Positions 1 through 50,852 of a DNA stretch of 50,852 nucleotides are shown here, one piece after another. The stretch is taken from positions 1-50,852 of the forward strand of contig JBHLRP010000022.1 of assembly GCA_048882485.1 (NCBI GenBank), given 5' to 3'. Positions within the stretch are counted from its first letter, which is position 1. Each line of letters begins with the position of its first letter. The DNA is from Candidatus Thorarchaeota archaeon. GTDB taxonomy: Archaea; Asgardarchaeota; Thorarchaeia; Thorarchaeales; Thorarchaeaceae. The notes under the pieces were generated by a model. That model had not been told where the DNA came from and searched no databases. It worked only from the letters and a program-made list of their open reading frames with translations. The position numbers and the translations under genes were made by a program.

Positions 1-324
1 AAGATGCAATCAGGGGGGCGGCTCACATTTGATGAATTCATACTAGCACAGCGAAGCGTGACTGATGACAAACGTGGTTCAAGGAAGCGCGGCGGTCGAC
101 GACGTGCTCCGGTTGAAGCCGAAACCCCTGCTACAGAAGAGGATGCCACCTCGCCCGAGGAAGACATGGAAGATGATCTTGAGCGATTAGAAGCCGAGAT
201 TTCTGTTTCACCCACACCGAAAGAAGACGAATCTCCAGGAGAAGACACAGAAACTGTGGCAGAAGAGTCATCTAAAGAGACATCTGCAACACAATCGAAA
301 GATGAGCCAGACAAAAGCGAATGA
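1..324 (+). CDS. C-terminal part (5'-partial) of a probable archaeal coiled-coil protein (COG1340-like) with acidic low-complexity tail
   Basis: Frame is open from base 1. KMQSGGRLTFDEFILAQ resembles the 'KFKRGEKLTTEELLLLQ'-type C-terminus of archaeal coiled-coil proteins, followed by a basic patch and a long Glu/Asp-rich tail. Confidence 0.5.
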   Translation, partial: KMQSGGRLTFDEFILAQRSVTDDKRGSRKRGGRRRAPVEAETPATEEDATSPEEDMEDDLERLEAEISVSPTPKEDESPGEDTETVAEESSKETSATQSKDEPDKSE

Positions 325-380
325 AACCAGGGTCCACTCTCAGTCGTTTGCATCCGCTAAAATGAGTAAGAGGTGTTTTC

Positions 381-1640
381 ATGAGTAGTGCTAGTGAGCG
401 GCCTGTAGGACGCCGTTCCATCGTGACAGTGTTCTATATTCTTGCAATTGGCTCTGGCGTAATGAGGTCCTTCTCTGTGGCCTTCGACATAGTTGCCCTA
501 AACACACTCATCTCTGATCCCCTTGCATTTGGATTCATGTCACAATGGACAAGCTTCCTAGTGACTGTCATGCTTCTTTTGGTGCTCAGCATCCCTCAAA
601 CCAAAAGTGGCAACCGAAGATCAGTGGGTTATAATCTCGACCCAGATTTTGGTCGGCTGCGGGTTCTGCCAAAGAAACCTACATTGTATCTACTTCTTGC
701 AGGTACTTTTGCAGGAATATCGACTTTCTTTTATTACTACCTCGCAAGTAATACAGATGCTTCAGTGGTTTTGCCTTATGGGCAACTCGTCATTATCTAC
801 CTGCTGATAGGTGATTTGCTAGCTGAGAAGGACACTCCAACTGTGGTCGAGATTCATAGTATTATGTCGGTAATGATTGGTGTTCTTTTGATAGGAGTTA
901 CGCCAGGAGGATTTGATATTCCAACTCTGTTCATTGTGTTAATCCCAATGAACATCTCTTCAGCATTCTATACATACTATCAGCGAAAGACAAAGCGTTA
1001 TGAACTCGAGCCTGGACTGCGAGTTGACTCTCTCAATATGCGGCTATGGTCGTTGCTCTTTCTAAACATCTCTTTCAGTGTTATCGCTGTTCCCTTGATG
1101 GATGAAGTGACATGGAATATAATTGCGATTACGTTTACATCTTTGGTATGGATGATGGTTGGATCATCAGCAACCGCCTTTCTCTCGATTGTAATGTATG
1201 TCCGAGCTCTTGGTCGAGGAACAATGTCAGTGGTAAATTCTCTTTCAGCGATTTCAGTAGTGCTAGGAATACCCATTACGATTATTGGGAATCTTATGAT
1301 TCCTGGAGCATTTGGGATTTTGCCAGGTGATGCATTCCTCTGGACACTCAAATTCTTTGGAATTGGACTTGTGATTATAGGAATATTGACATTACAAGCT
1401 GCTGACGTACGCTCATTAGTTATTATCAAGGTTAAACCCCAGACTGAGGACATTCTCCCAGCACTATTCGACATCAAGGGAGTTGAGAAAGCAGCAGCCT
1501 TGGCAGGTCAATATGACTACATGTTGAGTATTAAGAGCAGAAGTCTTAGCAAGACTCGAACTGGGATTCTGAAGAAAGTGCAAGCTATCCCTGGTGTAGA
1601 AGACATACAAACGATGATTGTTTTGAAGGATTACAGATAG
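381..1640 (+). CDS. DMT/EamA-like multi-pass membrane transporter with C-terminal Lrp/AsnC ligand-binding (RAM) domain
   Basis: About 10 hydrophobic helices in two repeats. The last ~75 aa (VIIKVKP...GVEKAAALAGQYDYML...IPGVEDIQTMIV) fit the Lrp/AsnC ligand-binding pattern. GAGGTG RBS precedes the ATG. Confidence 0.75.
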   Translation: MSSASERPVGRRSIVTVFYILAIGSGVMRSFSVAFDIVALNTLISDPLAFGFMSQWTSFLVTVMLLLVLSIPQTKSGNRRSVGYNLDPDFGRLRVLPKKPTLYLLLAGTFAGISTFFYYYLASNTDASVVLPYGQLVIIYLLIGDLLAEKDTPTVVEIHSIMSVMIGVLLIGVTPGGFDIPTLFIVLIPMNISSAFYTYYQRKTKRYELEPGLRVDSLNMRLWSLLFLNISFSVIAVPLMDEVTWNIIAITFTSLVWMMVGSSATAFLSIVMYVRALGRGTMSVVNSLSAISVVLGIPITIIGNLMIPGAFGILPGDAFLWTLKFFGIGLVIIGILTLQAADVRSLVIIKVKPQTEDILPALFDIKGVEKAAALAGQYDYMLSIKSRSLSKTRTGILKKVQAIPGVEDIQTMIVLKDYR

Positions 1641-1663
1641 AAATGAAATAGGAGGAACATGAA

Positions 1664-1912
1664 ATGGCGAAGATTCAAGCATATGTTTTGATGAAGATCG
1701 AAATAGGGCGAACTGACGAAGTCATTAAGCAGCTAACCGCTATTAACGAGGCTACTCGCGTTGCTGTTACTACAGGCGTCTATGATGTTATTGCACTCCT
1801 TGAGGTGGAAGATCTCGAGGCTCTCTATGACATAACCGTTCATCGCATTCATAGCATTCCAGGCATCAAGGACACTTCGACAGCAGTGGTGGAGAAGATG
1901 ATTAGCGTATGA
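1664..1912 (+). CDS. Stand-alone Lrp/AsnC ligand-binding domain protein
   Basis: AYVLMKIEIG...VTTGVYDVIALLEV...IHSIPGIKDTST pattern; no HTH; GGAGG upstream. Confidence 0.9.
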   Translation: MAKIQAYVLMKIEIGRTDEVIKQLTAINEATRVAVTTGVYDVIALLEVEDLEALYDITVHRIHSIPGIKDTSTAVVEKMISV

Positions 1913-1954
1913 CCAGCATCAAGAATCCAATCATCTTAATACCAGTATGACTCA

Positions 1955-2965
1955 TTGAATACTGTGGTATCATTTGAGAACACACCGATGCCACTATTGG
2001 AGGAGTCAAGAGAATTGGCGTCTAATGCTGAAGTAGCGATCACTGGACTTACGAAGAATTTCGATGAGATCATGGCTGTAGATCACATGAATCTAGAAGT
2101 GCCAGCTGGTTCGATTTTCGGCCTACTTGGGCCAAATGGAGCAGGCAAAAGTACGACGGTTAGATTGCTGTGTACACTACTTAGACCTGTGGATGGCACA
2201 GCGAATGTGGCTGGCTATGATATTCTCAATGCCCCAGTTCATGTTCGTGAAGTAACCGGAATTTTGCCTGAAGAAGGAAATCATACTCTCTATCCGGGAA
2301 TGTCTGCGTATCAGAACCTAGAGTATTTTGCTCGACTCTATGGTGTTCCAGACGATGTTATTCCTGGGCGCGCTCAAGAGCTCTTGGAGTTCATGGAGCT
2401 TTGGGAGCGAAAAGATGACAAGGCTGGAGAGTTGTCGACAGGAAACAGGCAGCGTCTTGCTCTATGTCGAGCTTTGCTTCACAATCCCAAGGTTCTTCTG
2501 CTGGACGAGCCAACTTCTGCTCTAGACCCAATTGCAGCCAAGCGTGTGCGAGAGCTAATCCTTAATCTTTCGCAGAAGTATGGACAGACCTTCTTTATCA
2601 ACAGTCATAATCTGGCTGAGGTTCAGCGGATTTGCGATAGAATTGCTATTATTGACGAAGGCAAGATACTACTCAGCGGAAAGACGGCTGAGCTTCGTCA
2701 TAAATTACAGGCTCAGCAAGAGTTTAGGATTAGAGTGGCTGGCGATTTAGGTGAGGCGGAAGCGATAGTAAAGTCAGCAGACTATGTCGAGTCAGTTCAG
2801 TCCGATGTGGATTCGCTTCTTATGGTGATTAAGAATCCTATAGACAACAACTCGAGATTAATGCGAACCCTTCTGGATGCAGGTGTCAAAATCGTTGAGT
2901 TTGCGGAAGAAGAGGCCACTCTGGAAGACCTCTACCTTGATGTCATTAAGGGAGGTGCCCAATAA
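1955..2965 (+). CDS. ABC transporter ATP-binding protein (ABC-2/drug export type); true start may be 1988 or later
   Basis: Walker A GPNGAGKST, signature LSTGN, Walker B LLLDEPT, H-loop NSH, C-terminal TLEDLYL. Confidence 0.93.
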   Translation: MNTVVSFENTPMPLLEESRELASNAEVAITGLTKNFDEIMAVDHMNLEVPAGSIFGLLGPNGAGKSTTVRLLCTLLRPVDGTANVAGYDILNAPVHVREVTGILPEEGNHTLYPGMSAYQNLEYFARLYGVPDDVIPGRAQELLEFMELWERKDDKAGELSTGNRQRLALCRALLHNPKVLLLDEPTSALDPIAAKRVRELILNLSQKYGQTFFINSHNLAEVQRICDRIAIIDEGKILLSGKTAELRHKLQAQQEFRIRVAGDLGEAEAIVKSADYVESVQSDVDSLLMVIKNPIDNNSRLMRTLLDAGVKIVEFAEEEATLEDLYLDVIKGGAQ

Positions 2966-3723
2966 TGGCTCGCAATAGATCTTGGGTAGTCGCTATGGCT
3001 GACTTCAAGGCCGCAATGGAACTACGTTTTGTGAAGTTTGGTATCCTTGGCTTGGGATCTCTTGGACCAATTATGGTGACTATCTTGATTGTAAGTACAG
3101 CGCTGCTGATGCCTCCGGGACCTGATTATGAGCTTTTTATGCTGTTCATGGCTCCGATGGTGGCAACGATGCTTGCTCTATTCTCCGTGATACCGGCTTC
3201 AATGATATCAGCTAATTCCTTTGTAGGTGAGAAGGAGCAGAACACTCTGGAACCGCTTCTCGCGACTCCATTGACGGATGGACAGTTGCTATTGGGCAAG
3301 CTTCTGGCTTCCTTCATACCAAGCGGCATCTTGCTCTTTGGGGGGACCGCGGTGGCGATTGTAGCAGGAAACGTTATTCTAATGTCATTTGGTCGTCCAT
3401 TCTTATTAATCCCTGATGTCCCTGGTTTAATCTTCATATCACTAGCTGGACCCGCAATGATTTTGGCAGTCGTGTCGGTTATGATTCTGATTAGTGGAAG
3501 AGTCAGCCGTGTTTACGAGGCCTACCAGGTGAGCATGCTTGTTGCTCTGGTTCTCATAATCCCAATGATTGTGCCGTCTTTCTTTATAGGATCAGGACTC
3601 GACCAGTCGCTGGTTTGGATGACATACATAGTTACAATTCTGCTGGCCGCGGCTATAATGGCTGTGACTATGGTGCTTGCAGTCAAGCGATTCAACAGGG
3701 ATACGATGATAAGAATGACCTAA
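2965..3723 (+). CDS. ABC-2 type transporter permease
   Basis: Six TM helices, SFVGEKEQNTLEPLLATPL...LLGKL motif, TAATG coupling to the ATPase gene. Confidence 0.9.
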   Translation: MARNRSWVVAMADFKAAMELRFVKFGILGLGSLGPIMVTILIVSTALLMPPGPDYELFMLFMAPMVATMLALFSVIPASMISANSFVGEKEQNTLEPLLATPLTDGQLLLGKLLASFIPSGILLFGGTAVAIVAGNVILMSFGRPFLLIPDVPGLIFISLAGPAMILAVVSVMILISGRVSRVYEAYQVSMLVALVLIIPMIVPSFFIGSGLDQSLVWMTYIVTILLAAAIMAVTMVLAVKRFNRDTMIRMT

Positions 3724-3732
3724 GGGAGAAAG

Positions 3733-3760
3733 AGCAGGAGGCTTTGTTAGCTCTCCTGCT
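3733..3760. terminator. Hairpin between convergent genes
   Basis: AGCAGGAG-GCT ttgtt AGC-t-CTCCTGCT inverted repeat between two converging stop codons. Confidence 0.55.
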
Positions 3761-4286
3761 ACTCGTCCAATTTCTTCAATCCAGTAGGGTATCTGTGCGC
3801 TAAATCTCTGTAGATTGCTTTGAATCTAGTCAGCTCTTCTTTATGATGCTCCTGAACATCGCCAATCACTTTGGCTGGAACACCCACTGCTATCTTCTCC
3901 CTGGGAACCTCAAAGTTCTGCCTGACAACTGCTCCCTCGCCCACAATTGCCCACTCTCCAACCACAGCCCAATCAGACACAATCGCACCCATGCCTATGA
4001 TTGCTTCGTCTTTCACAGTTGCATTGTGAATAATGCATCCATGGCCGAGAGTCACATTGTTGCCGATAATCGTAATCTCATCTGGCCTTGCATGTATAAT
4101 CACATTATCCTGAATACTAGTACCATTTCCGACACGAACTTCTCCGTAGTCGCCTTTCACAACTGCTCCGGGTGCGATATAGCATTCATCACCAATTTTC
4201 ACTTTTCCGATGACTGATGCTGTATGACTGACGTAGGTATTCTTTCCTAGCGAAGGAATTCTCCCTTCAAACTCATAGACTGTCAT
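3759..4286 (-). CDS. Gamma-carbonic anhydrase family / hexapeptide-repeat protein
   Basis: MTVYEFEGRIP N-terminus, hexapeptide repeats, GD...IQDNVIIH, GHGCIIH metal-binding His residues, GVPAK. Confidence 0.93.
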   Translation of the reverse strand: MTVYEFEGRIPSLGKNTYVSHTASVIGKVKIGDECYIAPGAVVKGDYGEVRVGNGTSIQDNVIIHARPDEITIIGNNVTLGHGCIIHNATVKDEAIIGMGAIVSDWAVVGEWAIVGEGAVVRQNFEVPREKIAVGVPAKVIGDVQEHHKEELTRFKAIYRDLAHRYPTGLKKLDE

Positions 4287-4336
4287 TGTTCAATCACTTT
4301 TTTTCTTCAATAACTAGGATATTAGGATGCAGGTAG

Positions 4337-4831
4337 ATGAGCTTCAAGTGTCCAAAGGCAATCTCGGAAACATTAAAGGCCTGCCCTACTGATGTTTTGG
4401 CGGGGAGATTAGACCAGTCCCCCATGGATGTGTTCGCTGTGGCGGCTGAGAATGCTGATGATATGCCTCTTTTCCCAATTCTTCGGGGAGAATCAGTTGG
4501 TGAGAGTGGGGAATTCAGTGGCAGAGTTTTCATTGTCTGCAAGCCTGAGGATCTAGATCGCGAATGGTCATCTGATGATATTGCAGTGTTGGACTCAAGT
4601 CTTAAGGAGTTCATACAAGATGACCCGGGTGCACTTGATCGCCTTTTCAAGAATGTATCTGCAGTGCTATCAGAGTTTGGAGAACCCATTGGAGAATTCT
4701 CATCTTCTGCTTATGAGCGCGAAGCAATCTGTGTAGTGAAAGTGGCTGATGCCAGTCATGTCATGGAAAATGATATGCACATTCGCGTCATCACTTCGGA
4801 GAATCAGGGAGACGTCTTCTTCATCGACTGA
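4337..4831 (+). CDS. Stand-alone PEP-utilizing-enzyme mobile (swivelling phosphohistidine)-like domain protein lacking the catalytic His
   Basis: GESVGESGEFSGRVFIV...DIAVL...AVLSEFGEPIGEFSSSAYEREAICVVKVADAS...DMHIRV aligns by eye with GIVTEEGGxTSHAAIVARELGIPAVVGV. Confidence 0.6.
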   Translation: MSFKCPKAISETLKACPTDVLAGRLDQSPMDVFAVAAENADDMPLFPILRGESVGESGEFSGRVFIVCKPEDLDREWSSDDIAVLDSSLKEFIQDDPGALDRLFKNVSAVLSEFGEPIGEFSSSAYEREAICVVKVADASHVMENDMHIRVITSENQGDVFFID

Positions 4832-4905
4832 AATCATCAAGGCTTTATGCCACTTCTAAGACAAACCTGGCAATAATAAACCGGATTCATTGCGGAGAGG
4901 AGAGA

Positions 4906-5922
4906 TTGTCCAAAGATAGAATCTACCAAGTCTTCAATTGGACCGAAGTTAGAATTGTCCAGATTCTCATCTTTCTTGCCAGTGCCTTCATCTTTCTACT
5001 ATATGCTATTGCTCTCATTTACTATGGACTAGCTTTCGCAGGGCTACTGTTGTATATCGCCTATGTTTCCACGCAGATTCCACTTGGCCTGCTGCTTACT
5101 CGCCATTATCATATCCTCGGCATGCATACAAAAAAAAGATTGAAGCTTATCGATCCTGCAGATGTTGACAAGAGTTGGAGCATGTCAAATCAATTAATGC
5201 GCTTGGACGAAATATCTCATCTCTTGGATGAAATCAGTGTTGAGCTTCAAAAGCAAAGTCCGTCTGTTGATGATATTTTAGACTTAACATGGTTTGTTGT
5301 CATTGTTTGGGCAGCAATATCCACAAGTGTATTAGCTATGTTCAATCCTCCTCCGCCATTCCTTGCTAGTGCTGCACTCGTCCTCGCTGGGCTCTGTTTT
5401 GCATCTCTATACAACGGCTACCGAATTGCACCATCAGCACCTTTTGATGAGAATATGGAGCATTTGAGGCATCTTGTTTTATCCCGATTCTCTGCGCTAC
5501 ACGCAGTCATAGGGAAGCGATATTTCCAACCAGGAGTCAGTTTGCTTGGCAAAGGGAAGAAGAAGATCATTAACGACTTCTTTGCACAGATGCTCAATCA
5601 ATCAAAAGACAACGGTCCAGTTCTCACTTATTGGACAGGGATATCTTCTACAGATGCTGAAAGAATCGATTTCGCTATTGAGAATGACCAGGCCAGGGCT
5701 GTTCAGGATTCTTTAGAGCAACATCCAATTGTAACTGAATCTGGATGGAGTGTATCTGTTTCAAATGACACTAATGAACCAGGAGTTTTGCTGAGAAATG
5801 AACAGAGCGAACTAAGAATTGATGTTCAATCAACAATGGTCCTATCACCGTCATGGATTGCAGAAACCTCCAAGAATCTGGCTGATATGCTTAGCACTGT
5901 TCTACCTAGGCTTGATATCTAG
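4906..5922 (+). CDS. Hypothetical membrane protein (about 4 TM helices plus soluble C-terminal domain)
   Basis: 338-aa ORF with a TTG start after GGAGAGGAG; two pairs of hydrophobic helices. Confidence 0.7.
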   Translation: MSKDRIYQVFNWTEVRIVQILIFLASAFIFLLYAIALIYYGLAFAGLLLYIAYVSTQIPLGLLLTRHYHILGMHTKKRLKLIDPADVDKSWSMSNQLMRLDEISHLLDEISVELQKQSPSVDDILDLTWFVVIVWAAISTSVLAMFNPPPPFLASAALVLAGLCFASLYNGYRIAPSAPFDENMEHLRHLVLSRFSALHAVIGKRYFQPGVSLLGKGKKKIINDFFAQMLNQSKDNGPVLTYWTGISSTDAERIDFAIENDQARAVQDSLEQHPIVTESGWSVSVSNDTNEPGVLLRNEQSELRIDVQSTMVLSPSWIAETSKNLADMLSTVLPRLDI

Positions 5923-6021
5923 GAACTCGTGAGCCAAGGTGTCACTTCATCGGGATTCATAAGGTTATTAGATTGTGACAGAAACGAAGGTTGAATACCT
6001 CAGAATTGGACGTTATGCTCA

Positions 6022-7347
6022 ATGAAAGTCAAACTGAAAATCGAAACTCAATGGCTTGACCTCGAGAGAGAGAGCATGATGAGGATGCAAGAGAGGTACA
6101 AATCTTGGGAGCAAGAGACCCTCAAGAAGGCCAAAGATGCCAAAGACCTTCGAGGATTAAGAGAAGTCTTCTATGAATTAGGTGACAGATGGGAATGGAA
6201 TCAGACAACTGGAGCATGGTTGGAAGGCGGTGAACCACTAGACACCGTTGGACTAGTTATCAGGATGCCGGGACTTCAGGAGGGCAAGGAGCGCTATGTC
6301 GTGTACGCAGTGATGGCATATTCAAAGGGACTTACGTCGAAGTTTGACCATCTCGGTGATAAGGAACGGGTTATCATCGAAAGTGACGTTGAAGACGACA
6401 ATATTGTGTGCTGGTCAACCACCGGTCATGGCGCGGTAGATGTTGTTCCCATAGATTTGACATCCTATTCAACGATAGAGAATGCCTTGGGGAGATGTTT
6501 CGTGGTTGCTCAGCCTGGCGATCATGCATTGCGTTTGGAAGACCCGGAATCAAAGGGATTCCTCCCCAAGCTGGCAAAGCGATTGTGGGAGATAGCTGGA
6601 GGCGACATGCAGTACGCTGTTCGAGAGATTGAGGTTCTCAGCTACAAGGATGTTGAAGAGCACCTCAATTTTCGCTTTCATCGATATGCAAAAGCAGTGA
6701 TTGAACTCGAGCGAATCTGGCTGAATCTCAAAGGAACAGCAGCAGAGAGAGCCAAAGAGATTGTACTCGATGAAATTCCAAAACATATTGAAGATAGAGA
6801 GAAGACCACATTACGTACCATTGAGGGGCTGCTTCACCTTCTCTGGTTCAAGCCTCCAATGGACCAGCTTAGTGCTATACGCAGGACATATGAAGAGATT
6901 AGTTCTGAGCCCACCCCCACAAAAGTCCAGCTCGAGATTCGACCGTATCTTGGAGAGCTTCTCTATAGCCTTTCTGACATTATTGAAACAAGCAAATACC
7001 TGAAATGGAAGAGTGTAATCGAGAAGAAGGAGTTCAGAGAAAGCGATGTCTTTCACGGTCTTGAACTCACGGGTCTCGCGAAAGAAGCAGTGGCGGTGGC
7101 TCTTGATGATATTTTGAGAGAACATACTCTTGCTTATATTGGCTATCCAGAGCGTGCGACGATTCGAGGCAAGACTATGAGAGTTCTCTTTGGTGTTGCA
7201 GTTCTTCCACTCCGACTATTTCTCTCGTTTATGAAGAGTGTTGTGAAGACTCTCCTAGGCATTGCGATAGCATCATACCGTCTTCTCCTTTCATTTAGCG
7301 ATAGACTGCAAAGAGGACGTACCAAGGACGAAGGTCTCGATGCTTAG
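6022..7347 (+). CDS. Hypothetical protein with possible Vps62/NPP1-like N-terminal domain and helical C-terminus
   Basis: 441-aa ORF. YVVYAVMAY...DHLGDKERVII...WSTTGHG...FVVAQPGDHAL recalls the HxGDWE / SxHxG / VYxAxGSHA motifs. Confidence 0.55.
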   Translation: MKVKLKIETQWLDLERESMMRMQERYKSWEQETLKKAKDAKDLRGLREVFYELGDRWEWNQTTGAWLEGGEPLDTVGLVIRMPGLQEGKERYVVYAVMAYSKGLTSKFDHLGDKERVIIESDVEDDNIVCWSTTGHGAVDVVPIDLTSYSTIENALGRCFVVAQPGDHALRLEDPESKGFLPKLAKRLWEIAGGDMQYAVREIEVLSYKDVEEHLNFRFHRYAKAVIELERIWLNLKGTAAERAKEIVLDEIPKHIEDREKTTLRTIEGLLHLLWFKPPMDQLSAIRRTYEEISSEPTPTKVQLEIRPYLGELLYSLSDIIETSKYLKWKSVIEKKEFRESDVFHGLELTGLAKEAVAVALDDILREHTLAYIGYPERATIRGKTMRVLFGVAVLPLRLFLSFMKSVVKTLLGIAIASYRLLLSFSDRLQRGRTKDEGLDA

Positions 7348-8093
7348 CTAATGTCTACTCCACTATCTGGTCCGTGAAAGATTTCCAGCAGCTCCAATGG
7401 AGATGTTCGTACAATAGTCCCTTCTGGAGCTAGGTCGGCTTCATCAGGATTTGCCCATGTGATGAGGATAGGCAACATTTGTCCACGATGGGCAGCCGTC
7501 ACATCAGCATTCACTAAGTTGCCCACATATGCACATAATTTGGGATTAATCCCAATCTCCTCTGCTACCTGAAGGAGTGTATATGGAGAGGGCTTCGCAT
7601 ATCCAATAACGCCAGACCATTGAATTGCAGAGATATATTCACTCAATTCTACTTTGGCAATCAAGTTGTGAGGGTCATCATATCTCCGAGTGGCGACGCC
7701 AATGGGATATCCTCTTGCATGGAGGCTCTTGATAGTTTGAATCGATTCATCAGTAAATTCCTCCGTACTCAAAAGTTCATTCTTGTAACGTCGCTCTACA
7801 TCAAGCAAAGTGTCATCTGTAATCCCCTCTATCCCCAATGCTTCATACATCACTCGGTTCTGGTCAATCCAATGCTCAGGCGAATCACCATAATGGAGCT
7901 CGACATTATTCTCAATCTGATAACGTTTGAACCAATCATCCGCTTTGAGATGAGCTTTCTCCAACTCCATTTCCGAAAATCCTGAAAGGTCGACTCCACA
8001 ATCCTTTGAAACTCTACGAACAACCTCGAAAGGATGTTCGCGGAATTTGGTCAGGGTGTGATGTAAGTCAAAGAGGATTGCCCGGATTCCCAT
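7344..8093 (-). CDS. HAD-superfamily hydrolase (class IA)
   Basis: Start re-assigned to ATG 8093 (MGIRAILFDLHHTL). Motif I DxHxT variant, motif II VATRR, motif III AKPSP, motif IV YVGNLVNADV. Confidence 0.85.
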   Translation of the reverse strand: MGIRAILFDLHHTLTKFREHPFEVVRRVSKDCGVDLSGFSEMELEKAHLKADDWFKRYQIENNVELHYGDSPEHWIDQNRVMYEALGIEGITDDTLLDVERRYKNELLSTEEFTDESIQTIKSLHARGYPIGVATRRYDDPHNLIAKVELSEYISAIQWSGVIGYAKPSPYTLLQVAEEIGINPKLCAYVGNLVNADVTAAHRGQMLPILITWANPDEADLAPEGTIVRTSPLELLEIFHGPDSGVDIS

Positions 8094-8187
8094 ATGTCTG
8101 CTCGCAAAAAACTGTCTTAGATTTGTTGTGGTCAACATAGGGTCAAGTTCATATAGCATCAGCCCAGACCAGCTATTCGCGATTGAA

Positions 8188-9378
8188 ATGACCAGAGTAG
8201 GTATCATAGGCAATGGCGTGGCTGCGACTTCAGCCATTCGCGAGCTGAAGAGTCTGGATAGCGACATAGAGATCGATGTGTTCGGCGATGAACGTCATGC
8301 CTACTATCCGAAACCAAACCTTATGGAGTATGTAGGAGGAAAACGGACTCAGAAAGAAGTCATTCGCTACGACAGGGATTGGTATGAGAATCAGGGAATC
8401 ACTCTTCATCTGGCCACACCCGTGACACATATTGATGCAGGGATTCGCTCCCTGACTACTCCGTCCAAGATATTCACAGGTTACGATTCTTTGCTGATTG
8501 CGGTGGGCAGCTATCCCTTTGTTCCACCCTTCGAAGGCCTTGACAAAAAAAACGTGCACGTCCTTCGGACTTTTGATGATGCAATTGACATTAAAGAAGC
8601 CGTCGCTGGTGCTGGTCGAGAGATAATAGTTGGCGGAGGGATTTTGGGTGTAGAGCTAGCAGCAGGGATCAAGAGGATTGGAGGCGATCCAATTGTTGTT
8701 ACTAACGTGGATCGGCTTCTTCCGATTCAGCTCGATGGCGGTGCCAGCGAGATTCTTCGAATGCACTTAGACAAGATGGGCATTACTACTCTGATGGGCT
8801 TTACATGTCAGGGCATTCTTGGGGATGATACTGCTTCTGGTGTCATTTCATCAGCTGGTGACTCAATTGATGGAGACCTCGTTGTCATCGCAACAGGCGT
8901 TCGGTCGAATGTTGAGCTGGCACGTAATTCGAACCTCACAATTCGTCGAGGAATTGAGGTTGATAGATATATGCAGACCTCTGCTCCAAAAATCTATGCT
9001 GCTGGCGATTGCGCGGAATGCGATGGCGAATGGTATGGAATCATCCCATGGGCGCTAGAGACCTCAAGAATCGCCGCACGAAATATGATTGATCATGGCA
9101 GTGCTCGGTTTGAGAGCTTCAATCCAGCTAACACATTGAAGGTCGCAGGCATAGACCTTACGTCTGTTGGCAAAGTTCATGTCGAAACTCCAGAGTTTGA
9201 GCAAATCATCTCTGTTGATAGAGATAATGGCACCTACTATAAAGTAGTGATCAAGGACACCAAGGTTGTTGGAGGAATATCATTAGGCAGTAGGAAGGTC
9301 GCAATGCGAATACGACAACTTGTTTCACAAAAAGCGGATGTCACTGATGTTCGAGGCAGCATATTTGAATCAGAATGA
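8188..9378 (+). CDS. FAD-dependent NAD(P)H oxidoreductase (NADH:rubredoxin oxidoreductase / NirB N-terminal-like)
   Basis: Start re-assigned to ATG 8188. GNGVAA FAD motif, IVGGGILGVE NAD motif, ATGVRSN, TSAPKIYAAGDCAE. Confidence 0.9.
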   Translation: MTRVGIIGNGVAATSAIRELKSLDSDIEIDVFGDERHAYYPKPNLMEYVGGKRTQKEVIRYDRDWYENQGITLHLATPVTHIDAGIRSLTTPSKIFTGYDSLLIAVGSYPFVPPFEGLDKKNVHVLRTFDDAIDIKEAVAGAGREIIVGGGILGVELAAGIKRIGGDPIVVTNVDRLLPIQLDGGASEILRMHLDKMGITTLMGFTCQGILGDDTASGVISSAGDSIDGDLVVIATGVRSNVELARNSNLTIRRGIEVDRYMQTSAPKIYAAGDCAECDGEWYGIIPWALETSRIAARNMIDHGSARFESFNPANTLKVAGIDLTSVGKVHVETPEFEQIISVDRDNGTYYKVVIKDTKVVGGISLGSRKVAMRIRQLVSQKADVTDVRGSIFESE

Positions 9379-9385
9379 GCAAGTT

Positions 9386-10675
9386 CTATTCACTCACATC
9401 AACGAGGGGTTGGCGTCCTTTTCCTTGGGGCGTAAGTGAAATCACCCTGTCGGCAGCCTCCTTTAGCTCTTCCATATGAGTCACAACTATAACTTGCTCA
9501 ACAGAATCAAGCCCCTGTACAGCCTCTGGTAGCCATCGTCTTCTCTGCGCATCCAATCCTGCACCAGGTTCATCCAAGATTATCACTCCTGGTGCGGGTC
9601 CCGCAATGGAATGCTTTTGTAGAGCAGTGTTCACTGCTACCCGAAGTGCAAAATTGACACACACATCTTCACCGCCTGATGCTGCTCTAAGTGATACGCG
9701 ATTGCCCCGCAAGTTGTATAGCGCAACATCGTAGCCATCATCAATGACAAAGTCGCTGTATCGGTCTCCAAATATCCTGAGGAATATCTCTCTAGCCTCA
9801 TGTCTGATGTGTGGTCTGAGCTGTTCCTCGGCGACTCCAGGAATTGAGTTCAGCAATTGCTTCAAGTGATTTGCAATGCTCGTATCATCCTGAAGCTCAT
9901 CCTTTCTTTCTGTCAGTTCAGGGGAGGCTAATTCCTCCTCTACCTTGGCGACTGAGTCCCTCACCTTCTGCACTAAAGTTTCCAGAGGCTCGATGGCGTC
10001 TGTATCGCTTGCACGCTCTCTCAAAGCATCCAAGGATGCAATAGCACTGTCAACCTCTGCAATAGTTGGAAGCCGGTCTTGTATCTCAATCAGCCTGGCA
10101 CGATTCTCCTCAATGGACCTGATCTCTTTCATCATCTCTCTCAGATGTTTCTGGACCTTCCCCTCAGTCTTGCTGTAGACTCCCAGCCCCATCATGTCAT
10201 AGAGATTTTCCTGTCTGTCCTTAGGAGATAGCCTTGACAACAAATCAATCTCTCCCTGCCTAACATATGTTAATGCTGCAAAGGCGTGTCGGTCCATTCC
10301 CAGCAAGGAGATTATTTCGGCATCAACTCGTTTTGCTCCACTCTCGACCGGGTCCTTTTCCTTCTCCATATAGAGGTCTGCACTAGTTCGTTTCGGATGG
10401 ATTACTCTGACGACACGATAGGTCCGTCGGTTTGTGGGTGCAACGAACTCAAGCTCAATGGTAGCTTTCTTCCGTCCATGCCGAATGAGTTCCTCAATCC
10501 CCTTGATTGTCTTCTCCTTTCTAGTGATTTGCCTGAACAATGCAAATTCAATTGCTTCCAAGATGGAAGTCTTTCCTGATCCGTTGGGTCCTACGATGGA
10601 TGTTGTGCCACGCATCAGTCTAAAGGTCTGATCATGAAAGACTTTGAAATCTTTGAGAGTGATGCTCTTTATCAT
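9386..10675 (-). CDS. rad50: Rad50/SbcC-like SMC-family ATPase with very short coiled coil and no zinc hook
   Basis: Walker A GPNGSGKTS, Q-loop YVRQGEI, signature ASGGE, Walker B ILDEP, H-loop VVTH; ATGA overlap with the mre11-like gene. Confidence 0.85.
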   Translation of the reverse strand: MIKSITLKDFKVFHDQTFRLMRGTTSIVGPNGSGKTSILEAIEFALFRQITRKEKTIKGIEELIRHGRKKATIELEFVAPTNRRTYRVVRVIHPKRTSADLYMEKEKDPVESGAKRVDAEIISLLGMDRHAFAALTYVRQGEIDLLSRLSPKDRQENLYDMMGLGVYSKTEGKVQKHLREMMKEIRSIEENRARLIEIQDRLPTIAEVDSAIASLDALRERASDTDAIEPLETLVQKVRDSVAKVEEELASPELTERKDELQDDTSIANHLKQLLNSIPGVAEEQLRPHIRHEAREIFLRIFGDRYSDFVIDDGYDVALYNLRGNRVSLRAASGGEDVCVNFALRVAVNTALQKHSIAGPAPGVIILDEPGAGLDAQRRRWLPEAVQGLDSVEQVIVVTHMEELKEAADRVISLTPQGKGRQPLVDVSE

Positions 10676-11751
10676 CCTGCTTCACTCCCAATGATTTTCA
10701 TGAGACCTCCAAGCAGCTTGGCAAGATCACCTTCACCAGTCTGTTCGACATAGTCTTCGATAGACTTCTCTACATTCAGCGGCTCAGAAAGTTTGATGGC
10801 TCTGGGTCCTAACGAGCTCCATCTGGGTTCAATATGAAAGAAGAGTGGCTTCAGTAGGTCCTCGCCGTATTTCAAGAGGTCTGCACGGTTCAGCTCATTC
10901 TCAGTTTCGGAGTCGATGAGCCCATCAACCTCCATGATTATAATCGGTTTGCCTTTCTTTGGCGAAAGCGCCTGTAGCCGATTGCGCATTACCTCTTCAG
11001 CCTCGGCTGGGCCCATCCCGGTTATGTTAATTCCAGTGAGATACTTGAATTCTCTCACATCATTCAGCGTTTCGGTCGTATACTCGTTTCCTGTGACACT
11101 CACATCTGCAACAATTAGCTTCTTTTTCCCACCCTGTTCACGACGCCAATCTACTATACAAGTTGAACCAGGTCGACCCATGTCTAGATCTTCATCCAAC
11201 CAGAAATTGTGCTTATGACCAATACCTACATAGTCGAAGTGAGAAGGTACAAGGTCTCGAGAGCTCGGGATATTATGCGCAAATAACAATGATGTGTTGT
11301 CCGAGGCTGGAATGTACTCAATGACTCCTTGGAGTTCTCGGGGGCGAGTCCAAGAAATCATATGAATGTCCACTGCTTCACCGTCAAACTTCTCAGTCGT
11401 TGAGAGGTGTGTTTCAGAGCCTGTGGAAACAATGAATCCCGCATTCTGCAGCGCTAGAACAGGACTCTGAGTTCGCCTGTAGCCATATGGGAGATCATGA
11501 TTCCCCTGGAGGACTATTGTGTAGACCTTGTCTTTGAGATTCTTGAAGAGATCCAGAGTAAAGTTGGCATCATCCCATGAAGGATATGGACTATCAAATA
11601 GGTCCCCTGTGTGCACTAGAATATCAGGTGAATGTCTCATCGCCATATCAACGGCTTTCTTTAGGCATTTTCGCGCATCTTCTCTACGCTCAACGAGCTG
11701 GAACTGTGAGCATCCCAGATGGGAATCTGAGATGTGGGCGATGCGCACCAT
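10672..11751 (-). CDS. mre11: Mre11/SbcD-family metallophosphoesterase nuclease
   Basis: Phosphoesterase motifs HISDSHLG, TGDLFD, GNHD, FAH and GHKH, plus a capping domain. Confidence 0.88.
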   Translation of the reverse strand: MVRIAHISDSHLGCSQFQLVERREDARKCLKKAVDMAMRHSPDILVHTGDLFDSPYPSWDDANFTLDLFKNLKDKVYTIVLQGNHDLPYGYRRTQSPVLALQNAGFIVSTGSETHLSTTEKFDGEAVDIHMISWTRPRELQGVIEYIPASDNTSLLFAHNIPSSRDLVPSHFDYVGIGHKHNFWLDEDLDMGRPGSTCIVDWRREQGGKKKLIVADVSVTGNEYTTETLNDVREFKYLTGINITGMGPAEAEEVMRNRLQALSPKKGKPIIIMEVDGLIDSETENELNRADLLKYGEDLLKPLFFHIEPRWSSLGPRAIKLSEPLNVEKSIEDYVEQTGEGDLAKLLGGLMKIIGSEAG

Positions 11752-11935
11752 TCCGATTTTCCCTCTACCTTGTCATTTTCAGGGCTGTTCCTACGGGTCT
11801 ATGCAGGTTCTCTGTCTGAGGACAAATTTGCATACTTGAATTTAGGTATTTCTTTGGAATTGGAATCTGAGTGATTTCTAGGTGCATAAATGCAACCAAT
11901 CCGATGGATTTACGATTAGATAATGAGTTGATTAT

Positions 11936-12622
11936 ATGTTAACTATTGCAGAAATCACAGTGCTCATGAGCTTCTCCACAATGATGCTCTCCTTAATCCT
12001 TAGTACTTACCTGATCACATTATGGCGAAATCAAGAAACCCGCCTCTTCACAGATCTGCCTCTAATGCTTGGTGTGATTTTCTTGGTGACGGTTTTTTCT
12101 CAACTGATGATGGTATTGGATCTATTGGGAATTGTAGAGCTCACAACTACTCTGTTTAGAGTCAGAGCTGGACTTGTCCTAGGAATGGCCCTTCCTATGC
12201 TAGGTGTCATGCTGGCGATATGGGCTCCACGAAAGGCCAAACATCATAGAAAGGCGGGATTCGGATTCTCTCTATATTGGATTGTTGCAGTGCTCCTGGG
12301 GCGCACCAGTGATGAGATTATGCTGCTTGTGATACCTCCGCTTCTGATACTTATGTTGGCTTGGCTTGTCACATTCACAATAACATGGATAACAGGACGA
12401 CTGAATGAGATTCGCAGTGACCTCATGGTCCTAGCGACAATTCTCTCCATAGCAAGTCAAACCGGGCGGCTAGCATTCACTAGTCTTGGTATGGGGTATT
12501 TGTCTGATATTCTTACAGCAATGGGTCTGGTGATCTATACCCTTGCTTTGACTAATCCCTGGTTCAATGATGATGTTGATATCTCTCCCACTGAATCACC
12601 CGCTGTGGGATTAGTGGCTTGA
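11936..12622 (+). CDS. Hypothetical 7-TM membrane protein
   Basis: Seven hydrophobic segments in 228 aa; no catalytic domain recognised. Confidence 0.75.
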   Translation: MLTIAEITVLMSFSTMMLSLILSTYLITLWRNQETRLFTDLPLMLGVIFLVTVFSQLMMVLDLLGIVELTTTLFRVRAGLVLGMALPMLGVMLAIWAPRKAKHHRKAGFGFSLYWIVAVLLGRTSDEIMLLVIPPLLILMLAWLVTFTITWITGRLNEIRSDLMVLATILSIASQTGRLAFTSLGMGYLSDILTAMGLVIYTLALTNPWFNDDVDISPTESPAVGLVA

Positions 12623-12643
12623 TACCTGGAGAAATAGAATGAT

Positions 12644-12668
12644 GGAGCCAGGAGTTGCACCTGGCTCC
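12644..12668. terminator. Hairpin between convergent genes
   Basis: Perfect 9-bp stem GGAGCCAGG-agttgca-CCTGGCTCC. Confidence 0.6.
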
Positions 12669-12676
12669 TTGAGGTT

Positions 12677-14233
12677 TCATGCAGCTTCTTCACACAGCTC
12701 TAGGACGCCTGCATCCATTGTAAGTGGTATTGGTTTTGCCTGAATGCTTCCTGTCAACCGGATCTTCTCTTCTACTGGTGAAGCTCTTAGCTTCCTTAAG
12801 ATAGTCGGGCCAATTCCACCCATCTCTCGGACGACTCTGAACTCTTCATTTATTGACTTCATGTGGTCTTCAAACGTATTCACAAACTCAACAACATCCA
12901 CTTCGTCATTTCTGAACAATGCGGCAATTGTGTAGTAGCCCTGACCGGTCTCTTGACCAACTTGACCTACGACTGAGTAATCAACAAGCTCGGCACCAGT
13001 CTTTCCGCAAGCCGCAGCCATTGACTTGATCACATGAGAGTCACTGATTTTCTCACCTGAGAGGTTAGAGATTTTTCCCTTTCGACCAATATGTCGGACG
13101 GTGTATGGATCCAAACTTATGAAAGTCATCATGTCGCCTAGGCGGTAGCGATAGTATCCTCCCAAGTTCGTGAGAACCATTTCATACCTGAACCCCTTCT
13201 TCACGTCAGATAGTGGAATGGTTTCTGGTGCATTCTTTTCCGCCTCATGTTCCGGGATGAATTCGAGATAGTTGATATTGGGAAGAATTTGGACACCTGG
13301 CTCCTCAAACATCTGGCTTGCATACCAGCCCTCTGAACTTGAGTACACCTCACAGAACTGCATGTTCGGGAGAGTCCTCTTCATCCAATCTCGGTAAGGG
13401 TCTGTATCAATACCTCCAGCAATCAGCTGTCGAAGGTTTGGCCAAAGCTCATTCAGGTCCAGTCTTCCATAATCATCCATGACTTGGCGGACTCTTTTTT
13501 CATACTTTGTTCCTTTCAGTCTGTCCACTAGCCATGGTCCGTATTCATCTTGCATCCTTCTCACGAAAGCGAGACAGAGGGTTGTTATTCCAATCAAGGC
13601 TGTGATATCATGCTTCACGGCGTACTCTGCATAGATCTTCAGCTTCTGGTCCATGTCCATGATATTGAAGACATCCTCGCCTGGTTTCAGCAATCGCTTG
13701 AAAATTGGATTCGCCATTCGAGGACTGACTCCACTGGCATAGCCCAGAGGAATTCCATTAATGCGGTCCAGCTCAGCCGCTGCGCCAAACATCAACATGG
13801 TTCCGTCGAGCACTTTGGCATTTTGCGAGTTCTGATTGACATAGGCCATCCATAGGAGTGTGCTTCCAGTGCCATAGTCTTTGTATCCTGTCTTGGTTAT
13901 GGGGAGCTTCTTTGGAGATCCGCTTGAACCAGAGGTCTGGATATACCAGAAAACTGGATCTGAGGTCAGAATCTTTCCGTTGGGATTCTCGTAGACCGTC
14001 TTCAGCCATGGCTCAAGAGAGTAATAATCAGAGAGCGGAACTCTTTCTTTGTATTCATCGGGAGTTCGAATCGAGTCAAACCCGTGTTTTCTTCCATAGA
14101 CTGTATCTTGATGGTGATTCAGAATGGACATGAGTTTCTCATCCATGACCTCCACAGGATTGTTGAGGATATGGTCGATCTCCCTCTGCTTTCTTGCTGC
14201 TATCTTTCTGAATAGATAACTCATGATCGACAT
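12677..14233 (-). CDS. GH3 family acyl-acid amido synthetase-like (ANL-type adenylating) protein
   Basis: GH3 motifs QTSGSSGSPKKLP, YSSSEG and GYYRYRLGD, plus LEFIP and GEKI. Start probably ATG 14233 or 14224, not 14299. Confidence 0.88.
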   Translation of the reverse strand: MSIMSYLFRKIAARKQREIDHILNNPVEVMDEKLMSILNHHQDTVYGRKHGFDSIRTPDEYKERVPLSDYYSLEPWLKTVYENPNGKILTSDPVFWYIQTSGSSGSPKKLPITKTGYKDYGTGSTLLWMAYVNQNSQNAKVLDGTMLMFGAAAELDRINGIPLGYASGVSPRMANPIFKRLLKPGEDVFNIMDMDQKLKIYAEYAVKHDITALIGITTLCLAFVRRMQDEYGPWLVDRLKGTKYEKRVRQVMDDYGRLDLNELWPNLRQLIAGGIDTDPYRDWMKRTLPNMQFCEVYSSSEGWYASQMFEEPGVQILPNINYLEFIPEHEAEKNAPETIPLSDVKKGFRYEMVLTNLGGYYRYRLGDMMTFISLDPYTVRHIGRKGKISNLSGEKISDSHVIKSMAAACGKTGAELVDYSVVGQVGQETGQGYYTIAALFRNDEVDVVEFVNTFEDHMKSINEEFRVVREMGGIGPTILRKLRASPVEEKIRLTGSIQAKPIPLTMDAGVLELCEEAA

Positions 14234-14766
14234 CTGCTTTTTCTGCCTCCCACAGTAGGGATTGCTAATTCCCTTACTGCTACCATCTATCGTGGACAAA
14301 CTATGTGATGTGTTATTGGCCAGCCTTTGATTGGAAACAAGACCTGTGCTTGAATCGTTTTTGTCGGCTATGAACGCTACCGAGAATGGTTTATTGTGAA
14401 ATAGCGGCTCTATTTTACGAACGGGGCAATATGAGAGGATTTACGTTTGCTAAATTGTGGAAACCTGCAACCATGGCAGATCGAAAGGTGCGGTTTATTC
14501 CAGCTTGTTCAAAACACCTTTTCTGGCAATCACATTCAGCGAAAGTATTCAGGCAATACAGTTAACATGCATAAATGTCACAAAAGGGCTTTGATAAAAC
14601 AGCAATAAGGTGCTTTTTGGGAACAAAGGGGCTCTTAAATCGTCTATTTCTCTTTGGGAAGAGTTTTCAACCCTCTGGTTTCTGCGCTTCGCAGATATGA
14701 AGGTTAAGCTGTCAATGAAGGAATCGCTTTGAACCAATTTGCAGTTGGTTTTGTTAGGGTGTTGAT

Positions 14767-15519
14767 GTGATGATCACACAACTTCAAGAGCAGCTGTCAA
14801 TTGCATGTGAGAAGAAAAGCAGAGGCCTAGTCGAGGTGACTTTGCCACTGCAGGTCATGTTCAATAATCGAGACTGGAACATCGTCAAAGCACGGATTAG
14901 ATACACCGGCCCTGAGCGTGATGCTTGGCTCATCTTAATCGTCGGCCTTCGCAGTGATATTCTGTCGACATTTGATCGTTTTGAGGAGGACATTCCAGGC
15001 AGATACTTACCTTGTGATCTTCTTGGTCTTGTACCAGCTATCTCTCTCATGGCATCCTCATATAACAAGGGGCTAGCCGTGAGCGCGATTGCCCGAGATG
15101 ATGTCACCCGCCTGATCCTAGTGTTTGAGGGACAATCGAATAGAAGTGGCGGGTCTCTCAGGACTCTATCTACTTCCATCTGCAACTTCATGAAGAAGTG
15201 GGAGTCTTGGGTTGACGTACTGCTAGGGACGCTGAAGAGGGATCCGGTTATAGGTGATTGGAACACAGACATCCGAGAGTTTCTGGCCGGCGAGTCGGGC
15301 TATATTACGATGCCTTGGCACACTCCTATGTCTTATGCTGATCGCGCAGCATGCTTGGAGAGGATTGTTCTCGCATCAAATGCTCTGATGAGTTCAGTTC
15401 TTGGCAATGGTCAGCTGGTCGACCCGATGGTTGTTGGCTTGAGAGAGTGGCTGAATGAACTGAGAGCACTCCCCGAGGTTGTCAGCGGAATTAAGGTTGG
15501 AGAGGAGGTTCCGATATAA
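14767..15519 (+). CDS. Hypothetical protein, first gene of the recombination/membrane operon
   Basis: 250-aa ORF; TAATG coupling to the next gene, with GAGGAGGT RBS inside its 3' end. Confidence 0.75.
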   Translation: MMITQLQEQLSIACEKKSRGLVEVTLPLQVMFNNRDWNIVKARIRYTGPERDAWLILIVGLRSDILSTFDRFEEDIPGRYLPCDLLGLVPAISLMASSYNKGLAVSAIARDDVTRLILVFEGQSNRSGGSLRTLSTSICNFMKKWESWVDVLLGTLKRDPVIGDWNTDIREFLAGESGYITMPWHTPMSYADRAACLERIVLASNALMSSVLGNGQLVDPMVVGLREWLNELRALPEVVSGIKVGEEVPI

Positions 15520-15986
15520 TGCTTACAGATGAAGTACTGAAGAGGCATGCAATTTCTCCTGTGGACTTGCCCAGTGCGGCTTGGCTTGCGGGAGCTGCTG
15601 CAGGACTGGAGGTCAATAGTCATAGGAGTCCGCAGTGGTTGTGGGAGCCGTTTATTGAGGACTTGTTGGACCTATTGGTTCATCATGGCAATATTGAGCC
15701 AGCCGAACCGGGCACAAGCCCCAAGTTTGGTGATGGTGCAATAGGGTCTGCATATGATGCGTTGGGAGGGTATGTATCTATCAGTGGTGAATTCTGTCCT
15801 GAAGGTCTCTACTTCAAAGTGCCATTGAAGCGACAGGAAGCAGTGGCTAGATTGCTATCACCCAGTCATGCTTACATTTCTAGCGGTGAGATAGTGATTC
15901 CACCCCATGAGATTCCAGCGTTTCTCAGACTAGTCCCGATTCATGGTCCATTATCTGACACAATCGTTGAGGAGGCGTTGGTATGA
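15519..15986 (+). CDS. Hypothetical protein (possible degenerate LAGLIDADG-like fold)
   Basis: 155-aa ORF coupled on both sides (TAATG, ATGA); the family guess is weak. Confidence 0.7.
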   Translation: MLTDEVLKRHAISPVDLPSAAWLAGAAAGLEVNSHRSPQWLWEPFIEDLLDLLVHHGNIEPAEPGTSPKFGDGAIGSAYDALGGYVSISGEFCPEGLYFKVPLKRQEAVARLLSPSHAYISSGEIVIPPHEIPAFLRLVPIHGPLSDTIVEEALV

Positions 15987-17050
15987 CTGAGTTGGAAGGA
16001 GTGACTGGTGTTGGACCTGCTGCGGCAAAGAAGCTGAGGGAGGCATTTGTTACAACAGCTGAGTTGCTGGCAGTTCAGAATCCTGTTGAGCTGCAAAAGA
16101 AAACAAAGCTCGGGGAAGGCACTGTTGAAAAAATCATTCGAAACGCCAGAATCCTCCTGGGCATGCATGGCTTCAAGTCTGGCCTTGAGGTGGAGAAAGA
16201 GATGGAGTCCAAGTCCCGCCTCAAGACGGGCATTGAGAAAATGGACGAAGCACTCTTTGGAGGAATCGAAGTTGGCTCTATCGTTGAGTGTTATGGCCCT
16301 GCAAGAGGTGGGAAGACGCAATTTAGTGCGCATTTGGCAGTCCGTGCACAACTCCCGAGAGACCAAGGGGGCCTTGAAGGCAGAGTATTGTGGTTGGACA
16401 GCGAGTCATCATTCAAGCCCTATACTATCAGAGCCAATGCCATTCGATGGGGTCTTGATCCTGACATTACATTAGGCAATATAGGACGTGCAGAGGTCTT
16501 CCTCTCTGATCAGATTCAGGAGATATTCGAGTCCATTCCCCAACTCTGCAGCGAGCAAGACTATGTCTTGGTTGTCATTGACTCATTCACCGGGCTCTTC
16601 CGTGCGGAGTACACAGGTCTCGAATCCCTGAGAATCCGTCAGCAGGAGATGAATGCGCTTTTAAACCAAATGAGAAGGACCGCGAAGGCCACGGACGCTA
16701 TCTTTGTCTACACGAATCAAGTGATGTCTAAGATAAGCACCTACGGGGGGTATGATAATGCTCCAATAGGTGGCCATATACTCTCTCATGCTAGTGATTA
16801 CAGATTCTACACACGTAGGACAAAGGACGACAAACGAAAGCTACAACTGATAGACAATGCAGGGCTTCCTGAGTTCGATGTAGAGATGGTTGTGGGTTGG
16901 GGTGGAATGTATCCAGACTCAAAGAGCAAGAAGGAGAGCGAACCAGAGATTCTCGACTACTTTGAGAAACAGGGCGTCACTGAAGAGGAGACTGAGATTG
17001 AACTCGAGGAGGCTGAGGCGCCGCAGGCTAAGGCAGGTGAAGCTGGGTGA
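15983..17050 (+). CDS. radA: Full-length RadA/Rad51-like recombinase (divergent paralog)
   Basis: N-terminal HhH domain (GVGPAAAKKLREA), Walker A GPARGGKT, Walker B LVVIDS, FRAEY..G...RQQ, TNQV, PIGGHILSHA, acidic tail. Confidence 0.9.
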   Translation: MTELEGVTGVGPAAAKKLREAFVTTAELLAVQNPVELQKKTKLGEGTVEKIIRNARILLGMHGFKSGLEVEKEMESKSRLKTGIEKMDEALFGGIEVGSIVECYGPARGGKTQFSAHLAVRAQLPRDQGGLEGRVLWLDSESSFKPYTIRANAIRWGLDPDITLGNIGRAEVFLSDQIQEIFESIPQLCSEQDYVLVVIDSFTGLFRAEYTGLESLRIRQQEMNALLNQMRRTAKATDAIFVYTNQVMSKISTYGGYDNAPIGGHILSHASDYRFYTRRTKDDKRKLQLIDNAGLPEFDVEMVVGWGGMYPDSKSKKESEPEILDYFEKQGVTEEETEIELEEAEAPQAKAGEAG

Positions 17051-17490
17051 CCTCGGAGCGAGGAATGTTCAGAGTCTACCAGTGCCCCAGTTGCACCAAC
17101 ATAGGATACACAGCTGTCGAGAATGAGCAAGAGGAGTCAAGATGCAGCCTATGCAGGAGTCTGATTCTTCATGCACCTGGAACAATCTATGCAGTTACGA
17201 TTCAAGAAGCCCAAGCGAGTGTCCGTGAGCTTGTGATAGAATTGCGCCAGAATGCCAAACCCCGAGGGGGAGGGAGAGGCTTGGGCATTAAAAGGCGTGT
17301 CTACTATATCGTTGAAGCGCTAGTTGACCTCAACAGAGGGCGACCAGTTTCGATTGAAGATGTCATGAGAGAATGCAGCGATGCAGGCATCGATATCTCA
17401 CGTGCAATGACGTTCCTTGACTCCCTCGTTTCAGAGGGCGAGGTAATCAAGAACGGTGTGCTAGTCACCATTCCAATGGAGGCGTGGTAG
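17047..17490 (+). CDS. Zinc-ribbon plus winged-helix protein
   Basis: CPSC...CSLC at the N-terminus; C-terminal GRPVSIEDVMREC..AGI.....FLDSLVSEGEVI wHTH pattern; GTGA overlap with radA. Confidence 0.8.
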   Translation: MTSERGMFRVYQCPSCTNIGYTAVENEQEESRCSLCRSLILHAPGTIYAVTIQEAQASVRELVIELRQNAKPRGGGRGLGIKRRVYYIVEALVDLNRGRPVSIEDVMRECSDAGIDISRAMTFLDSLVSEGEVIKNGVLVTIPMEAW

Positions 17491-18117
17491 TTGACGGGTA
17501 TCGAGTCAGAGAGCAACTACGTCTGGGTTCCGCGAGCCCCACCAACTGTCGCAAATAACACAATGATCAATCTCGTGAATCTTCTCATGAGGGAAACGTC
17601 ACATCGAGTGACCGTCCTGGAGAAATGTGTAGGTCCAAATCCTGAGATCTATGTCGTCACTAGAGTCGAATGGAGAACCCCTGACCTCAGTAAACCGGTG
17701 CTGCCGCAACTTCCGAGACTGCTTTCTCTCCTTGAAACATTGAGAGGGACACAGGGAGTCCCTCATGAGATACATCTGGACAGCACTGAGGGAATTGCCG
17801 TCTATCTACCAACAGGAGTGAGAGTATCACAGTTGCCCAGCAAACCAAAGGAGGCAGTGCAATCTCTCACTGACCTAATTGAAAGCTCAGTAAGTCACAT
17901 GTACTCCACTAAGCGAGAGGTTGAAGCTTGGTTCTGGAAGATAGCTCGCCAGAAAGGGTTCAGTCCAGTGATTGTGGAGCGAATGGCAAACAAGGAAATA
18001 GGGTACAAATCGCCTTCATTGATGTGGCAGTTCCATCAGCTTCTGCGGAAGTACTTCTCTCTACGGTTCAGAATCCACACGAGTGAGTCCTGTCTACATC
18101 TGGAGGCTGATTATTGA
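17491..18117 (+). CDS. Hypothetical protein
   Basis: 208-aa ORF whose TTG abuts the previous stop, with GGAGG RBS; TTGA overlap with the next gene. Confidence 0.75.
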   Translation: MTGIESESNYVWVPRAPPTVANNTMINLVNLLMRETSHRVTVLEKCVGPNPEIYVVTRVEWRTPDLSKPVLPQLPRLLSLLETLRGTQGVPHEIHLDSTEGIAVYLPTGVRVSQLPSKPKEAVQSLTDLIESSVSHMYSTKREVEAWFWKIARQKGFSPVIVERMANKEIGYKSPSLMWQFHQLLRKYFSLRFRIHTSESCLHLEADY

Positions 18118-20069
18118 GTACTGCAGTTACTGATCCTCTCGCATGGTTTCCTTATACACCTAGACTGCATCAGGATAAGGCTGTGCGGTTTGCTGCTGAG
18201 GTCTTTTCGTCAAAGACAGTGGGATTGCTGTCTGCCGATTGCGGCGTCGGAAAAACCGTGGCTGTCCTTTCAGGATATCTTGCTGCAAGAGGTAGTGATT
18301 CGAGCTCAAGGTTGGTCGTGCTGACAAGAACTCACAGTCAGTCAAGGGTGTTCGAGATTGAACTTGACGTTCTGAGGGCAATGATGCCTGAACTTACAGC
18401 CACAACGATGGTGTCGAGGATCCATATGTGTCCAATTAGAAGCGAGATTGACTCCGACACCTCTACAGGCTTTATGCGAGCCTGTGCATCGATGATCAAG
18501 ACAGGGCAATGTACGTACTATCACAATGTCTATCGAAAGAACTCCAGCGATGGTCGAAGTGTCATCAGAGATTGGGTTCGAGAACGCGTTGAGGAATTGC
18601 TAAGCACTGGTGTTGTGACACGTGAAAGAGTGGAAGACCTCTGCAGTGCCGAAGGGGTGTGCCCATATGAAGTGATGCGCTGGTGTGCGAGACAGAGCAA
18701 GGTCATTATTGGACCATATAGCTACATGTTCAGGTCAAGGGTACGGGAGGCTCTTCTAACATCATTGGGAATCTCACTCCATGATGCTGACCTACTTGTT
18801 GATGAAGCCCACAACCTGTCAGACCATGCGCTCGACTCGGAAACAGCCAGGCTGAACGGTGAAGACCTCCGATGGCTAAGGGACCACAAATCAGAGATCG
18901 TCAAGGAAACCCGGATAAACTGGATTGGAGAGGCAGTGGACTTTCTTTACGAAACAATGATGCTCAATCTTGATGGGATGAACAGGAGATCAGAGCGTAC
19001 ACTCGCCAAGTGGGATGTGGCTCCGAGATTCATCAAAGAGTCTGATCTGCAGCTCATGCATGAAACTACTAGCCCCAGCATCGGTGATCCTGAGGTGGCT
19101 GTTTCAATGGAGACTCCCCTTGACAGGCTTGTTGAGTTCCTCTTTGTTGCCCAGCTGTCTACCAGAAGTGAAGGGTGGCATGTGACGCTTAACGTGAAAC
19201 GGTCCTGGGATGAAGCATTGACTGCCTCGAAAGCCACGCTAATGATTCGCCCACTAAACGCATCCGGTCTTACTGCACCGGTCCTCAGGGGTGCAAAATC
19301 TGCGCTGTTGATGTCCGGAACTCTGAGACCCCTAGAGCATTATGCAAGGCTATTGGGAGTTGGAGGTGCAATAACAGAGGACTTGGCAAGTCCATATCCG
19401 CGGTCGACTAGGCTAGTGCTCATTGATAGAGAGCTCACAACTAAGTACCAGGCAAGAAGTCCTGATCTCTGGCGTTCACTGGCTGATAGAATAAACACGG
19501 TACTCACAACGGTTCCCGCAAATAAGAGCGCGCTCATTGCATTTCCAAGTTACAAGATTCTTCATGAAGTCTTGAGCTACGGCATTGATTCTGGATATCG
19601 CGGAATACTCATCGAAGAGAGAGGAAACCGCATTGAGACTGTCGCAGAAGCTTTGGAAATTGGCCCTCACGCCATTTTCTGTGTCTTCGGTGGGAAATTC
19701 TCAGAAGGGGTCGATCTAGTGAAAGGCGGCTCTAGTATGATAGACTTGATTATTGGAGTCGGGATTCCCTTCTCCCCTCCTACTAGCTACCAAAGGGCAT
19801 TGCAGGAGTTCTATGATACTCGCTTTGGGGAAGGAGCTGGCTACTATTATGGAGCGTTAGTCCCATCTATTCGTCAGGTTGCCCAAGTTCTTGGTAGACT
19901 AAGGAGGTCACCTGAAGACTGGGGTGTTGTTGTTCTTTTAGACAAGCGCTTTCTCAAGCATGTCCGGGTGTTTGGTGATGATATGGTAGCTGACATCTGG
20001 CCCTTTGGTGATGTTGCTGAACTCAAGGCTGCCATTTCACAGTTCATAGCGTTAAGGGAGGGAAGCTGA
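18114..20069 (+). CDS. XPD/Rad3/DinG-family Fe-S SF2 DNA helicase
   Basis: Q motif FPYTPRLHQ, motif I ADCGVGKT, Ia TRTHSQ, four Fe-S Cys (HMCP, RAC, QCTYY, VCPYE), DEAH, MSGTL, SEGVD, QVLGRLRRS. Confidence 0.93.
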   Translation: MSTAVTDPLAWFPYTPRLHQDKAVRFAAEVFSSKTVGLLSADCGVGKTVAVLSGYLAARGSDSSSRLVVLTRTHSQSRVFEIELDVLRAMMPELTATTMVSRIHMCPIRSEIDSDTSTGFMRACASMIKTGQCTYYHNVYRKNSSDGRSVIRDWVRERVEELLSTGVVTRERVEDLCSAEGVCPYEVMRWCARQSKVIIGPYSYMFRSRVREALLTSLGISLHDADLLVDEAHNLSDHALDSETARLNGEDLRWLRDHKSEIVKETRINWIGEAVDFLYETMMLNLDGMNRRSERTLAKWDVAPRFIKESDLQLMHETTSPSIGDPEVAVSMETPLDRLVEFLFVAQLSTRSEGWHVTLNVKRSWDEALTASKATLMIRPLNASGLTAPVLRGAKSALLMSGTLRPLEHYARLLGVGGAITEDLASPYPRSTRLVLIDRELTTKYQARSPDLWRSLADRINTVLTTVPANKSALIAFPSYKILHEVLSYGIDSGYRGILIEERGNRIETVAEALEIGPHAIFCVFGGKFSEGVDLVKGGSSMIDLIIGVGIPFSPPTSYQRALQEFYDTRFGEGAGYYYGALVPSIRQVAQVLGRLRRSPEDWGVVVLLDKRFLKHVRVFGDDMVADIWPFGDVAELKAAISQFIALREGS

Positions 20070-20672
20070 ATGGCATGGTTCGAGCGATGGGAGATTAGAT
20101 GGATTGGCCTTGGCACATTGATACTTGCTGCGCTTCTGGGGCTTTGGGTGTCCTGGGGCAACATAATGGGGATTTTCCTGTCATCAATCAGCATACTATC
20201 TGCATTACTCTTGGCCCTAAGCTGGAGGAATAGCCAGCTGCCCATTATAATATGGGATGAACAGCGTGGCGTCCTTGCTATTCTATGGTCATTTACACTG
20301 GAGGTCATAGCAGGACGATTGATGACAAGCGTTCCTATTGGCATAGACCTTAGCCATTCAGCATCCAAAGTGCTTCGAGCTCTCCATGCGCGATATGATG
20401 GGAAGAAGAATGGAGAAGTTCGGTTCTTTATCTGCAGACCCACAGGCGATGGCATCACCCGTGCAGGGATGCTTGTTGCGAGAAGAGGCATTCGGTTCAT
20501 AGATGGGATAAAGAAGGCGTCTTCAATCGCAGATGAAATTGTCATTGACGCGGCAGTCCTTGAGAGTTCGATGAGAGCCGCCTATCCTCACATGCCTATT
20601 GATCTAGCAGGGTTGGATGATTTGCTGATGGTGACTTCAGGAGGTGTTGAGCCGTATGCTCAAGTCAGGTGA
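20070..20672 (+). CDS. Hypothetical membrane protein (N-terminal TM hairpin plus soluble domain)
   Basis: Two N-terminal hydrophobic helices; ATG abuts the helicase stop codon. Confidence 0.75.
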   Translation: MAWFERWEIRWIGLGTLILAALLGLWVSWGNIMGIFLSSISILSALLLALSWRNSQLPIIIWDEQRGVLAILWSFTLEVIAGRLMTSVPIGIDLSHSASKVLRALHARYDGKKNGEVRFFICRPTGDGITRAGMLVARRGIRFIDGIKKASSIADEIVIDAAVLESSMRAAYPHMPIDLAGLDDLLMVTSGGVEPYAQVR

Positions 20673-20958
20673 TAGGATAGCTATCGAGCTTCCATTTGGC
20701 GTGACACACGAAGCAGTGATGCATTCGCTTGAGATAGGCCATGGCTATAATTGGCTGGTGCTGACAAAAAGCCCGACGCTCGTTGCTCATGGATCATCAG
20801 ATCTCGGAAACATGCCAGAGATTCTTCTCGTTGGAGAGCATTTGCTCCTCGTGTCGGAATCAGACTTCGTATACGCAGAACGGTTGCAGCGTGTGCTTGA
20901 GATGCTGCGACGCCAGATAAAATCCATTTCAACAGCGGGAGGGACTTCGGTTGGGTAA
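20656..20958 (+). CDS. Small hypothetical protein
   Basis: ATG 20656 follows GGAGGTG RBS; overlaps both neighbours. Confidence 0.7.
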   Translation: MLKSGDRIAIELPFGVTHEAVMHSLEIGHGYNWLVLTKSPTLVAHGSSDLGNMPEILLVGEHLLLVSESDFVYAERLQRVLEMLRRQIKSISTAGGTSVG

Positions 20959-23308
20959 GCGTCTAATTCTCGGTACCGAGCCCGAAGTTGATCCACTAAA
21001 GGAGATCTCTCAACCCAGCATGACTGTGAGTGGTGGGATTGATCTTCAATGGGATGACCGCAGAGTGAAACCATCCCACGGTCGTGATGCAATCACGGCA
21101 ATCACCGTAGCAGTCATTCTCGCGGCACTGCCATGGAGTCTTGCTATGGTTTCCCTCGGAAGTTTCCTTGTTACGATACTAGTCCCCAAACTGAGGACCT
21201 CACAAGAGATTCGCTCCCTAGAAGAATCAGAATGGATTCGTGTTCCTGAGAGCGATACATCCTTTGCAGTGAATGAAGAACACAATGCCGTTCAGTGCAA
21301 AACGGCATCCGGCAATCGCAACGTGATAGGATTGGAGCTGCCATTGGCTGGTCCTCTATTAGTCGGAAATATGAGTGCACTCGTTAGAGCCATCGATAGC
21401 TCAAAGGGATTCTGTCTATCAGTGATAGCAAGAGCCGAAGAATCCTCCTCCATCGTGGAAGAAGAGCGTCTTTCTTCTCGATTGGATGGTTACTTGAACT
21501 ATCTATCAAGCGGTGGATTGGATGCCTATATGACCAGGCGCGGAGGCCTTTGGTCCGTCCGGGTTTCGATTATGGGGCACTCGCAGGATATCAATCAGGT
21601 TCAAAGATTCGAATCATCGATTAAGGCAGCTGTTCCGGATGGAAACTGGTCTAAAATGACGCCCAAATCTTTAGCTTCGAATATGCGGGCGATGAACATG
21701 GCGTTTCGGCTTCCATCATTCTATGCCGCCGGATCCGAACTCTCAGAGTGGTTAATACAGATTCCTAGTGAGCTTGCATCTGAGATTGGATCGAATGTTC
21801 CAGGTGAGTTCCTTGCACCCATAAAGCCCAGAGCAGGAGATTATTACATAGGCCGCGTGATAAATCCAGAAACCCTTCAGCCCGGACCTGCTGCTGGTCT
21901 ATCACACGAGGATATTCGATCCGGACTATTAGTTTGCGGAGGGACCATGGAGGAGCGAAGGCATACGATCACTCTGATTATGAGACAGCTTCTGTCACAT
22001 GGAAAGCGGGTCATTATTGTGAGTAGTGAACCTGATGCCAAGAATTTCGCATCTCTTTCTGAAGGTGCAGTATCATTTGAGCTTGGCAAGGATCTGGTAC
22101 TGAATCCTATGGACGCAGAAGGACTTCCAAGACATATCTATGTGTCCAAATTGATGACTGCTCTAGAGGTAATTGCGGGGACTGACCTTCGCGGTGCAAC
22201 TGACCTTGAACTTGCGATCAATCGTGCCATTGCATTAGGCAACACAACTGTGGCTGACGTTCAACTGACCCAGACACCAGATGTCATGGATACATATTCA
22301 GAGGCAGCAGAACAGAACGAACGAAAGCCATCTGATAGAAGTGTGTCAGGTTATGAAGCAATAAGGTCTCTACACCAAGGAACTGCGGCACGTTCCTTCT
22401 ATGGTTCTCAGACAATCGCTATGCGCGATCTGGCGCAGGCTAGCCTGGGCGTGTTGATTTTATCCCAAGGATATTTGCCAATGGAGAAATTCGCGTTCGA
22501 TCTTGTTTGCATCAAGCTCTCAGGACTCCAACAGGACCAAGATCTCGTTATCATACTCGAGAATGCAGAGAATATGAGAATTCGAAACCGGCGATATATG
22601 AAGAGGGACTCATGGAGTGAGATGATGCTTCGAGATCTGTTGCAAAGAGGTCCCACAATTGTCACGCTGGATCATCCAGTAGACATGTCCCCCGGTGCAA
22701 TTGGCAAATTGAACTCATGCATCACTCATCGACTTCGCGAGAGTCCGGATATTAAGACAGCCGTGGAATTGCTCGGCATCAGTGTCGTTTCGTCAGGCAT
22801 GCATAGTAAAGCCCGTCAATCATCCAGAGAAACATCATACCTGAGAGTAATGCCGGACGGAGTAGTCCTGTTGGTCCGAAACCAGGGCGAAACATGCATG
22901 CCTGTTGAGTTGGATGAAGCGGCCCCTCTTACTGGGCTTCACCCCGAGGAGATGGAGAGACGCATTTCTGATCTCATTCCTCAGGAGTTTCCCACTGAAG
23001 GAATGGCTTTTGGCGATTCACTGATTGATAGAGTCGCTGGAGGACAGAGAAATACAGCCATCAAGATGCTTCGACTGCTTGAGAGGTATGAACCACTGAC
23101 AGAGGAAGCAATGAGGAAATTCCTCCTTTCAGGAGATGGGAATGAGGATCCTGACATCAGTGGAGTACTTGCCAGGCTGGAGAAATCGGGCATGATACTT
23201 AGGGGTCATGAGGTCCATGGAGCGGTTTCGTATACAAACTACCGAATCACCATGAAGGGCAGCATGGCTCTTCATCAAGTTGCACAGAGGGATGAAGCAG
23301 AAAGATGA
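20951..23308 (+). CDS. Membrane-anchored HerA/VirB4/CedB-like protein with degenerate ATPase motifs and C-terminal winged helix
   Basis: N-terminal hydrophobic segment. HerA-like layout: IGRV...LSHEDIRSGLLVCGGTMEERR (Walker A position), LVLNPM, LVIILENAE (Walker B position), TLDHPVDM...LNSCITHRL...D, LRVMPDGVVLL. The C-terminus is wHTH-like (LARLEKSGMI...YRITMKG). Confidence 0.7.
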   Translation: MGKRLILGTEPEVDPLKEISQPSMTVSGGIDLQWDDRRVKPSHGRDAITAITVAVILAALPWSLAMVSLGSFLVTILVPKLRTSQEIRSLEESEWIRVPESDTSFAVNEEHNAVQCKTASGNRNVIGLELPLAGPLLVGNMSALVRAIDSSKGFCLSVIARAEESSSIVEEERLSSRLDGYLNYLSSGGLDAYMTRRGGLWSVRVSIMGHSQDINQVQRFESSIKAAVPDGNWSKMTPKSLASNMRAMNMAFRLPSFYAAGSELSEWLIQIPSELASEIGSNVPGEFLAPIKPRAGDYYIGRVINPETLQPGPAAGLSHEDIRSGLLVCGGTMEERRHTITLIMRQLLSHGKRVIIVSSEPDAKNFASLSEGAVSFELGKDLVLNPMDAEGLPRHIYVSKLMTALEVIAGTDLRGATDLELAINRAIALGNTTVADVQLTQTPDVMDTYSEAAEQNERKPSDRSVSGYEAIRSLHQGTAARSFYGSQTIAMRDLAQASLGVLILSQGYLPMEKFAFDLVCIKLSGLQQDQDLVIILENAENMRIRNRRYMKRDSWSEMMLRDLLQRGPTIVTLDHPVDMSPGAIGKLNSCITHRLRESPDIKTAVELLGISVVSSGMHSKARQSSRETSYLRVMPDGVVLLVRNQGETCMPVELDEAAPLTGLHPEEMERRISDLIPQEFPTEGMAFGDSLIDRVAGGQRNTAIKMLRLLERYEPLTEEAMRKFLLSGDGNEDPDISGVLARLEKSGMILRGHEVHGAVSYTNYRITMKGSMALHQVAQRDEAER

Positions 23309-25512
23309 CGGTTGTAGCTGATGTTCAGGAACAGGTGCATAGGCTTCTCCATCAGCTGGGTATTAAACCGAGAGGGATCCAGAAAACTTCGATTGAACGG
23401 GGCCTTCTGGATGGCGCAAGCATTTTGGTCTGCAGTCCAACTGGCTCTGGCAAGACATTGGTAGGTGAGATGGCTCTCCTTAGAGCAGCACTGACTGGAA
23501 AGAAGGGAATCTATCTAGTCCCTCTGAAGGCTCTCGCCGTGCAGGTGTCTGGAATTCTGATAGATAGGTATGAGCCTCTGGGCTTACGAATTGGTGTGAG
23601 TACAGGGGACTTTTCGAATGATGGTGAGAGTCTTTCGGACTATGATGTCATTGTGACAACATACGAGAAGGCGGATTCTTTGCTAAGACGAAAGACAGCC
23701 TGGCTCAATTCTATTGGCTCTCTAGTCATAGATGAGATTCAGACAATTTCTGATTCTGGAAGGGGTGCCCGTCTTGAATCCATTATAATCAGGTTTAAGC
23801 GAATGGTTGACGGCTTTCAGTTGATTGGGCTTTCAGCAACGGTTGGCTCACCAGATGAGCTGGCTGAGTGGCTTGGCTGTACTCTTGTTGAATCAGAAGA
23901 TCGTCCTGTGCCCTTGGTCTATCGTGTTATTCCTTCAAAACACAGGGAGCGAGTTCTTCGCCAACTGGTTATGACAACAGTGCAAGGCGATGGCCAGGCA
24001 ATTGTCTTTCATCGGACGAGACGCGAAGCTGAATCACAGGCTATACGTCTTTCAGGGGATGTTGGACGGCATTTCACTAGAATTGAAAAGGAAGATCTCG
24101 ACACAGAGCTTGAGTCAGTTGAGAATTGGAATGTCACTATACCGTCCGAACTCAGAACTCTTCTTCATGATGGCACAGCTTTTCATCATGCGGGTCTGGG
24201 AAATCGGGCTCGGCGGCTTGTTGAGGATTTATTTCTCCGGGGCAAAGTTCGAGTGATCTGCGCCACTACAACACTGGCGGCAGGGATGGACCTCCCCGCG
24301 AGGACAGTTGTTCTTACTAATGTGCGGTCTCCGGGAAATCACCGAGAAATGCTTCCTGCTAACTCCATTCATCAAATGCTAGGTCGAGCTGGTCGGCCTG
24401 GCTATGATACGACCGGGTTCGGGATTATTCTAGCTGGAAGCTCCGGAGAAGCTAAAGATGTTGAAAAGAGATACTTTCTTTCGTCATTGGATAATGAGTC
24501 GTCGACAAAAATCCTCTTTCCAAAATATGATCGTGTGATTAGCAAACTCGGCGAGTCAGCAACACTGACTGAGCAACTGCTCGTTGCACTTGATGCTTTG
24601 AATGAAGCAACCTTGGAAGACATTGCAGACGGTTTTCTGGGCGATTCCTACCTAGTGTTCACTGGAATAAGAGATACAAACTCTCCCATGCGAGTTATTC
24701 AGTTGGGTGATATAAGTGCGGAATCTGCAATCGAGAAGCATGCCTTATCAGACACTGTGCGTCCAGCTCGTCAAGGGCTCCTGGGGAGCATTAGCCTTAG
24801 GGAAACAAATGACAGTGTTATTGGTGGCATCGTAGCAGCATGGGAGGAAGGACACTATACCTGTAGGTATTCGGCCCGTCTTTCTGCTGATGGTGTTGTG
24901 GAGGGTCCGCAGTGCTCATGCTCTAGACCTATTGATAGGAATGGAGTTCTATGTTCTCACTTGGTTGCCCTGGGGCTGTATGCAGCAAGAGAGCTAGGCA
25001 GCCTTGCAGACTATGTAATTCCAGTCGCGCTGAGCGAGCTAAGTCCAAGTGAACTTCTCGTCAGGCTGGGCCTTATCGAGGGTGGAATAGAAGGAAAGAT
25101 GAAGCCTACACGATTGGGGCGGATTGTAAACCGGCTTTATCTCAGCATTCCAACAATTCGTGAGCTACTGGCAGTACTTCCAAAAATCGAGGAGAGCACA
25201 ACACTGCTATGGCTCTTGAAGCATCTGGTTTCAATCGAATCGGGGACTTCACTTGAGGATTCTTTCGAACATCTTATCGCTGCTGCAGCCACAACAGACA
25301 TTCCTCTCGAGGAGTTGGCCCGGAGTTCAGGATTTCATTTGGGTGATGCTTATGGACTACTGGAAGCCGCTCATTGGTTGCTTTACGCAATAGTTGCTGT
25401 GGCAGAGGTGGGGGGTTTGAAACAGCCAATGGCTGTTTCGCAGAGGTTGATGGAGGGACTAGAAACAAGACTTGCAGGAAGCAGGAAACAAGATTTTGGA
25501 GGCGCAAAATGA
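23305..25512 (+). CDS. Hel308/Ski2-like SF2 helicase with inserted SWIM zinc finger
   Basis: PRGIQ, SPTGSGKT, PLKALA, TYEKADS, IDEIQ, LSAT, RPVPL, FHHAGL, TTTLAAGMDLPA, QMLGRAGRPG; CSC-x10-CSH at 24913-24960. Confidence 0.92.
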   Translation: MTVVADVQEQVHRLLHQLGIKPRGIQKTSIERGLLDGASILVCSPTGSGKTLVGEMALLRAALTGKKGIYLVPLKALAVQVSGILIDRYEPLGLRIGVSTGDFSNDGESLSDYDVIVTTYEKADSLLRRKTAWLNSIGSLVIDEIQTISDSGRGARLESIIIRFKRMVDGFQLIGLSATVGSPDELAEWLGCTLVESEDRPVPLVYRVIPSKHRERVLRQLVMTTVQGDGQAIVFHRTRREAESQAIRLSGDVGRHFTRIEKEDLDTELESVENWNVTIPSELRTLLHDGTAFHHAGLGNRARRLVEDLFLRGKVRVICATTTLAAGMDLPARTVVLTNVRSPGNHREMLPANSIHQMLGRAGRPGYDTTGFGIILAGSSGEAKDVEKRYFLSSLDNESSTKILFPKYDRVISKLGESATLTEQLLVALDALNEATLEDIADGFLGDSYLVFTGIRDTNSPMRVIQLGDISAESAIEKHALSDTVRPARQGLLGSISLRETNDSVIGGIVAAWEEGHYTCRYSARLSADGVVEGPQCSCSRPIDRNGVLCSHLVALGLYAARELGSLADYVIPVALSELSPSELLVRLGLIEGGIEGKMKPTRLGRIVNRLYLSIPTIRELLAVLPKIEESTTLLWLLKHLVSIESGTSLEDSFEHLIAAAATTDIPLEELARSSGFHLGDAYGLLEAAHWLLYAIVAVAEVGGLKQPMAVSQRLMEGLETRLAGSRKQDFGGAK

Positions 25513-25513
25513 A

Positions 25514-27124
25514 ATGGCTATATCAAGTCGCGAAGGTCCACGTTCCGATGTGGGTGTTGGGGATGAAACTGAGGAGCCAAGTGGCGATCTTATTAGTGCT
25601 CTGAGAGCTTCGGGCCATTCTACTTGTGAATATCCAAACGGGCTAGTTAGTGCTGTTCGTTTGGAATCTATCCCTGGAACACGAGGTGTCCATGTGGAAG
25701 TTGTTCATGTTCTGGACTTGAGGACTGCTCGCTTCGGCAAAAGCGGGCTGGCTATGAGAGCCGCCCTCTTGGAGAGCGTCAATCGGGAGTTCGAAACTGT
25801 CTTACATGATGTTGGATTGGGAGATTATCTTGAACGAAGCGAGCTGAAGACTCCTCTTAATACTGTGTCACTACATATGCTACGAGGAAGCAAAGGCAGG
25901 AAGGCTTCATTGATTCATCCGACCAGAACAGTCTATGTTGTGACTAGGAATGTGAAGCCTACCATGGATCTGTCTTGGCTAACAGATTCAGGAAGACTGG
26001 TGACCATTGAGGAATTTGCTCTTGCGCGAAGAAGTGATGCGCGATCATTCTTGCCTGAAATCAAACATGCAGTGAGTCAGAAGAAGTGGTCTTCCTTGGA
26101 GCGTAGCATAAAGAGAGGATGGCTTGGAGTATTGGCTTTGGCTGCGTGTCTAATTGCAGTTGGTTCTACAGTCATTACCCAGCTTTCAATATCTGGCTCA
26201 ACTCTCCCATCAGTACTTACAGTGGTAGTGTCACTACTGACAGGTCTCTGGCTGCTTTCTAGTTCTACCAGCAATTTGAAGGAATTTGAGAATTCGGTAC
26301 GAGAAGAAGATGCGGTTCTCTCAACCCTTGGAGATTCGGCAAGAATTCAGCAATCCATAGAGTCCAACGAGGATAATCTTCGCCTACTAGGCGACATCAG
26401 CTTTGTTGTATCACCCCTTATGGCAAGTCTCGCAAACACCATCGAAGCTGGCTCTCTTCAAGAATCTATAGAAACCGCTTGTACAATACTGGATGAGTGT
26501 GTGCGGATGGCTCCCCTCAGGATTCAGGAAAAGAATTCCAAGGGAGCTGGAGATGAAGGTCTAGCACGATTTCTTGGCCTATTCGATGCTCTTGGAGTTC
26601 AAGTGGAAAAGGAATCACTTGCACTATCATACGTTGCGCTCACAGCTCACATCACGTCGCCTCTCAGTTTCGAGGATATGATACAGCATGTGGGTAGTCT
26701 GAGCTATGCCCTGTATAATGCTGGAGTTCTTCGACCTGACATAAAGGACATGGTTGATGACAAGGTCAACAATCGAGCAATGAAGAGGACGATTGACGCC
26801 ATTGATAAATCATTAGCTGAACCTGGCGAGCTCCATGCAGAACTACCATCAAGAACAGCAACCACCGAAAGACCAGAAGAAGACGATTCATCAAACGAGG
26901 AGGAGCTCGACCCGAATCTCCTCGATGCTATGTTGCACTCAACACTGAAAACTCAAGTTAATGAAATCCCAATAATAGCGGCTGAAGCAATAGATGAAAC
27001 CACACCAGAGGAAGAGATTCCCACTGGGGCAGATATTGTTGCTGCGAGCAATGCAGGTAAGGAGCCATCAAAGCTTGTTCAGGCTTCCCTATTCGACTTT
27101 GAGGAGGGAAGCTCTTCTGGTTAG
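25514..27124 (+). CDS. Hypothetical membrane protein (central 2-TM hairpin, acidic disordered tail, C-terminal PIP-box-like motif)
   Basis: ATG 25514 follows GGAGG; two hydrophobic helices mid-protein; ends ...VQASLFDFEEGSSSG. Confidence 0.75.
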   Translation: MAISSREGPRSDVGVGDETEEPSGDLISALRASGHSTCEYPNGLVSAVRLESIPGTRGVHVEVVHVLDLRTARFGKSGLAMRAALLESVNREFETVLHDVGLGDYLERSELKTPLNTVSLHMLRGSKGRKASLIHPTRTVYVVTRNVKPTMDLSWLTDSGRLVTIEEFALARRSDARSFLPEIKHAVSQKKWSSLERSIKRGWLGVLALAACLIAVGSTVITQLSISGSTLPSVLTVVVSLLTGLWLLSSSTSNLKEFENSVREEDAVLSTLGDSARIQQSIESNEDNLRLLGDISFVVSPLMASLANTIEAGSLQESIETACTILDECVRMAPLRIQEKNSKGAGDEGLARFLGLFDALGVQVEKESLALSYVALTAHITSPLSFEDMIQHVGSLSYALYNAGVLRPDIKDMVDDKVNNRAMKRTIDAIDKSLAEPGELHAELPSRTATTERPEEDDSSNEEELDPNLLDAMLHSTLKTQVNEIPIIAAEAIDETTPEEEIPTGADIVAASNAGKEPSKLVQASLFDFEEGSSSG

Positions 27125-27803
27125 CGAATACAGCCTTCGAACATCATTGAAGCTCGGAGGTATTATCCATTTCATAGGACCTGCAGGATCCGGCAAGACG
27201 TTGCTAGCGGCGACTATCGCGGCAGATGCATCTCGGACATCTCACGTGGAATGGATAAATGCTGACTCAAAGAAACGGTTCATACCTCATCTGAAGGCAA
27301 CAGTCAAGCATCTCAGGGGGGTGGAGAGTAACGTGTCTGTTATGATGACGAAAGGTCACAAACAGACATTGGATGCTTTGTTAAAATTGAGAACTACGAT
27401 AACACCAGACACGTCTCTAATTGTCATTGACCCTATTACAAGGGTGCTTGACATGTCAAGAAATGATCCCATCCTTTGGGGGCGATTACTAATAGAAGAG
27501 GCACTGCCCACACTAGGAGCATTATCTTGGGAAAGAGGCATAGATATCATTGTTGTAAGTGAGATGAGATTTCTTCATGAGATTGGCAATCATCCAGTGT
27601 TTTCTAATGAAATAGCAAAATGGGCAGATACTACTATCAAGGTTTGCAGGGATATTTCCAGCAAATCGTCATCTGTTTCAATTGTGGAGAATGGTGATGA
27701 TCGCAAAATCGCACAGCTCCGAGTCCTACAAAACGGAGCTTGCCATCTGTCTCTTTCACATCACCGAGGAGTGGTCACGAATTGCTTGGAAGAGGAATTC
27801 TGA
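26994..27803 (+). CDS. RadB/Rad51-paralog-like RecA-fold ATPase without N-terminal HhH domain (true start probably near 27117)
   Basis: Walker A GPAGSGKT, WINADS..F, Walker B LIVIDPIT, IIVVSEMR, KWADTTIKV; GAGGAGG at 27101 suggests a later start. Confidence 0.85.
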   Translation: MKPHQRKRFPLGQILLLRAMQVRSHQSLFRLPYSTLRREALLVSEYSLRTSLKLGGIIHFIGPAGSGKTLLAATIAADASRTSHVEWINADSKKRFIPHLKATVKHLRGVESNVSVMMTKGHKQTLDALLKLRTTITPDTSLIVIDPITRVLDMSRNDPILWGRLLIEEALPTLGALSWERGIDIIVVSEMRFLHEIGNHPVFSNEIAKWADTTIKVCRDISSKSSSVSIVENGDDRKIAQLRVLQNGACHLSLSHHRGVVTNCLEEEF

Positions 27804-28729
27804 AGATTATCGGTTTGGCGATAGCAGGAGCAATGGCTTTAGCGGGTGGTGCCCAGTTGCTCTCATCAGTGGCACTTGTGGTTATTTCCTTCAGAAGCGG
27901 GAATATCATCCCCCTGATCATTGCCATAGGCACAACAGCGGCATTGATTCATCTGAAACGACTATTTACCAAACATGCACTATCTGCAATTCTAGGGATA
28001 CTTGCTTATGCAGCCTCGGGATATCTTGCCGTGGTCGCATTCGTTGGACTGTTGCCTTATGGGATGATTTCATCCCTATTGGGTGCCGCACTAACGATTA
28101 TTGCATGTTCGGTGATGTATGACCCAAGCAACCTGAAAGAATGGATGGCAACATTGTCCCCCGACTCGTCAATATCGTGGCTGAGCAGAGACCCAGGAAC
28201 ACCTGAGTTTTCGATAGGCAAGGAAGTTTCACACCATATTGCACTACTCCCGTCTGAAAGCCGAGAGAAGGTCATCATGCTGATGAGAGACCGACCACTT
28301 CTACCAATTTCACTGACTCACTTCAATGAATGCGACGCGCTCTTCATTGACCTAAAGTCTGAGAGGATAAATTTGAACCAGATCAGAGATGCTCTCTTTA
28401 GAGCAAACGTGGCAATCAAGAATGATGCATCACCACTCTTGCGGGAGGCAATTCTCAAGGTCCCTATTATTGATGAAAAACATGGCCTTTCGATGGCAGA
28501 ATACTGTTTAGCTACTGATCAGGAAACTGTTAATCAGCTAATACGGAATCCCCCTTCACGCATGTTTGTTTTCCCTAGTAGAACCGGTCCCAGAGTCATC
28601 TATCCTGAATCGGCAGCACCAGGTCTAATATCTCAAAGAGTTCCTGAAAGCGAACTTGTCAATGCACTATTGCTTCACAGATATACCACTCTTAAGGAGG
28701 CCAATGACACCTTTGCGAATGCCACTTGA
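27782..28729 (+). CDS. Hypothetical membrane protein (about 4 N-terminal TM helices plus soluble domain)
   Basis: TTG 27782 follows GAGGAG; the first ~110 aa are hydrophobic. Confidence 0.75.
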   Translation: MLGRGILKIIGLAIAGAMALAGGAQLLSSVALVVISFRSGNIIPLIIAIGTTAALIHLKRLFTKHALSAILGILAYAASGYLAVVAFVGLLPYGMISSLLGAALTIIACSVMYDPSNLKEWMATLSPDSSISWLSRDPGTPEFSIGKEVSHHIALLPSESREKVIMLMRDRPLLPISLTHFNECDALFIDLKSERINLNQIRDALFRANVAIKNDASPLLREAILKVPIIDEKHGLSMAEYCLATDQETVNQLIRNPPSRMFVFPSRTGPRVIYPESAAPGLISQRVPESELVNALLLHRYTTLKEANDTFANAT

Positions 28730-29429
28730 TTCACTAAATGTCAATTCACGATCCGAAATCTCGCTTGCCCCGAAGCAACTTGATGACTTGCTAGGAAACA
28801 TTCTTGCACGCGAACAACTAAGCCTCTTTCATGGCCCTGAGCGATCTCCTCTTACGTCTCTCGCCCACGCCATATCAATTGCCGCAGCTGAACTAGGTGA
28901 GGGACATGCGGTCTATATTGATTCAGGGTCAAATTACAGTCCCACTTTAGCTCGAGCAATGTGCAATTCAAAGAGAAGGGTGTCAAAGATACTCAGCCGC
29001 GTTATTGTCGGGAATGTATTGAGTCTTTCAGACTTGGAGAATCTCAGTAAAAGCATTCCAAACTTGGGCCCTGTATCTATAATATTGCTCGACAGCCTGA
29101 CGGGAGTTCTGAATCTTTCTGGAGCTCCAGGAAGTGCAGGGAGGCAAAGAGAGCTCTTTCATTGTCTTGAGGTCTTGAGGGAACTAGTAAATGAGATTGG
29201 AACTCATCTTTTGATGACAGACCATTCTTCAAGAAGCTGGAATTCAGATCAATCTATACCCATTGGTGGTAATGTTCTTGCTCATGCTGTTGATTCTGTA
29301 GTGAGAGTTGATCGACTGGACGTGGGGAAGAATCTGATTCGTATATTGGTCGAGCGCAGCACACTAGGTTCTGAATCGCAAGCATTGATTCTAGTGGAAG
29401 GAAAGAAAGGTCTGCGTACCTTCAGATAG
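28704..29429 (+). CDS. RecA/Rad51-paralog-like protein with degenerate Walker A
   Basis: ATG 28704 follows GGAGG. QLDDLLG, GPERSPLT in place of GxxxxGKT, VYIDSG, ILLDSLT, RQREL, PIGGNVLAHAVD. Confidence 0.85.
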   Translation: MTPLRMPLDSLNVNSRSEISLAPKQLDDLLGNILAREQLSLFHGPERSPLTSLAHAISIAAAELGEGHAVYIDSGSNYSPTLARAMCNSKRRVSKILSRVIVGNVLSLSDLENLSKSIPNLGPVSIILLDSLTGVLNLSGAPGSAGRQRELFHCLEVLRELVNEIGTHLLMTDHSSRSWNSDQSIPIGGNVLAHAVDSVVRVDRLDVGKNLIRILVERSTLGSESQALILVEGKKGLRTFR

Positions 29430-29440
29430 CGGTGATTCCT

Positions 29441-30433
29441 ATGGGTGTGACTGGTTGGAGCAATCTGGTCCCTTGGGCATGGGCCGATGTGAATGAGGTT
29501 ACACCAGGCAATATCGCAATAGACATGCCCAATTATTTGACGCGTCGTGTGAGTGTCATTCCTTCATCAAAACGAGATAGCGGCAGAATTCCCCTTCATC
29601 ACGCTGGAATGACTCTAAGCTTGATAAGAATGTGTCTGAAGAACGCATTACTGCCAGTCCTCATTTTTGATGGTCCACCAGAGCGTATGAAGAGGTCTCC
29701 AAATCCTGAACTCATTCTCACTGCTCAATCCTTCTACAGGCAATTCAAAGAGACTCGGGATCCGTACGATGAGGAGATAGCCAGTCCATTGCGGAAGAGT
29801 CCGTCTCTCAGAATGTACTTCGCTATCGAGCACACACGCGAACTCGCACGCGTTCTAGGTGTGCCTGCAATCTCAGCGCCATCGGAAGCTGAGATGTTTT
29901 CTGCTGTGCTATGCAGAGACAGGCTAGTTAATACAGTCGTTTCAAATGACTCAGATGCGCTTCTATTTGGGAGTCCACATGTAACGAAGCAATTGCAGCT
30001 GTCAAAAAGGCTGATACACAGAGCCACGCTTGCTGATTTGGAAAGCACGACTGGACTTGATCTTGAACAACTAAGAGACCTCGCTGTAGTATGTGGATGC
30101 GATTTTCACAGGCAAGGAGTGAAAGGTATCGGTCCAAGAAAGGGGATGATTCTCCTTCAGCGACATGGAGGGTTGGAAGCATTACTCAAGGCACGAGGGT
30201 ATGGTCCAATTGAACGTAGGGAATTTATGGATGGCAGACAGGCATTCGATGAGGCTAGCTACATTTCTACAAATGGGCTTTTCTTCGATCTAAATCCGCC
30301 ACTAGTCTCGAAGCTTACGGGGATGCTGACTATGTTCATGACGGAGAACCGTGCAGAAGAGATTACGCGTCAGTTTGTTGGATTATGGAGGAAATTTGGC
30401 ACACATCAAGAAACTCTAGAGCAATGGCTCTGA
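29441..30433 (+). CDS. FEN1/XPG-family structure-specific 5' nuclease (divergent) with C-terminal PIP box
   Basis: MGV N-terminus, IAID, IFDG, APSEAE, SNDSDALLFG, GCDF, GVKGIGPRKG (H2TH), terminal QETLEQWL. Confidence 0.9.
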   Translation: MGVTGWSNLVPWAWADVNEVTPGNIAIDMPNYLTRRVSVIPSSKRDSGRIPLHHAGMTLSLIRMCLKNALLPVLIFDGPPERMKRSPNPELILTAQSFYRQFKETRDPYDEEIASPLRKSPSLRMYFAIEHTRELARVLGVPAISAPSEAEMFSAVLCRDRLVNTVVSNDSDALLFGSPHVTKQLQLSKRLIHRATLADLESTTGLDLEQLRDLAVVCGCDFHRQGVKGIGPRKGMILLQRHGGLEALLKARGYGPIERREFMDGRQAFDEASYISTNGLFFDLNPPLVSKLTGMLTMFMTENRAEEITRQFVGLWRKFGTHQETLEQWL

Positions 30434-32584
30434 ATGCACCCACGGATCTCTCCAAGGTTTATTCTTTGACTGGTAGAGTCGGTGAAGAACTGACATGTGA
30501 TAGGTTCGATTGTGTGCAATTGTACCAATGGCTCTGAGCGCTTTCTCGTCCTGGAGTTCTTCTTTAATGAAAACTCCAGCATTTGAGAATCTAGGGGCTC
30601 TCACTATAGAAACAACGCTCTTCTCAGTAGTGCTGAATTGACTATGCACAAATGGAAAGAAGGAAGCCAGCCTTTCAATGAATCTGTTGAGTCGCTTCAC
30701 AGCCTTGAATTCAGCTGCAACAAGAAGACCTTCCGGTAGGCCTGCATAGTGAAGAGTTGGATGATACAGGAGTCTAAGTCGTTTGGTGCGAAGTAGTTTG
30801 GAGAGGAGATATTCGGATGTCCTCGATGGAAACTTGACGGAGTTAAGAAGCCACCTCATCCCCTCTGCATTAGTGGTGACACTTCCTATCAAACTGAGAA
30901 GGTCTATCTCCCGCTGAGTAAGCATCGTATATTCTTTGACACTTGCTGAAGTCTTTCTGAGTAGCCGTTGCTTGGTCTTCTTGGTTCCTCGACTTGATAT
31001 GGCGTCTTTCCCAGATGGTTTTGCCTCCTCATTATCCTGAGTGGAGGATTCCTTCACCCACTCTCTCCATTCTCCAAGCTCGTCGTCAAACAGGTTCATG
31101 CGCATTGAAACCAGATCGGTGTCCACCGTTGTCTGGTAGTATTCATCTGGCAAGACAATACCTTGAGGTCCATGTGATGCTATTGGTTCCACGTGTTTTG
31201 TGACAACCTGATATGCATCGGATTCTGAGATGAATATTCGTTCTGCTAATCCAGGTGAATCCAGAGCTGACTTCTGCAATCTTGTGAAGATGTATCGACA
31301 TCTCAATCCCATATCCATCCATGCGGGAATGTATCTCTCTGTGAGAGTCAATCCAATCGATTTTGCCTTGGCAGATCTGACTCCAACATTCGATGCGTCT
31401 GCGATTTCTCTTCTACTTGGTTTTCCTGGCTTCTCAATATCTGACAGATACTCACAAGTATTCACCAATTGTCGAAAGCGCATCACATTCAATTCAGCTC
31501 TGAAGGAGCTCAGAAGCTCTTGGAACATGTAAGGAAGTGGACTGTCTGCTGATATGCTAAGCTGAGTCCAAATACTGCGAGGAAGTGGTGTCTGCGGTGT
31601 CTGAGCAGCTCCGCTTCGTGGAATCCTGAGTTCGATTTCTTCTCTCAATTTCCTCCTGAGGTCTGAAACCTCATCTTCCTCAGACTCTTCCTCCAATTCA
31701 TCCTCAGGAATATTCTTGCTTTTTTCTTCCGTGACTTCGCAATCCACAAGCTTCATTTTGGGAATAAACTCTTTGAGTCGATCTTCCCATTCATGTGCCC
31801 ATACGACGATAGGATCTCTAGCTCCCAAATCCTTCCTGATTTCTTTGCTCATCTGTTCAATCTTTGCTCTTGCTTCTCTCACGGTAATCTGATGTGTAAG
31901 GGATCCCAAGAGGTCAAGCAACAGCTCATTTCGATACCTCTCAATCTCATATTTCCAAATCAGGGCTAACCAAGGAATTTGAGTGCGAGCGGCCTGGGAA
32001 ATGAAATGAAGCGTAAAGAGCGCGGCTGATAGACCGTTGAGACCGGTCGGAACTAGTGGCCATCCTCTCAGGCTAGGCATGGAATCCATAGCAAGACGAC
32101 TGAGGAAATAGACTAACGATTCTTTCTTTTCCGTCATATACTCTTTTTTCTTGGATCTCTTACTAAGCGTCTTTTCTAAACATGTAGGCAGTAATGAATT
32201 AATTTGATCCTCCAATGACATGCCAGTAGGTGTGAGTGGGGAGTCGAGTCTGGAAACCTCTTGATGAACTACTGAACACCTCAAGGTATCATTGATCTCT
32301 TTGTATTCCATTGGTTCTTCCTGCACTTGAGGAAGGTTGAACTCCCGTTCGAATAAGCTGGGGATTAGGGCTATGTTGGACTGCCATTTTGTCAGACTAT
32401 CTCTGTAACTCTTTTCTCCTCTCTTCCCTTCCAAGCGCTTGAGTTTCGCAGCAATTTCCGTTTTGTCAGTATCGAGCATAAGGTATCCGATGATAGTTGA
32501 GTCATCGATGGGTCTGCCTTTCCTCAACCATTCCAATGTGACAGTAGCTCGACGTGACATTGTCAATAGCTGACTAGGATTCAT
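30416..32584 (-). CDS. Large hypothetical protein with tandem C-terminal Lrp/AsnC-like wHTH plus ferredoxin-fold modules
   Basis: 722-aa ORF. PSRREIADASNV...YIPAWMDMGL and LTQREIDLLSLI...TSEYLLSKL...YHPTLHYAGL patterns. Confidence 0.6.
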   Translation of the reverse strand: MNPSQLLTMSRRATVTLEWLRKGRPIDDSTIIGYLMLDTDKTEIAAKLKRLEGKRGEKSYRDSLTKWQSNIALIPSLFEREFNLPQVQEEPMEYKEINDTLRCSVVHQEVSRLDSPLTPTGMSLEDQINSLLPTCLEKTLSKRSKKKEYMTEKKESLVYFLSRLAMDSMPSLRGWPLVPTGLNGLSAALFTLHFISQAARTQIPWLALIWKYEIERYRNELLLDLLGSLTHQITVREARAKIEQMSKEIRKDLGARDPIVVWAHEWEDRLKEFIPKMKLVDCEVTEEKSKNIPEDELEEESEEDEVSDLRRKLREEIELRIPRSGAAQTPQTPLPRSIWTQLSISADSPLPYMFQELLSSFRAELNVMRFRQLVNTCEYLSDIEKPGKPSRREIADASNVGVRSAKAKSIGLTLTERYIPAWMDMGLRCRYIFTRLQKSALDSPGLAERIFISESDAYQVVTKHVEPIASHGPQGIVLPDEYYQTTVDTDLVSMRMNLFDDELGEWREWVKESSTQDNEEAKPSGKDAISSRGTKKTKQRLLRKTSASVKEYTMLTQREIDLLSLIGSVTTNAEGMRWLLNSVKFPSRTSEYLLSKLLRTKRLRLLYHPTLHYAGLPEGLLVAAEFKAVKRLNRFIERLASFFPFVHSQFSTTEKSVVSIVRAPRFSNAGVFIKEELQDEKALRAIGTIAHNRTYHMSVLHRLYQSKNKPWRDPWVHSEPLL

Positions 32585-32642
32585 CCTACTTATGGGTATA
32601 GGATTTTACGACCTTAAAAGAATGAGAGAATCATAGACTAGC

Positions 32643-33194
32643 ATGAGGGAAGACAGTCTTGTCCTAGTTACCTCGCGAGGAGAACAATATCCAACTCCAT
32701 CTCCATTCTCAAATACTTCTGCTGAGAGTCTCTGGGACACAGTAAAGAACTCCGAATTGCATATACTGCTCAGGGAACCAGCATTGATTGAGCTTGCTCA
32801 AAGAAGGGAGCCTGGCGTGCTCTCGTTCTGTGAGAATCTGGTTAATTGCGGGGACCAAGAATGTTGGTTCACCGGAATCAAAGCCTTAGCTGCACTTGGT
32901 ACCTATGAGGCTGTGCAGCGACTACTTGCAGTATCAGGGTCGCTCAATCCTTGGGATCGGAAAATTGTCATTCAGACAGTGGCGACGGTCCTTACCTCTC
33001 CTCAAAGAGAAGCCTTCAGAAGAGTAGCACGACTGTTTGCTGTTCCAGGAAAGCTGAATGTGACAGGCTGGACTGCCACCGCGCTACGAGTTTTGCGATC
33101 TGTTTGTGAAGAATGCGGAATCCATCTTGTATCATCCTCCCCTGATTTGCAGGAGATAGCGGAAATCCAACAGCCAAGAGTTACATCTGCATAG
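32643..33194 (+). CDS. HEAT/PBS-lyase repeat-like protein
   Basis: Helical repeats LREPALIELAQRREPGVL / WFTGIKALAALGTYEAVQRL / DRKIVIQTVA. Confidence 0.6.
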   Translation: MREDSLVLVTSRGEQYPTPSPFSNTSAESLWDTVKNSELHILLREPALIELAQRREPGVLSFCENLVNCGDQECWFTGIKALAALGTYEAVQRLLAVSGSLNPWDRKIVIQTVATVLTSPQREAFRRVARLFAVPGKLNVTGWTATALRVLRSVCEECGIHLVSSSPDLQEIAEIQQPRVTSA

Positions 33195-33437
33195 ACTTAC
33201 TAATTCTCGAAATGAAAAGGGGTTATAATCTCTATTAGATGAGTAATTAGGCTCCCAAAAGCTCCATTATTGTTAGGGGGGCTCTATTTTCAGAGTAAGT
33301 CTAAAGTGGAGTGTGATATAACGCCTAGTAGCGAAGAAAGTCAAGCTGAACTAGGTTATTGCCAATTCCCTTCATAGGTCATTACAGAAGAAGACCACTT
33401 CCATCAGGACTCAAATGGCTCTGGTGAGAAGGGAGGA

Positions 33438-34040
33438 ATGAAAGTGCAGTTCGACATTGTGACTTTGATGTTGGCTAACCTGTTATTCTCTGTACAGGTT
33501 GCTCCGCTTGTCGTTGTGGTTGCTACCGCCATCAGGTCAGTTCTCTTGCTCACTGGAAAGAGGAGAGCTTTTGAGGAATGGACTCGGAATCCTCTTCTCT
33601 CAGCTGTCACGATCATTTTCGCTCCAGGAATGGTCATCAATACAGCCGTTCGCTATGGAGTCACTTCCCTAATGGGGATTGACCTTGAGGGATTAGGCGG
33701 CGGCGGGACCTATGGAGAACTGAGTCTATTCCTGAAAGTAGATAAGCCGCCTCGAGTGGCTGTCTTGCTTTCAGCTCTCTACATCAGCACTGTCATCTCT
33801 GTGTTCATAGCTTTCGCTCTACTGGTCGTGCCAGTAGTAATGTTGGCCGGTGCGCCGTTAGTGCTGCTTTGCACCTATATTTCGCTGGGAGTTCTCCTGT
33901 CAAGCTCACTCAAGGGTGGAGACCTTGCCCTTCTTGGAGCCGCACTCAAAGGTAGCCCACGCAAAGGTGCCATTGAGTTATTGGCTGTAGTGACCGTTCT
34001 GGTATTGTTCTATACTCAAGTCGTAGGGGTGTTGATATGA
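33438..34040 (+). CDS. Multi-pass membrane protein, possibly an M50-like metalloprotease fold without HExxH
   Basis: GGAGG RBS; five or more TM helices; IFAPGMVINTAVRY at the position of 'PGxxxHExxH'. Confidence 0.7.
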   Translation: MKVQFDIVTLMLANLLFSVQVAPLVVVVATAIRSVLLLTGKRRAFEEWTRNPLLSAVTIIFAPGMVINTAVRYGVTSLMGIDLEGLGGGGTYGELSLFLKVDKPPRVAVLLSALYISTVISVFIAFALLVVPVVMLAGAPLVLLCTYISLGVLLSSSLKGGDLALLGAALKGSPRKGAIELLAVVTVLVLFYTQVVGVLI

Positions 34041-34225
34041 ACATAGAACAAACCATGAAGAGATATCCAAGTCCCGGGTCGGATCCTTCCCATATCCCTG
34101 CTTCAGTAGAAAAAGACCCACCTATTCCAATGGTCCCCGTGACCTTTTTCCCAAAAGGTTCGGCCCCGGGACACCTCTTCATTTCGAGGCATTATTGGGA
34201 GAGGAGCAGAGAGGTTGAGGCATAG
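34037..34225 (+). CDS. Small proline-rich hypothetical protein
   Basis: 62 aa; ATGA overlap upstream and overlap with the start of the giant gene, filling the gap exactly. Confidence 0.6.
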   Translation: MNIEQTMKRYPSPGSDPSHIPASVEKDPPIPMVPVTFFPKGSAPGHLFISRHYWERSREVEA

Positions 34226-37200
34226 AAGACTAGTATTAGGCATAATCATAATCGCAATTGCATGGACTTCGCCTTTGGTCTTGAGCAGTGGATTTAGCCC
34301 ATTGCTGCAGGATGCCACACCCATTGATGTGAATTCTGCTCATTTTGCTTCTGCAGATGATGGTGTCATCATAGATTGGAGTCCAGTCATTGTTCTTGAG
34401 TTGCCTGGCTATTCTATTCCCGCGAGGGGTTCGACATGGCTTCAGGTCCTTCAGTCTGCAGGTGTCGCAGCAAGCGTAGTCACCGTTTCTGATTTGCTAG
34501 TTGACCCAACGATAATTCACGCTGCACCGTTGATCCTCGTTGATGGAAGTCTTGGCGCAGATGATGCAAGTCATGTGCCTGCTGCTCTAGTAGACCTGTT
34601 GATAGGGGAGGATGTCAGCATAGTCCTTACTGGACGTGCAGCCTGGCTTCTGCATTTACTGAGGGGAAGAGGTCCGCCCTCAGGGATCGCTCTTTCCAAT
34701 TATCAACTTAGTACCACACCTGGGCTGGAAGGAGCGATCTACCTCAGTAGTCCCATCTCACTATCGCTGGGTTCTGCACTGACAATTGAATCACCCATCC
34801 TCCTTCCTGATGATTCCATCCAGACAGAAAATTCGCGTCTCGTTGATCTGACTGGATCTGGACCTTCATCCCTTGCGTCTCTGAGATATGATTCTTGGCC
34901 GCTGGAAACATTCCTGTTTGCTCCCGAGGACCCTTTCCTTCTTACAACAGAGGGTCGAGGACTCGTAGTCAACACACTAGCATATGCAATAGCACTCAGA
35001 GAGAATGCAGTTTCTCAAGTTTTAGCCGCCACCCAGTCTGATGACACAAAACTCCTCCCAGGCGGGTATAGTTATTCTCATGAAGCAACAATGGCTGGAA
35101 CCTATTATGCGGTCCAGATGGCAGTGGCCCTCATGGGTGCTTCAGAGTGGTCAACGTGGAAAAGCGCCAAGCAAGGACTTGTGCTCTCGATACTCAATAG
35201 TCTAGCTGTAGACTTCGGAGCAGAAACAGGCTTTCTCACCGCGAAAACTGATGGTTCGGTGGGATGCAAAAGCACTGCCCAAGGTCTCTGGGTGCTATCG
35301 ATTATGGGATTATCCTCACAGTTCTCTGTTTCAGAGATAGTCGCTTACCTAGCCTCGAGACAAGGCTTGGACGGAGATTTTGAGAACCATATCACAACTA
35401 CCTACCATGCTACAGAAGCATTGGCTTCAGCAGGGTCTCTAGGAGCCATTGACACAGTAGCCCTTAAGTCCTGGCTTCGATCTTGTGTAATTGATGGTGG
35501 AAAGACCTCAGATCCTGACTTGTGGGGGTCCGTTGGATCTAACCCCACCAGTACCAGCCCAACAAATCAATACGCCTCAGACTATGTTCGAGCTCTTGGC
35601 ATCCTGGGAACTGCACACAATGATCCCGTGAAGCTGACATCTTGGATAGTAACACGAACTGCAATAGGTGATGGTTCATTCCGTAACACGGTCACTCTGG
35701 GAGAGGAGCTAACCATCGGTACTGGTTCAGCATTGACTGCGATGGCAGTCATGGGAACATTGAGTTCAGAGAATAGGACCAATGGCTTGAGCTGGCTTGA
35801 TTCCAATCAGCTTGATTCTGGAGGTTTTGGCCTAGAAACAAAAGACGGTGACATAGTAGCAAAGACCAAGGAGTCCTATTGTGTTGCTGTTGCATTGAAT
35901 GAGATGTCTGAAACCTCTGGTCCCATTTCACCAGAGCTCAAAAGCTATCTGAGTGCGATTGAGACAAATATCGGTTTTGAACTAATGGACCCAGTGCCCT
36001 CCCTCATGTGGAACTACTGGCTTGCCACTATTTCAAGAATGAACCATGCAGCTGGAGTTGTGGATAAAAAACTGCAAGTTCAGTATCTCGACCTGTTTTC
36101 GCAATGGACTCAATATCCTTGGTGGAATAATTTCACAGCTGTTACTGCTCCAGAATACGGTGTGAATCAGTATCGCACCAAAAGTGTCTGGACTCAGTAC
36201 TTTGGAGTGGCAACGGCGTTGGCTCAAGGAGCTGTGCCGTCATCAGAGGTTATGGCTGATGCTCTGAACTACATTTCATTGTCTCAATATGTAATGGGCC
36301 ACTTCAGACCTGCTATGTTCATCGGGACTGCGCACATCCAGCACAGTGTGGCTGCAGTGGAAGCGCTCTACCTAATGGGCTCCTTAGATGCGATTCCATA
36401 CAGATCGTCGCTTGAGTCTGCAATGCTAAATGATTTCAGTAATGGGCAGTGGTCTATGAGCGGCTGGACCGTTAAGCCCTATGCTGGAGAACAGTCTGCA
36501 ATCGACTGGCTGTGCACTAGGGCCGCAGTGCGACTCAACATCGTAGACACCACAATGGCTTCGCAGATCTCTTCCTCTATTAACTCCCGTATCCAATACA
36601 ACAACATCTATGCACTGAGCTGCGACGTGGCAACCCTTGCCCTGCTCAACGCTTCAGGTTTTGACGTGAACCTCGAGAGCATCGATGCAACACAAGTATT
36701 GAACGCATTGGGACCTGCTCCCTATGCAAATGGTTGGTTGAATGCAACTAATCAATGGCAGCCTGTCTATACCGCGGAGTCTCTTGAGATGGTGTCAATC
36801 CTCGGAATCAGACCTCTTCTGATTGATATGCCAGGGTCTTCAATCTCAATATCAACTGATGCCACAGTCAGTCTAGGATCGAGTCTGTATATTGATGTGG
36901 GAGTAGGCTCCTCCATCAGTAGTCATAGTGTTCTAGTCTATGCGTTTGATGAATGGACCAAGTTCACTAACGTAGAAAACAGTGATACATTGAGAATAGA
37001 TGTCCCTGGTGATACAAAATTCCTCGGACACGCAGAAATATACACTATTGCGACAGACTGGAATCATTCTCGTGCGTTTGCCATGTCAACACTTGATGTT
37101 CATGGAGATTTAGAAGGCTCTCTTACGATAGAAACACCCAATGTGTCTGCTGGGAGTTTCATCAATGGTACCGTGTCTTGGACCATTGCTCCCGGGATTG

Positions 37201-40200
37201 ATGCTGGAACATCTAATATCACAGTAAGATTGGGAGACCCGCCCGTTTACCAGCAATGGTCATATCAGGATTCATCCCCGTTTGCCCTACAAGTTCCATC
37301 ATCAGGTTTTGGCACCGGAAACTATAATCTTACAGTGACATTGGAGCGACAGCATTGTAACACCCTTACACTTCGTGATACAGTGGACATATCAGCTCCA
37401 GTCAGCACCTATCTAATATCGCCTTCACTCACAACTGGAACAGTGGGTCAGCAAGTAAAGATCGAATGGTCACTCCATTACTCCTCAAATGGGACTGATA
37501 TTGCATCTCAAGAAACTCCCATTACAATCCTAGATGAGCTTGGTCAAATAGTATACACTACGAAAGGAATCTCCTCGATAGGAGGTAGCGTGTTTCACTG
37601 GACTCCTTCTCAACGAGGCAACTTCAGTTACACTATCAGCTTCCTGGGAAATGGTCCGCTTGTTGGATGCGAATCATCCGGTCTTATTCATGTCTATGAG
37701 GATACGATTCTGACTTGGCTGACTGAAGGGACCTATGAACAATATAGCGAGGTTTCTATTGAAGCCCGGCTAGAAACCTCTGCTGGATCTCCCCTAGCAG
37801 GATATCTCGTACACGTGACAGTGACAAGTCCTTCCTCCTCCATTCCAATTGATACAGACCTGGCTACAAACTCAACTGGGCATGTGTCAGTGCAAGTGAC
37901 AATCGATGAGAATGGTTTCTATGATCTCAATGTTGTGTTTGCAGCTACTGGCTATCTGAGAACTTCAATGAAATCATACGTAATCACTGCCTGGTCAAGT
38001 AGCACAATCTTGGTCGGGGGAATTAGCGGTGATAATTCTGTAGGCACTACCTGGGCCATTTGGGCTCATCTGCTGGACTCATTCTCTAATCCCGTTTCTG
38101 GCGAATCGATTACTCTCAGAGTTATACTCCTTCCATCCACGGTGGTAGCAGAGTACGCTCTTGATTCAAACGCGACTGGATATGTGGAAGATTCTTGGAT
38201 TGGTGATTCTGCAGGTTCGTATCGACTTGAAGCTGAGTTTGCAGGTACAGGCTCTCGTGGAAGTGCGATTGATTCTGGCGGCTTCACCTTGTGGGTTCCT
38301 GTCAACCTAACCCTTTCAATGGCTCAACCATCAGAGGTTGGAGTTGAAACCCTTATTGAGGTCATAGCTGAGGATCACCTGGGAACTCCTATCAATGGGC
38401 TTTCTGTAACTATAACCGTTCGCGATCCTCGGGGTGTCATTCAGATTCAAGAGTCGGGGACTACATCTGGAGGCCTCTTTCAGATTTCTTGGACCCCTCT
38501 CTTTCGAGGGCAGAACAGCATTAGCGCCTCCTCGGGACAGCAGTCCTGGTATGATGCAGCTGTGGCATCTGAAACTGAAGATGTCTATGAACAGCCAAGT
38601 ATTGATGTCTTGGTGCCTCTAGGCCAAGAATCTCCTTCACTGGTTAACGTGATTGTATCTCTAAGTGATTATCACGGATTGGGAGTCAGCGACGTATCAA
38701 TCCGTACGACCTTCACCATCAACGGTCAGCTATTGCTTGATGTCACGAATACAACTCAGGGTGATGGTACAATTGCTCATATGATTCAAGTGTCTGTGCC
38801 TGGGATTCTAACTACTTCTGTGACTGTTGTCGCACAAGGTTGGTTGCTGTCTGCAAGTGATGCTTTAACAGATGTCATTCTTGGAACCACAGACATCGCT
38901 CTGACCACTCCGGGTCTTCCTATTGAACAAGGAACGCAGATTGGCATTGTAGTCGCTTTGACTGATTGGAGTGGTGCACCTCTTGATGGTGCCCAAGTCA
39001 TAATTGAAGTCCGATGGTCCAATGGCACAATCGTTGCTTCAGCTGAGAGGACGACAGGGGATGATGGGAAATGCACACTTGCTCATGACTTCAATTCTGT
39101 TGGCGACTTTCTTGTCAATGCAACCTATGCTGGTGAATACCTGAATTCATCAGCCACAACATCATCTCCACAGAGAGTCTATATGACTCCTAACATGCAG
39201 TTGAGTCATAGTCCTTCCTGCATGCTCGGAGAAACGCTGGAGATCTACGTAGGCATCACTGATGCATATCAACAGAACGTTGTTGGAAGAACACTCCTCC
39301 TCTTAGTCGAGCAAAAAAACATCATTGTATTTGAAACAGAAGTCGAGTCAGTAGATGGTTTGCTCACAGTACATTGGGATCCAGAAGATAGAGGTCTGGC
39401 TTCAATATCTCTTCTTCATGCTGGAGACCCCTATTACTATGCAAACTCGACTGGGTCGACGGTTTCAGTCTTGGAACTTGTGAGCGCAAATCTGATTCTC
39501 GAACCGCCATCAGTGGATGTGTTCAACACTGCTAGTCTTCAGTATATTCTCCAGACTGAGGGAACATTGAGTGGAGTTGTAATTCACTTTGAAGTTTTGG
39601 GTCTAGATTTGGTACCCGTCTGGTCAGCAGACCTAGCAACTAATGTTAGCGGGATTGCTGAAGTGTTTTACAATGCCGATGATTCACATGGCATTCTTAC
39701 TGTTCGAGCATTCCCGACCGCCGAGCAATTCTTGATTGGTGGTGATACCCAGGAACAGCTCAATGTGATGACGATCTGTACTATAGCAACTACACTTGTC
39801 CCTGTTCCACCTAAAGCAGGAGAAGATGTCAATATCACCCTCAACATCATTGACCAGCTAGGTATACCTGTCGAGAATCTAAATGTGGTCGTTTCACTCG
39901 AGGATCCTCTTGGCAATCCAGTCAGACTTGGTTTCTGGTCCAATTCGATCACTGTTACAACTAGCAATGGAATAGCAATCGTGAGTTTTGTGCCCAATAT
40001 GACTGGGCTCTATTCGGTTCACCTCTCTTCTTCAGGTGCGACTTCTGTACATAGCTTTACGGATGACACCTATCACACCGTGTATTCGCAAAGCAGTGCT
40101 AATGTTAGTGTGTCAGAAGCCTTCCTTGACGTAGGTGACATGCTTGACATCTCAGTACTCCTGTCAGACTATCAGGGGTCTCCAATGGTGGGGAGAGATA

Positions 40201-42035
40201 TGACGATTCTATTGAATGGGCCAGGCGGCTCAGCAATCGGACCGATGCCTGTTGTGACAGATGGCACAGGTCATGCCTATTGGAGTGTCCCGATAGATGA
40301 CGAGGGTCTTTGGTCAGTATCTGCAGTCTTTGAAGGATTAGGAGTTTACCTTCCAGCTATAGGTTCTACTGAGGTTAATGTGAGATACAGCACAGAAATC
40401 CAAGCATCCATCATTTCCACAGATGATATGATAGCTGGACTCATCCCTGTATCAATCTCCGTTCTATTAACGGACTCCGGAGGGACCCCTCTAGAAGGGT
40501 TCACAATCGATTACTATGCATATCATGATCAATTCGGACTCATGATGACTGATAGTGTTGTCCAAAATGGACAGGAACCCATTGTGCTGAATATCACTCT
40601 AGACCGGATGGGCAACTACACACTTCTCCTTTCCTTTGCTGGAACGGCGCATTACCATACTTCTAACTCAGCTCTAAGAATCTGGGTATATGGCACCACA
40701 AATATCACAATTAGCGTGAGCCCCTCGATTGAGCGCTCCTCGAATTCATATTTAATTGCATCAGTTATTGATGAGCTAGGCTCAGCAATTGATCTGAATG
40801 AATTGAGTACATCAATAGACCTGATTGGCCCTAGTGGGACTGTGGACTTGTTTGTACGGCTTCAATCATCTGATATAGAAATGAGTATATCTTTGGAAGG
40901 ACTTGAGGTTGGACCGTATACGCTGGGCTTGATGGTGTATGATAATGCAAAGCGTGTTGGCTGCGCGACGCAAGTTCAGTTCAACGTTACAGCATGGACA
41001 GATCTCTCAATCTTGGATGAAAGCATCTCTGGAATTATCAACGAAGATCATGAGATCAACTTCACGCTCGTGGACAGCATTGGGGATGTCGCTGACGGAG
41101 CTACTGTCTATGTGAGTCTCTACTCACCAAGTGGAAGAGAGATTCTTGGTTCGCCCCTCACGACAAGAACTGCCTATCCAGTTGGTGCAGATGGCATCGT
41201 CATATCATGGAGCCCTAACTTGACAGGAAATTACACGTTGACACTCATGTTTGAAGGCACAGACTATTGGCTATCCACGAGTCGCGTTATGACAGTCCTA
41301 ATTCGATACGTGAGCCAGGTCGATGTAGATCATCCTGCAACTATGGAGTTCGGGCAACCGATACCCCTCTCCATTACCCTTTCTTCAGGTGTCTTTAGAA
41401 TATCGGATGCATCTCTCACGATTTATGTCTGGATGGATGAACAGCTAATGCTTGAGCAGCCCGTTCTTACTGGAAGCCGTGGCGGAGTGGATACTAAACT
41501 TGACGGATTCTTGGCAGGGAATCTTACAGTTGAAGTGAAGTTTAATGGGACTGATAGCTATGCACCCACCTCGAATAGATTCTCACTACTCGTGACCCCA
41601 GTACTGCTTCTTGAAGTGACGCCCTTAATACCGCTTCAAGTCGGGCTGAATTCTACACTCAATGTGAGTTACAGTATTCTTGGTGTTGCTGAGGAGTGGA
41701 CCGGTGGACTAGAGATCTCAATCTCTGATCCCGAGGATATGTTGGTTGACACATGGTCATTGATTGCGCATCAAGTTGGCTACTCAGTCATAGAGTTCTA
41801 TGCTGAACTCGAGGGTGAATACCTAGTTGAGATTGTTGTCAATGGATTACCAGCGGTTGAGCGCATGAATTCGGTGTTGCCTTTATTGGTAGGCGGTGCC
41901 AAACCATCATTGCCCATGGATGGAGGAACCACCTCCTGGATTGGAGGACTTGGGATTGTCGCAGCTATTGCTGTGCTGGCAAGGAGGAGAGTGGGACGGA
42001 TTGTTGGCAATTTTCCGGGAGAGTGGGAGGGCTAA
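34215..42035 (+). CDS. Giant cell-surface protein: signal peptide, prenyltransferase/squalene-oxidase-repeat alpha-alpha barrel region, many Ig-like repeats, C-terminal TM anchor
   Basis: Basic-hydrophobic N-terminus. QW-like repeats (YLASRQGLDGDF, WLDSNQLDSGGFG). Recurrent ~95-aa beta modules (LxD..GxP..G...T...G...GxY.....F.G...Y). Ends WIGGLGIVAAIAVLA-RRR. Confidence 0.85.
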   Translation: MRHRRLVLGIIIIAIAWTSPLVLSSGFSPLLQDATPIDVNSAHFASADDGVIIDWSPVIVLELPGYSIPARGSTWLQVLQSAGVAASVVTVSDLLVDPTIIHAAPLILVDGSLGADDASHVPAALVDLLIGEDVSIVLTGRAAWLLHLLRGRGPPSGIALSNYQLSTTPGLEGAIYLSSPISLSLGSALTIESPILLPDDSIQTENSRLVDLTGSGPSSLASLRYDSWPLETFLFAPEDPFLLTTEGRGLVVNTLAYAIALRENAVSQVLAATQSDDTKLLPGGYSYSHEATMAGTYYAVQMAVALMGASEWSTWKSAKQGLVLSILNSLAVDFGAETGFLTAKTDGSVGCKSTAQGLWVLSIMGLSSQFSVSEIVAYLASRQGLDGDFENHITTTYHATEALASAGSLGAIDTVALKSWLRSCVIDGGKTSDPDLWGSVGSNPTSTSPTNQYASDYVRALGILGTAHNDPVKLTSWIVTRTAIGDGSFRNTVTLGEELTIGTGSALTAMAVMGTLSSENRTNGLSWLDSNQLDSGGFGLETKDGDIVAKTKESYCVAVALNEMSETSGPISPELKSYLSAIETNIGFELMDPVPSLMWNYWLATISRMNHAAGVVDKKLQVQYLDLFSQWTQYPWWNNFTAVTAPEYGVNQYRTKSVWTQYFGVATALAQGAVPSSEVMADALNYISLSQYVMGHFRPAMFIGTAHIQHSVAAVEALYLMGSLDAIPYRSSLESAMLNDFSNGQWSMSGWTVKPYAGEQSAIDWLCTRAAVRLNIVDTTMASQISSSINSRIQYNNIYALSCDVATLALLNASGFDVNLESIDATQVLNALGPAPYANGWLNATNQWQPVYTAESLEMVSILGIRPLLIDMPGSSISISTDATVSLGSSLYIDVGVGSSISSHSVLVYAFDEWTKFTNVENSDTLRIDVPGDTKFLGHAEIYTIATDWNHSRAFAMSTLDVHGDLEGSLTIETPNVSAGSFINGTVSWTIAPGIDAGTSNITVRLGDPPVYQQWSYQDSSPFALQVPSSGFGTGNYNLTVTLERQHCNTLTLRDTVDISAPVSTYLISPSLTTGTVGQQVKIEWSLHYSSNGTDIASQETPITILDELGQIVYTTKGISSIGGSVFHWTPSQRGNFSYTISFLGNGPLVGCESSGLIHVYEDTILTWLTEGTYEQYSEVSIEARLETSAGSPLAGYLVHVTVTSPSSSIPIDTDLATNSTGHVSVQVTIDENGFYDLNVVFAATGYLRTSMKSYVITAWSSSTILVGGISGDNSVGTTWAIWAHLLDSFSNPVSGESITLRVILLPSTVVAEYALDSNATGYVEDSWIGDSAGSYRLEAEFAGTGSRGSAIDSGGFTLWVPVNLTLSMAQPSEVGVETLIEVIAEDHLGTPINGLSVTITVRDPRGVIQIQESGTTSGGLFQISWTPLFRGQNSISASSGQQSWYDAAVASETEDVYEQPSIDVLVPLGQESPSLVNVIVSLSDYHGLGVSDVSIRTTFTINGQLLLDVTNTTQGDGTIAHMIQVSVPGILTTSVTVVAQGWLLSASDALTDVILGTTDIALTTPGLPIEQGTQIGIVVALTDWSGAPLDGAQVIIEVRWSNGTIVASAERTTGDDGKCTLAHDFNSVGDFLVNATYAGEYLNSSATTSSPQRVYMTPNMQLSHSPSCMLGETLEIYVGITDAYQQNVVGRTLLLLVEQKNIIVFETEVESVDGLLTVHWDPEDRGLASISLLHAGDPYYYANSTGSTVSVLELVSANLILEPPSVDVFNTASLQYILQTEGTLSGVVIHFEVLGLDLVPVWSADLATNVSGIAEVFYNADDSHGILTVRAFPTAEQFLIGGDTQEQLNVMTICTIATTLVPVPPKAGEDVNITLNIIDQLGIPVENLNVVVSLEDPLGNPVRLGFWSNSITVTTSNGIAIVSFVPNMTGLYSVHLSSSGATSVHSFTDDTYHTVYSQSSANVSVSEAFLDVGDMLDISVLLSDYQGSPMVGRDMTILLNGPGGSAIGPMPVVTDGTGHAYWSVPIDDEGLWSVSAVFEGLGVYLPAIGSTEVNVRYSTEIQASIISTDDMIAGLIPVSISVLLTDSGGTPLEGFTIDYYAYHDQFGLMMTDSVVQNGQEPIVLNITLDRMGNYTLLLSFAGTAHYHTSNSALRIWVYGTTNITISVSPSIERSSNSYLIASVIDELGSAIDLNELSTSIDLIGPSGTVDLFVRLQSSDIEMSISLEGLEVGPYTLGLMVYDNAKRVGCATQVQFNVTAWTDLSILDESISGIINEDHEINFTLVDSIGDVADGATVYVSLYSPSGREILGSPLTTRTAYPVGADGIVISWSPNLTGNYTLTLMFEGTDYWLSTSRVMTVLIRYVSQVDVDHPATMEFGQPIPLSITLSSGVFRISDASLTIYVWMDEQLMLEQPVLTGSRGGVDTKLDGFLAGNLTVEVKFNGTDSYAPTSNRFSLLVTPVLLLEVTPLIPLQVGLNSTLNVSYSILGVAEEWTGGLEISISDPEDMLVDTWSLIAHQVGYSVIEFYAELEGEYLVEIVVNGLPAVERMNSVLPLLVGGAKPSLPMDGGTTSWIGGLGIVAAIAVLARRRVGRIVGNFPGEWEG

Positions 42036-44059
42036 TCTTCCTTGGATGTTTCCTCTTGATAGGGAACTCTGATTTGACTCAACATCTGAGTTACATCACT
42101 CTCCCAACTGCCTTCTTCCTTCAAGAGTCGCCTGTAGAAACCCCATCTGTAGCTGCGAAGAGATGTAGGTCTGTTGCATCTAAGCGCTATTCCTCTTTCT
42201 GCAGCTTCTTCAGGCAAAGTAGCTATCAGGTGGTGTGCTGTTGATGTCGGTTGTCTAGAGAGTGCCAGTAGCCATTCACCTTTCTTTGCTAGATGCACAG
42301 TTGCAGTTGGCGAATACCTCAAAAACGCCCGACCAAGTGAACACACGTTATTGACATTGCCCTGCGCAACTACAGTAACAGTCATCAAGTCTGGCAGAGT
42401 GGGAAAATATGTAGTTTCTATGATTCCTTTCTCTTTCATTTCTTCCAGTGCAGAGAGTAGCTGCGGCCGACTCAACCCCATGTACGCGACATACTTCTCT
42501 TGCTCCAAGTCTGACAAATCCAGCAAGTTGGATGTGGCATCAAGGGCCTTTGCCCAGATTTCATTTGGAGAGTAGGTCTTTGACCCTTTGTACTTTCCAA
42601 ATTCATTTCCCAGCCTTCTGAGCGTTCTTTTCCCGTCTAGAGACCTGAGAATCCTGCTTACAGGTATTTTCCAGGTTCTAGACCGAATGTCATGCAAGTT
42701 CTCGTTGACAGTGGTTCCAGTCCAATCAACTCCCATCAAACTTGGCCTCGCTCTAAGAGCTACCTCCAAACTATCCGGCGGCATCTCCATTATCTGTACA
42801 CTAGGTTGCCTAATCCCAGTGCTTCCGATAGTAGCAGACCATTTCATATGAATAGTTGGCCACTGATGAGCAAATCCCATGTAAGCGACTCTAATCAATC
42901 CCAAGGAGCTTGGTCTCAATAAGCTGCGGAGTCTGATTCCTACGCCTAGGAGCTTGAACCTTTCAATCCATTTTTTGCGTGAATTTTCGGCTTGCGCCTT
43001 AGTTACAGGCAATCCAAGTGAAATTCTGCCCGAATTATTCAATATCTCAGAATACTTCAATGCAGTATCGAAGATTTTTGGAAGCCCATCCATTATTTTG
43101 TAGTATGTCCGATGCCAGGGATCCGCATCGAGTGATTCCCTTACTGCCATCATTGGTGTACCTGCTTGCTGCAAAGCGATTTCCTGCATTATCCTAACAT
43201 AGGATGGTGGCTGCTCTCCACTAAGTACACAAGCGAGATGCCCCATAAGGAGTGATCGAAGTATATCCTTGGATAGAAATTTCTCAAAATAAGACACCGG
43301 ATCCTCCCCAGGTTGATGCCCTTTCATAATTGCTCCCAGAAAGGCCATTACTTGTGTTCTTGTGTCTGAATCATATGATTTTGGTACCAGTAGATCCAGA
43401 GTGTCTCTCATGTTGCTGCCAATTCTCAGGCCAGGAACGTAGACGTCGTTCGTTATGAGTGACAATTCATTCCAATCTGGCGGTGCGCCAGATAAAACAT
43501 CATTAATCCACTTCTCAGCTTCTGATTGACTAATACTTGATAACTCTCTGAACATTTTGCTATACTCATCGATTTCCTCCGAGAAATCCAAAACCCCTTT
43601 TTCGAACGGCAGAATTGTGTGTGCTTCTAGAAACTCTTTGGCTTTTGCGTCCCAGATAGATATCCAATATCCCTCTTTTTCAGTCATTTCATGAAGCAAA
43701 ATAATTGCTCTTCGGCCTCTTTTCACGATTCTACTGAACCATCCGGATGTTGAAGGTGGATAGAGTGGTTCTGATCTGCTACCATCCAGAATGAATAATC
43801 TTTCAGTTACTAGGCAGGGAAATGGGTTAATCCCAATTGGAGATGAAATTTCTTGCTTCATTCGATTTCCAGTTGTGTCCAGATTAATTGCTTCGTGGAC
43901 TAGTATTTGCTCCAGGTTCTGCGAAACATCGAAAGCACCGTGTTCGCTGATGAAAACTGGACCTTCTTCTTTATAGCTCATTTGAGCATGACTTACCGTA
44001 CCGCCTACTTCAAATGAAATGTGCAGCATCTTGAGACCGCTCAAAAGACCTCTCTCCAC
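42032..44059 (-). CDS. Large hypothetical protein with C-terminal Lrp/AsnC-like wHTH plus ferredoxin-fold modules
   Basis: 675-aa ORF. YMGLSRPQLLSALEEMKEKGIIETTYFP wHTH followed by a beta-alpha-beta segment; motif pattern shared with 30416-32584. Confidence 0.6.
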   Translation of the reverse strand: MERGLLSGLKMLHISFEVGGTVSHAQMSYKEEGPVFISEHGAFDVSQNLEQILVHEAINLDTTGNRMKQEISSPIGINPFPCLVTERLFILDGSRSEPLYPPSTSGWFSRIVKRGRRAIILLHEMTEKEGYWISIWDAKAKEFLEAHTILPFEKGVLDFSEEIDEYSKMFRELSSISQSEAEKWINDVLSGAPPDWNELSLITNDVYVPGLRIGSNMRDTLDLLVPKSYDSDTRTQVMAFLGAIMKGHQPGEDPVSYFEKFLSKDILRSLLMGHLACVLSGEQPPSYVRIMQEIALQQAGTPMMAVRESLDADPWHRTYYKIMDGLPKIFDTALKYSEILNNSGRISLGLPVTKAQAENSRKKWIERFKLLGVGIRLRSLLRPSSLGLIRVAYMGFAHQWPTIHMKWSATIGSTGIRQPSVQIMEMPPDSLEVALRARPSLMGVDWTGTTVNENLHDIRSRTWKIPVSRILRSLDGKRTLRRLGNEFGKYKGSKTYSPNEIWAKALDATSNLLDLSDLEQEKYVAYMGLSRPQLLSALEEMKEKGIIETTYFPTLPDLMTVTVVAQGNVNNVCSLGRAFLRYSPTATVHLAKKGEWLLALSRQPTSTAHHLIATLPEEAAERGIALRCNRPTSLRSYRWGFYRRLLKEEGSWESDVTQMLSQIRVPYQEETSKED

Positions 44060-44150
44060 CGATGGCTGAATCGTATAGCTTCGTATATGCTTTGTCCAAG
44101 GAGATGAGGCATAAGATAAGATGGATGAGTAACTGATTTGAAGTCATCCG

Positions 44151-44189
44151 AAAAAAAAGCAGAGAGAAATCCGCTTTAGGCGGCTTCTC
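44151..44189 (-). terminator. Hairpin plus T8 tract terminator downstream of the repeat-peptide ORF
   Basis: The + strand shows A8 (44151-44158) next to an imperfect stem GAGAA..CCGC-loop-GCGG.TTCTC, which reads as hairpin then poly-T on the - strand. Confidence 0.6.
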
Positions 44190-44225
44190 AAGTGTAGTTT
44201 CTAAATAACTCCGAAGATGGATATG

Positions 44226-44351
44226 TCACAAACCCCATGGTTCCGGAGGGGGAGTGAAGGGTTTCAAGTTCCAAGGTTCCGGAGGAGGGGTGAATGGTTT
44301 CACACCCCAAGGTTCTGGAGGAGGGGTGAATGGTTTTACATCAATAGTCAT
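44226..44351 (-). CDS. 41-aa repeat peptide MTID-VKPFTPPPEPWG-VKPFTPPPEPWN-LKPFTPPPEPWG-L (not in ORF track)
   Basis: ATG 44351 and TGA 44226 bracket three 36-bp repeats. All nucleotide differences in the 10-codon core are silent in this frame. Confidence 0.8.
   Translation of the reverse strand: MTIDVKPFTPPPEPWGVKPFTPPPEPWNLKPFTPPPEPWGL
44232..44339. repeat. Three tandem imperfect 36-bp repeats
   Basis: CCA(T/A)GGTTC(C/T)GGAGG(G/A)GG(A/G)GTGAA(G/T)GGTTT recurs at 44235, 44271 and 44307. Confidence 0.95.
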
Positions 44352-44651
44352 TTTGAATCGTTATCATGTCCCCCAAAATTGTGCAGAATTTCCTTCTACA
44401 GCTTCCAGACAATTAACTCAGGTTTGGGTGTCAAACATTAGTCAATGCGCATTCTTATACTAGGGCAAAATGTGTAGGACTTCAAATACCAAAAGCAACG
44501 ACTTTCAGAGAATTTTGGTATATTTGACCCTGTCTTACACCATTACAAAAGGAGGAGAGTCTCTGCATAGCGCAGAGCAGGCTAGCAGGAAACGATATTT
44601 TTACACTCTCCCCTAACAAAACTCAACCCCGAAAATCAAACCCCCCAACAA

Positions 44652-44780
44652 ATGACAGCGCTGCTGGCCGCTCATTTCTTACATTTCTTGTTTATGTTCC
44701 TGTATATCGGATTCATTGCATTCACAATTGCTTTGATCCTTTGGTGGGCTTTCATAAGGGGCAAGAAAGCTATTACATGA
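44652..44780 (+). CDS. 42-aa single-pass membrane micro-protein (not in ORF track)
   Basis: MTALLAAHFLHFLFMFLYIGFIAFTIALILWWAFIRGKKAIT: a hydrophobic stretch then RGKK, followed by a hairpin before the convergent rubrerythrin stop. Confidence 0.5.
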   Translation: MTALLAAHFLHFLFMFLYIGFIAFTIALILWWAFIRGKKAIT

Positions 44781-44849
44781 ACTCATTGAGTGATTGAAAA
44801 ATAGGAAGCGCCTCGGCTTTGTACGAGCCAAGGCTTTGATTAGGCAGAA

Positions 44850-45455
44850 CTAGTACTCCTCGAAATGCAACATGAAGTATCCCTTATCATGTTGGCAAGC
44901 AGGGCACTTCTCAGGCGGCGAATTGCCTTCGTGAATATATCCACAATTGTCGCATCTCCACTTGATTTTCCCAGTCTTCTTGAAAATAGAACCGTCCTTG
45001 ATCTGCTCTGCTAAGGCAATATAGCGGGCATGATGCCAGGATTCAGCCTTGGCAATCATTCTCCATTGATGAGCGATTTCCTTGAATCCTTCCTCTTCAG
45101 CAATATCGGCAAAGCCAGGATACATCTCAGTATATTCATACTTCTCCCCAGCTGCAGCATGTCTGAGTATTGATTCAGTGTCCTCATACGAACCCGAAGT
45201 AGGAAAGTCCCATTCAACCTTGAGTGCTTCGGTTGCATCACCCTGTTTAAGGTACTTAAAGAACCTCTTGGCATGCTCCAGTTCATGACCTGCGGTTTCC
45301 AAGAAGACCGCGGAAATATGCTGGTAGCCTTCTTTCTTGGCGGTACTTGCAGCCATAGTATATCTATTACGTGCTTGTGACTCGCCTGCGAAAGATGTCA
45401 GGAGATTCTTTTCGGTTTTGGTTCCCTTGAGTTTCAACTCTCTTACCTCCGTCAT
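44850..45455 (-). CDS. rbr: Rubrerythrin
   Basis: FAGESQARNRY, ELEHA, GEKYE, ESWH diiron ligands; C-terminal CDNCGY...CPAC rubredoxin-like domain. Confidence 0.96.
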   Translation of the reverse strand: MTEVRELKLKGTKTEKNLLTSFAGESQARNRYTMAASTAKKEGYQHISAVFLETAGHELEHAKRFFKYLKQGDATEALKVEWDFPTSGSYEDTESILRHAAAGEKYEYTEMYPGFADIAEEEGFKEIAHQWRMIAKAESWHHARYIALAEQIKDGSIFKKTGKIKWRCDNCGYIHEGNSPPEKCPACQHDKGYFMLHFEEY

Positions 45456-45590
45456 TCTATCATGCAGTATACATCACTGCATTTGCTGAATAACTGCTCC
45501 AGCAAACAGTGCAGTCACTAAAAATCTTGCTTTAGGGACCAGCCAATTCATAGGCAGTGTTGAATGCATTCGAGGAAGAGGGCACACGCG

Positions 45591-46775
45591 CTACTTGAGC
45601 ATCTCTGCTATTCTCTTGGCTAGCGTCTTGATTGCCTGCCTTTCTTCCTTGGTTGGCATAGCTCGGCACCTGATTACAGGCTCTAGTATCTCAAACTTGC
45701 TTTCCTCGAGTTGCTTCCTTAGGCGGCGCACACCTCCACCACCCCAGCCATAGGTTCCAAAGAGTGCGATTGGTCTTTTCTCGTAGCGCTTTCCTTCCAT
45801 CTCGTTGACAAACGCCCACATCCTCGGAAACGGGAACGCATCATAGGTCGGTGTTCCAAGTACAATGACACCAGCACGCACGGTATCAGTGATGACCATG
45901 TCCATGCCGCTGTAGGAGATATTGTGTATCTTGACATCTACGCCCAGCTCTTCGAGCTCCTTCTTGAGTGTATGGGCGAGGCGAAGATTATAGCCGTACA
46001 TCGATCCAAAAACGATAGTGACATACTTCTCAAGTTCAGGACTGCTCCATTTATCAAAATGGTCTATGACCCACATTGGGTCTTTGCGGTAGATTGGTCC
46101 ATGACTTGGTCCGATAAACTTGATGCCCACGCCGAGACCCTTGACCTTCTCGACAGCCCGCTGGACGAACTTGAAGTAGGAGGTGATGATTGTAGAGAGG
46201 TATCGCTTGCTTTCTGTTTCAATCATGCGCATGTCAATCTCGTCATCGAAGTGCTTTCCATTGAGGGCACCGAATGAGCCGAATGCATCGCAGCTGAAGA
46301 GCAACTCGTCCTCCACAAGATATGTGGCCATGGTTTCTGGCCAGTGGACAAATTGAATATGCACGAATTTTAGGGTCTTCTTCCCGAGGGAGAGTTCTTC
46401 CAAATCTTCCACTACTTTGGTCTTCAGACCAACATTGTAGAATGACTGTTCCATTCCAGCAGCCTTCTGAGTGAATACAATAGTAGCATTCTTTGCAAGC
46501 TCAGCTATCTTTGGAAGTGAACCTGTGTGGTCGGGCTCCATGTGATTCAAAATGATGTAGTCTATCTTTTCTGGGTCTACAACTTCTCGAATGTTATCAA
46601 GCCATTCTTGGGTGAAGATGTTCTTCACCGTATCAATAATCGCAATCTTCTCATCTACGACCAGATATGAGTTGTAGGATACACCAAATGGGAGGGGCCA
46701 GAGGTTCTCAAAGAGAGCGGTGTGATGATCATCAACGCCAATATAATAGACTCCATCGGTGATTTTGCGATGCAA
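45591..46775 (-). CDS. fprA: FprA family A-type flavoprotein (flavodiiron protein)
   Basis: SYNSYL, NHMEPDH, HWPE, SCDAFG, PSHG, flavodoxin SMYG...GTPTY...GTYGWGGG; TTG 46775 after GAGGAG is the likely start. Confidence 0.95.
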   Translation of the reverse strand: MHRKITDGVYYIGVDDHHTALFENLWPLPFGVSYNSYLVVDEKIAIIDTVKNIFTQEWLDNIREVVDPEKIDYIILNHMEPDHTGSLPKIAELAKNATIVFTQKAAGMEQSFYNVGLKTKVVEDLEELSLGKKTLKFVHIQFVHWPETMATYLVEDELLFSCDAFGSFGALNGKHFDDEIDMRMIETESKRYLSTIITSYFKFVQRAVEKVKGLGVGIKFIGPSHGPIYRKDPMWVIDHFDKWSSPELEKYVTIVFGSMYGYNLRLAHTLKKELEELGVDVKIHNISYSGMDMVITDTVRAGVIVLGTPTYDAFPFPRMWAFVNEMEGKRYEKRPIALFGTYGWGGGGVRRLRKQLEESKFEILEPVIRCRAMPTKEERQAIKTLAKRIAEMLK

Positions 46776-46854
46776 AAGAATTCCTTCTCCTCTTATTTCG
46801 ATGACATTCTCCAACTTCGCTTCAATATAAGAGCTGTCATTTATGAACTATTGT

Positions 46855-47262
46855 TTAGTTGCCTGGGAGCATAGGTCGCACATCTTGGAGCAATTCGACG
46901 ATTGCCCTCCCTACAATAGCTCCACTTGCGCCTAGTAGACCGCCAATAAGGATGGATATAGATACTATCGCCCGTCCGAACCCTGGCAACCCAATAAGGG
47001 TTGCAAAGAACTCTCCAATAATGTACGCCTGTGCAAAGGTGTTTAGAAAAAGAAAGATGATTGCCCAGGCTGTTCCGACTCCCAGAAACCCAGCGATGAC
47101 TGCGTTTCTATACTTCTTCACAGTTACTCCCCCAACAAATCCTGCCATAATCATCAAGGTCCAATGACCAAGCAATTGAAGCGGCAAAGCTAGCAAAAAG
47201 GTGAAGATGTATCCATGATAGATCCCAGTTTCTATTGCTTTCTGGGTCATTCTCTGGGCCAT
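46855..47262 (-). CDS. Small Gly-rich membrane protein, paralog of 47986-48438
   Basis: Four TM helices; shares LQL.G.W..M..AG..GG and GFLGVG.AW with its paralog. Confidence 0.8.
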   Translation of the reverse strand: MAQRMTQKAIETGIYHGYIFTFLLALPLQLLGHWTLMIMAGFVGGVTVKKYRNAVIAGFLGVGTAWAIIFLFLNTFAQAYIIGEFFATLIGLPGFGRAIVSISILIGGLLGASGAIVGRAIVELLQDVRPMLPGN

Positions 47263-47358
47263 GCTGAATCATAGAGTTTGTTTGCTAAAATGGTCTTGCT
47301 TTGCCCTTCCAGAAATCAAGTTAATTCATAAGCAGCATATGACTCTATTAAAGCTAGT

Positions 47359-47934
47359 ATGCTTACTAACAGGGGCTATCGAGTGAGAATAGCTATTGTC
47401 CTAGGTCTTCTGATAGCGTTCGCTGCAATGCCTATTACCTCCAATTCTGCTGAGAACCACAATTCCAATCATGTGCCTCTGACAACCCATAGCTTCTGGT
47501 TGGCCCCACTCAGCTCCGAGATATTTCTCTTTGAATGTGAAGAAGGCGACACGCTAGAAGGAAGCTTTACCATCACATCTGATGGTGATCACTTCATAGG
47601 AGATCAAAAGAAGTATGACTTATGGCCCGGCTGGGGTGACGGTGTTGATCTGTATATCTTTGATGAACAGAACTACGAATCTTGGTCACTAGGCCTTAAT
47701 GCGATTTCAATTCTCAACAAGACCGATTTGACCGCTCTATCGTGGAGTGTTGGTATTTCGTCATCTGGTTCCTGGTATGTAGTCTATGACAATGATTCAT
47801 CAGTATACTGGAAGCAGGTAGAGGGAACTATCAGCCATTTGTCCCAGAACTCAATAATCATAGTTGGCTTGCTTGTCCTAGGTGTATGCGCATTTGCATT
47901 TGTCACTGGCATTTATCACTGCAAAAGGCGATGA
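47359..47934 (+). CDS. Type I membrane protein with GOLD/emp24-like beta-sandwich ectodomain
   Basis: Signal peptide; GDTLEGSFTI...VDLYIFD...GSWYVVYDNDSSVYWKQV; C-terminal TM plus short basic tail (HCKRR). Confidence 0.65.
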   Translation: MLTNRGYRVRIAIVLGLLIAFAAMPITSNSAENHNSNHVPLTTHSFWLAPLSSEIFLFECEEGDTLEGSFTITSDGDHFIGDQKKYDLWPGWGDGVDLYIFDEQNYESWSLGLNAISILNKTDLTALSWSVGISSSGSWYVVYDNDSSVYWKQVEGTISHLSQNSIIIVGLLVLGVCAFAFVTGIYHCKRR

Positions 47935-47948
47935 ACAATAAATGGGAG

Positions 47949-47975
47949 AAGCTGTGGCATATTCTGCCACAGCTT
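47949..47975. terminator. Hairpin between convergent genes
   Basis: Perfect 11-bp stem AAGCTGTGGCA-tattc-TGCCACAGCTT. Confidence 0.7.
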
Positions 47976-47985
47976 TATTCTATTG

Positions 47986-48438
47986 TTATTCCTCCATTAC
48001 GATTTCTTCAGTGGGTTGAACTGGAGCAGGGGTTTGTTCTGCTTCAGAAGAGAACTCGTCTATGATTTCCACAAGAGACCTTCCAAATAGCCCGCCAAAT
48101 CCTCCTAGGAGTGCCCCCAGAAGTATACTGATTACGATGACTAGCCAGCCCATCCCTGAAAGTTCAAGCAGGCCAATGAAGAATTCAGCGATTGCCATCG
48201 CTTGAGCGGTTGCTGTTAGATACGCAAAGATTCCTGCCCATGCAATGCCGACTCCAAGGAATCCTGTCAAGAACGAATGACGATGGCGTCTGGTGAAAAG
48301 ACCACCAAAAATTCCGGCGAGCAGCATTGTCATCCAAACACCAGATAGTTGCAAAGCGATACCTATCACAATAACTATGATCAGTGCTGGTACAAACCCA
48401 AGATTGGGAAATATATCATCTATCTTTCTCATTCCCAT
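47986..48438 (-). CDS. Small Gly-rich membrane protein, co-transcribed with the acylase
   Basis: GGAGG RBS; starts 5 bp after the acylase stop; four TM helices. Confidence 0.8.
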   Translation of the reverse strand: MGMRKIDDIFPNLGFVPALIIVIVIGIALQLSGVWMTMLLAGIFGGLFTRRHRHSFLTGFLGVGIAWAGIFAYLTATAQAMAIAEFFIGLLELSGMGWLVIVISILLGALLGGFGGLFGRSLVEIIDEFSSEAEQTPAPVQPTEEIVMEE

Positions 48439-48443
48439 GCCTC

Positions 48444-50852
48444 CTATGGAGCAAATGTAATCACTGCTTCTATCATTGTTCCATCTGTGTCTGCGGCTTG
48501 GAAAGCAGCTGCTGTGGCGTAGTAGTATATTAGATGGTATCCATGCTGCTCGGTTAATTCATCGTAGGAATACTGAATCCAGAACAGATCATCAAAGTGC
48601 GGACTAAATGGATTCCCACTCTGACCCGGAGCATAGATGCCGTAACTCATCGGTATATTGCTCATGTCCGCTACAAGCCGCCACGACGGTCCACCGCCTA
48701 CTCTCCATCCGTTTGCGACATTTAACGTGAGCTGCCCTCGATGAGGTATTCCACCAACAGATGTGAGATCGGCAAGATGGTCATAGTAGACCCTGTGCTT
48801 GTTTCCATAATCCCAATCTGCTGGATTGTTTCCAAAGACCGGATCTGCTACAAGGTCATCCAACGCTCGGTAAATGGCTCGTACAAGAATCTCATCTCTG
48901 GTTTCTACAACTCCCGCTGTGGTGTGATCATCGAAGTAGTATACGTTGTTATCCTTGATGAATTTCTCCAACACTGGTGTCCTTGACAACATCAGACTGG
49001 AGTTGATGCTCCTTATTTCGTCGAACGTTTCGTAGTGAATTGCGCTACGAAGGAACATCCAAATGGTAGGAGCCTTTTCATCCGGATCCATCACATAGTC
49101 CCAACTATCAAGCCATCCAATGATTTCATCGACTGTTGTATTTCCATCCCCTACATTGTTCCAGGCATCAACGACATAGGGCACAATCTCTTGGGCTCTA
49201 ACTTCGAGAGCATCTGCTTGGAATCTCTTCATATCGTCCATCGTAACACTGTCATCAGCTGCAAGCAATGAATCAATCCTACGTCCACGATAGCCATCAG
49301 CATAGGGTCCGAGTAGTTCAAAACCGTAGGTATTCCAGTCAATTGAAAGCTGATTGGCGGATTGAATGTATCCCTGAGAAGGATTGACCGTTCTCGGGAT
49401 ATACGCATAGGGGACATTGCTAACCCACCCGACTGAATCATTCAGAGCCTGAACTGGAAAATGTCCATCGTAACCTGCTCTTATTGGGTAACGTCCCATC
49501 GCTGTGAGTGCGATGTTGCCTTGATCGTCTGCATAGACCATGTTCTGAGCAGGGATGTCCCACCAATAGGCAGCGTCAAAGTAGCTCTCAAGGTCACTCA
49601 TCTTATTGATCATCCCAACTGCCATGATATTGTGGATCACATCATTTCCAGTCCACCTCATAGCAAGATTCGGACTATCCTCAGAGTCAACATCATAGGT
49701 ATTCGCAATTGAATCAACCAGCGGTCCATGAACAGACTCTAAGACTTCGAATGGAACTATGTTTCCTTCCTTTGTTAGGATTGATTCATCATGGACTTCG
49801 AATGCTCTGTAAGCTCCATTGTACATGTACTCGCTTGAGTTGTTGGGGTTTAGCTGTTCAACAAATATGTCCAGCACATCTGCACCGACATTGGTCCATC
49901 CCCATGCAGTGTGTTCATTGTGACCTAGGATTATACCCGGCATACCTGCAAATCCCACTCCTGTGACATCCAACTCCCCAGGTACTACAATGTGTGATTC
50001 ATACCAGAGGGCAGGAGTCTGGAATCCAAGATGCGGGTCGTTACATAGAATAGGTTCGCCTGTTGCAGATCTGTTTCCGCTCACAACCCAGTTGTTGCTA
50101 CCAACAATCTCCATGTCGCCAAAAGGTTTGATAACTTCATCAATTGTCTTGATGAGAACCTCAAGTTTCTCTTGCGGAATATATGCTTCCTCTGCTATAA
50201 CGCTTCTCTTCAAACTTGATGGGTTTGGATTAGCTGGGTATCCCCCATTTGCGTCCGGATACTCAGAGATACTGAGGTTGAATTGTTCTGGAATAATTGG
50301 CACTGAATAAGGCATTGTCCATGGAATTACTTCATCAAACATAGTATCATTGTTAAGAGTTGCCCTAATCCATTGATTACGTAGGTCACCGAAGCCACCT
50401 GCGAGTCCCCAGCACTGATAATGTGCAAATATGAAGATGTCGAGTCGCCTCCAGTGTGGTGGATTGAAGCCAAGAATCTTGAATTCTATTGGCGTGTTGG
50501 CACTTGTCATTGTGTCAATGAATGCGTTTACACCTGCGACCTCAGCATCAATCACACTAAGAGTGTAGGCAACATCTGGATTATTCGTGTTCGCCTCAAA
50601 CCAAGCCATTGTCCTCTTGGCTGCTCTTTCGAATCCTATTGTCCGATGGAATTTGTCAGAACTGGCGGCGTATCCACCAACTATCTCGCTGATCCTTCCA
50701 GCGGCCAGGTAGTTTTGCATGTACATCTGGAACAAGCGATCCCTAGCGTGTATGTACCCCATTGCCATGAACGCTTCTTCCACAGTATCTCCATAGACAT
50801 GGGGGATTCCCCATTGGTCCTGCAATACTACAACATTTGCATCCAGCCCAGG
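48444..50852 (-). CDS. Penicillin acylase family (Ntn-hydrolase, S45) protein, 5'-partial
   Basis: Frame open to the window end (PGLDANVVVLQDQWGIPHVYG); HARDRLFQM, nucleophile GSNNWVV, NDPHL, SANQ, PGQSGNPFSPHFDD. Confidence 0.95.
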   Translation of the reverse strand, partial: PGLDANVVVLQDQWGIPHVYGDTVEEAFMAMGYIHARDRLFQMYMQNYLAAGRISEIVGGYAASSDKFHRTIGFERAAKRTMAWFEANTNNPDVAYTLSVIDAEVAGVNAFIDTMTSANTPIEFKILGFNPPHWRRLDIFIFAHYQCWGLAGGFGDLRNQWIRATLNNDTMFDEVIPWTMPYSVPIIPEQFNLSISEYPDANGGYPANPNPSSLKRSVIAEEAYIPQEKLEVLIKTIDEVIKPFGDMEIVGSNNWVVSGNRSATGEPILCNDPHLGFQTPALWYESHIVVPGELDVTGVGFAGMPGIILGHNEHTAWGWTNVGADVLDIFVEQLNPNNSSEYMYNGAYRAFEVHDESILTKEGNIVPFEVLESVHGPLVDSIANTYDVDSEDSPNLAMRWTGNDVIHNIMAVGMINKMSDLESYFDAAYWWDIPAQNMVYADDQGNIALTAMGRYPIRAGYDGHFPVQALNDSVGWVSNVPYAYIPRTVNPSQGYIQSANQLSIDWNTYGFELLGPYADGYRGRRIDSLLAADDSVTMDDMKRFQADALEVRAQEIVPYVVDAWNNVGDGNTTVDEIIGWLDSWDYVMDPDEKAPTIWMFLRSAIHYETFDEIRSINSSLMLSRTPVLEKFIKDNNVYYFDDHTTAGVVETRDEILVRAIYRALDDLVADPVFGNNPADWDYGNKHRVYYDHLADLTSVGGIPHRGQLTLNVANGWRVGGGPSWRLVADMSNIPMSYGIYAPGQSGNPFSPHFDDLFWIQYSYDELTEQHGYHLIYYYATAAAFQAADTDGTMIEAVITFAP

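Follow-up and report, generated by a model that had tools for sequence, protein, structure and literature searches.

What task would bring recombination enzymes and membrane proteins together in a single archaeal operon? The question is raised by a locus in Candidatus Thorarchaeota archaeon (GCA_048882485.1, contig JBHLRP010000022.1), within a window of 50,852 nucleotides (the whole stretch of DNA analysed, 1-50,852 of the forward strand). The sequence-only reading had described 15 co-oriented, tightly packed ORFs as a candidate machine for DNA import and recombination. All 15 ORFs are present on the plus strand at 14767-30433 (Table 1), with recombination enzymes interspersed with four membrane proteins and four soluble proteins lacking a family. 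They overlap by 1, 4 or 8 bases, abut directly or are separated by 1-2 bases, and GGAGG-like motifs precede most starts. The starts of ORF11 (25472 or 25514), ORF13 (27740 or 27782), ORF14 (28656 or 28704) and ORF12 are ambiguous. No defence, mobile-element or transporter family fits the operon, and no paper on it was found in the literature, in keeping with the earlier remark that no system of such composition had been described.

Table 1. Features of the operon and its neighbours, with the basis of each assignment.
Feature	Coordinates	Strand	Basis
GH3-family adenylating enzyme, divergent left neighbour	12677..14299	-	GH3 N, M and C domains
ORF1, 250 aa, soluble	14767..15519	+	orthologues at same position in 8 genera
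ORF2, 155 aa, soluble	15519..15986	+	same-position orthologues
ORF3, RadA paralogue: HhH domain, RecA core, conserved C-terminal extension	15983..17050	+	Pfam, NCBIfam, tree
ORF4, 4-Cys zinc ribbon and winged helix	17047..17490	+	invariant Cys, weak Mcm7 match
ORF5, 208 aa, soluble	17491..18117	+	conserved out to order-level relative
ORF6, XPD/Rad3-type Fe-S helicase paralogue	18114..20069	+	DEAD_2, Helicase_C_2, HBB
ORF7, N-terminal 2-TM hairpin and ~140-aa soluble domain	20070..20672	+	TM prediction
ORF8, 104 aa, soluble	20644..20958	+	same-position orthologues
ORF9, 785 aa, membrane-anchored VirB4-fold pseudo-ATPase, C-terminal winged helix	20951..23308	+	AF2 model, structure match
ORF10, Hel308-like SF2 helicase, SWIM-type zinc finger insert	23305..25512	+	DEAD and Helicase_C
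ORF11, N-terminal alpha/beta domain, long helical hairpin with hydrophobic tip, helical domain	25514..27124	+	AF2 model
ORF12, RadB/KaiC-like P-loop ATPase	26994..27803	+	AAA_25 and weak radB match
ORF13, 4-TM protein with ~200-aa C-terminal soluble domain	27740..28729	+	TM prediction, orthologue alignment
ORF14, RadB/Rad51-like paralogue, degenerate Walker A (GPERSPLT)	28656..29429	+	Pfam Rad51 41 bits, radB 55 bits
ORF15, FEN1/XPG-family flap nuclease paralogue	29432..30433	+	XPG_I 66 bits
Convergent neighbour, 722 aa, conserved	30416..32584	-	same position in 6 genera
Polytopic membrane protein, 4-5 predicted TM	33438..34040	+	first conserved gene of surface-protein module
Giant surface protein, 2606 aa	34215..42035	+	signal peptide, alpha/alpha-toroid, Ig/macroglobulin modules, C-terminal TM anchor

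The enzymes named in the sequence-only reading (RadA paralogue, zinc-ribbon/wHTH protein, Fe-S XPD helicase, Hel308-SWIM helicase, two RecA-fold paralogues and FEN1-like nuclease) were all confirmed by family matches or conserved motifs. ORF3 matches Pfam Rad51 at 187 bits, together with HHH_5; it scores above the cut-off of NF003301 (267.6 vs 259) and under that of TIGR02236. Its Walker A motif (GPARGGKT) is conserved, it shares 37% identity with the canonical RadA, and its family forms a separate clade on a long stem in the RadA tree. In ORF4, C13, C16, C33 and C36 are invariant, and towards the C-terminus there is a weak match to the Mcm7 winged helix (E 0.016). ORF6 has an intact Walker A and conserved Cys106, 124, 133 and 183. 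Hel308 models match ORF10 over residues 8-440 only, with scores under their cut-offs; the Hel308-like part is the N-terminal 400 aa, HhH domain 5 is absent, and the CxC..CxH insert (C537, C539, C550, H552) is conserved. The Walker A of ORF12 is intact (GxxGSGKT conserved), whereas that of ORF14 has lost its lysine in all orthologues, with GGNVLAH retained. ORF15 matches fen_arch over its full length at 118 bits, against a cut-off of 352, and conserves both the catalytic acidic residues and a C-terminal PIP-like QxTLExW motif.

Had these genes been the sole housekeeping copies, this would have told against a dedicated system, but they are not: RadA, XPD, Hel308 and FEN1 genes scoring above the operon copies all lie on other contigs of the genome (C45, C38, C21 and C20, respectively). 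Judged by its motifs, the operon encodes a second recombination set with intact catalytic motifs, comprising a RadA paralogue and XPD-type, SWIM-Hel308-type and FEN1-type enzymes, together with one predicted active and one predicted degenerate RadB-like protein according to Walker A. Helicase polarity (5'-3' and 3'-5') is presumed from family membership. Among the soluble proteins, ORF1 has no match in Pfam, PADLOC or a PDB profile search, ORF2 has no family match, and ORF5 reaches no family cut-off (weak DUF499, 14.4 bits vs 23) and has no PDB match.

Hydrophobic helices were found in all four proteins predicted earlier to be membrane proteins (starts at 20070, 20951, 25514 and 27782): two in ORF7 (residues 9-27 and 32-50), one in ORF9, a central hairpin in ORF11 and four in ORF13. 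The earlier concern that these might be known transporters, or stand apart from the DNA enzymes, fell away, as there is no transporter match and the two groups always occur together. ORF7, whose motifs are conserved among orthologues, and ORF13 have no family match in Pfam or PADLOC. A structure search with the AF2 model of ORF11 (pLDDT 78) returned no meaningful fold match; its C-terminus is an acidic tail carrying a Q-x-S-L motif, and its 142 homologues are all hypothetical proteins, the labelled ones from Thorarchaeota or Promethearchaeota. Read from hydropathy segments rather than a topology prediction, the soluble parts of these four proteins appear to be almost entirely on the same face of the membrane. 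Few helices and one-sided soluble domains would suit anchoring as well as a conduit.

The AF2 model of ORF9 (pLDDT 78) is closest to VirB4 (4ag5; Z 28.6, rmsd 2.7 Å over 322 residues), with a Z four units higher than for HerA and DndH, and full-length TrwK aligns with residues 100-674, the N-domain included. The protein has a TM helix at 51-69, and its P-loop reads [LIV]CGGxxx[ES]R, with GK[ST] absent in 32 homologues. ORF9 thus combines the VirB4 fold with a membrane anchor and, at its C-terminus, a winged helix, and its ATP-binding loop is conserved in a dead form. Its family is small (198 cluster representatives among 1.84 billion), and all labelled members are Asgard. Since the Gly-Lys-Ser/Thr of Walker A is missing in every homologue, ORF9 cannot be an import motor of the CedB type. 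The Ced/VirB4 analogy drawn in the sequence-only reading thus stands in part: the membrane-anchored VirB4 fold and a linked giant surface-protein module support it, but the motor lysine is gone, and nothing resembling a VirB6/CedA channel, a pilin, a secretin or ComEC was recognised among the operon proteins.

Gene order across relatives had been set as a test of the proposal, and the 15-gene order is kept in all eight other family genera sampled, at 25-75% amino-acid identity (ORF2, at the same position, and ORF8 were each detected in six of the eight). In G025, an order-level relative, 8 of the 15 genes occur in the same order. Comparison with same-genus genomes gave dN/dS of 0.02-0.42 for every ORF, indicating purifying selection on both degenerate ATPases as well (ORF9 0.07-0.12, ORF14 about 0.2). 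Values for ORF1 (0.06-0.10), ORF2 (about 0.1) and ORF8 (0.12-0.21) fall within this range, and ORF11-ORF14 evolve faster than ORF1-ORF10. GC content is even, no capsid or tRNA gene was found near the operon, and Pfam searches of most flanking ORFs of at least 100 aa bore out the statement that no integrase, relaxase or transposase is nearby. The operon is a chromosomal, vertically inherited, translationally coupled unit of Thorarchaeota. It is absent, as assembled, from three family genomes of 91-93% completeness; it may be dispensable, or the contig may simply not have been binned.

A smaller core, the pseudo-VirB4 and the SWIM helicase, extends across Asgard archaea. Of 13 loci from about ten other Asgard families, 9 have a Hel308-like helicase no more than 10 kb from the pseudo-VirB4 (chance about 5% per locus), and the SWIM motif is present in all seven such helicases that are complete in the fetched loci. 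This core is often joined by RadA-, RadB- or FEN-like genes and small membrane proteins.

Beyond the 722-aa convergent neighbour, which has no Pfam match, lie the genes of the polytopic membrane protein and the giant surface protein, the latter with Pfam matches to Big_1, Filamin, MG2, MG4 and Prenyltrans. The two genes stand just 3' of the operon in six genera. In G025 they are inside it, flanked by the genes in the ORF11 and ORF12 positions, with stop and start codons that overlap; the polytopic protein has five predicted TM segments there and four here. Both genes are coupled genetically to the operon, and shared ancestry could account for part of this adjacency, which is confined to one order.

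Most likely, the operon handles DNA at the cell envelope. The tentatively preferred account of how it does so, still short of an even chance, is an envelope-coupled machine for DNA exchange or uptake with dedicated recombination. ORF9, ORF7, ORF11 and ORF13 would form a platform in the membrane that either descends from a type IV secretion or Ced-like DNA conduit or has converged on one, and the surface protein would contact another cell or external DNA. The two helicases might unwind DNA crossing or held at the envelope, and the RadB-like pair and small proteins without a family might help to load the RadA paralogue onto it. Pairing of that DNA with the chromosome would follow, and the FEN1 paralogue, acting with PCNA, would trim flaps. 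The helicases and RecA-fold ATPases would power the process, and the VirB4-like protein would not. We count in favour synteny, selection, paralogy, intact motifs, the VirB4 fold, the Asgard core, the surface module and the Ted precedent; against it we count the dead Walker A of ORF9, the lack of a recognised channel or pilin, the single-order adjacency and the three genomes without the locus.

That precedent comes from Ced (Sulfolobales) and Ted (Thermoproteales), DNA-import systems that are domesticated type IV secretion; Ted loci also hold Rad50 and HerA-like genes (PMC9905601). Like them, the operon is a chromosomal archaeal locus built around a membrane-associated VirB4-fold protein and small membrane proteins, with the same proposed purpose of bringing in DNA for homologous recombination. 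Unlike them, it has a VirB4-like protein without the Walker A lysine, no recognised VirB6/CedA-like channel of 6-7 TM helices or VirB2/CedA1-like pilin, a complete recombination enzyme set and a giant surface protein, and sequence similarity is not detectable. Compared with bacterial VirB4/TrwK, a 2-TM gene two genes 5' of ORF9 recalls VirB3 before VirB4, but ORF9 lacks the P-loop GK[ST], has a variable Walker B, carries a TM helix of its own and has a winged helix at the C-terminus, and other type IV secretion parts are absent. The archaeal HerA-NurA-Mre11-Rad50 cluster likewise encodes a HerA/FtsK-class fold with recombination genes, and Mre11-Rad50 is nearby here. HerA, however, works as an active motor in the form of a soluble hexamer, while ORF9 is an ATP-dead protein anchored in the membrane, and no NurA was recognised. 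FtsK/SpoIIIE share with ORF9 an N-terminal membrane anchor, an FtsK-HerA-class core and a C-terminal winged helix, although the match is weaker than to VirB4 (Z about 16-17), ORF9 lacks the Walker A lysine and there is no link to cell-division genes.

Bacterial natural transformation (ComEC, ComFA, DprA, RecA, RadA/Sms) follows the same logic of membrane components, helicases, a recombinase and loaders. It differs from the operon, which has no ComEC-like channel or competence pilus, and no Com-family match occurs among the Pfam and NCBIfam hits of its proteins. By component type, the enzyme set also resembles the eukaryotic network of RAD51 paralogues, SWIM proteins (SWS1/Shu2) and HELQ, with a recombinase accompanied by one active and one degenerate paralogue, a SWIM finger, two helicases (Hel308/HELQ-type and Fe-S) and a nuclease of the XPG/FEN1 family. 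In the operon, by contrast, the helicase itself carries the SWIM finger as an insert, and the set is membrane-linked.

The same parts could serve the cell's own DNA, dealing at the membrane with, for example, double-strand breaks, forks that have stalled or gene conversion among copies of the chromosome; no DNA would cross the envelope, and the pseudo-VirB4 ring and winged helix would do no more than hold DNA. Such tethered maintenance would fit the intact repair and recombination families, the PIP-like tail of the nuclease, the ATP-dead VirB4-like protein, the soluble domains inferred from hydropathy segments to face one side and the absence of a recognised channel. We nevertheless consider it unlikely, because it leaves unexplained the giant extracellular protein and its polytopic partner, in the operon in G025 and adjoining it in six genera, as well as a scaffold of the type used in secretion and conjugation, nearer VirB4 than HerA; moreover, housekeeping copies of all four enzymes are already present.

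Membrane proteins combined with helicases and a nuclease also recall membrane-linked defence systems, and a membrane-anchored sensor might detect entering viral or plasmid DNA for destruction by helicases and nuclease, with a logic like that of Zorya or Hachiman. PADLOC matches of ORF10 to the HamB, PDC-M23B and BrxH helicase models and the faster evolution of ORF11-ORF14 point this way. We hold this to be unlikely too, as the helicase matches reflect generic SF2 similarity, the other nine scanned proteins have no convincing PADLOC match, the ORF9 family is small and its labelled members Asgard, and no defence system is known to use a strand-exchange protein together with two mediator-like paralogues. 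The same neighbours flank the operon in every genus sampled, which argues for vertical inheritance rather than defence-island turnover. Those identical flanks also bear on the idea that a conjugative element or virus once integrated here and that its remnant, domesticated or decaying, keeps transfer and replication genes with no role in the cell. The VirB4 fold is a hallmark of conjugative elements, and the ATPase motifs of ORF9 have been lost, but the uniform GC, the lack of nearby mobile-element, capsid and tRNA genes and the constraint on all 15 genes, dead ATPases included, make this explanation very improbable, and the conservation data already largely refute it.

On the other side of the operon, the GH3 gene adjoins it in every genus whose locus extended far enough, and in G025 it lies directly 5' on the same strand; it may or may not belong to the system. 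A short Mre11-Rad50 pair is located 3 kb 5' of the operon in the source genome and adjoins the operon in one of five other genera checked.

The operon at 14767-30433 is a chromosomal system that is conserved and, judging by the sequences that carry labels, confined to Asgard archaea; it combines a private set of recombination enzymes with a membrane platform derived from VirB4 and with a giant surface protein. ORF calling on the window recovered the 15 co-oriented ORFs (ORF1 to ORF15) that the sequence-only reading had placed there, packed as tightly as it described: neighbours share 1, 4 or 8 bases, directly adjoin, or have 1-2 bases between them, and GGAGG-like motifs lie ahead of most starts. 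Hydrophobic helices were found in all four ORFs that it had named as membrane proteins (ORF7, ORF9, ORF11 and ORF13). No clear archaeal promoter was seen by eye upstream of ORF1 in 14300-14766.

The synteny proposed there as a check holds, with the same 15-gene order in all eight other genera sampled (25-75% amino-acid identity) and with a GH3-family gene on the left and a gene for a 722-aa protein on the right. With ORF9 as the probe, 85 genomes of the same GTDB family plus one order-level relative (G025) were surveyed; the locus is present in 53 of the 85, covering all genera of the family but one, and in the order-level relative. The submitters labelled the locus-bearing MAGs Thorarchaeota, Hermodarchaeota or Promethearchaeota. 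Three genomes that are 91-93% complete lack the locus as assembled, and its apparent absence from two others (G004 and G355) was rejected, both being assembly breaks. Every ORF, including the small ones of no known family and the two degenerate ATPases, has a dN/dS of 0.02-0.42 against four same-genus genomes. Within this range, evolution is clearly faster in ORF11 to ORF14 (window 25514-29429; two membrane and two RadB-like proteins) than in ORF1 to ORF10: identity to the same genomes is 78-81% versus 88-98%, and dN/dS is 0.15-0.42 versus 0.02-0.15.

Features of the operon and its neighbours, with the scores of operon enzymes and of their canonical counterparts in the same genome
Feature	Position	Strand	Assignment or match	Canonical copy (contig), bits; operon copy, bits
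GH3-family adenylating enzyme	12677-14299	-	Constant left neighbour of operon	
ORF3	15983-17050	+	Rad51/RadA plus HHH_5 (family scan)	RadA (C45), 319; 188
ORF4		+	Four invariant cysteines, then winged helix	
ORF6	18114-20069	+	DEAD_2 plus Helicase_C_2 (family scan)	XPD (C38), 105.9; 79.9
ORF9	20951-23308	+	Core versus VirB4 ATPase domain 4ag5, Z 28.6, rmsd 2.7 Å over 322 residues; versus DndH-C and HerA, Z 24.6; versus TrwB, Z about 21; versus FtsK, Z about 16-17	
ORF10	23305-25512	+	DEAD plus Helicase_C, N-terminal half Hel308-like (family scan)	Hel308 (C21), 619; 288
ORF12		+	AAA_25/RadB-like (family scan)	
ORF14		+	Weak Rad51/RadB match (family scan)	
ORF15	29432-30433	+	XPG_I/FEN1 (family scan)	FEN1 (C20), 90.5; 69.6
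722-aa protein	30416-32584	-	Syntenic in six genera, adjoins surface module	
Polytopic protein	33438-34040	+	Surface module	
Giant protein, 2606 aa	34215-42035	+	Surface module	
675-aa protein	42032-44059	-	Far end of surface module	
GH3 gene, fetched locus L031	17446-18291			
GH3 gene, fetched locus L047	824-2128			

Family scans agree with the enzyme identities first proposed for ORF3, ORF6, ORF10, ORF12, ORF14 and ORF15. Better-scoring RadA, FEN1, XPD and Hel308 proteins are encoded elsewhere in the same genome, and the operon set thus consists of extra paralogues, as had been suspected. Walker A is intact in ORF3, ORF6, ORF10 and ORF12. ORF3 has the architecture of RadA (HhH N-domain, RecA core and Walker A), is 37% identical to the canonical copy, and scores 267.6 against a cut-off of 259 for NF003301 and 243 against 361 for TIGR02236. 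In a tree with an unresolved backbone, the ORF3 orthologues group apart as a clade on a long stem (UFBoot 87, aLRT 99); ORF3 represents a paralogous RadA subfamily. Two RadA clades have been reported in other Asgard lineages in a 2025 paper that does not discuss gene context (PMC12722695).

ORF6 shows the XPD/Rad3 hallmarks, namely DEAD_2, Helicase_C_2, four conserved cysteines for an Fe-S cluster and Walker A, and its TIGR00604 score of 162 against a cut-off of 247 makes it a divergent XPD paralogue. ORF10 falls short of a full Hel308/Hjm, given that the models match residues 6-440 only (291-347 bits against cut-offs of 887-1216); an insert of about 120 residues contains a conserved CxC-x10-CxH (SWIM-type) motif, and the HhH domain 5 that Hel308 has is missing. 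In ORF14, GPERSPLT replaces the P-loop in all orthologues. ORF15 has the properties of FEN1/XPG nucleases (XPG_I at 66 bits, a full-length fen_arch alignment, and conserved FDG, SEAE, NDxD and GCDF motifs with the acidic active-site residues), and its score under the equivalog cut-off identifies it as a FEN1 paralogue. The ORF15 tail, QxTLExW (window 30407-30430), resembles the PIP box of canonical FEN1 and is kept in the five family-level orthologues aligned. The tail of ORF11 carries QASLFDF (window 27080-27100) and is semi-conserved only, as the Q-x-S-L core recurs in part of the orthologues. Both tails suggest PCNA binding.

The membrane platform centres on ORF9, which has no family match in Pfam, NCBIfam or PADLOC and whose homologues are all annotated as hypothetical. 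Its AlphaFold2 model (pLDDT 78) comprises an N-terminal helix with a TM segment (residues 51-69), an alpha/beta N-domain, a P-loop-NTPase-like core and a C-terminal winged helix, and full-length TrwK/VirB4 can be aligned to residues 100 to 674. The Walker A Gly-Lys-Ser/Thr is absent in all 32 aligned homologues, the position being occupied by [LIV]CGGxxx[ES]R, and Walker B is variable among the same 32. Thus, ORF9 is very probably unable to hydrolyse ATP. The protein is conserved under selection (dN/dS about 0.1). A profile search of 1.84 billion cluster representatives returned 198 relatives, and the few that carry labels are all Asgard (Thor-, Loki- and Baldrarchaeota).

Other Asgard families have an ORF9 relative of about 535 aa that lacks the N-terminal part; in G149, a genome of this kind, profile comparison pairs a TM protein encoded upstream with the ORF9 N-region (60% probability, E 8.5e-5). 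The G....GK[ST] P-loop is absent from both short relatives examined. Of 13 loci from about ten families, 9 have a Hel308-like helicase no more than 10 kb away from the ORF9 relative, and the CxC..CxH motif occupies the same place in all seven of these helicases that are complete in the fetched loci. Chance adjacency would be expected at about 5% per locus, given about nine Ski2/Hel308-like genes per 4-Mb genome. Genes often found with this pair encode RadA-like, RadB-like and FEN1-like proteins and small membrane proteins, and the Thorarchaeota operon is the most elaborate version of the Asgard core. The largest Asgard family sampled (f9) has proteins of 1230-1340 aa with a weak ORF9-core match in two stretches, one of which lies near a SWIM-Hel308-like helicase in the single locus examined (L048 of G302); they look like a third architectural variant of the ORF9 family. 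Embedded in two distant Asgard variants of the core are other proteins, membrane-bound or probably extracellular: an 888-aa M28-peptidase-like protein with three hydrophobic helices (L038 5909-8575, in G149) and a leucine-rich-repeat protein (L041 6565-7323, in G160).

Downstream of the operon, a series comprising the 722-aa gene (-), a polytopic protein of 200 aa (4-5 TM) and a protein of about 2600 aa is kept in six genera, and the 675-aa gene (-) ends it in two of the six. The giant protein has a signal peptide, a prenyltransferase-type alpha/alpha toroid, Big_1, Filamin and MG2/MG4 modules and a C-terminal anchor; neither the 722-aa nor the 675-aa protein matches Pfam or contains a TM helix. 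In G025 the operon includes the surface module: all genes lie on one strand, overlapping or abutting, in the order GH3-like, two genes without known function, RadA paralogue, Zn-ribbon, ORF5 homologue, XPD paralogue, two small membrane proteins, pseudo-VirB4, SWIM helicase, central-TM protein, 5-TM protein, giant surface protein, RadB-like, 3-TM protein, RadA-like and FEN1-like nuclease. The joint absence of operon and surface module from three genomes was rejected as evidence of linkage; it is uninformative because the two are adjacent and one unbinned contig removes both.

The GH3 gene of G025 is directly upstream on the operon strand, and in G029, from another Asgard family, the distance between a GH3 homologue and the ORF9 relative is at most about 6 kb; a functional link between this gene and the operon is possible. 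Some 3 kb upstream of the operon, the stretch 9386-11751 (-) encodes a short Rad50-like ATPase (429 aa; SMC_N, AAA_23 and an SbcC Walker B) beside an Mre11-like phosphoesterase (359 aa). This pair was rejected as a part of the system because it is adjacent in only one (G024) of five other genera checked.

PDB profile searches with ORF1, ORF2, ORF5 and ORF11 gave nothing below E 0.08. The ORF11 model is confident and has no known fold: Foldseek found no PDB match at E ≤0.001, VIA-align wide returned helical-hairpin matches only (residues 187-285), and the ESM Atlas offered no usable match or model. Profile comparison found no similarity between ORF11 and the central-hairpin proteins of L038 and L041, or between ORF5 and an L041 protein.

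Among known systems, the T4SS-derived archaeal DNA importers Ced and Ted share a VirB4/CedB-fold protein with a TM helix. However, VirB4/CedB is an active ATPase there, with Walker A and B intact, whereas ORF9 lacks the Walker A GK[ST], and for want of an active ATPase the operon falls outside Ced/Ted. Set beside their VirB6/CedA-like channel of 6-7 TM helices, ORF13 has only 4 and no Pfam or PADLOC match; set beside their small 2-TM VirB2/CedA1-like pilin, ORF7 has a 2-TM hairpin together with a 140-aa soluble domain. The operon also falls outside the HerA-NurA-Mre11-Rad50 system, in which HerA is an active hexameric ATPase, unlike ORF9 without its Walker A lysine, and matches ORF9 (Z 24.6) below VirB4; family scans found no NurA among the operon ORFs, and the Mre11-Rad50 genes linked in that system are adjacent here only in this genome and G024. 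A full-text literature search found no description of the operon.

Our tentative choice of function, possible rather than probable, is DNA exchange or uptake coupled to the envelope and served by dedicated recombination, because of the conjugation/Ced type of the scaffold, the large extracellular protein encoded alongside and the separate housekeeping recombination genes. Against it count the dead ATPase of ORF9, the lack of a recognised channel or pilin, and the apparent position of the membrane proteins' soluble domains on one side, as hydropathy segments read. Among the rivals, repair tethered to the membrane is rather unlikely. A defence role is unlikely too: no signature proteins of the anti-phage systems catalogued in PADLOC-DB 2.0 were found in a scan of ten operon proteins (all but ORF3, ORF6, ORF8, ORF14 and ORF15), in which ORF10 matched generic helicase models only (HamB, PDC-M23B and BrxH), ORF4 and ORF12 matched weakly (under 20 bits) and the other seven gave no match. 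That the operon is the remnant of a mobile element is highly improbable; the flanks hold no integrase, transposase or relaxase gene by a family scan that covered most flanking ORFs of at least 100 aa, as first noted, and consist of genes that are metabolic or of no assigned function, no tRNA gene lies near the operon, and GC content is even across the window.

An extended form of the exchange reading, in itself unlikely, is that Thorarchaeota possess a dedicated apparatus for cell-cell DNA exchange and recombination, a regulated 'proto-sex', and that many other Asgard archaea have a reduced form of it. Cell contact would be made by the giant surface protein, incoming DNA would be received by the VirB4-derived platform, and the private set of RadA, RadA paralogues, SWIM helicase, Fe-S helicase and flap nuclease would integrate it. 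The eukaryotic RAD51-paralogue/SWIM/HELQ mediator network would then have in this set an archaeal counterpart, or its forerunner.

Among prokaryotes, Asgard archaea are the nearest kin of eukaryotes, and how eukaryotic sex and the RAD51-mediator machinery arose has yet to be settled. We know of no established mode of DNA exchange and recombination in Asgard archaea, for which the locus is a specific, conserved candidate that can be put to the test. It unites a private recombinase, paralogues resembling mediators, two helicases (opposite in polarity, judging from their families), a flap nuclease with a putative PCNA link, an Asgard-only membrane scaffold derived from VirB4 and a giant surface protein. 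If the function is repair or defence, the operon would still be a new multi-protein system and a rare example of a secretion-type ATPase that is conserved in a catalytically dead form and serves as a scaffold. At least five protein families without known fold or domain (ORF1, ORF2, ORF5, ORF8 and ORF11) are new structural targets.

Two further observations concern RadA-like genes. In one genus (G021), the ORF1 and ORF3 orthologues flank a second, very divergent RadA-like gene (L029 15720-16655), with no ORF2 orthologue detected there; in the tree this gene falls inside the ORF3 clade on a long branch. At G000:C38:14471-17632 (loci L003 and L009), about 2 kb separates the canonical XPD gene from a short RadA/RadB-like paralogue of equal orientation, and the two may form a separate small helicase-paralogue pair.

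Follow-up and report, generated by a model that had tools for sequence, protein, structure and literature searches.

A possibly membrane-tethered operon with a second, divergent set of recombination enzymes in Thorarchaeia

We begin with the question of why an archaeal chromosome would keep a recombinase, two helicases, a flap nuclease and several membrane proteins in one block, and what these products might do together. The locus lies in a stretch of 50,852 nucleotides, referred to as the window, whose host genome is Asgard (Thorarchaeota), as had been suspected from the letters. The first-pass annotation had picked out seven components on the plus strand and compared them with the eukaryotic RAD51-mediator network. 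All seven are present where it placed them: a RadA paralogue, two core-only RecA folds, Hel308-type, XPD-type and FEN1-type enzymes, and a SWIM-type insert. The operon is larger than it had proposed, however, since it starts at 14767, two genes earlier, and contains 15 genes rather than seven.

These 15 co-directional genes, A to O (14767-30433, plus strand), are tightly packed; neighbouring genes overlap or adjoin with gaps of at most 2 nt, which is what one operon would show. When nine loci of the window's family were compared from other genomes, the order A to O was found to be collinear in all nine, with identities of 25-75% (one locus ends with its contig after K, and B and/or H are unseen by tblastn in two), so that the arrangement is not due to chance. 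The full 15-gene form is restricted to one order, where the locus is chromosomal and single-copy, at a fixed site with flanks conserved across genera. The flanking genes themselves (GH3, P, a 183-aa gene and a 200-aa gene) are conserved in all genera examined, and the base composition is even over the whole window. Judged from the sequences, the locus is passed down vertically. An SbcC/Rad50-like and Mre11-like gene pair is located 3 kb upstream of the operon. The coordinates of all features are collected in the table.

Table. Genes of the operon and of its downstream neighbourhood, with positions in the window.
Feature	Positions	Strand	Remarks
A, 250 aa, first operon gene	14767-15519	+	may start at ATG 14770; in 9/9 family loci
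B, 155 aa	15519-15986	+	7/9 family loci by tblastn
C, full-length second RadA	15983-17050	+	HHH_5 + Rad51
D, 147 aa	17047-17490	+	four invariant Cys CPxC..CxLC, zinc-ribbon-like; conserved C-terminal half
E, 208 aa	17491-18117	+	mean column identity 53%
F, XPD/Rad3-type Fe-S helicase paralogue	18114-20069	+	DEAD_2, Helicase_C_2 and HBB domains
G, 200 aa, membrane protein	20070-20672	+	~2 N-terminal TM helices (hydropathy, with orthologues)
H, 104 aa	20644-20958	+	7/9 family loci by tblastn
I, 785 aa	20951-23308	+	N-terminal membrane anchor, HerA-like P-loop domain, winged-helix-like tail
J, Hel308-type helicase paralogue	23305-25512	+	motif II DEIQ; without C-terminal HhH domain
Insert in winged-helix domain of J, ~146 aa	24622-25059	+	CxCx10CxH: C537, C539, C550, H552
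K, 550 aa, membrane protein	25472-27124	+	2 mid-protein TM helices, acidic tail
L, small RecA-fold ATPase	26994-27803	+	AAA_25 27.8 bits, RadB 26.3 bits
M, 329 aa	27740-28729	+	4-5 N-terminal TM helices, soluble C-terminal half
N, RadA-core-like RecA fold	28656-29429	+	Rad51 41.3 bits, RadB 54.9 bits
O, FEN1-type nuclease paralogue	29432-30433	+	XPG_I 66 bits, fen_arch 117.8 bits
P, 722 aa, convergent neighbour	30416-32584	-	conserved, fast-evolving (23-33% identity outside genus)
Membrane protein, 200 aa	33438-34040	+	4 TM helices; travels with giant gene
Giant surface protein, 2606 aa	34215-42035	+	Prenyltrans-type toroid, Filamin, MG2, Big_1

The operon enzymes are a second, divergent set beside the ordinary DNA-repair genes, because higher-scoring genes for RadA, FEN1, Hel308 and XPD sit elsewhere in the same genome. 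Gene C passes the NCBIfam RadA model (NF003301, 267.6 bits; cut-off 259) and, by alignment, includes an HhH N-domain and a Rad51 core, both Walker motifs and the L2 GG motif, together with a conserved C-terminal extension of ~45 aa that is absent from canonical RadA. On Pfam Rad51, however, it scores about 187-188.1 bits versus 318.7 for the canonical copy (G000:C45), and in the tree it forms its own clade (100*) beside the canonical one. Gene F reaches 162 bits on the rad3 model (TIGR00604), under the cut-off of 247, and its four cysteines, GVGKT and DEAH align with those of canonical XPD (G000:C38). Seven acidic residues are invariant between gene O and canonical FEN1 (G000:C20; 434 versus 117 bits), and a PCNA-box-like QxxLxxW/F ends the window copy and 7/8 of its family orthologues. 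The alignments thus far, with that of L below, indicate that the catalytic motifs are intact in C, L, F and O.

Gene J is matched by the NCBIfam Hel308 models at 291-347 bits across residues 6-442 only, and scores 288 bits versus 619 for the canonical Hel308 (G000:C21). The remainder is recovered by structure: a model of residues 401-735 (pLDDT 87.3) matches the winged-helix and ratchet domains of Hel308/Hjm (2p6r, E 1.9e-4; 2zj2, Z 13.6), and the stretches flanking the insert on either side align with winged-helix regulators. The insert had been annotated as a SWIM domain. Its CxCx10CxH motif (residues 537-552) is invariant in 16/16 related helicases and absent from canonical Hel308 in the alignment, and it is on this motif that the SWIM-type call rests; the Pfam SWIM model stays below threshold (13.8 versus 19.6 bits, E 0.043), and a profile of the insert gives no sequence match to any solved SWIM protein.

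We turn to the other products, eight of the 15 being without a known family. Four membrane proteins (G, I, K and M) are interleaved with the enzymes in every copy. The profile of gene I matches HerA chains (8xau, E 8.5e-5) across ~80 residues, and its relatives in other families match Pfam HerA_C (E 9e-4) and HTH_24. Its Walker A is degenerate (CGGxxxER in 12/12 aligned), and without a working ATP loop the protein could not be a DNA pump or motor. At the end of K, the PIP-like QASLFDF is not conserved among orthologues. Gene A has no match in Pfam, NCBIfam, PADLOC or PHROG and its profile none by sequence in the PDB; B is without a family match in the Pfam and NCBIfam scans, and D without a Pfam match. 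Gene E is the best conserved of the operon proteins lacking a family assignment, and its AF2 model (pLDDT 82.8) has no clear fold match in the PDB (best Foldseek E 0.17, best VIA Z 4.9).

How far does this assembly extend among the Asgard archaea? The gene I family occurs in 184/332 Asgard genomes, with full-length forms in the window's family (f1; 51 of 70 genomes, each at least 80% complete) and in f2. In the window's family it is mostly single-copy, the paired matches listed being fragments on separate contigs; the 19/70 family genomes without a match are mostly incomplete, some being >90% complete. Other Asgard families carry a smaller core of SWIM helicase, HerA-like protein, RecA-like and FEN-like genes. 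Of the genomes outside the family, 18 have a strong I-like match, and in 11 of them the SWIM-insert helicase is encoded no more than 10 kb away on that contig. For family f9 both places are listed in 14 genomes, 7 of which have the two genes on one contig, 6-17 kb apart; RecA-like and FEN-like genes are found in these non-family clusters as well. The proposed tie of the SWIM-bearing helicase to small RecA-like genes is thus borne out in several Asgard families, and this recurrence makes a functional tie between the helicase and the RecA-fold paralogues plausible.

The giant surface protein encoded downstream of the operon carries a signal/anchor at its N-terminus and a TM helix at its C-terminus. 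In 7/7 family genomes fetched, its gene follows the operon in the same orientation, with full-length identities of 36-44%; the window's own genome contains just 2 ORFs that have a Prenyltrans domain. In the window's family the convergent gene P parts the giant gene from the operon, so we infer its membership from the sister family G037, where the operon itself includes a 2466-aa homologue and also a homologue of the 200-aa membrane protein. Prenyltrans-domain proteins adjoin the clusters of G043 and G044 too.

Combining these observations, we favour, with about as much belief as doubt, a reading of the locus as a vertically inherited, membrane-tethered accessory homologous-recombination machine of Thorarchaeia, a divergent second copy of the recombination toolkit. 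Protein I, with G, K and M, would form a docking platform at the membrane, where F (5'-3') and J (3'-5') would open or strip DNA. L and N may be mediators or caps, helping a filament of C to load onto single strands or to persist there, and O, on PCNA, would trim the flaps left by strand invasion or annealing. The likeliest purpose, which is offered tentatively, would be to handle DNA reaching the cell envelope or passing through it, by import or cell-to-cell exchange, and to recombine it; the giant surface protein would then be the outward-facing part of the exchange. It counts against such a purpose that no gene for an obvious channel, pilus or uptake nuclease was recognised. The family genomes without a gene I match also weigh against the reading, and with eight of 15 products lacking a known family the model is built on fewer than half of the parts.

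The same enzymes might instead serve a specialised intracellular repair pathway beside the housekeeping one, for instance one that restarts blocked forks or repairs crosslinks, in which the membrane proteins only localise or regulate and no DNA is transferred. The set would fit such a need, with its recombinase, mediators, XPD- and Hel308-type helicases and FEN1-type nuclease with a PCNA-box-like tail; the SbcC/Rad50-like and Mre11-like pair nearby and the chromosomal, vertical inheritance also agree with it. We regard this alternative as serious though rather unlikely, given that it has no account of the four membrane proteins, one of them HerA-like, in every copy, nor of a giant surface protein within the sister-family operon.

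A defence system against viruses or mobile elements, made of repair-enzyme paralogues, is kept open by the PADLOC matches of F (typeIV_DinG, 253 bits) and J (HamB, PDC-M23B and BrxH, 90-129 bits), beside weak ones of D and L, and HerA-like proteins and Ski2-like helicases are among the known defence components by PADLOC names. PADLOC has no match, however, for the other 11 operon proteins or for P, and assembles no known system; the Pfam and NCBIfam scans recognise no toxin-like effector domain. Defence islands are usually patchy in distribution, unlike this single-copy locus at its fixed chromosomal site with flanks conserved across genera, and we consider the defence reading improbable.

The next question is whether the likeness to the eukaryotic network reflects common descent. 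If so, the operon would be a prokaryotic ancestor or direct relative of that network, in which the SWIM insert would be a forerunner of SWS1/Shu2 and L and N would have RAD51 paralogues or SWSAP1 as their orthologues. The parallel parts list in an Asgard genome and the linkage of the SWIM helicase with RecA-like genes in several families speak for this. Gene L, whose true start is probably near 27117, aligns with intact Walker A (GxxGSGKT) and Walker B motifs. Its profile finds RecA (1.5e-8), RadB (2.2e-5) and RAD51D (7e-5) in the PDB, but RadB (TIGR02237) is the best model for 30/30 of the matches examined outside its own family, and L looks archaeal and RadB-derived.

Gene N, probably starting near 28704-28719, has lost Walker A in 9/9 aligned (it reads GPERSPLT) while the PIGGN loop is kept, and it is predicted to be ATPase-dead. 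The RecA folds of the Shu complex are ATPase-dead too, but the sister-family copy of N retains GGPGTGKT, which makes the loss specific to the window's family. In the PDB the best match to its profile is RadA (1pzn, E 6.5e-18), followed by DMC1, RAD51, RAD51D (~1e-8) and RadB, and at E <= 0.1 there is no chain named RAD51B, RAD51C, XRCC2, XRCC3, SWSAP1, Csm2 or Psy3. In the tree N forms a separate clade with a stem length of 2.36, and it looks archaeal and RadA-core-like. Neither L nor N thus appears to have a special affinity to the eukaryotic RAD51 paralogues, even with RAD51D among the matches of both. The RadA paralogues of the clusters, likewise, score higher on RadA than on RAD51 or DMC1, and gene C reaches 200 and 196 bits on the latter two models, below the 338 and 337 of canonical RadA. 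With the unmatched insert profile and a full 15-gene form confined to one order, homology seems improbable. Of the counterpart first proposed, ancestral or convergent, the parts list stands and common descent is not supported; the best reading is a likeness of working principle to the HELQ, RAD51-paralogue and Shu network, probably analogous rather than ancestral.

That the locus is a domesticated conjugative or viral remnant, in which an ancestor of the order took over a module for DNA export or for replication and recombination, is very improbable: the HerA/VirB4-like protein I, the PHROG matches of C, F and J (weak for N) and the divergence of every enzyme paralogue would suit it, but none of the window ORFs scanned was recognised as carrying an integrase, capsid, relaxase or replication-initiator domain, base composition does not shift along the window, every genus examined shows the conserved flanks, and all 12 aligned copies of I have a degenerate ATP loop.

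Returning to the proposed membrane-tethered machine, we compare it with known systems. P-loop proteins of the HerA/VirB4/FtsK type serve in several DNA-handling machines, among them NurA-HerA resection, type IV secretion and the Ced system for DNA import in crenarchaea. With these proteins, protein I shares the HerA-like P-loop, the N-terminal anchor and neighbours that are DNA enzymes; it differs in its degenerate Walker A, which does not make a motor, and its winged-helix tail, and the window ORFs scanned gave no recognisable NurA, CedA or pilus gene.

In eukaryotes the SWIM protein of Shu/SWS1 works with RecA-fold partners. HELQ interacts with BCDX2 (PMC13623763). What the operon would share with this HELQ-BCDX2-Shu/SWS1-SWSAP1 network is the principle of combining a Hel308-family helicase with a SWIM-type zinc module and RecA-fold accessories, one of them ATPase-dead. 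In the operon these parts are linked as gene neighbours and by fusion, the SWIM module being a helicase insert and not a separate protein; the operon proteins carry no sequence signal of orthology, and their membrane anchoring and surface protein have no eukaryotic counterpart.

The closest comparison is with the archaeal housekeeping set of RadA, RadB, Hel308/Hjm, XPD and FEN1, as every recognisable operon enzyme is a paralogue of one of them. C, L, F and O retain their catalytic motifs, whereas the scores fall far below those of the canonical copies in the same genome; C carries a C-terminal extension, in J a SWIM-type insert is present and domain 5 is missing, and N is without Walker A. Unlike the housekeeping set, the operon joins these enzymes with membrane proteins.

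We begin with the layout of the operon, the features of which are collected in the table together with related genes. Fifteen ORFs, A to O, lie on one strand, with neighbours overlapping by 1 to 41 nt or standing no more than 2 nt apart. The first-pass annotation had described a single operon, and this is the case, but the operon starts two genes earlier than had been thought and has 15 genes in total. The parts list given there (a recombinase, two RecA folds, a SWIM domain, a Hel308-type helicase, an XPD-family helicase and a FEN1/XPG-family nuclease) is borne out by Pfam, NCBIfam and the motifs. Pfam and NCBIfam recognise 7 of the 15 ORFs, while eight products have no family match in Pfam, NCBIfam, PADLOC or PHROG.

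Locations of the operon, its recognisable genes and related genes (positions in the window unless a contig is named; G000 is the window's own genome)
Feature	Location	Strand	Domains and scores
Operon, genes A to O	14767-30433	+	
C, full-length RadA type	15983-17050	+	HHH_5 31.7 bits; Rad51 187 bits; NF003301 267.6 bits (cut-off 259)
F, XPD/Rad3 type	18114-20069	+	DEAD_2; Helicase_C_2; HBB
J, Hel308 type	23305-25512	+	NCBIfam Hel308 models 291-347 bits, first ~440 residues only
L, small P-loop/RecA fold	26994-27803	+	AAA_25 27.8 bits; RadB 26.3 bits
N, RecA fold	28656-29429	+	Rad51 41.3 bits; RadB 54.9 bits
O, FEN1 type	29432-30433	+	XPG_I 66 bits; fen_arch 117.8 bits
Giant protein gene, 2606 aa	34215-42035	+	Prenyltrans-type toroid; Filamin; MG2; Big_1
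SbcC/Rad50-like and Mre11/SbcD-like gene pair	9386-11751	-	AAA_23, SMC_N, SbcC_Walker_B (ATPase)
Canonical XPD with adjoining RadB-like gene	G000:C38:14471-17806	-	
Second Ski2/Hel308-like protein, 738 aa	G000:C23:36694-38910	-	
Extra RadA-like ORF, locus L044	G021:C15, 16220-17155	-	
D in two pieces, locus L033	G035:C20, 14784-15382	-	
Small GTPase, locus L104	G146:C13, 1913-2521	+	Arf/Ras/Roc type

The genome itself (3.96 Mb in 157 contigs, 90.5% complete) contains a higher-scoring copy of each enzyme elsewhere: RadA on G000:C45 (318.7 bits versus 188.1 for the operon copy), FEN1 on G000:C20 (434 versus 117), Hel308 on G000:C21 (619 versus 288) and XPD on G000:C38 (312.6 versus 91 + 68). The housekeeping machinery is thus encoded elsewhere, and the operon is a divergent spare set. 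Names in the public records, where given, are mostly 'RadA' or 'DEAD/DEAH box helicase', and such names should be read with caution because they conceal the spare-copy status. The canonical XPD is adjoined by a RadB-like gene, so the pairing of a helicase with a RecA fold is present in the housekeeping set too.

The next question is "how well is this gene set kept among relatives?" Protein I, a HerA-like membrane protein, is found in 25 of 61 relatives when used as a single query; a search with its profile finds it in 51 of the 70 family genomes with a completeness of 80% or more and also in the sole genome of a sister family (G037). Comparing 20 kb around the protein I gene from 12 genomes, we find the order and strand of A to O identical in all nine family loci, at 25-75% identity by tblastn (one locus stops at a contig end after K, and B and/or H are undetected in two). 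The flanks are conserved as well: upstream is a divergent gene of the GH3 family, and downstream are the convergent gene P and genes of 183 and 200 aa. Base composition is uniform over the window, and no integrase-type or capsid-type domains occur in the 23 other window ORFs scanned. The operon is a stable chromosomal locus that is vertically inherited.

Some local variations are seen among the loci. In L044 an extra RadA-like ORF, 30% identical to C, lies immediately upstream of C at the usual site of B, and in L033 gene D is matched as two pieces about 100 nt apart, which may come from a frameshift, an insertion or a misassembly. The window also carries, upstream of the operon at a distance of about 3 kb, a gene pair encoding a short SbcC/Rad50-like ATPase (429 aa) and a 359-aa Mre11/SbcD-like phosphoesterase; the Mre11-like gene is visible only in the locus of the nearest relative, the other loci being too short to reach it. 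Among the unrecognised products, four invariant cysteines of D follow a zinc-ribbon pattern, and E, the best conserved, is predicted with a confident fold (pLDDT 82.8). Fold searches with E give no clear match to a solved structure and the ESM Atlas no usable one, and the A and E profiles retrieve nothing meaningful from the PDB sequences.

The recombinase C has an N-terminal HhH domain, a GPARGGKT Walker A, a VVIDS Walker B and a PIGGH L2 loop, in alignment with the canonical RadAs. It exceeds the curated cut-off of NF003301 and falls below that of TIGR02236 (243.3 bits versus 361), two models on which the canonical RadA scores 479 and 465 bits. On the NCBIfam RadA, RAD51 and DMC1 models the canonical RadA obtains 479, 338 and 337 bits and C 268, 200 and 196 bits; with these lower RAD51 and DMC1 scores, C is no nearer to eukaryotic RAD51 than an ordinary RadA is. 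The polymerisation motif of RadA/Rad51 is FxxA in the linker; the C family has FxxG or FxxA there (FKSG, FRSG, FKSA) and the canonical copies FETA or FKSA. An extension of about 45 residues at the C-terminus is conserved in C and missing from canonical RadAs, and the best 120 matches of a homologue search with C are Thorarchaeota-type orthologues only.

F has its four Fe-S cysteines (C106, C124, C133, C183), GVGKT and DEAH in register with canonical XPD and scores below the TIGR00604 cut-off (162.1 bits versus 246.95); the PADLOC model typeIV_DinG matches it over the full length with 253 bits, above the 162 bits of rad3 TIGR00604. In O, seven acidic residues (D31, D80, E152, E154, D173, D175, D224), which we take to be the catalytic active-site residues of FEN1, are invariant with canonical FEN1, while its score is well under the fen_arch equivalog cut-off of 351.95 bits (canonical FEN1, 434). 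The window copy of O and seven of eight family orthologues end in QxxLxxW/F, where canonical FEN1 ends in QSSLTDFF, and this tail would bind PCNA. Judging by their intact motifs, the recognisable enzymes look active.

We turn our attention to the helicase J, which has a Ski2-like core and stays below the Hel308 equivalog cut-offs (887-1216 bits). Its motif II is DEIQ in most copies, and the C-terminal HhH domain 5 is missing, the alignment stopping before the C-terminal stretch of canonical Hel308. A structure model of residues 401-735 (pLDDT 87.3) resembles the winged-helix and ratchet domains of Hel308/Hjm (2p6r, E 1.9e-4; 2zj2, Z 13.6, rmsd 4.1, 211 aligned). Winged-helix regulators align with model residues ~7-60 and ~180-213, that is, on both sides of an insert of about 146 residues, which therefore splits the winged helix. 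The insert carries C-S-C-x10-C-S-H at residues 537-552 (C537, C539, C550, H552); none of these four metal-ligand positions varies among 16 related helicases drawn from several families, and the CxC..CxH motif is missing from canonical Hel308.

This motif points to a SWIM domain. The Pfam SWIM model PF04434 gives 13.8 bits on the J excerpt (E 0.043, under the gathering score of 19.6) and 11.9 bits on the C-terminal half. A SWIM fold has strands followed by a helix that bears the CxH; in the J model the insert has four strands, with the CxC (C137/C139 in model numbering) ending the last one and the CxH at the start of a helix running from residue 151. The insert profile finds only a chance-level match among PDB sequences (E 0.25), and the fold lists for the C-terminal half of J, filled by Hel308 and winged-helix proteins, contain no SWIM structure. 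The SWIM fold of the insert is thus putative. The genome also encodes a second Ski2/Hel308-like protein with a homologous CxC..CxH insert; no Walker A or DExH motif is seen in its sequence, and it may be a pseudo-helicase. Most family genomes likewise give this second hit with the insert profile (E ~1e-15).

The two small RecA folds differ in their ATP sites. In L, Walker A (GxxGSGKT) and Walker B are intact in 9 of 9 sequences, and its TIGR02237 score is below the RadB equivalog cut-off of 172.4 bits. Searched against 1.84 billion representatives, the L profile returns 308 proteins at E <= 0.001, first its own family (~43 clusters) and then, after a drop in score, proteins for which RadB TIGR02237 is the best model in 30 of 30 sampled just below the drop. 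On these profile results L is a divergent RadB derivative, although no member by the curated test. Against the PDB, the L profile gives RecA 37 bits, RadB 27 bits (2.2e-5) and RAD51D 25 bits (7e-5). In N, Walker A is lost (GPERSPLT and variants) in 9 of 9, with the PIGGN loop kept. Its best PDB match is P. furiosus RadA (1pzn, 6.5e-18, 68 bits), followed by DMC1 (60 bits), RAD51 (49), RAD51D (38, ~1e-8) and RadB (30, 4e-6); no chains named RAD51B, RAD51C, XRCC2, XRCC3, SWSAP1, Csm2 or Psy3 appear among its PDB matches at E <= 0.1. The N-like protein of the sister family G037 retains GGPGTGKT, so the dead ATP site of N is a later change within the window's family.

A quick maximum-likelihood tree of the RecA family (53 rows, archaeal only) draws on the operon orthologues, the window's genome and five further genomes of Asgard archaea; it omits one C orthologue (opC_L043) and two weak Pfam matches, G000:C34, which has a stop, and G048:C1:396696. 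C forms its own clade (node label 100) beside the short-branched canonical RadAs. N and L form separate clades with long stems (2.36 and 2.02 respectively), which makes them paralogue families that are old and evolve fast, neither being a recent copy of the other. A distinct RadB-like clade includes the gene adjoining canonical XPD.

Membrane proteins account for four of the operon products (G, I, K and M), and the orthologues share their TM segments. A PIP-like QASLFDF at the end of K (window 27080-27100) is unconserved in eight orthologues, at most one of which has a similar motif. Protein I (785 aa) has an N-terminal membrane anchor, and the profile of its P-loop domain finds a weak HerA match in the PDB (8xau, E 8.5e-5) over about 80 residues only. 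Its relatives match Pfam HerA_C (E 9e-4, one relative) and HTH_24. The Walker A of I reads CGGxxxER in 12 of 12 aligned sequences, with no GxxGxGK[ST]; because of this degeneration, I is no motor in the usual way.

Downstream of the operon lies a gene for a giant protein with a hydrophobic segment at its N-terminus and, at its C-terminus, a TM helix followed by arginines. In all seven family genomes with downstream DNA fetched, the giant gene is on the operon strand after P and the small genes, and the protein is 36-44% identical over its full length. In G037 a 2466-aa homologue with the same domains (E 1e-98) lies inside the operon, with the K-like gene on one side and the L-, M-, N- and O-like genes on the other; a homologue of the 200-aa membrane protein precedes it. 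Prenyltrans-domain proteins abut the clusters in two other Asgard families (1081 aa in G043, 782 aa in G044), and the window's genome has only two ORFs with a Prenyltrans-type domain. We therefore count the giant gene and its 200-aa partner in the system; within the window's own family, their membership is suggested by the neighbourhood.

Parts of the operon extend beyond this family. At least nine further families have shorter I-like proteins (~530 aa) that lack the membrane part, and a profile of the SWIM insert has matches in 168 of 332 Asgard genomes. Outside the window's family, a strong I-like match occurs in 18 genomes. In 11 of them a SWIM-insert helicase shares the contig with the I-like gene and lies less than 10 kb away, and in one it is on a different contig; two have an insert match whose place is not among the matches listed, and four have no insert match. 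In another Asgard family (f9), where the I-like domains are found within proteins of ~1270 aa and the helicases are ~845 aa long, the two genes share a contig at 6-17 kb in 7 of 14 genomes (both places among the matches listed). The clusters also carry differing combinations of RadA-type, small RecA-like and FEN-like genes, and CxC..CxH is present in five of six full-length J-like helicases adjoining I-like genes. The XPD-type gene is seen in the window's order only.

Individual clusters contain further genes. In L104, from another Asgard family, a small GTPase gene is part of a run of 14 co-directional, tightly packed ORFs that includes J-, L-, RadA-, I- and FEN-like genes. Two SWIM-helicase clusters of f9, L113 (G240:C1) and L115 (G044:C47), have a DEAD-box helicase with an RNA_helicase_helical domain, after which comes a zinc-ribbon protein of the DUF1922 family. 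An HhH protein of 712 aa is further present in L113, and L115 encodes a RadA-type protein whose tail is DUF4332.

What is conserved as one locus is a spare toolkit with intact motifs, together with two proteins whose ATP sites are dead, four membrane proteins (the HerA-like one included) and a linked giant gene. The operon products probably work together as a single machine tethered to the membrane: L and N would assist C, F and J would prepare DNA and O would trim flaps on PCNA. As its purpose we favour DNA handling at the envelope, by import or exchange followed by recombination, because this accounts for the membrane and surface parts. The main rival is a specialised internal repair pathway, which would employ the same enzymes and leaves those parts aside. 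A defence system or a domesticated element is a weaker explanation, given the fixed site and the lack of recognised effector or mobility genes in the locus; PADLOC and PHROGs assemble no system from the operon proteins.

DNA handling at the envelope has a bolder form, which we regard as rather unlikely: the locus would be an Asgard DNA-exchange ('mating') apparatus with surface contact, a membrane dock and a dedicated second recombinase. The giant surface protein would make the contact, a dock built on the motor-dead HerA/VirB4-like protein would receive the DNA, and integration would fall to the second recombinase, aided by mediators, helicases and a flap nuclease of its own. The SWIM-Hel308 core of such an apparatus would be spread over the Asgard phylum.

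The tie between recombination enzymes, membrane proteins and a giant surface protein is unexpected, and the parts of the literature searched hold no description of it in archaea. Nor is the operon or a SWIM-bearing Hel308 described there, in partial coverage of main texts. A preprint sorts Asgard recombinases into 18 groups and, in its accessible part, does not cover gene context.

No known prokaryotes are more closely related to eukaryotes than the Asgard archaea, and how eukaryotes came by a recombination apparatus with so many helpers of RAD51 is an open question. Our results suggest that Asgard lineages independently built multi-paralogue recombination sets, in which a second recombinase stands alongside a RadB-derived ATPase, an ATPase-dead RecA fold and a Hel308-type helicase that carries a SWIM module. 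The operon offers a natural case for the biochemistry of how helpers work with a recombinase, and if the apparatus does handle incoming DNA, it would bear on gene flow in the lineage ancestral to eukaryotes.

The first-pass annotation had likened the gene set to the eukaryotic RAD51-mediator network, as a possible ancestral or convergent counterpart. The parallel stands in that a Hel308-family helicase is tied to RecA-fold helpers and a SWIM-type module; the sequences of L, N and C give no signal of orthology. By sequence L and N are not closer to the eukaryotic RAD51 paralogues or Shu RecA folds than to archaeal RadA or RadB, and nothing in the present data points to orthology with the eukaryotic paralogues. 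In eukaryotes, the SWIM protein SWS1 binds the RecA-like SWSAP1 in the Shu complex. HELQ, according to the accessible text of one study, physically interacts with BCDX2 (PMC13623763). The operon is alike in principle to this HELQ, RAD51-paralogue and Shu network, whereas its own tie consists of gene order and domain fusion only. The DNA-exchange apparatus, if it exists, would be parallel in logic to RAD51 and DMC1 with their helpers, as a prokaryotic two-recombinase system for genetic exchange.

What the first reader, a model, noticed from the sequence alone, without database searches (positions are those of the whole stretch)
20951..23308. Membrane-anchored HerA/VirB4-like pseudo-ATPase with winged-helix tail
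Seen: the spacing of HerA/VirB4 elements is kept but the catalytic residues are changed. The Walker A position reads CGGTMEERR (21935-21961), Walker B reads ILENAE instead of DEAH/EEAH, the R-finger region reads LRDLLQRG instead of ExRKxG, and TQ is replaced by LDHP. There is an N-terminal membrane segment and a C-terminal wHTH. Inference: a catalytically dead ring or scaffold, so any DNA movement would have to be powered by another enzyme, plausibly the two helicases flanking it in the operon (XPD-type 5'-3', Hel308-type 3'-5').
Basis: partly seen in the sequence, partly recalled or inferred. Interest (0 to 1): 0.75.

Follow-up and report, generated by a model that had tools for sequence, protein, structure and literature searches.

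The report
Membrane-anchored ATP-dead VirB4-like protein
This Thorarchaeota (Asgard) gene encodes a membrane-anchored protein with the fold of VirB4, the motor of bacterial DNA-transfer machines. Every relative examined lacks the ATP-splitting residues, and the gene sits beside a dedicated helicase in a recombination operon, so it is probably a passive docking hub for DNA handling at the membrane.

Summary
ORF 20951-23308 (785 aa) has a two-helix membrane hairpin, a VirB4-type N-terminal domain, a VirB4/HerA ATPase fold and a PadR-like winged-helix tail. The fold match to VirB4 4ag5 is Z 28.2, rmsd 2.8 Å over 326 residues. A profile alignment to a canonical ATPase from the same genome places CGGTMEERR on the Walker A loop. 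Arg336 takes the lysine position, and the glycine and threonine are missing. In Walker B the first acid survives (E537), but the catalytic glutamate is Asn538.

This is ancient, not recent decay. All 155 aligned relatives, down to about 20% identity, lack the lysine, and 154 have Arg there. Strong family matches occur in many Asgard families. The gene overlaps a Hel308-like helicase gene by ATGA. A Hel308-like gene lies next to or near the family member in 13 of 14 related loci.

My best reading (about 0.55) is a non-hydrolysing membrane platform for a DNA-exchange and recombination machine driven by other ATPases. Ring assembly, DNA binding and loss of nucleotide binding are all unproven. No paper in the searched library describes the family. 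This scan has already flagged and followed up the same family on other Asgard genomes, with similar conclusions.

The parts
20937..20943 (+). Shine-Dalgarno-like GGGAGGG, 7 nt upstream of the TTG start
   Evidence: Read directly from the sequence
20951..23308 (+). Gene for the 785-aa VirB4-like pseudo-ATPase (TTG start, TGA stop)
   Evidence: 116 homologues at 38-93% identity and about 780 aa. No Pfam or NCBIfam hit.
20951..21079 (+). Conserved cytoplasmic N-terminal tail (residues 1-43; D14, P15 and R37 invariant; G8, P11 and W34 nearly so)
   Evidence: Alignment A1. Low model confidence. Role unknown; possibly a docking peptide.
21086..21193 (+). Two-helix transmembrane hairpin (residues 46-81)
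   Evidence: Hydropathy. Model helices 44-59 and 61-92. The columns are hydrophobic but variable in all orthologues. Basic residues flank both ends, which fits both termini being cytoplasmic (inference).
21248..21730 (+). VirB4-type alpha/beta N-terminal domain (residues about 100-260)
   Evidence: Full-length TrwK/VirB4 aligns from model residue about 100-103 to about 675, Z 20.6 over 487 aa. In other Asgard lineages this part is a separate upstream membrane protein (hhalign E 4e-6 and 1.5e-5).
21812..22933 (+). VirB4/HerA-fold RecA-like domain (residues 288-661), catalytically degenerate
   Evidence: 4ag5 Z 28.2, rmsd 2.8 Å over 326 aa. hhalign probability 98.1% to the canonical paralogue. 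HMM hits to HerA structures.
21935..21961 (+). Remnant of Walker A: CGGTMEERR. R336 sits at the Lys position, E335 at the Gly position and R337 at the Thr position.
   Evidence: for the mapping; 154 of 155 relatives have Arg and none has Lys; G330 and G331 are nearly invariant.
22553..22570 (+). Remnant of Walker B: ILENAE. The first acid E537 is kept and the catalytic Glu is replaced by N538.
   Evidence: Position 537 is D or E in 148 of 160. Position 538 is G/E/D/N/S/T, with Glu in only 25 of 160.
22637..22678 (+). LLQRG...TLDHP region, the counterpart of HerA GRKyG...sQrP. R566, G567 and P576 are conserved, and the sensor Gln position is D574.
22802..22846 (+). Family-specific conserved basic segment HSKARQSSRETSYLR (R622 in 159 of 160). 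The stretch up to RQSSR has no counterpart in the canonical paralogue.
   Evidence: gap in P0186. Low pLDDT at 613-620. Role unknown; a DNA- or partner-contacting loop is only an inference.
23018..23305 (+). C-terminal PadR-like winged helix (residues 690-785), with the conserved motif LLERYEPLT
23305..23308 (+). ATGA overlap: the stop of this gene overlaps the start of the Hel308-like helicase gene
   Evidence: The same abutting or overlapping arrangement is seen in orthologous loci.
23305..25512 (+). Hel308-like SF2 helicase, a dedicated paralogue and the most consistently linked neighbour
   Evidence: A second Hel308-like gene elsewhere in the genome is 38% identical. Linked in 13 of 14 related loci.
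20070..20672 (+). 200-aa membrane protein (two TM helices plus an alpha/beta domain), conserved upstream neighbour
   Evidence: Homology to the N-terminal domain of the main protein is not established.
20644..20958 (+). 104-aa protein whose gene end overlaps the start of the main gene by 8 nt
   Evidence: No family hit.
18114..20069 (+). XPD/Rad3-type helicase of the same operon
   Evidence: Syntenic in Thor-type loci.

Best explanation
The gene encodes a non-hydrolysing descendant of a VirB4-type ATPase (FtsK-HerA superfamily). A two-helix hairpin tethers it to the cytoplasmic face of the membrane.

Proposed mechanism. It acts as an assembly and docking platform beneath the operon's membrane proteins, probably as an oligomer as VirB4, CedB and CedD are. 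It holds DNA or a partner through its C-terminal winged helix and a family-specific basic loop. It positions the co-translated Hel308-like helicase. In Thorarchaeota it also brings in XPD, a divergent RadA, two RadA paralogues and a FEN1/XPG-like nuclease. DNA entering or leaving through the membrane complex would then be unwound, trimmed and recombined on site. The energy would come from those other NTPases, not from this protein.

Shown here: the fold, the membrane hairpin, the winged helix, family-wide absence of the Walker A Lys, Gly and Thr, general loss of the catalytic Glu, purifying conservation, and gene linkage.

Inferred: oligomeric ring, loss of nucleotide binding, DNA binding, helicase docking, and the direction and nature of DNA traffic.
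For: Fold: VirB4 4ag5 Z 28.2; full-length TrwK Z 20.6 including the N-terminal domain; Foldseek E 1.5e-13. ESM Atlas neighbours are all DUF87/HerA_C clusters.

Homology by sequence profile: hhalign 98.1% to the genome's own canonical DUF87 ATPase; HerA structures at E 3.5e-9.

Dead site:
- R336, E335 and R337 occupy the Lys, Gly and Thr positions.
- None of 155 relatives has Lys, and 154 have Arg.
- Three regex Walker A hits lie outside the P-loop and are chance matches.
- The catalytic Glu is kept in only 25 of 160.
- The model starts the helix at residue 333, which shortens the loop.

Under selection: about 90 invariant columns among 30 orthologues at 37-78% identity, including the remnant P-loop.

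Distribution: the family profile matched 371 of 400 Asgard genomes at E <= 1e-5, but weak matches can be canonical DUF87 paralogues. Matches at E < 1e-60 occur in many Asgard families. By my hand count, 31 of 40 near-complete genomes of the window's family have a strong match.

Linkage:
- ATGA overlap with the Hel308-like gene.
- All 15 genes are syntenic at 38-42% identity of this protein.
- The Hel308-like gene directly follows in 10 of 10 other Thor-type loci.
- A Hel308-like gene lies within about 5 kb in three non-Thor Asgard loci, and two of those also carry an XPG-like gene.

The operon has four membrane proteins and no intact FtsK/HerA/VirB4/VirD4-class ATPase. Its RadA and Hel308 are second copies.

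Precedents:
- RvhB4-II is a conserved VirB4 paralogue lacking the ATPase active sites (PMC4676284).
- CedB and CedD are VirB4/HerA-like proteins essential for archaeal DNA import. [quoted passage not shown]
- Ted loci also carry repair genes (PMC9905601).
Against: No oligomer, DNA binding or helicase contact has been shown.

The invariant Arg at the Lys position, the 93% conserved Walker B acid and the retained R594/D600 motif could mean the pocket still binds a nucleotide or another phosphate ligand.

No VirB2-like pilin or clear VirB6-like channel was identified in the operon.

The gene is missing from 9 of 40 near-complete genomes of the same family, so it is dispensable.

One distant relative (P0145) is followed by an intact HerA-like ATPase rather than a helicase.

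The genome has two canonical DUF87 ATPases elsewhere that could supply activity in trans.
Confidence: 0.55

Rival explanations
1. Nucleotide-binding, non-hydrolysing switch. The rewritten P-loop (GGxxxxR) still binds ATP, ADP or another phosphate ligand. It would then regulate assembly or gating of the complex, as the degenerate FtsK-like domains of type VII secretion EccC/EssC are thought to do (own knowledge, not checked here).
For: R336 is invariant, G330 and G331 are nearly invariant, and the Walker B acid is D or E in 148 of 160. The R594...D600 motif is retained. The remnant P-loop is among the best conserved parts of the protein.
Against: The second P-loop glycine is replaced by S/E/D/Q in most members, which puts a side chain, often acidic, where phosphates bind. 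The Mg-binding Thr/Ser position is variable (R/L/M/F/H). The model converts part of the loop into helix.
Confidence: 0.2
2. Inactive subunit of a mixed ring. It co-assembles with an active HerA/VirB4-type ATPase encoded elsewhere, which does the pumping. The genome has canonical DUF87 proteins of 1257 aa and 1019 aa.
For: The distant relative P0145 is directly followed by an intact HerA-like ATPase (GIPKTGKS, LEEAH). The window's genome has two canonical paralogues. One of them, P0186, also has N-terminal TM segments and shares the linker motif.
Against: The canonical paralogues are on other contigs and are not linked to the operon. Weak profile matches of the kind given by this genome's canonical DUF87 paralogues are the only hits in genomes that lack a strong family match. 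Thor-type operons never include one.
Confidence: 0.1
3. Membrane-tethered DNA-binding regulator or sensor. The PadR-like winged helix controls transcription of the operon, and the dead ATPase fold is a sensor or oligomerisation module.
For: The C-terminal domain is PadR/MarR-like. The protein is membrane-anchored.
Against: The large VirB4 body is kept intact over deep time. The gene is translationally coupled in the middle of a 15-gene operon rather than standing apart. Winged helices are also common DNA-handling tails; the FtsK gamma domain is an example (own knowledge).
Confidence: 0.07
4. Component of an anti-virus defence system of the HerA-plus-effector type, as in Sir2-HerA, DUF4297-HerA and TdpAB.
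For: Many structural neighbours are defence HerA proteins. The gene has a patchy presence within the family. The neighbouring helicases resemble HamB and type IV-A DinG models.
Against: The protein itself has no PADLOC hit, and the helicase hits are generic superfamily matches. Defence HerA proteins are active ATPases. The chromosomal context is conserved (GH3 gene upstream in three of five loci with upstream context). The gene set is recombinase-rich, with no Sir2-, DUF4297- or HamA-type effector found.
Confidence: 0.06

Closest known systems
VirB4 / TrwK / TrbE, the inner-membrane ATPase of type IV secretion (PDB 4ag5, 7o43, 8rtd)
   Same: Same two-domain architecture, an alpha/beta N-terminal domain followed by a RecA-like C-terminal domain. 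Best structural match: Z 28.2 for the C-terminal domain and Z 20.6 for the full length. Located at the membrane. Belongs to the FtsK-HerA superfamily.
   Different: Lacks the Walker A Lys, Gly and Thr and the catalytic Glu. Has its own N-terminal TM hairpin, where bacterial systems use VirB3. Has a C-terminal PadR-like winged helix and a family-specific basic insert. Gives no Pfam VirB4 or DUF87 hit. The neighbours are recombination enzymes, not VirB2-B11.
CedB/CedD (Sulfolobales Ced DNA import) and TedB (Thermoproteales)
   Same: Archaeal VirB4/HerA-like proteins that work with membrane proteins to move chromosomal DNA for repair. [quoted passage not shown] Ted loci also carry repair genes. 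Sources: PMC11868833 and PMC9905601.
   Different: CedB is thought to power DNA translocation (PMC9905601). This protein cannot hydrolyse ATP by the canonical mechanism. No CedA1/TedC-type pilin was recognised here.
RvhB4-II of the Rickettsiales vir homologue T4SS
   Same: A strictly conserved, full-size VirB4 paralogue with defective ATPase active sites. It is proposed to assemble into the machine without supplying energy (PMC4676284).
   Different: It is bacterial, sits beside an active RvhB4-I paralogue in a protein-secreting T4SS, and has no winged-helix tail. The loss is very probably independent.
HerA (archaeal HerA-NurA end-resection translocase, and defence HerA proteins)
   Same: Same ATPase fold (Z 20-24). 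Detectable by sequence profile (8xau E 3.5e-9). Linked to DNA repair.
   Different: HerA has a HAS-barrel N-terminal domain, is soluble and is an active hexameric translocase paired with NurA or an effector. None of this applies here.

Membership tests
VirB4-type ATPases (FtsK-HerA superfamily) | RecA-like P-loop core fold of the VirB4 C-terminal domain | tested here: met
   4ag5 Z 28.2, rmsd 2.8 Å, 326 aa. Foldseek E 1.5e-13.
VirB4-type ATPases (FtsK-HerA superfamily) | VirB4-type N-terminal domain preceding the ATPase domain | tested here: met
   TrwK chains align over model residues 100-675 (483-487 aa, Z 18.5-20.6)
VirB4-type ATPases (FtsK-HerA superfamily) | Walker A GxxxxGK[ST] | tested here: not met
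   The sequence is GGTMEERR, with Arg at the Lys position. None of 155 relatives has Lys.
VirB4-type ATPases (FtsK-HerA superfamily) | Walker B hhhhD/E followed by the catalytic Glu | tested here: not met
   The first acid E537 is kept, but the catalytic position is N538. Glu is present there in 25 of 160 relatives.
VirB4-type ATPases (FtsK-HerA superfamily) | Match to curated family models (Pfam DUF87, CagE_TrbE_VirB, HerA_C; NCBIfam) | tested here: not met
   No Pfam or NCBIfam hit at E <= 0.01. Homology is seen only by profile-profile and profile-PDB searches.
VirB4-type ATPases (FtsK-HerA superfamily) | Hexameric (or hexamer-of-dimers) assembly | not testable with these tools
   The one complex job, two copies of residues 288-665, returned no verdict
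Type IV secretion / Ced-Ted type DNA-transfer systems | Co-encoded VirB2-like pilin and VirB6-like polytopic channel | tested here: inconclusive
   The operon has four membrane proteins (200 aa, this protein, 550 aa, 329 aa). The three other than this protein have no Pfam hit. Only the 200-aa one was modelled, and it had no informative match.
CedB/CedD-like archaeal DNA-import ATPases | TM segment plus VirB4-like NTD plus HerA/VirB4-like C-terminal domain | tested here: met
   Architecture, compared with the description in PMC11868833. Direct sequence or structure comparison with Ced proteins was not done.
CedB/CedD-like archaeal DNA-import ATPases | Required for DNA import; induced by DNA damage | not testable with these tools
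   Needs genetics or expression data from an Asgard culture
PadR-like winged helix-turn-helix | Three helices plus a beta-hairpin wing, with profile similarity to PadR/MarR | tested here: met
   Model elements H700-713, H718-727, H736-745, E749-756 and E759-766. 3l7w at E 8e-4, further PadR chains at E 0.2-0.9. Pfam HTH_34 at 1.3e-5 and PadR at 1.1e-4 in relatives.

The most novel reading that the evidence does not exclude
The protein is the cytoplasmic hub of an undescribed, Asgard-wide machine for exchanging chromosomal DNA across the membrane. The machine would derive from a type IV secretion-like ancestor. The VirB4 motor has been silenced and its job handed to a dedicated Hel308-type SF2 helicase. 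The incoming or outgoing strand would pass straight to a private set of RadA-family recombinases and a FEN1-like nuclease. [quoted passage not shown]
Probability: 0.3. Interest if true: 0.85.

Novelty: new variant of a known kind. Interest (0 to 1): 0.65.

Why it matters
VirB4 is the one universal motor of conjugation-type machines. The archaeal Ced and Ted systems show that such machines were domesticated for repair by DNA import. Here a whole family has the motor fold kept under selection while the motor chemistry was removed, apparently before the Asgard classes diverged. The family stays tied to a Hel308-like helicase and to membrane proteins, and in Thorarchaeota also to a duplicate recombination toolkit.

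This points to a membrane-bound DNA-handling apparatus that nobody has described, in the lineage closest to eukaryotes. It offers a concrete, testable entry point to how these organisms exchange or repair DNA. It is also a clean natural case for studying what a P-loop ring does once it can no longer burn ATP.

Tried and rejected
- Pfam, NCBIfam and PADLOC scans of the protein gave nothing.
- The full-length family profile against PDB sequences gave only noise. The ATPase-domain profile was needed.
- Complex prediction with two copies of residues 288-665 scored 0.00 and returned no verdict. It says nothing either way about ring formation.
- I tested the idea that the 200-aa upstream membrane protein is a paralogue of this protein's TM plus N-terminal module:
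  - hhalign gave only a 27-column match around the shared ES..(R/K)(A/G)A.P helix, at probability 1.3%.
  - Its model (pLDDT 72.9) has the same order of strands and helices, but no informative PDB match.
  - The idea stays open and is not supported.
- hhalign for a winged helix in the C-terminal extension of the canonical paralogue P0186 was weak (probability 4.9%, E 0.008).
- Three relatives matched a Walker A regular expression. All three matches lie outside the P-loop position and are chance.
- A recent-decay or pseudogene reading is rejected. The frame is intact, the remnant motif is invariant, and the loss is family-wide.
- Seven literature searches for an Asgard VirB4/HerA-like inactive protein or this operon found no description. 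One look-up (P0171) found no encoding contig.
Full report
**What is there**

The window comes from a Thorarchaeota (Asgard) genome; source names on homologues say so. ORF 20951-23308 on the + strand is intact and 785 aa long. It starts at TTG, 7 nt after GGGAGGG. Pfam, NCBIfam and PADLOC give no hit. A word-index search found 116 homologues at 38-93% identity, nearly all about 780 aa, and the named ones are labelled Thorarchaeota or other Asgard taxa. An exhaustive phmmer search found 73 cluster representatives, including relatives at 21-29% identity.

**Fold and domains**

An AlphaFold2 model built on 30 diverse orthologues (mean pLDDT 77.9) shows these parts in order:
- a short conserved N-terminal tail;
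- two long helices that cover the hydrophobic stretch 46-81;
- an alpha/beta domain at about 100-260;
- a very conserved but poorly modelled linker at 261-297;
- a RecA-like domain at 288-661;
- a helix-helix-helix-wing domain at 690-785.

Foldseek against the PDB puts TrwK/VirB4 first, at E 1.5e-13 over about 700 columns, followed by HerA, TrwB and other VirB4 chains. VIA-align gives these scores:
- VirB4 of T. pseudethanolicus: Z 28.2, rmsd 2.8 Å over 326 residues (model 288-661).
- DndH C-terminal domain: Z 25.
- HerA: Z 24.
- TrwB: Z 22.
- Full-length TrwK: Z 20.6 over 487 residues (model 103-675). So the N-terminal domain is VirB4-like as well.

The nearest ESM Atlas clusters are all DUF87/HerA_C. 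The tail matches PadR-family winged helices: 3l7w at E 8e-4, and weak PadR/HTH_34/MarR hits in relatives.

**The catalytic motifs**

The same genome encodes two canonical DUF87 ATPases. One of them, P0186, has N-terminal TM segments, GATGTGKT and LEEA. hhalign of the family profile against P0186 gives probability 98.1% and E 7e-14 over 352 columns. It aligns LLVCGGTMEERR with VAVLGATGTGKT. This maps:
- G330 to the first Walker A glycine;
- E335 to the second glycine;
- R336 to the lysine;
- R337 to the threonine.

It also aligns VIILENAEN with LVVLEEASN, so E537 is the first Walker B acid and N538 sits where the catalytic glutamate should be.

The family profile hits solved HerA proteins directly (8xau at E 3.5e-9, YjgR at 3e-8, Sso HerA at 7.5e-5). 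That alignment sets LQRG on GRKyG, LDHP on sQrP, and R594...D600 on the retained R...D motif. One nuance applies: Walker B has lost its catalytic Glu, not its first acid.

**Not recent decay**

I aligned all retrieved relatives to the domain HMM and counted residues at each motif position.
- Lys position: Arg in 154 of 155, Val in one, Lys in none.
- Second-glycine position: S/E/D/Q/A.
- Thr position: variable.
- G330 and G331: nearly invariant.
- First Walker B acid: D or E in 148 of 160.
- Catalytic position: Glu in only 25 of 160.

Three Walker A-like strings elsewhere in three proteins are chance matches. The 30-sequence alignment has about 90 invariant columns. There is also a family-specific basic segment, HSKARxSxRESSYLR. 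Its R622 is present in 159 of 160, and the stretch up to RQSSR has no counterpart in the canonical paralogue. This is a gene under purifying selection whose ATP chemistry was rewritten long ago.

**Distribution and forms**

The domain profile matched 371 of 400 Asgard-phylum genomes at E <= 1e-5. Weak matches can be canonical DUF87 paralogues, so that figure overstates the family. Strong matches (E < 1e-60) occur in many families, with open frames of about 540, about 780 and about 1260-1320 aa.

In two non-Thor lineages the roughly 530-aa form lacks the front part. The gene just upstream encodes a membrane protein that aligns to residues 47-243 of this protein (hhalign E 4e-6 and 1.5e-5). The Thor protein is therefore the fused version of this pair.

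Within the window's own family, my hand count from the table finds a strong match in 31 of 40 genomes at least 90% complete. The gene is common but dispensable.

**Context**

The gene lies in a 15-gene co-directional operon at 14767-30433. The operon encodes:
- a divergent RadA;
- an XPD helicase;
- this protein;
- a Hel308-like helicase;
- a Walker A-positive RecA/KaiC-like protein;
- a Walker A-less Rad51-like protein;
- a FEN1/XPG-like nuclease;
- four membrane proteins, counting this one;
- several small proteins of unknown function.

No intact FtsK/HerA/VirB4/VirD4-class ATPase is present in the operon. The genome has a better-scoring RadA and further Hel308-like genes elsewhere, so this set is a second toolkit.

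The stop of this gene overlaps the Hel308-like start as ATGA. All 15 genes are syntenic in two genomes where this protein is only 38-42% identical. There this protein, the 550-aa membrane protein and the small proteins have diverged more than the enzymes: RadA is 55-68% identical, XPD 55-63% and the Hel308-like helicase 52-59%.

The Hel308-like gene directly follows in all ten other Thor-type loci checked, including one where this protein is only 25% identical. In three non-Thor loci a Hel308-like gene lies within about 5 kb. Two of those also have an XPG-like nuclease and a run of small membrane proteins. The exception is a distant relative followed by an intact HerA-like ATPase.

**Interpretation**

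What is shown: a membrane-anchored VirB4-fold protein, with a winged-helix tail, that cannot carry out canonical P-loop hydrolysis. It is kept under selection and tied to a dedicated Hel308-like helicase and membrane proteins.

The most economical mechanism is a passive platform at the membrane. It is probably an oligomer, as its active relatives are. It would organise a DNA-handling complex whose energy comes from the helicases and RecA-family proteins.

Published parallels:
- CedB and CedD are VirB4/HerA-like proteins essential for DNA import in Sulfolobales. [quoted passage not shown]
- Ted loci carry repair genes (PMC9905601).
- RvhB4-II is a conserved VirB4 paralogue without ATPase active sites (PMC4676284).

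What is not shown: ring formation (the complex job gave no verdict), loss of nucleotide binding, DNA binding, any protein contact, and the direction of DNA traffic. The invariant Arg336 together with the conserved Walker B acid may form a salt bridge that fills the empty site. They may instead still bind a phosphate ligand. Sequence alone cannot separate these two possibilities.

**Novelty**

Seven full-text searches found no description of this family or operon. Notes from this scan show that the same family was flagged and followed up on other Asgard genomes, with similar conclusions. I used two of those notes as leads, the split form and CedD, and checked both myself. I class the gene as a new variant of a known kind, a VirB4-type protein turned pseudo-ATPase. 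The machine it belongs to may be more novel than the gene itself.

Noticed in passing
G000 contig C21:20428-24201 (L021:8429-12202) and C57 (L022:6876-9935, - strand): The same genome has two canonical DUF87/HerA-type proteins of 1257 aa and 1019 aa. The 1257-aa one has N-terminal TM segments, an intact GATGTGKT/LEEA pair and a long C-terminal extension, and sits next to an Ig-like surface protein. These may belong to a separate membrane ATPase system.
   Followed up: partly
window 20070-20672: The 200-aa upstream membrane protein has two TM helices. Its alpha/beta domain has the same strand and helix order as the N-terminal module of the main protein, and it shares an ES..(R/K)(A/G)A.P helix end. 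Neither hhalign (probability 1.3%) nor Foldseek confirms homology.
   Followed up: yes
window 22802-22846 (residues 618-632): A conserved basic segment, HSKARQSSRETSYLR (R622 in 159 of 160 relatives). The stretch up to RQSSR has no counterpart in the canonical paralogue, and part of it is poorly modelled. It is a candidate DNA- or partner-contact loop.
   Followed up: partly
window 21731-21841 (residues 261-297): This is the most conserved stretch of the protein (ELSEWLxQxPSELAxExGxNxPGEFxxP), yet residues 270-284 have pLDDT below 50. A similar QLP...VPxxFxxP linker is present in the canonical paralogue P0186.
   Followed up: no
L004:12547-14931: In an unrelated metagenome contig, a distant member of the pseudo-ATPase family (P0145, 847 aa) is directly followed by an intact HerA-like ATPase (GIPKTGKS, LEEAH). 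This may be an inactive/active pair.
   Followed up: partly
L025:8458-12243 (G268) and similar loci of family f22: Forms of the family about 1260-1320 aa long, with several TM segments, have NGTFQNRE at the P-loop position. They sit beside TM proteins and a helix-hairpin-helix membrane protein, with a Hel308-like gene about 4.5 kb away.
   Followed up: partly
window 15983-17050 and 28656-29429; G000 C45:20722-21438: The operon's RadA scores far lower against the Rad51 model than a second RadA on contig C45 (188 versus 319 bits). The operon therefore carries a divergent extra recombinase, plus a Rad51-like protein without a Walker A motif.
   Followed up: partly
table, family f1: The gene has no strong match in 9 of 40 near-complete genomes of the same family, including several of the same genus. 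The cassette is optional.
   Followed up: partly

Follow-up and report, generated by a model that had tools for sequence, protein, structure and literature searches.

A Hel308-like helicase of Asgard archaea with a predicted SWIM zinc-finger module in its winged-helix domain and no domain 5

Archaeal helicases of the Hel308/Hjm type (PDB 2p6r, 2va8, 2zj2) combine a Ski2-like SF2 core with a winged-helix (WH) domain, a ratchet domain that has a conserved Trp, and a C-terminal HhH domain 5 with the RAR motif. Eukaryotic HELQ and the helicase domain of POLQ belong to the same helicase family and retain domain 5; HELQ acts with RAD51 and with RAD51 paralogues, which it binds (PMC13623763). In Mtr4/Ski2, which are RNA-type helicases, an accessory domain of the arch/KOW fold lies within the WH domain (PMC10946056). 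SWIM domains are found in Shu2/SWS1 (ZSWIM7), small standalone proteins that work with Rad51-paralogue proteins in recombination, and the SWIM surface of Shu2 binds a RecA-fold paralogue, the Rad51 paralogue Shu1 (PMC5727457). Bacterial SNF2_assoc ATPases are SF2 DNA translocases with a SWIM domain, which precedes their Snf2-type motor on the N-terminal side. The eukaryotic regulators of Rad51-dependent recombination Hel308/HELQ and Shu2/SWS1 are separate proteins, whereas at the locus described here both elements appear to lie in one polypeptide. This combination occurs in the closest archaeal relatives of eukaryotes, beside genes for RadA, RadA paralogues, and XPD-, FEN1- and HerA-like proteins.

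The stretch of DNA that was analysed (the window; 50,852 nucleotides from a Thorarchaeota genome) encodes the helicase, P0001, as a single open reading frame (Table 1). Contigs from a second study's runs span the locus without indels, which excludes an assembly artefact. The best PDB fold matches of the full-length AF2 model (pLDDT 88, pTM 0.83) are Hel308/Hjm (TM 0.65–0.68, E 5e-35), and by phmmer residues 28–394 match Hel308 2p6r with an E of 1.8e-77. Pfam places DEAD at residues 25–181 (E 2e-28) and Helicase_C at 290–366, and the SF2 motifs GSGKT (47–51), DEIQ (motif II, 143–146), SAT (177–179) and QMLGRAGRPG (357–366) are invariant in 17 orthologues. An earlier note on this DNA, made from the letters alone, had described a Hel308-like helicase with intact SF2 motifs; these results bear that description out. 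We therefore predict, from sequence and model, that P0001 is a Hel308-type (Ski2-like SF2) ATP-dependent DNA translocase or helicase, and we give the best explanation set out here, taken as a whole, a probability of roughly 0.6.

Table 1 Features of the helicase gene and its neighbours (positions in the window)
Feature	Positions	Strand	Basis or remark
Whole gene, SWIM-insert Hel308-like helicase P0001	23305..25512	+	735 aa; AF2 model; PDB fold matches
SF2 motor core RecA1 + RecA2, residues 1-411	23305..24537	+	motifs I-VI intact; Pfam, phmmer
WH domain, N-terminal part, residues ~412-455	24538..24669	+	profile match to Hjm
Inserted module, residues ~456-578	24670..25038	+	secondary structure, model, ESM Atlas fold search
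SWIM signature CSC-x10-CSH	24913..24960	+	C537, C539, C550, H552
WH domain, C-terminal part, residues ~579-630, includes PTRLGRIVNRLYL	25039..25194	+	alignment and profile match to Hel308
Ratchet domain 4, residues ~631-725	25195..25479	+	alignment to Hel308; PF21280; model helices
Short disordered tail and TGA stop	25480..25512	+	pLDDT <50 for 728-735
HerA/DUF87-like protein, one hydrophobic segment, C-terminal wHTH	20951..23308	+	upstream, translationally coupled
Protein with two hydrophobic segments, no assigned function	25514..27124	+	conserved in Thorarchaeota-family operon
RadA paralogue A, RecA core only, GSGKT kept	27075..27803	+	Pfam AAA_25 and NCBIfam RadB, both weak; orthologue alignment
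RadA paralogue B, Rad51 fold, P-loop Lys absent	28704..29429	+	Pfam Rad51 E 1.4e-10; alignment

P0001 shares with Hel308/Hjm the core with all its motifs, the WH domain, the ratchet with its conserved Trp and the overall fold, but its WH domain is interrupted. In a profile of P0001 residues 412–630, the first 44 positions (2–44) match Hjm 406–448 and positions 154–211 match Hel308 446–504; residues 598–617 align with Hel308 473–492. In an alignment with P0123, the canonical Hel308 of the same genome, residues ~454–578 stand opposite only ~13 residues. With a model of the WH domain plus insert, VIA-align returned the Hel308 WH domain (Z 9.9) and MarR/PadR WH proteins (Z 8–9) in matches that span model residues 1 to ~210 with only 65–100 residues aligned, which shows that the WH domain is split. 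(Note that WH proteins filled these lists, with no solved SWIM chain among the matches.) The insert of ~120 residues that the earlier note had placed in the WH domain is thus recovered, by the profile and by the P0123 alignment, as ~110–125 residues.

The motif CxC-xn-CxH is the SWIM signature, and the insert has one. Its ligand codons lie at 24913 (Cys537), 24919 (Cys539), 24952 (Cys550) and 24958–24960 (His552), exactly the residues and coordinates that had been reported before. None of the four residues varies in an alignment of 26 relatives, and CxC...CxH occurs at the equivalent place in every further family member fetched, so that the motif is no chance occurrence. Moreover, across 20 diverse relatives, with identity down to ~20%, the four ligands are the sole invariant columns of the insert, so that the Cys and His residues are indeed kept in orthologues, as the earlier note had proposed to check. 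Its suggested search with the Pfam SWIM model (PF04434) came out in two parts. P0001 itself scored 11.1–12.1 bits at residues 529–556, below the gathering cut-off of 19.6 bits, whereas homologues exceed the cut-off at the same site with 20–33 bits (L018/L055, 32.9/27.7; L028, 21.3; orthologues of P0122, 20.4–24.3; a further homologue, 21.8); SWIM matches were obtained in 10 of the 26 relatives.

The predicted fold of the module (pLDDT 83–95) consists of helices, a four-stranded sheet (495–537), a Zn knuckle and a helix (551–564). In a fold search of the ESM Atlas, in which predicted models stand on both sides of the comparison, P0001 469–566 aligned over 90–92 aa (rmsd 3.2–3.7) with clusters that are 100% and 32% PF04434 SWIM, and also with SNF2 proteins; sheet, knuckle and helix match those of the SWIM clusters, in agreement with the expectation that the insert would fold as SWIM. 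A language-model search with the insert gave, as a lead only, a best cluster that is 26% SWIM-annotated (score 0.75). Foldseek with the model of the WH domain plus insert found no match in the PDB at E <= 0.001 (ZSWIM8 was at rank 30, E 0.48), and a profile of the insert alone searched against PDB sequences found neither Shu2 nor ZSWIM8, its one match being at chance level, to the Zn motif of ribosomal protein L31. Sequence and model support the view that the insert is a SWIM-type zinc-finger module in which the four ligands would bind one Zn ion and so stabilize the fold. The module shares the CxC-xn-CxH signature with Shu2/SWS1, but it sits inside a helicase and has no sequence or fold match to Shu2; it differs from SNF2_assoc ATPases, which are among its nearest fold matches, in being nested in the WH domain of a Ski2-type motor.

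WH domain 3, although split, and ratchet domain 4 both follow the core of P0001, as in Hel308. Residues 669–723 align with the ratchet domain of Hel308 (577–631), the Trp of Hel308 'AEWL' (~599 in Archaeoglobus) has its counterpart in W691, PF21280 matches residues 666–708 with 13.6 bits, under its cut-off, and the model has long helices at 679–731. LETRL (719–723) aligns with Archaeoglobus Hel308 627–631, the end of the ratchet domain, and only 12 residues remain beyond it. No HhH domain 5 or RAR motif was found in P0001 by motif search, by phmmer against domain 5 of P0123 or in the P0123 alignment. Both the stop soon after LETRL and the absence of the C-terminal domain, as first described, are therefore confirmed, and the sequence and model comparisons support P0001 as a variant of Hel308 with a SWIM module in its WH domain and without domain 5. 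HELQ and POLQ (Foldseek E 1e-25 to 5e-27) show the opposite arrangement, domain 5 without a SWIM insert. By analogy with other Hel308 proteins, P0001 should lack the ssDNA-sensing brake and the annealing function of Hel308.

The earlier note took the absence of domain 5 to mean a de-repressed helicase. On this view de-repression is the key property: loss of an auto-inhibitory domain would leave the helicase hyperactive at all times, and SWIM would be an extra. In Hel308 proteins that have been characterised, ATPase and helicase activity do rise when domain 5 is truncated or mutated, but a 2026 review reports that its deletion had no significant effect on nanopore translocation and treats it as an annealing module (both PMC13623763). 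Furthermore, L055 has the insert and domain 5 together (SWIM, 27.7 bits; HHH_5 and GLGRVRAR), and domain 5 is likewise retained by L061 and by the ~830–870-aa forms L049/L057, all with the SWIM insert. The defining feature of the family is thus the insert and not the truncation, insertion and domain 5 loss being separate, uncoupled events, and we consider de-repression, which is argued from characterised relatives, a possible account that is nonetheless on the unlikely side. Natural variants with and without domain 5 do offer a test of the brake/annealing model of Hel308.

P0123, the canonical Hel308 in this genome, has domain 5 (HHH_5 and GIGRIRGR), which makes P0001 a paralogue that coexists with a true Hel308 orthologue, unlike a sole Hel308. 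Consistent with this, NCBIfam NF040935, the Hel308/Hjm equivalog, matches only residues 6–397 of P0001, with 291 bits versus a cut-off of 1200, and canonical Hel308 forms its own clade in our tree (100/100). P0001 differs from Hel308/Hjm in this score, in motif II (DEIQ), in the SWIM module and in the lack of domain 5 and RAR. The helicase was matched in 81 of 151 sampled Asgard genomes, in ~78 of these with the SWIM-split WH module, and family members occur in all 26 genomes of the window's own family; the SWIM-insert Hel308-like family is Asgard-wide and present in about half of the sampled genomes. (Note that the first tree retained the insert columns and was discounted, and that the trees, which contained no eukaryotic sequences, have deep branches without resolution, so that they speak neither for nor against one common origin of the insert.) The family is not described in the literature that we searched, including a 2024 survey of the Ski2-like helicases of archaea and the 2026 review of Hel308/HELQ.

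P0001 lies within a 15-gene operon that is syntenic in 16 genomes of the Thorarchaeota family, with order and flanks alike in several genera. Its ATG start overlaps the stop of the upstream gene (ATGA), which implies translational coupling with the HerA/DUF87-like gene, and the next gene starts one base past the helicase stop, with GGAGG upstream. The family profile of the HerA-like protein matches HerA/DUF87 chains (E 6e-6 to 1.5e-4) as well as PadR WH, and its ESM Atlas features score 0.91–0.93 to DUF87/HerA/TraG clusters. It is the most frequent neighbour of the helicase across the phylum, and lies within ~10 kb of it in the window's family and, outside that family, in 24 genomes or more. 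The genes for RadA paralogues A and B (the start of B was picked by a GGAGG upstream) are 1.6 and 3.2 kb downstream, and the operon also includes full-length RadA and a FEN1-like gene. In distant Asgard classes the helicase recurs near RadA, RadA paralogues, the HerA-like gene, an XPD-like helicase and a FEN1-like nuclease, and homologues of RadA paralogue A adjoin it; L049, L051, L053 and L055 are family members distant from RadA genes.

HerA-like ATPases and membrane proteins in the operon could also be taken to place the helicase in a system of defence or of DNA uptake/mobile elements, similar to Hachiman, in which HamB, a Ski2-like helicase, is paired with the HamA (DUF1837) nuclease, rather than in chromosomal recombination or repair. 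The PADLOC models HamB and PDC-M23B do match P0001 (E 1e-37), but only over the shared SF2 core, the other operon proteins scanned gave no convincing defence-model match, and no model match to HamA was seen in nine neighbouring operon proteins scanned. In addition, the operon, found in 26 of 26 family genomes and syntenic in 16, shows the vertical behaviour of a core genome, unlike that of defence islands, and it includes full-length RadA and a FEN1-like gene. We consider a defence role highly improbable.

We propose instead that the module forms an accessory platform that projects outward from the WH domain, an adaptor arrangement modelled on the Mtr4/Ski2 arch, with a SWIM fold in place of arch/KOW and a DNA-type in place of an RNA-type helicase. 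It may dock the helicase to an operon partner, either a RadA paralogue (as Shu2/SWS1 with Rad51 paralogues) or the HerA-like protein, and docking would aim the motor at recombination or repair intermediates. P0001 might then serve as a subunit dedicated to unwinding or to branch remodelling, with canonical Hel308 keeping the general role. A function as an interaction module is plausible, the partner being hypothetical; gene neighbourhood is a sign of a shared pathway, not of contact. Predictions of a complex between the WH domain with its SWIM module and both RadA paralogues scored 0.00, but were run without controls and count neither way.

The module could, on the other hand, be a nucleic-acid-binding element near the duplex/ssDNA junction on the WH domain that senses branched or duplex DNA, in place of domain 5, and not a protein dock. 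Binding of DNA, besides that of proteins, is predicted for SWIM domains (PMC5727457), among the nearest fold matches are the N-terminal SWIM regions of bacterial SNF2 DNA translocases, and the module is mildly basic in distant family members (net +1 to +5). In most members of the Thorarchaeota clade, however, the insert is slightly acidic (net -2 to -5), a charge that suits a protein ligand more than DNA; its alignment has no conserved basic patch, the only near-invariant positions besides the ligands are three hydrophobics (L549, L553, L556), and relatives with the same insert retain domain 5, which argues that the insert is not its substitute. We regard DNA sensing as unlikely.

Returning to docking, the linkage of the P0001 gene to RadA and RadA paralogues recalls the partnership of HELQ. 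A bolder proposal, which we offer as a long shot, is that the HerA-like protein, the two RadA paralogues and the SWIM-Hel308 paralogue make up one Asgard recombination-mediator machine, in which SWIM would attach the helicase to RecA-fold paralogues. Such a machine would be the archaeal equivalent, or a precursor, of two eukaryotic modules, SWS1-SWSAP1 (Shu) and HELQ-RAD51-paralogue, here united in one polypeptide. The family is a tractable system in which to look for the binding partner of a SWIM domain and for the way in which helicases reach recombination mediators. Within ~8 kb of standalone homologues of the module there are no recombination or operon-type neighbours, so that these homologues give no independent support for a link between SWIM and RadA paralogues. 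They are Asgard proteins that match the insert alone, which indicates that the module is autonomous.

The helicase under study (P0001, 735 aa) is encoded by a single ORF whose ATG overlaps the stop codon of the upstream gene (ATGA); the downstream gene, which is preceded by GGAGG, starts one base past the P0001 TGA. Because contigs from runs of a second study span the P0001 gene fully with zero indels, the insert in this protein is not an assembly artefact. In keeping with the earlier note, which had described a Hel308-like helicase with intact SF2 motifs, P0001 matches the Pfam families DEAD (residues 25-181) and Helicase_C (290-366), its top NCBIfam and PDB matches are to Hel308/Hjm (2p6r, E 1.8e-77, residues 28-394), and every one of its SF2 motifs is invariant among orthologues. 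Weaker segments pair the end of the winged-helix (WH) domain (598-617) with residues 473-492 of Archaeoglobus Hel308 and the ratchet, domain 4 (669-723), with residues 577-631; in the alignment, W691 lies opposite the Trp of the Hel308 'AEWL' and LETRL falls at the extreme end of domain 4. An AF2 model made from a 26-sequence alignment was confident (pLDDT 88, pTM 0.83, insert blocks 83-95), and comparing it with the PDB returned Hel308/Hjm first (TM 0.65-0.68) and then the POLQ helicase domain and Brr2. (Note that, degenerate members excepted, motif II elsewhere among helicases with the SWIM insert is DEIH or DEVH, as in P0123, the canonical Hel308 of the source genome.)

Coordinates of the helicase, its neighbours and related proteins (window positions unless a locus or contig is named)
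Feature	Position	Strand	Remarks
Co-oriented 15-gene block (operon)	14767-30433	+	P0001 is the tenth gene
P0001 ORF	23305-25512	+	single ORF, 735 aa
P0001 motif II, DEIQ	23731-23742 (residues 143-146)	+	shared by the Thorarchaeota clade and its order-level relatives, with Q146 invariant
P0001 SWIM signature, CSC-x10-CSH	24913-24960	+	Cys537, Cys539, Cys550, His552; from sequence
HerA/DUF87-like protein, 785 aa	20951-23308	+	one N-terminal hydrophobic segment, C-terminal wHTH
GH3-family protein	12677-14299	-	acyl-acid amido synthetase-like; all three GH3 Pfam domains
Very large ORF	34215-42035	+	2606 aa
P0122, third Hel308-like paralogue, 738 aa	G000:C23:36973-38874; L004:1222-3438	- (G000:C23)	SWIM insert
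Five-domain Hel308 with SWIM insert	L055:8187-10526 (= L018; genome G031, another Asgard family)	+	PF21280, HHH_5, GLGRVRAR, SWIM 27.7-32.9 bits
Standalone module proteins	L090:8161-8838; L091:7892-8566; L092:7184-8377; L093:8049-9260; L094:8314-9522		

The WH domain of P0001 is interrupted. In a profile of residues 412-630, positions 2-44 match Hjm 406-448 and positions 154-211 match Hel308 446-504, and in a pairwise alignment with P0123 (750 aa, with PF21280, HHH_5 and GIGRIRGR) residues ~454-578 lie opposite just ~13 residues, as expected from the ~120-aa insert that had been proposed between the start and the end of the domain. A stand-alone model of the WH+insert segment aligns to the WH domain of Hel308 (Z 9.9), and also to MarR/PadR WH proteins, with alignments that span positions 1 to ~210 using 65-100 residues; therefore, a module of ~110-125 residues splits the WH domain. 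The reported lack of the C-terminal domain 5 likewise held, in that sequence comparison found neither the RAR motif nor similarity to this domain in P0001.

That the insert is a SWIM-type module with a predicted Zn site is well supported. None of its four putative ligands, which lie where they were first described, varies among 17 Thorarchaeota orthologues (54-83% identity), eight distant relatives and the in-genome paralogue (22-40% identity); in an alignment of the insert only, the four are the sole invariant columns, with L549, L553 and L556 near-invariant. The suggested search with PF04434 succeeded in part: P0001 itself scores 11-12 bits, under the cut-off of 19.6 bits, but helicase homologues score above it at the homologous module (32.9/27.7 bits for L018/L055, 21.3 for L028, 21.8 for L025 and 20.4-24.3 for orthologues of P0122). 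Across 41 related genomes, above-cut-off matches fell mostly within homologous helicase ORFs, and SWIM was the Pfam family most frequently matched among P0001 relatives (10 of 26). A fold search of the ESM Atlas suggests that the insert folds as a SWIM domain, with residues 469-566 of the model aligning over 90-92 residues (rmsd 3.2-3.7) to clusters with 100% and 32% SWIM annotation; SNF2 ATPases were also among the matches. Solved SWIM structures gave no match when the full or the WH+insert model was the query. Moreover, because short Asgard proteins (224-403 aa) match the entire module alone (E 1e-8 to 3e-12), the module is an autonomous domain. These proteins carry an HxC...CxH variant, with His in place of the first Cys, and have no recombination genes within ~8 kb.

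The source names attached to near-identical proteins point to a Thorarchaeota-type Asgard archaeon as the organism. Searched with the C-terminal half of P0001, 1.84 billion cluster representatives yielded just 18 relatives, and those with a named source are all Asgard (Asgardarchaeia, Hermod-, Jord- and Helarchaeales). A split-WH profile matches 81 of 151 sampled Asgard genomes, including the insert in ~78; in the window's own family each of the 26 genomes has a match, mostly in two or three copies. One copy, P0122, carries CSC-x14-CKH (16 bits with PF04434; 20-24 bits in orthologues) and has degenerate motifs I (Walker A) and II, with neither GKT nor DExH; P0122 looks like a conserved pseudo-helicase. 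Besides the copy in G000, nine other genomes of the Thorarchaeota family have orthologues. SWIM-insert helicases take two forms, one with ~170-185 residues past the motif and no domain 5, to which P0001 belongs, and one with ~230-250 residues past the motif that keeps domain 5 (L055, with HHH_5 and GLGRVRAR; L061; and L049 and L057, of ~830-870 aa). Since members exist both with and without domain 5, insertion of SWIM and loss of domain 5 are independent events. At the threshold used, no insert-free Hel308 was seen in genome G031, so that SWIM may there sit in the orthologue of Hel308 itself. In a tree of the motor core only, canonical Hel308 (100/100) and the group around P0001 (99/97) form one clade each; the tree does not resolve deeper nodes, and the insert may have arisen just once. 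No Hel308-like helicase with an inserted SWIM domain is described in the papers searched, among them a 2026 Hel308/HELQ review and a 2024 survey on the Ski2-like helicases of archaea. The Hel308-type motor and the SWIM domain are known; the nested architecture and the phylum-wide Asgard paralogue family are new.

The block begins with two unknown proteins, full-length RadA and two further unknown proteins, followed by an XPD-like helicase, two small proteins and the HerA-like protein; after P0001 come a two-hydrophobic-segment protein, RadA paralogue A, a four-hydrophobic-segment protein, RadA paralogue B and a FEN1/XPG-like nuclease. The order of the 15 genes is the same across 16 Thorarchaeota-family genomes, and in distant Asgard classes genes for RadA, RadA paralogues, XPD-like and FEN1-like proteins again lie near the SWIM helicase. 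The linkage of P0001 to recombination genes is thus conserved. The consensus of the HerA-like family lacks GK[TS] at the P-loop position (CGGxxxER), and certain other Asgard lineages have homologues of ~1250-1300 aa. Members of this family are found no more than ~10 kb from the SWIM helicase across the window's own family, and the pairing recurs in at least 24 genomes from other families, some of which have a SWIM helicase that retains domain 5. A further, unlikely reading is that P0001 would serve defence or DNA uptake; four operon proteins have hydrophobic segments (at 20070, 20951, 25472/25514 and 27740), and none of the defence-system models fits the nine neighbours of P0001 that were scanned.

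In P0001 a Hel308-type motor is followed by WH and ratchet domains, the WH domain holds a conserved module of SWIM type, and domain 5 is missing. We propose that P0001 would act as a 3'-5' DNA translocase on recombination or repair intermediates, with the SWIM module, stabilised by a predicted Zn ion, as a docking platform. The module would be analogous in position to the Mtr4/Ski2 arch (PMC10946056) and, in the type of partner proposed, to Shu2/SWS1, whose SWIM surface contacts a Rad51 paralogue (PMC5727457). The module might alternatively bind DNA; because the insert is mildly acidic, a protein partner is weakly favoured. As domain 5 provides brake and annealing functions in Hel308 (PMC13623763), both should be gone from P0001, and de-repression could be read as its main trait, a reading to be set beside the SWIM-insert relatives that keep domain 5.

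Outside the operon, the GH3-family gene flanks it both in the window and in the relative L017. The product of the 2606-aa ORF is probably a surface protein, since its L017 orthologue has faint Ig-like, MG2 and CarboxypepD_reg matches.

Follow-up and report, generated by a model that had tools for sequence, protein, structure and literature searches.

A degenerate PIP-like motif in the disordered tail of a Thorarchaeota membrane-hairpin protein as a candidate tether for PCNA

The window (the whole stretch of DNA analysed here, 50,852 nucleotides of a Candidatus Thorarchaeota genome) carries an operon encoding a RadA paralog, an XPD-like helicase, a Hel308-like helicase and two core-only RecA folds, with three RecA-family proteins in all, and further encoding membrane proteins and a FEN1-like nuclease. 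Translation of positions 25514-27124 on the forward strand yields a protein of 536 amino acids (here denoted P0001), the C-terminus of which reads GKEPSKLVQASLFDFEEGSSSG before the stop codon. Other proteins of the operon are the RadA paralog at 15983-17050, a VirB4-like protein at 20951-23308 and a RecA-like protein at 28656-29429. The features of the locus are as follows, with the basis of each assignment in brackets.

25514..27124, + strand: P0001 gene, encoding a two-TM protein of 536 aa (translation of the window)
25577..26083, + strand: N-terminal alpha/beta domain of P0001, residues 22-190, predicted cytoplasmic (AF2)
26120..26263, + strand: predicted transmembrane helical hairpin, residues 203-250 (hydrophobicity, positive-inside counts over 104 relatives, AF2)
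26336..26815, + strand: C-terminal helical bundle, residues 275-434, predicted cytoplasmic (AF2, pLDDT mostly >88)
26822..27121, + strand: acidic tail, residues 437-536, predicted disordered, with conserved islands (pLDDT <50)
27023..27046, + strand: island T-G-A-D-I-V-A-A, residues 504-511 (alignment of relatives)
27080..27103, + strand: PIP-like motif Q523-A-S-L-F-D-F-E530 (translation, conservation, docking model)
27099..27124, + strand: overlap of the last 8-9 P0001 codons with the downstream gene's start region and its RBS (GAGGAGG)
27099..27803, + strand: core-only RecA-fold ATPase with Walker A GPAGSGKT
29432..30433, + strand: FEN1-like paralog nuclease of the operon, C-terminal QETLEQWL at 30407-30430 followed by the stop codon (TIGR03674, XPG_I)
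16922..16963, + strand: possible PIP-like motif, basic-flanked and lacking the Gln (pattern likeness to P. furiosus Mre11, KKKRGTLDSWLGG)

The P0001 family is restricted to Thorarchaeota. A profile of the N-terminal domain recovered 51 representatives among 1.84 billion proteins and no others, and the architecture is identical in all of them. P0001 has no match in Pfam, NCBIfam or PADLOC, and we rejected it as a known defence family on the lack of a PADLOC or Pfam match; a search of PDB sequences with the family profile returned nothing, and the ESM Atlas gave no usable match. At the level of structure, the whole protein had no Foldseek match in the PDB at E <= 0.001, CD-NTase and poly(A) polymerase heading the list with E about 0.1, and a wide VIA-align search returned generic helical hairpins only, with Z about 10, under the helical noise line. 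The C-terminal helical bundle likewise has generic helical structural matches alone. The N-terminal domain modelled by itself (AF2 pLDDT 84.8) has no significant Foldseek match, and its best VIA-align scores, Z 6.8-5 with many PD-(D/E)xK nucleases, all lie under the noise line of 8; these include Hjc 1hh1 (Z 6.4, rmsd 3.7, 93 residues aligned) and Can2, FokI, Bax1 and VRR_NUC (Z 5-6.2). Comparison of the N-domain profile with an Hjc alignment by hhalign gave a probability of 0.13%. The carrier of the PIP-like motif is a membrane-embedded protein with no recognised catalytic domain.

The two transmembrane segments proposed in the first-pass annotation were recovered as TM1, residues 203-223, and TM2, residues 232-250, with 19-mer Kyte-Doolittle means that reach 2.3 and long AF2 helices at 190-224 and 231-271. 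Over the 104 relatives the loop between them, of ~9 residues, is uncharged and essentially lacks Lys and Arg, whereas the N-flank of the hairpin has a mean of 3.0 K+R, and because of this difference the protein is predicted to form an N-in/C-in hairpin with its tail in the cytoplasm, as a tether for the sliding clamp would require. The tail of ~100 residues is predicted to be disordered, since AF2 pLDDT is below 50 at residues 439-466, 476-505 and 512-536, which bears out the long acidic, disordered linker described earlier; residues 512-536 show no confident intramolecular docking in the full-length model, and the linker columns have a conservation of 20-30 in an indel-rich alignment. Within the tail the T-G-A-D-I-V-A-A island is the oldest and most widespread motif of the family, followed by a Lys/Arg-rich patch in most relatives. 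A search of the tail profile against the PDB returned only three chains, all of Mediator MED22 (E 0.036), a match that we judged to be chance.

QASLFDF is encoded at 27080-27100, exactly where the first-pass annotation had placed it; it is not the extreme end of the protein, and seven residues follow it before the stop codon. The pattern Q.[ST]L[FLI][DE] within the last 30 residues occurs in one of the 5110 ORFs of the genome, namely P0001, and conservation of the motif columns among the 104 relatives is 82 for Q, 69 for S, 77 for L and 71 for D, compared with 20-30 for the linker, indicating that the occurrence is beyond chance. The core Q-x-S-L-hydrophobic-D/E is kept in about 85 of the 104 relatives, which form a crown clade in which the linker cannot be aligned. 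The Q, S and L codons vary synonymously among relatives, showing that selection acts on the residues and not on the DNA. The element is a real short linear motif, though not a canonical PIP box.

The first-pass annotation had quoted the archaeal consensus as the 8-mer QxxLxx(F/W)(F/L), and to this the motif does not conform, position 8 being Glu (E530); the canonical 8-mer Q-x-x-[LIM]-x-x-[FWY]-[FWYL] is found in none of the 104 family tails. Q523 at position 1 and the aliphatic L526 at position 4 agree with a canonical PIP box, and the motif lies at a site predicted to be exposed and disordered in the compartment of PCNA (pLDDT <50 at 512-536; N-in/C-in). QASLFDFE fits the relaxed archaeal pattern QxxLxxFx, which is given, with degenerate PIP boxes noted, in a review of H. 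volcanii (PMC7776575).

Archaeal clients with a C-terminal PIP box of this consensus are FEN1, the RFC large subunit, PolD DP2, NreA and PolY. P0001 shares with them Gln at position 1, Ser/Thr at position 3, Leu at position 4 and, in the window's copy, an aromatic at position 7, as well as a disordered terminal cytoplasmic tail and, in the model described below, the same PCNA groove. It differs from them in the Glu at position 8, where they have an aromatic or hydrophobic residue, in the seven residues after the motif, in an aromatic whose place varies among relatives (position 7, position 8 or missing) and in being an integral membrane protein, whereas the known clients are soluble DNA enzymes. 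The RFC large subunit of P. furiosus carries the peptide QATLFDF, which QASLFDF matches at six of seven residues; the literature searched here had no match to QATLFDF.

A second comparison is with P. furiosus Mre11 (KKKRGTLDSWLGG) and Hel308/Hjm, whose C-termini carry the non-canonical PIP-like peptides, basic on the N-terminal side, by which they bind PCNA (PMC6009593) and which, like P0001, have a degenerate motif in a recombination-associated tail; unlike P0001, both act on DNA themselves. A basic upstream flank of this type is present in most crown-clade relatives of P0001, for example RMKKRKGKSKEST-QLSLIDEFEY, and is lost in the window's copy, having shrunk in the window's clade to K516 and K520; the crown-clade consensus reads QLSLIDDFEY behind the basic patch. 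Client tails within the same genome include a relaxed form, Q-x-x-[LI]-x-[DE]-F, in which position 8 is either missing or an acidic residue. The canonical Hel308 ends in QTLIEDFEIEND with the motif QTLIEDFE, two DUF72 proteins end in QTSLEDF and QTTLDEF, and the NreA tail is QTLITDFVE; FEN1 (QSSLTDFF) and PolY (QSILSEFF) have canonical tails. The Hel308 family tail Q-T-L-L-E-D-F is conserved, and its form in this lineage, QTL[LI]EDFE, with the variants QLSLEDFL and QMSLDDFDS, is near-identical to the P0001-family pattern.

The family form Q-L-S-L-[LFI] is also identical to the bacterial beta-clamp motif QL[SD]LF, to which the window's QASLF conforms at four of five positions. The beta clamp was rejected as a partner, as DnaN (PF02768) was not found in the 90.5% complete assembly, whereas control genomes were positive. 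The genome encodes a single PCNA, the sole clamp found.

With alignments built in-house, low confidence in the partner fold and the window's motif variant as the only one covered, docking of P0001 with PCNA gave an ipSAE of 0.64 (runs 0.62, 0.64 and 0.66) against 0.00 for the best control; 58 of 80 solved complexes attain that mark, as do 2 of 110 mismatched pairs. The runs share at least 60% of their contacts, with a partner pLDDT of at least 42. In the model, residues 519-530 of P0001 contact PCNA residues 40, 43-47, 124, 126-128, 226-227, 243 and 245-250, a predicted interface that corresponds to the classical PIP groove. The docking check suggested with the original proposal thus gave a positive answer at the level of a model, a pass that may reflect likeness to ('memory' of) solved PIP-PCNA complexes. 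Gln523 would most likely enter the Q pocket of PCNA, and Leu526 together with Phe527/Phe529 the hydrophobic pocket that lies beneath the homotrimer's interdomain connector loop.

The acidic setting of the motif (S-L-F-D-F-E-E in the window, L-L-D-D-F-E-L in the consensus) would also suit an acidic-hydrophobic peptide that binds another hub of DNA metabolism, such as the OB-fold protein RPA, with the similar Hel308 tail sharing that partner. Acidic amphipathic helices and SSB-type acidic tips bind such hubs in other systems, the canonical Hel308 of this lineage ends in the same type of motif, and Hel308 reportedly interacts with RPA in a methanogen. We consider this reading very unlikely, as the hallmarks of a PIP box include Gln at position 1 and Ser/Thr at position 3, PCNA docking passes against its controls, and in P. 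furiosus Hjm it is reportedly the last 20 residues that serve for PCNA (PMC6009593).

Conservation of the motif against the variable linker, which the first-pass annotation had named as a check, held for the core and failed in three places: the Phe at position 7 is lost in the closest sister group, one copy is degenerate, and the motif is absent from basal clades. F529 at position 7 is found in the window and four close relatives. The nearest sister group (about 66-72% identity) is of the QASLFDSEEG type, QxSL[FL][DE][SQ]EEG, with Ser or Gln at position 7 and no hydrophobic residue at positions 7 and 8, and one 78%-identical copy has degenerated to QSSQGDF. Constraint may therefore be relaxed in the subclade to which the window belongs. 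Members of the majority clade have the form Q-L-S-L-hydrophobic-D-D-hydrophobic behind a Lys/Arg patch, with a single aromatic at position 8 and not 7, a register shift of one residue. Basal clades and most divergent representatives lack the Q motif and retain the operon, indicating that the motif is dispensable for core function; the T-G-A-D-I-V-A-A island is retained even by divergent representatives without the Q motif.

The downstream gene has a candidate TTG start at 27099, in the +1 frame relative to P0001, and the RecA-fold ATPase that it encodes is probably translationally coupled to P0001. The conserved tip E-E-x-G-S-A-G-V corresponds to R-R-S-V-x-L-x-V-S-K in the ATPase frame, and the gene overlap accounts for conservation of this extreme tip. 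As a cause of the family-wide conservation of the motif the overlapping frame was rejected, because most orthologs have stop codons in the +1 frame across the motif. The Phe529 codon TTT and the next G form the candidate TTG, which could favour Phe529 for a reason that is not the protein's; one ortholog, however, retains the Phe as TTC and forms no TTG.

These features of the DNA bear on the view that the motif in the window's genome is a decaying or constrained remnant with no binding role. On this view the ancestral motif would have lost its D-hydrophobic-E-hydrophobic half to a deletion in the window's clade, and what is left would be shaped partly by the GAGGAGG RBS, the TTG start and the open +1 frame. 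The sister-group and QSSQGDF forms are consistent with such decay, as are the lost Lys/Arg patch, the abutment of the motif on the E-E-G tip, which is encoded by the Shine-Dalgarno-like GAGGAGG, and the Phe529 codon within the TTG; this clade also has a +1 frame that, from an ATG 71 nt ahead of the stop, runs open across the motif. Yet positions 1, 3, 4 and 5 (Q, S, L, F/L) are kept in 15 of the 16 members of the clade despite an overall divergence of 10-34%, the TTC ortholog keeps its Phe with no TTG, the window's variant is the one that passes docking into the PIP groove, and it fits the relaxed PIP pattern of the genome's own Hel308 and DUF72 tails. We therefore hold the remnant view to be improbable.

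The overlapping gene is also a candidate source of a rival docking partner. The motif might dock another protein of the machine, chiefly the RecA-fold ATPase, with the tail holding a Rad51-family subunit at the membrane in the manner of a BRC repeat. In BRC4 of BRCA2, FxxA and LFDE elements stand about 21 residues apart, and the P0001 tail resembles such a repeat: I508-V-A-A511 would be the hydrophobic-x-x-Ala/Gly element and L526-F-D-F the LFDE-like element, the two islands standing 18 residues from each other, and in most relatives the spacer is rich in Lys/Arg. A start of the ATPase gene within the last 8-9 codons of P0001 fits translational coupling and likely equal stoichiometry, the operon holds three RecA-family proteins, and the GADIV island, family-wide, lies outside the modelled PCNA interface. 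The first element, however, has Ile/Val in place of Phe, and Gln, which is a PIP-box hallmark and shows the highest conservation in the motif, has no role in an LFDE module. Basal clades, moreover, retain the ATPase without the Q motif. Among the families reported for 18 tail sequences searched against Pfam at E up to 10 there was no BRCA2 repeat, and the search of the tail profile against the PDB gave no support for a BRC repeat, motifs this short being at the limit of both searches. We regard docking of this kind as rather unlikely.

We return to PCNA with the nuclease of the operon. It matches XPG_I and scores 117.8 bits against TIGR03674 (cut-off 352), and the true FEN1 of the genome is encoded elsewhere. 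Its C-terminus QETLEQWL lies at 30407-30430, as the first-pass annotation had reported, and the PIP box Q-[EST]-T-L-E-Q-W-[LIV] is canonical in 30 of 30 orthologs (46-100% identity), so that PCNA very probably takes part in the chemistry of the operon. The nuclease gene lies about 2.3 kb from the P0001 gene on the same contigs, and genomes without the one are without the other.

Our best reading of P0001 is that of a lineage-specific membrane-hairpin subunit of an accessory Thorarchaeota operon for DNA recombination or processing. For its motif, the best reading is a degenerate PIP-like membrane tether for PCNA, a proposal that rests in part on a docking model and that we judge to have about an even chance of being correct. 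The tether proposed in the first-pass annotation is plausible because the motif is conserved, the tail is predicted to be cytoplasmic, the docking passes and the nuclease has a PIP box; a share of the probability stays with a different docking partner. The tail would act as a flexible leash bearing short docking peptides, Q523-E530 the last of them, and would hold a clamp at the membrane complex, where the clamp would present the nuclease to DNA. Since the nuclease has a canonical PIP box of its own and three sites are available on each PCNA trimer, one clamp could bridge tail and nuclease; both this bridging role and the binding of the tail to PCNA are inferred.

PCNA is known as the soluble toolbelt of enzymes in replication and repair. 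A bolder extension would make the homotrimer a three-way adaptor of a membrane-bound Asgard machine for recombination or import, with the P0001 leash and the nuclease at two sites and the RadA paralog at another through its conserved peptide KKE-x-EP-x-[IV]-L-[DE]-Y-F; the substrate for flap processing and strand exchange would then be DNA held at the membrane beside a VirB4-like hub. We think this extension improbable.

The operon looks like a membrane-associated machine for recombination or DNA uptake, and our literature search found nothing on it or on membrane PIP proteins in archaea. If correct, the tether would give concrete experimental access to this uncharacterised, lineage-specific operon, since the peptide, the clamp and the nuclease all lend themselves to recombinant production. 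The case shows that selection can retain a PIP motif that has degenerated to a single aromatic and a shifted register, which matters when clamp clients are predicted in Asgard genomes. One further candidate lies in the window at 16922..16963 on the forward strand, a possible PIP-like motif that lacks the Gln and has a basic flank, for which P. furiosus Mre11 (PMC6009593) served as the comparison pattern.

The reading frame at 25514-27124 (+) is free of stops and encodes a 536-residue protein ending in TGADIVAASNAGKEPSKLVQASLFDFEEGSSSG. Its homologs are annotated solely as hypothetical proteins in Thorarchaeota/Promethearchaeota MAGs, and no Pfam, NCBIfam or PADLOC model matched it. An HMM of the N-terminal domain retrieved only 51 matches from 1.84 billion representative proteins; except for shorter, apparently fragmentary ones these are 464-591 aa long with the domain at a constant position, and none is a fusion. 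The gene is present in 55 of the 87 genomes of the class (21 of 24 high-quality ones), all from one family, and within the window's own genus only 6 of 16 genomes carry it; thus the gene is accessory and lineage-restricted. AlphaFold2, using an alignment of 104 relatives (mean pLDDT 77.5), predicted the following parts:

residues 24-164, alpha/beta domain
residues 190-224 and 231-271, two long antiparallel helices
residues 275-434, helical bundle
residue 439 onward, tail (pLDDT <50)

The N-terminal domain shows a weak likeness to PD-(D/E)xK nucleases, Hjc included (Z 6.4), and its profile comparison with Hjc was negative. The Hjc Holliday-junction resolvase (PF01870) was not found in G000, the window's own assembly (90.5% complete); among 5 further family members only 2 genomes have it, and across the phylum 17 of 51 do.

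The first-pass annotation proposed that the tail is a PIP-like membrane tether for the PCNA sliding clamp. Charged residues are absent from 203-223 and 232-250, both of which are strongly hydrophobic (19-mer Kyte-Doolittle values reach 2.3). Family-wide, the TM1-TM2 loop averages 9 residues and 0.02 Lys/Arg, versus 3.0 Lys/Arg in the segment N-terminal to TM1, so the positive-inside rule predicts an N-in/C-in hairpin. This bears out a tail on the cytoplasmic side, where the folded domains would also lie, in the compartment of PCNA.

QASLFDF is encoded at exactly 27080-27100, as annotated; it lies close to the C-terminus of the membrane protein but does not end it, as seven residues come after. 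The tail carries four conserved islands with indel-rich sequence between them:

residues ~466-478, E-L-x-D-x-I helix
residues 504-509, window 27023-27046 (+), T-G-A-D-I-V, usually followed by a Lys/Arg patch
residues 523-530, Q motif (Q-A-S-L-F-D-F-E)
tip, E-E-x-G-S-A-G-V

No element of the tail is conserved more widely than the second island, [TS]-[GA]-[AS]-[DE]-[IV]-V with Lys/Arg after it. Across the 104 relatives, linker columns (residues 437-500) have conservation of ~20-30, versus 82 for Q523, 69 for S525, 77 for L526 and 71 for D528. Synonymous codons are used for the conserved residues (Q, CAG/CAA; S, TCT/TCA/TCC; L, CTG/CTT/CTA/TTA), indicating that the peptide is what selection acts on. 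In a tree of the folded part, the Q motif occupies one large crown clade (~85 of 104 sequences); basal clades are without it, and more divergent representatives mostly retain the GADIV-plus-basic island without the Q motif, which marks the latter as a crown-clade innovation. The motif varies as follows:

Q-L-S-L-[LFIY]-[DE]-[DE]-[FYLI]-E-[LHY], 52 sequences, and 8 more with Glu or Lys replacing Gln
Q-L-A-L-D-D-F-E, one subclade, in which one residue is deleted
Q-x-S-L-F-D-F-E, the window's own form, shared with four close relatives
Q-x-S-L-[FL]-[DE]-[SQ]-E-E-G, the sister group of the window, where positions 7 and 8 both lack a hydrophobic residue

One close copy is degenerate (QSSQGDF), and the canonical PIP 8-mer, Q-x-x-[LIM]-x-x-[FWY]-[FWYL], occurs in 0 of the 104 relatives. 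In the crown clade the core of the motif is conserved above the linker; the position-7 Phe is lost in the sister group, one close copy is degenerate and the basal clades have no motif. The strongest point for a PIP over its rivals is that the PIP hallmarks Gln1, Ser3 and Leu4 are the best conserved positions; they would also weigh against another hub such as RPA as the partner, which we hold to be very improbable. The strongest point against a PIP is that the nearest sister group has lost any hydrophobic residue at positions 7/8.

We scanned all ORF C-termini of G000, which has one PCNA gene and in which no beta clamp was found, for PCNA clients and named the matches by Pfam. The following proteins end in PIP-type peptides:

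FEN1, QSSLTDFF
PolY, QSILSEFF
1183-aa protein, QTDLTDFFE
NreA, QTLITDFVE
canonical Hel308 (G000:C21:1313-3565), QTLIEDFEIEND
DUF2797 protein (C3:127962-128906), QTGLLDFL
two DUF72 proteins (G000:C6:75595-76416 and C48:11641-12480), QTSLEDF and QTTLDEF

DUF72 and DUF2797 are uncharacterised families, here candidate PCNA clients. Since the genome's own client C-termini show it, Q-x-x-[LI]-x-[DE]-F with an acidic or absent position 8 is a normal form in this organism. In nearly all of 30 Thorarchaeaceae genomes the canonical Hel308 ends in the single-aromatic, PIP-like Q-T-L-[LI]-E-D-F followed by 0-6 acidic residues, and the Hel308 variants QLSLEDFL and QMSLDDFDS match Q motifs of the membrane protein family. 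Published work likewise describes relaxed archaeal PIPs: the consensus is QxxLxxFx, with degenerate motifs in PolY and NreB (PMC7776575), and recombination proteins have non-canonical, basic-flanked PIP-like tails, such as PfuMre11 KKKRGTLDSWLGG and the last 20 residues of Hjm (PMC6009593).

The docking check on the tether proposal was passed by the modelled tail. PCNA (alignment of 30 Asgard sequences) and residues 476-536 of the window's variant (103-row alignment) gave ipSAE of 0.62, 0.64 and 0.66 versus 0.00 in all three controls. Of 80 solved complexes 58 attained that mark, as did 2 of 110 mismatched pairs. Such a pass may stem from the model's memory of solved PIP complexes, and it speaks for likeness, not binding. 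The runs share at least 60% of contacts, with a partner pLDDT of 42-45. The confident interface joins residues 519-530 to PCNA 40, 43-47, 124, 126-128, 226-227, 243 and 245-250, with Gln523 contacting PCNA 245 and 247, and Leu526 contacting 40, 44-47, 227 and 243. The modelled site comprises the Q pocket, hydrophobic pocket, interdomain connector loop and C-terminal tail, the classical PIP mode. The GADIV island lies outside this interface.

The membrane protein gene overlaps that of a RecA-fold ATPase in the +1 frame:

27099-27124 (+), last 8-9 codons of the membrane protein, GAGGAGG, and ATPase start region

GAGGAG, the two Glu codons of the tip, gives a Shine-Dalgarno-like site (GAGGAGG). 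The conserved tip is dual-coding, reading R-R-S-V-x-L-x-V-S-K in the ATPase frame; in the window E-E-R-G-S-A-S-V, then stop, reads (R)-R-S-V-V-L-Q-V-S-K. Start candidates 23-26 nt ahead of the membrane protein's stop are ATG (two orthologs) and TTG (window, 27099); the full set of candidate ATPase starts is TTG at -23 or CTG at -5 in the window, and GTG at -17 or -5 or ATG at -26 in orthologs. This arrangement bears on two rivals. The peptide might dock in a BRC-like manner on another operon protein, for which the translationally coupled ATPase is the most plausible candidate; we regard this as unlikely, though the foremost of the alternatives. Less probable still, the window's own copy would be a decaying remnant shaped by the overlap. 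In the window's clade the Q motif lies directly beside the overlap, and TTT, the codon of Phe529, makes TTG together with the next G, a caveat on the position-7 Phe in this genome; one ortholog codes Phe with TTC and makes no TTG. The overlap explains conservation of the extreme tip and not of the Q motif, since the +1 frame has stops across the motif in most orthologs.

Pfam and NCBIfam identified the following operon products, with several unassigned proteins, membrane proteins among them, in between:

15983-17050, full-length RadA paralog
18114-20069, XPD-like helicase
23305-25512, Hel308-like helicase, far under the equivalog cut-off
27099-27803, core-only RecA-fold ATPase
28656-29429, RadB-like protein
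29432-30433 (+), FEN1-like paralog (118 bits vs cut-off 352)

The FEN1-like nuclease ends in THQETLEQWL, the last eight residues as first annotated. In many genomes it lies ~2.3 kb downstream of the membrane protein gene, and the two are jointly present or jointly absent. All 30 of the 30 orthologs, which reach down to 46% identity, retain its canonical C-terminal PIP box, even where the genome's membrane protein is without the Q motif; the operon therefore very likely works with PCNA, whatever the status of the Q motif.

With the docking model, the core conservation and this PIP box, a membrane tether for the clamp is the best-supported explanation, to which we give an even chance; its motif is noncanonical. 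The tail would serve as a long, flexible leash, with a degenerate PIP-like motif as its last free peptide; by docking on PCNA it would keep the clamp at the membrane complex, and the other two sites of PCNA would keep the PIP-bearing nuclease there too. PIP-like motifs as such are well known; the papers searched did not describe a leash of this kind on a polytopic membrane protein within a recombination operon. Peptides and recombinant PCNA would allow a direct test of the reading.

The operon (14767-30433) behaves as an accessory unit, and no integrase or other mobile-element genes were seen in the flanks examined. About 3 kb upstream, on the opposite strand, 9386-11751 (-) encodes a pair in which a short SbcC/Rad50-like ATPase of 429 aa stands beside an SbcD/Mre11-like protein, a calcineurin-like phosphoesterase of 359 aa. 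The RadA paralog has an acidic C-terminal extension that starts with a conserved K-S-K-K-E-S-E-P-E-I-L-D-Y-F (16922-16963, +), and KKE-x-EP-x-[IV]-L-[DE]-Y-F-E-K is found in most of 29 orthologs (55-100% identity). This peptide fits a Gln-less, basic-flanked PIP-like motif, as in P. furiosus Mre11, and may be a third clamp-docking peptide of the operon or a mere structural helix.
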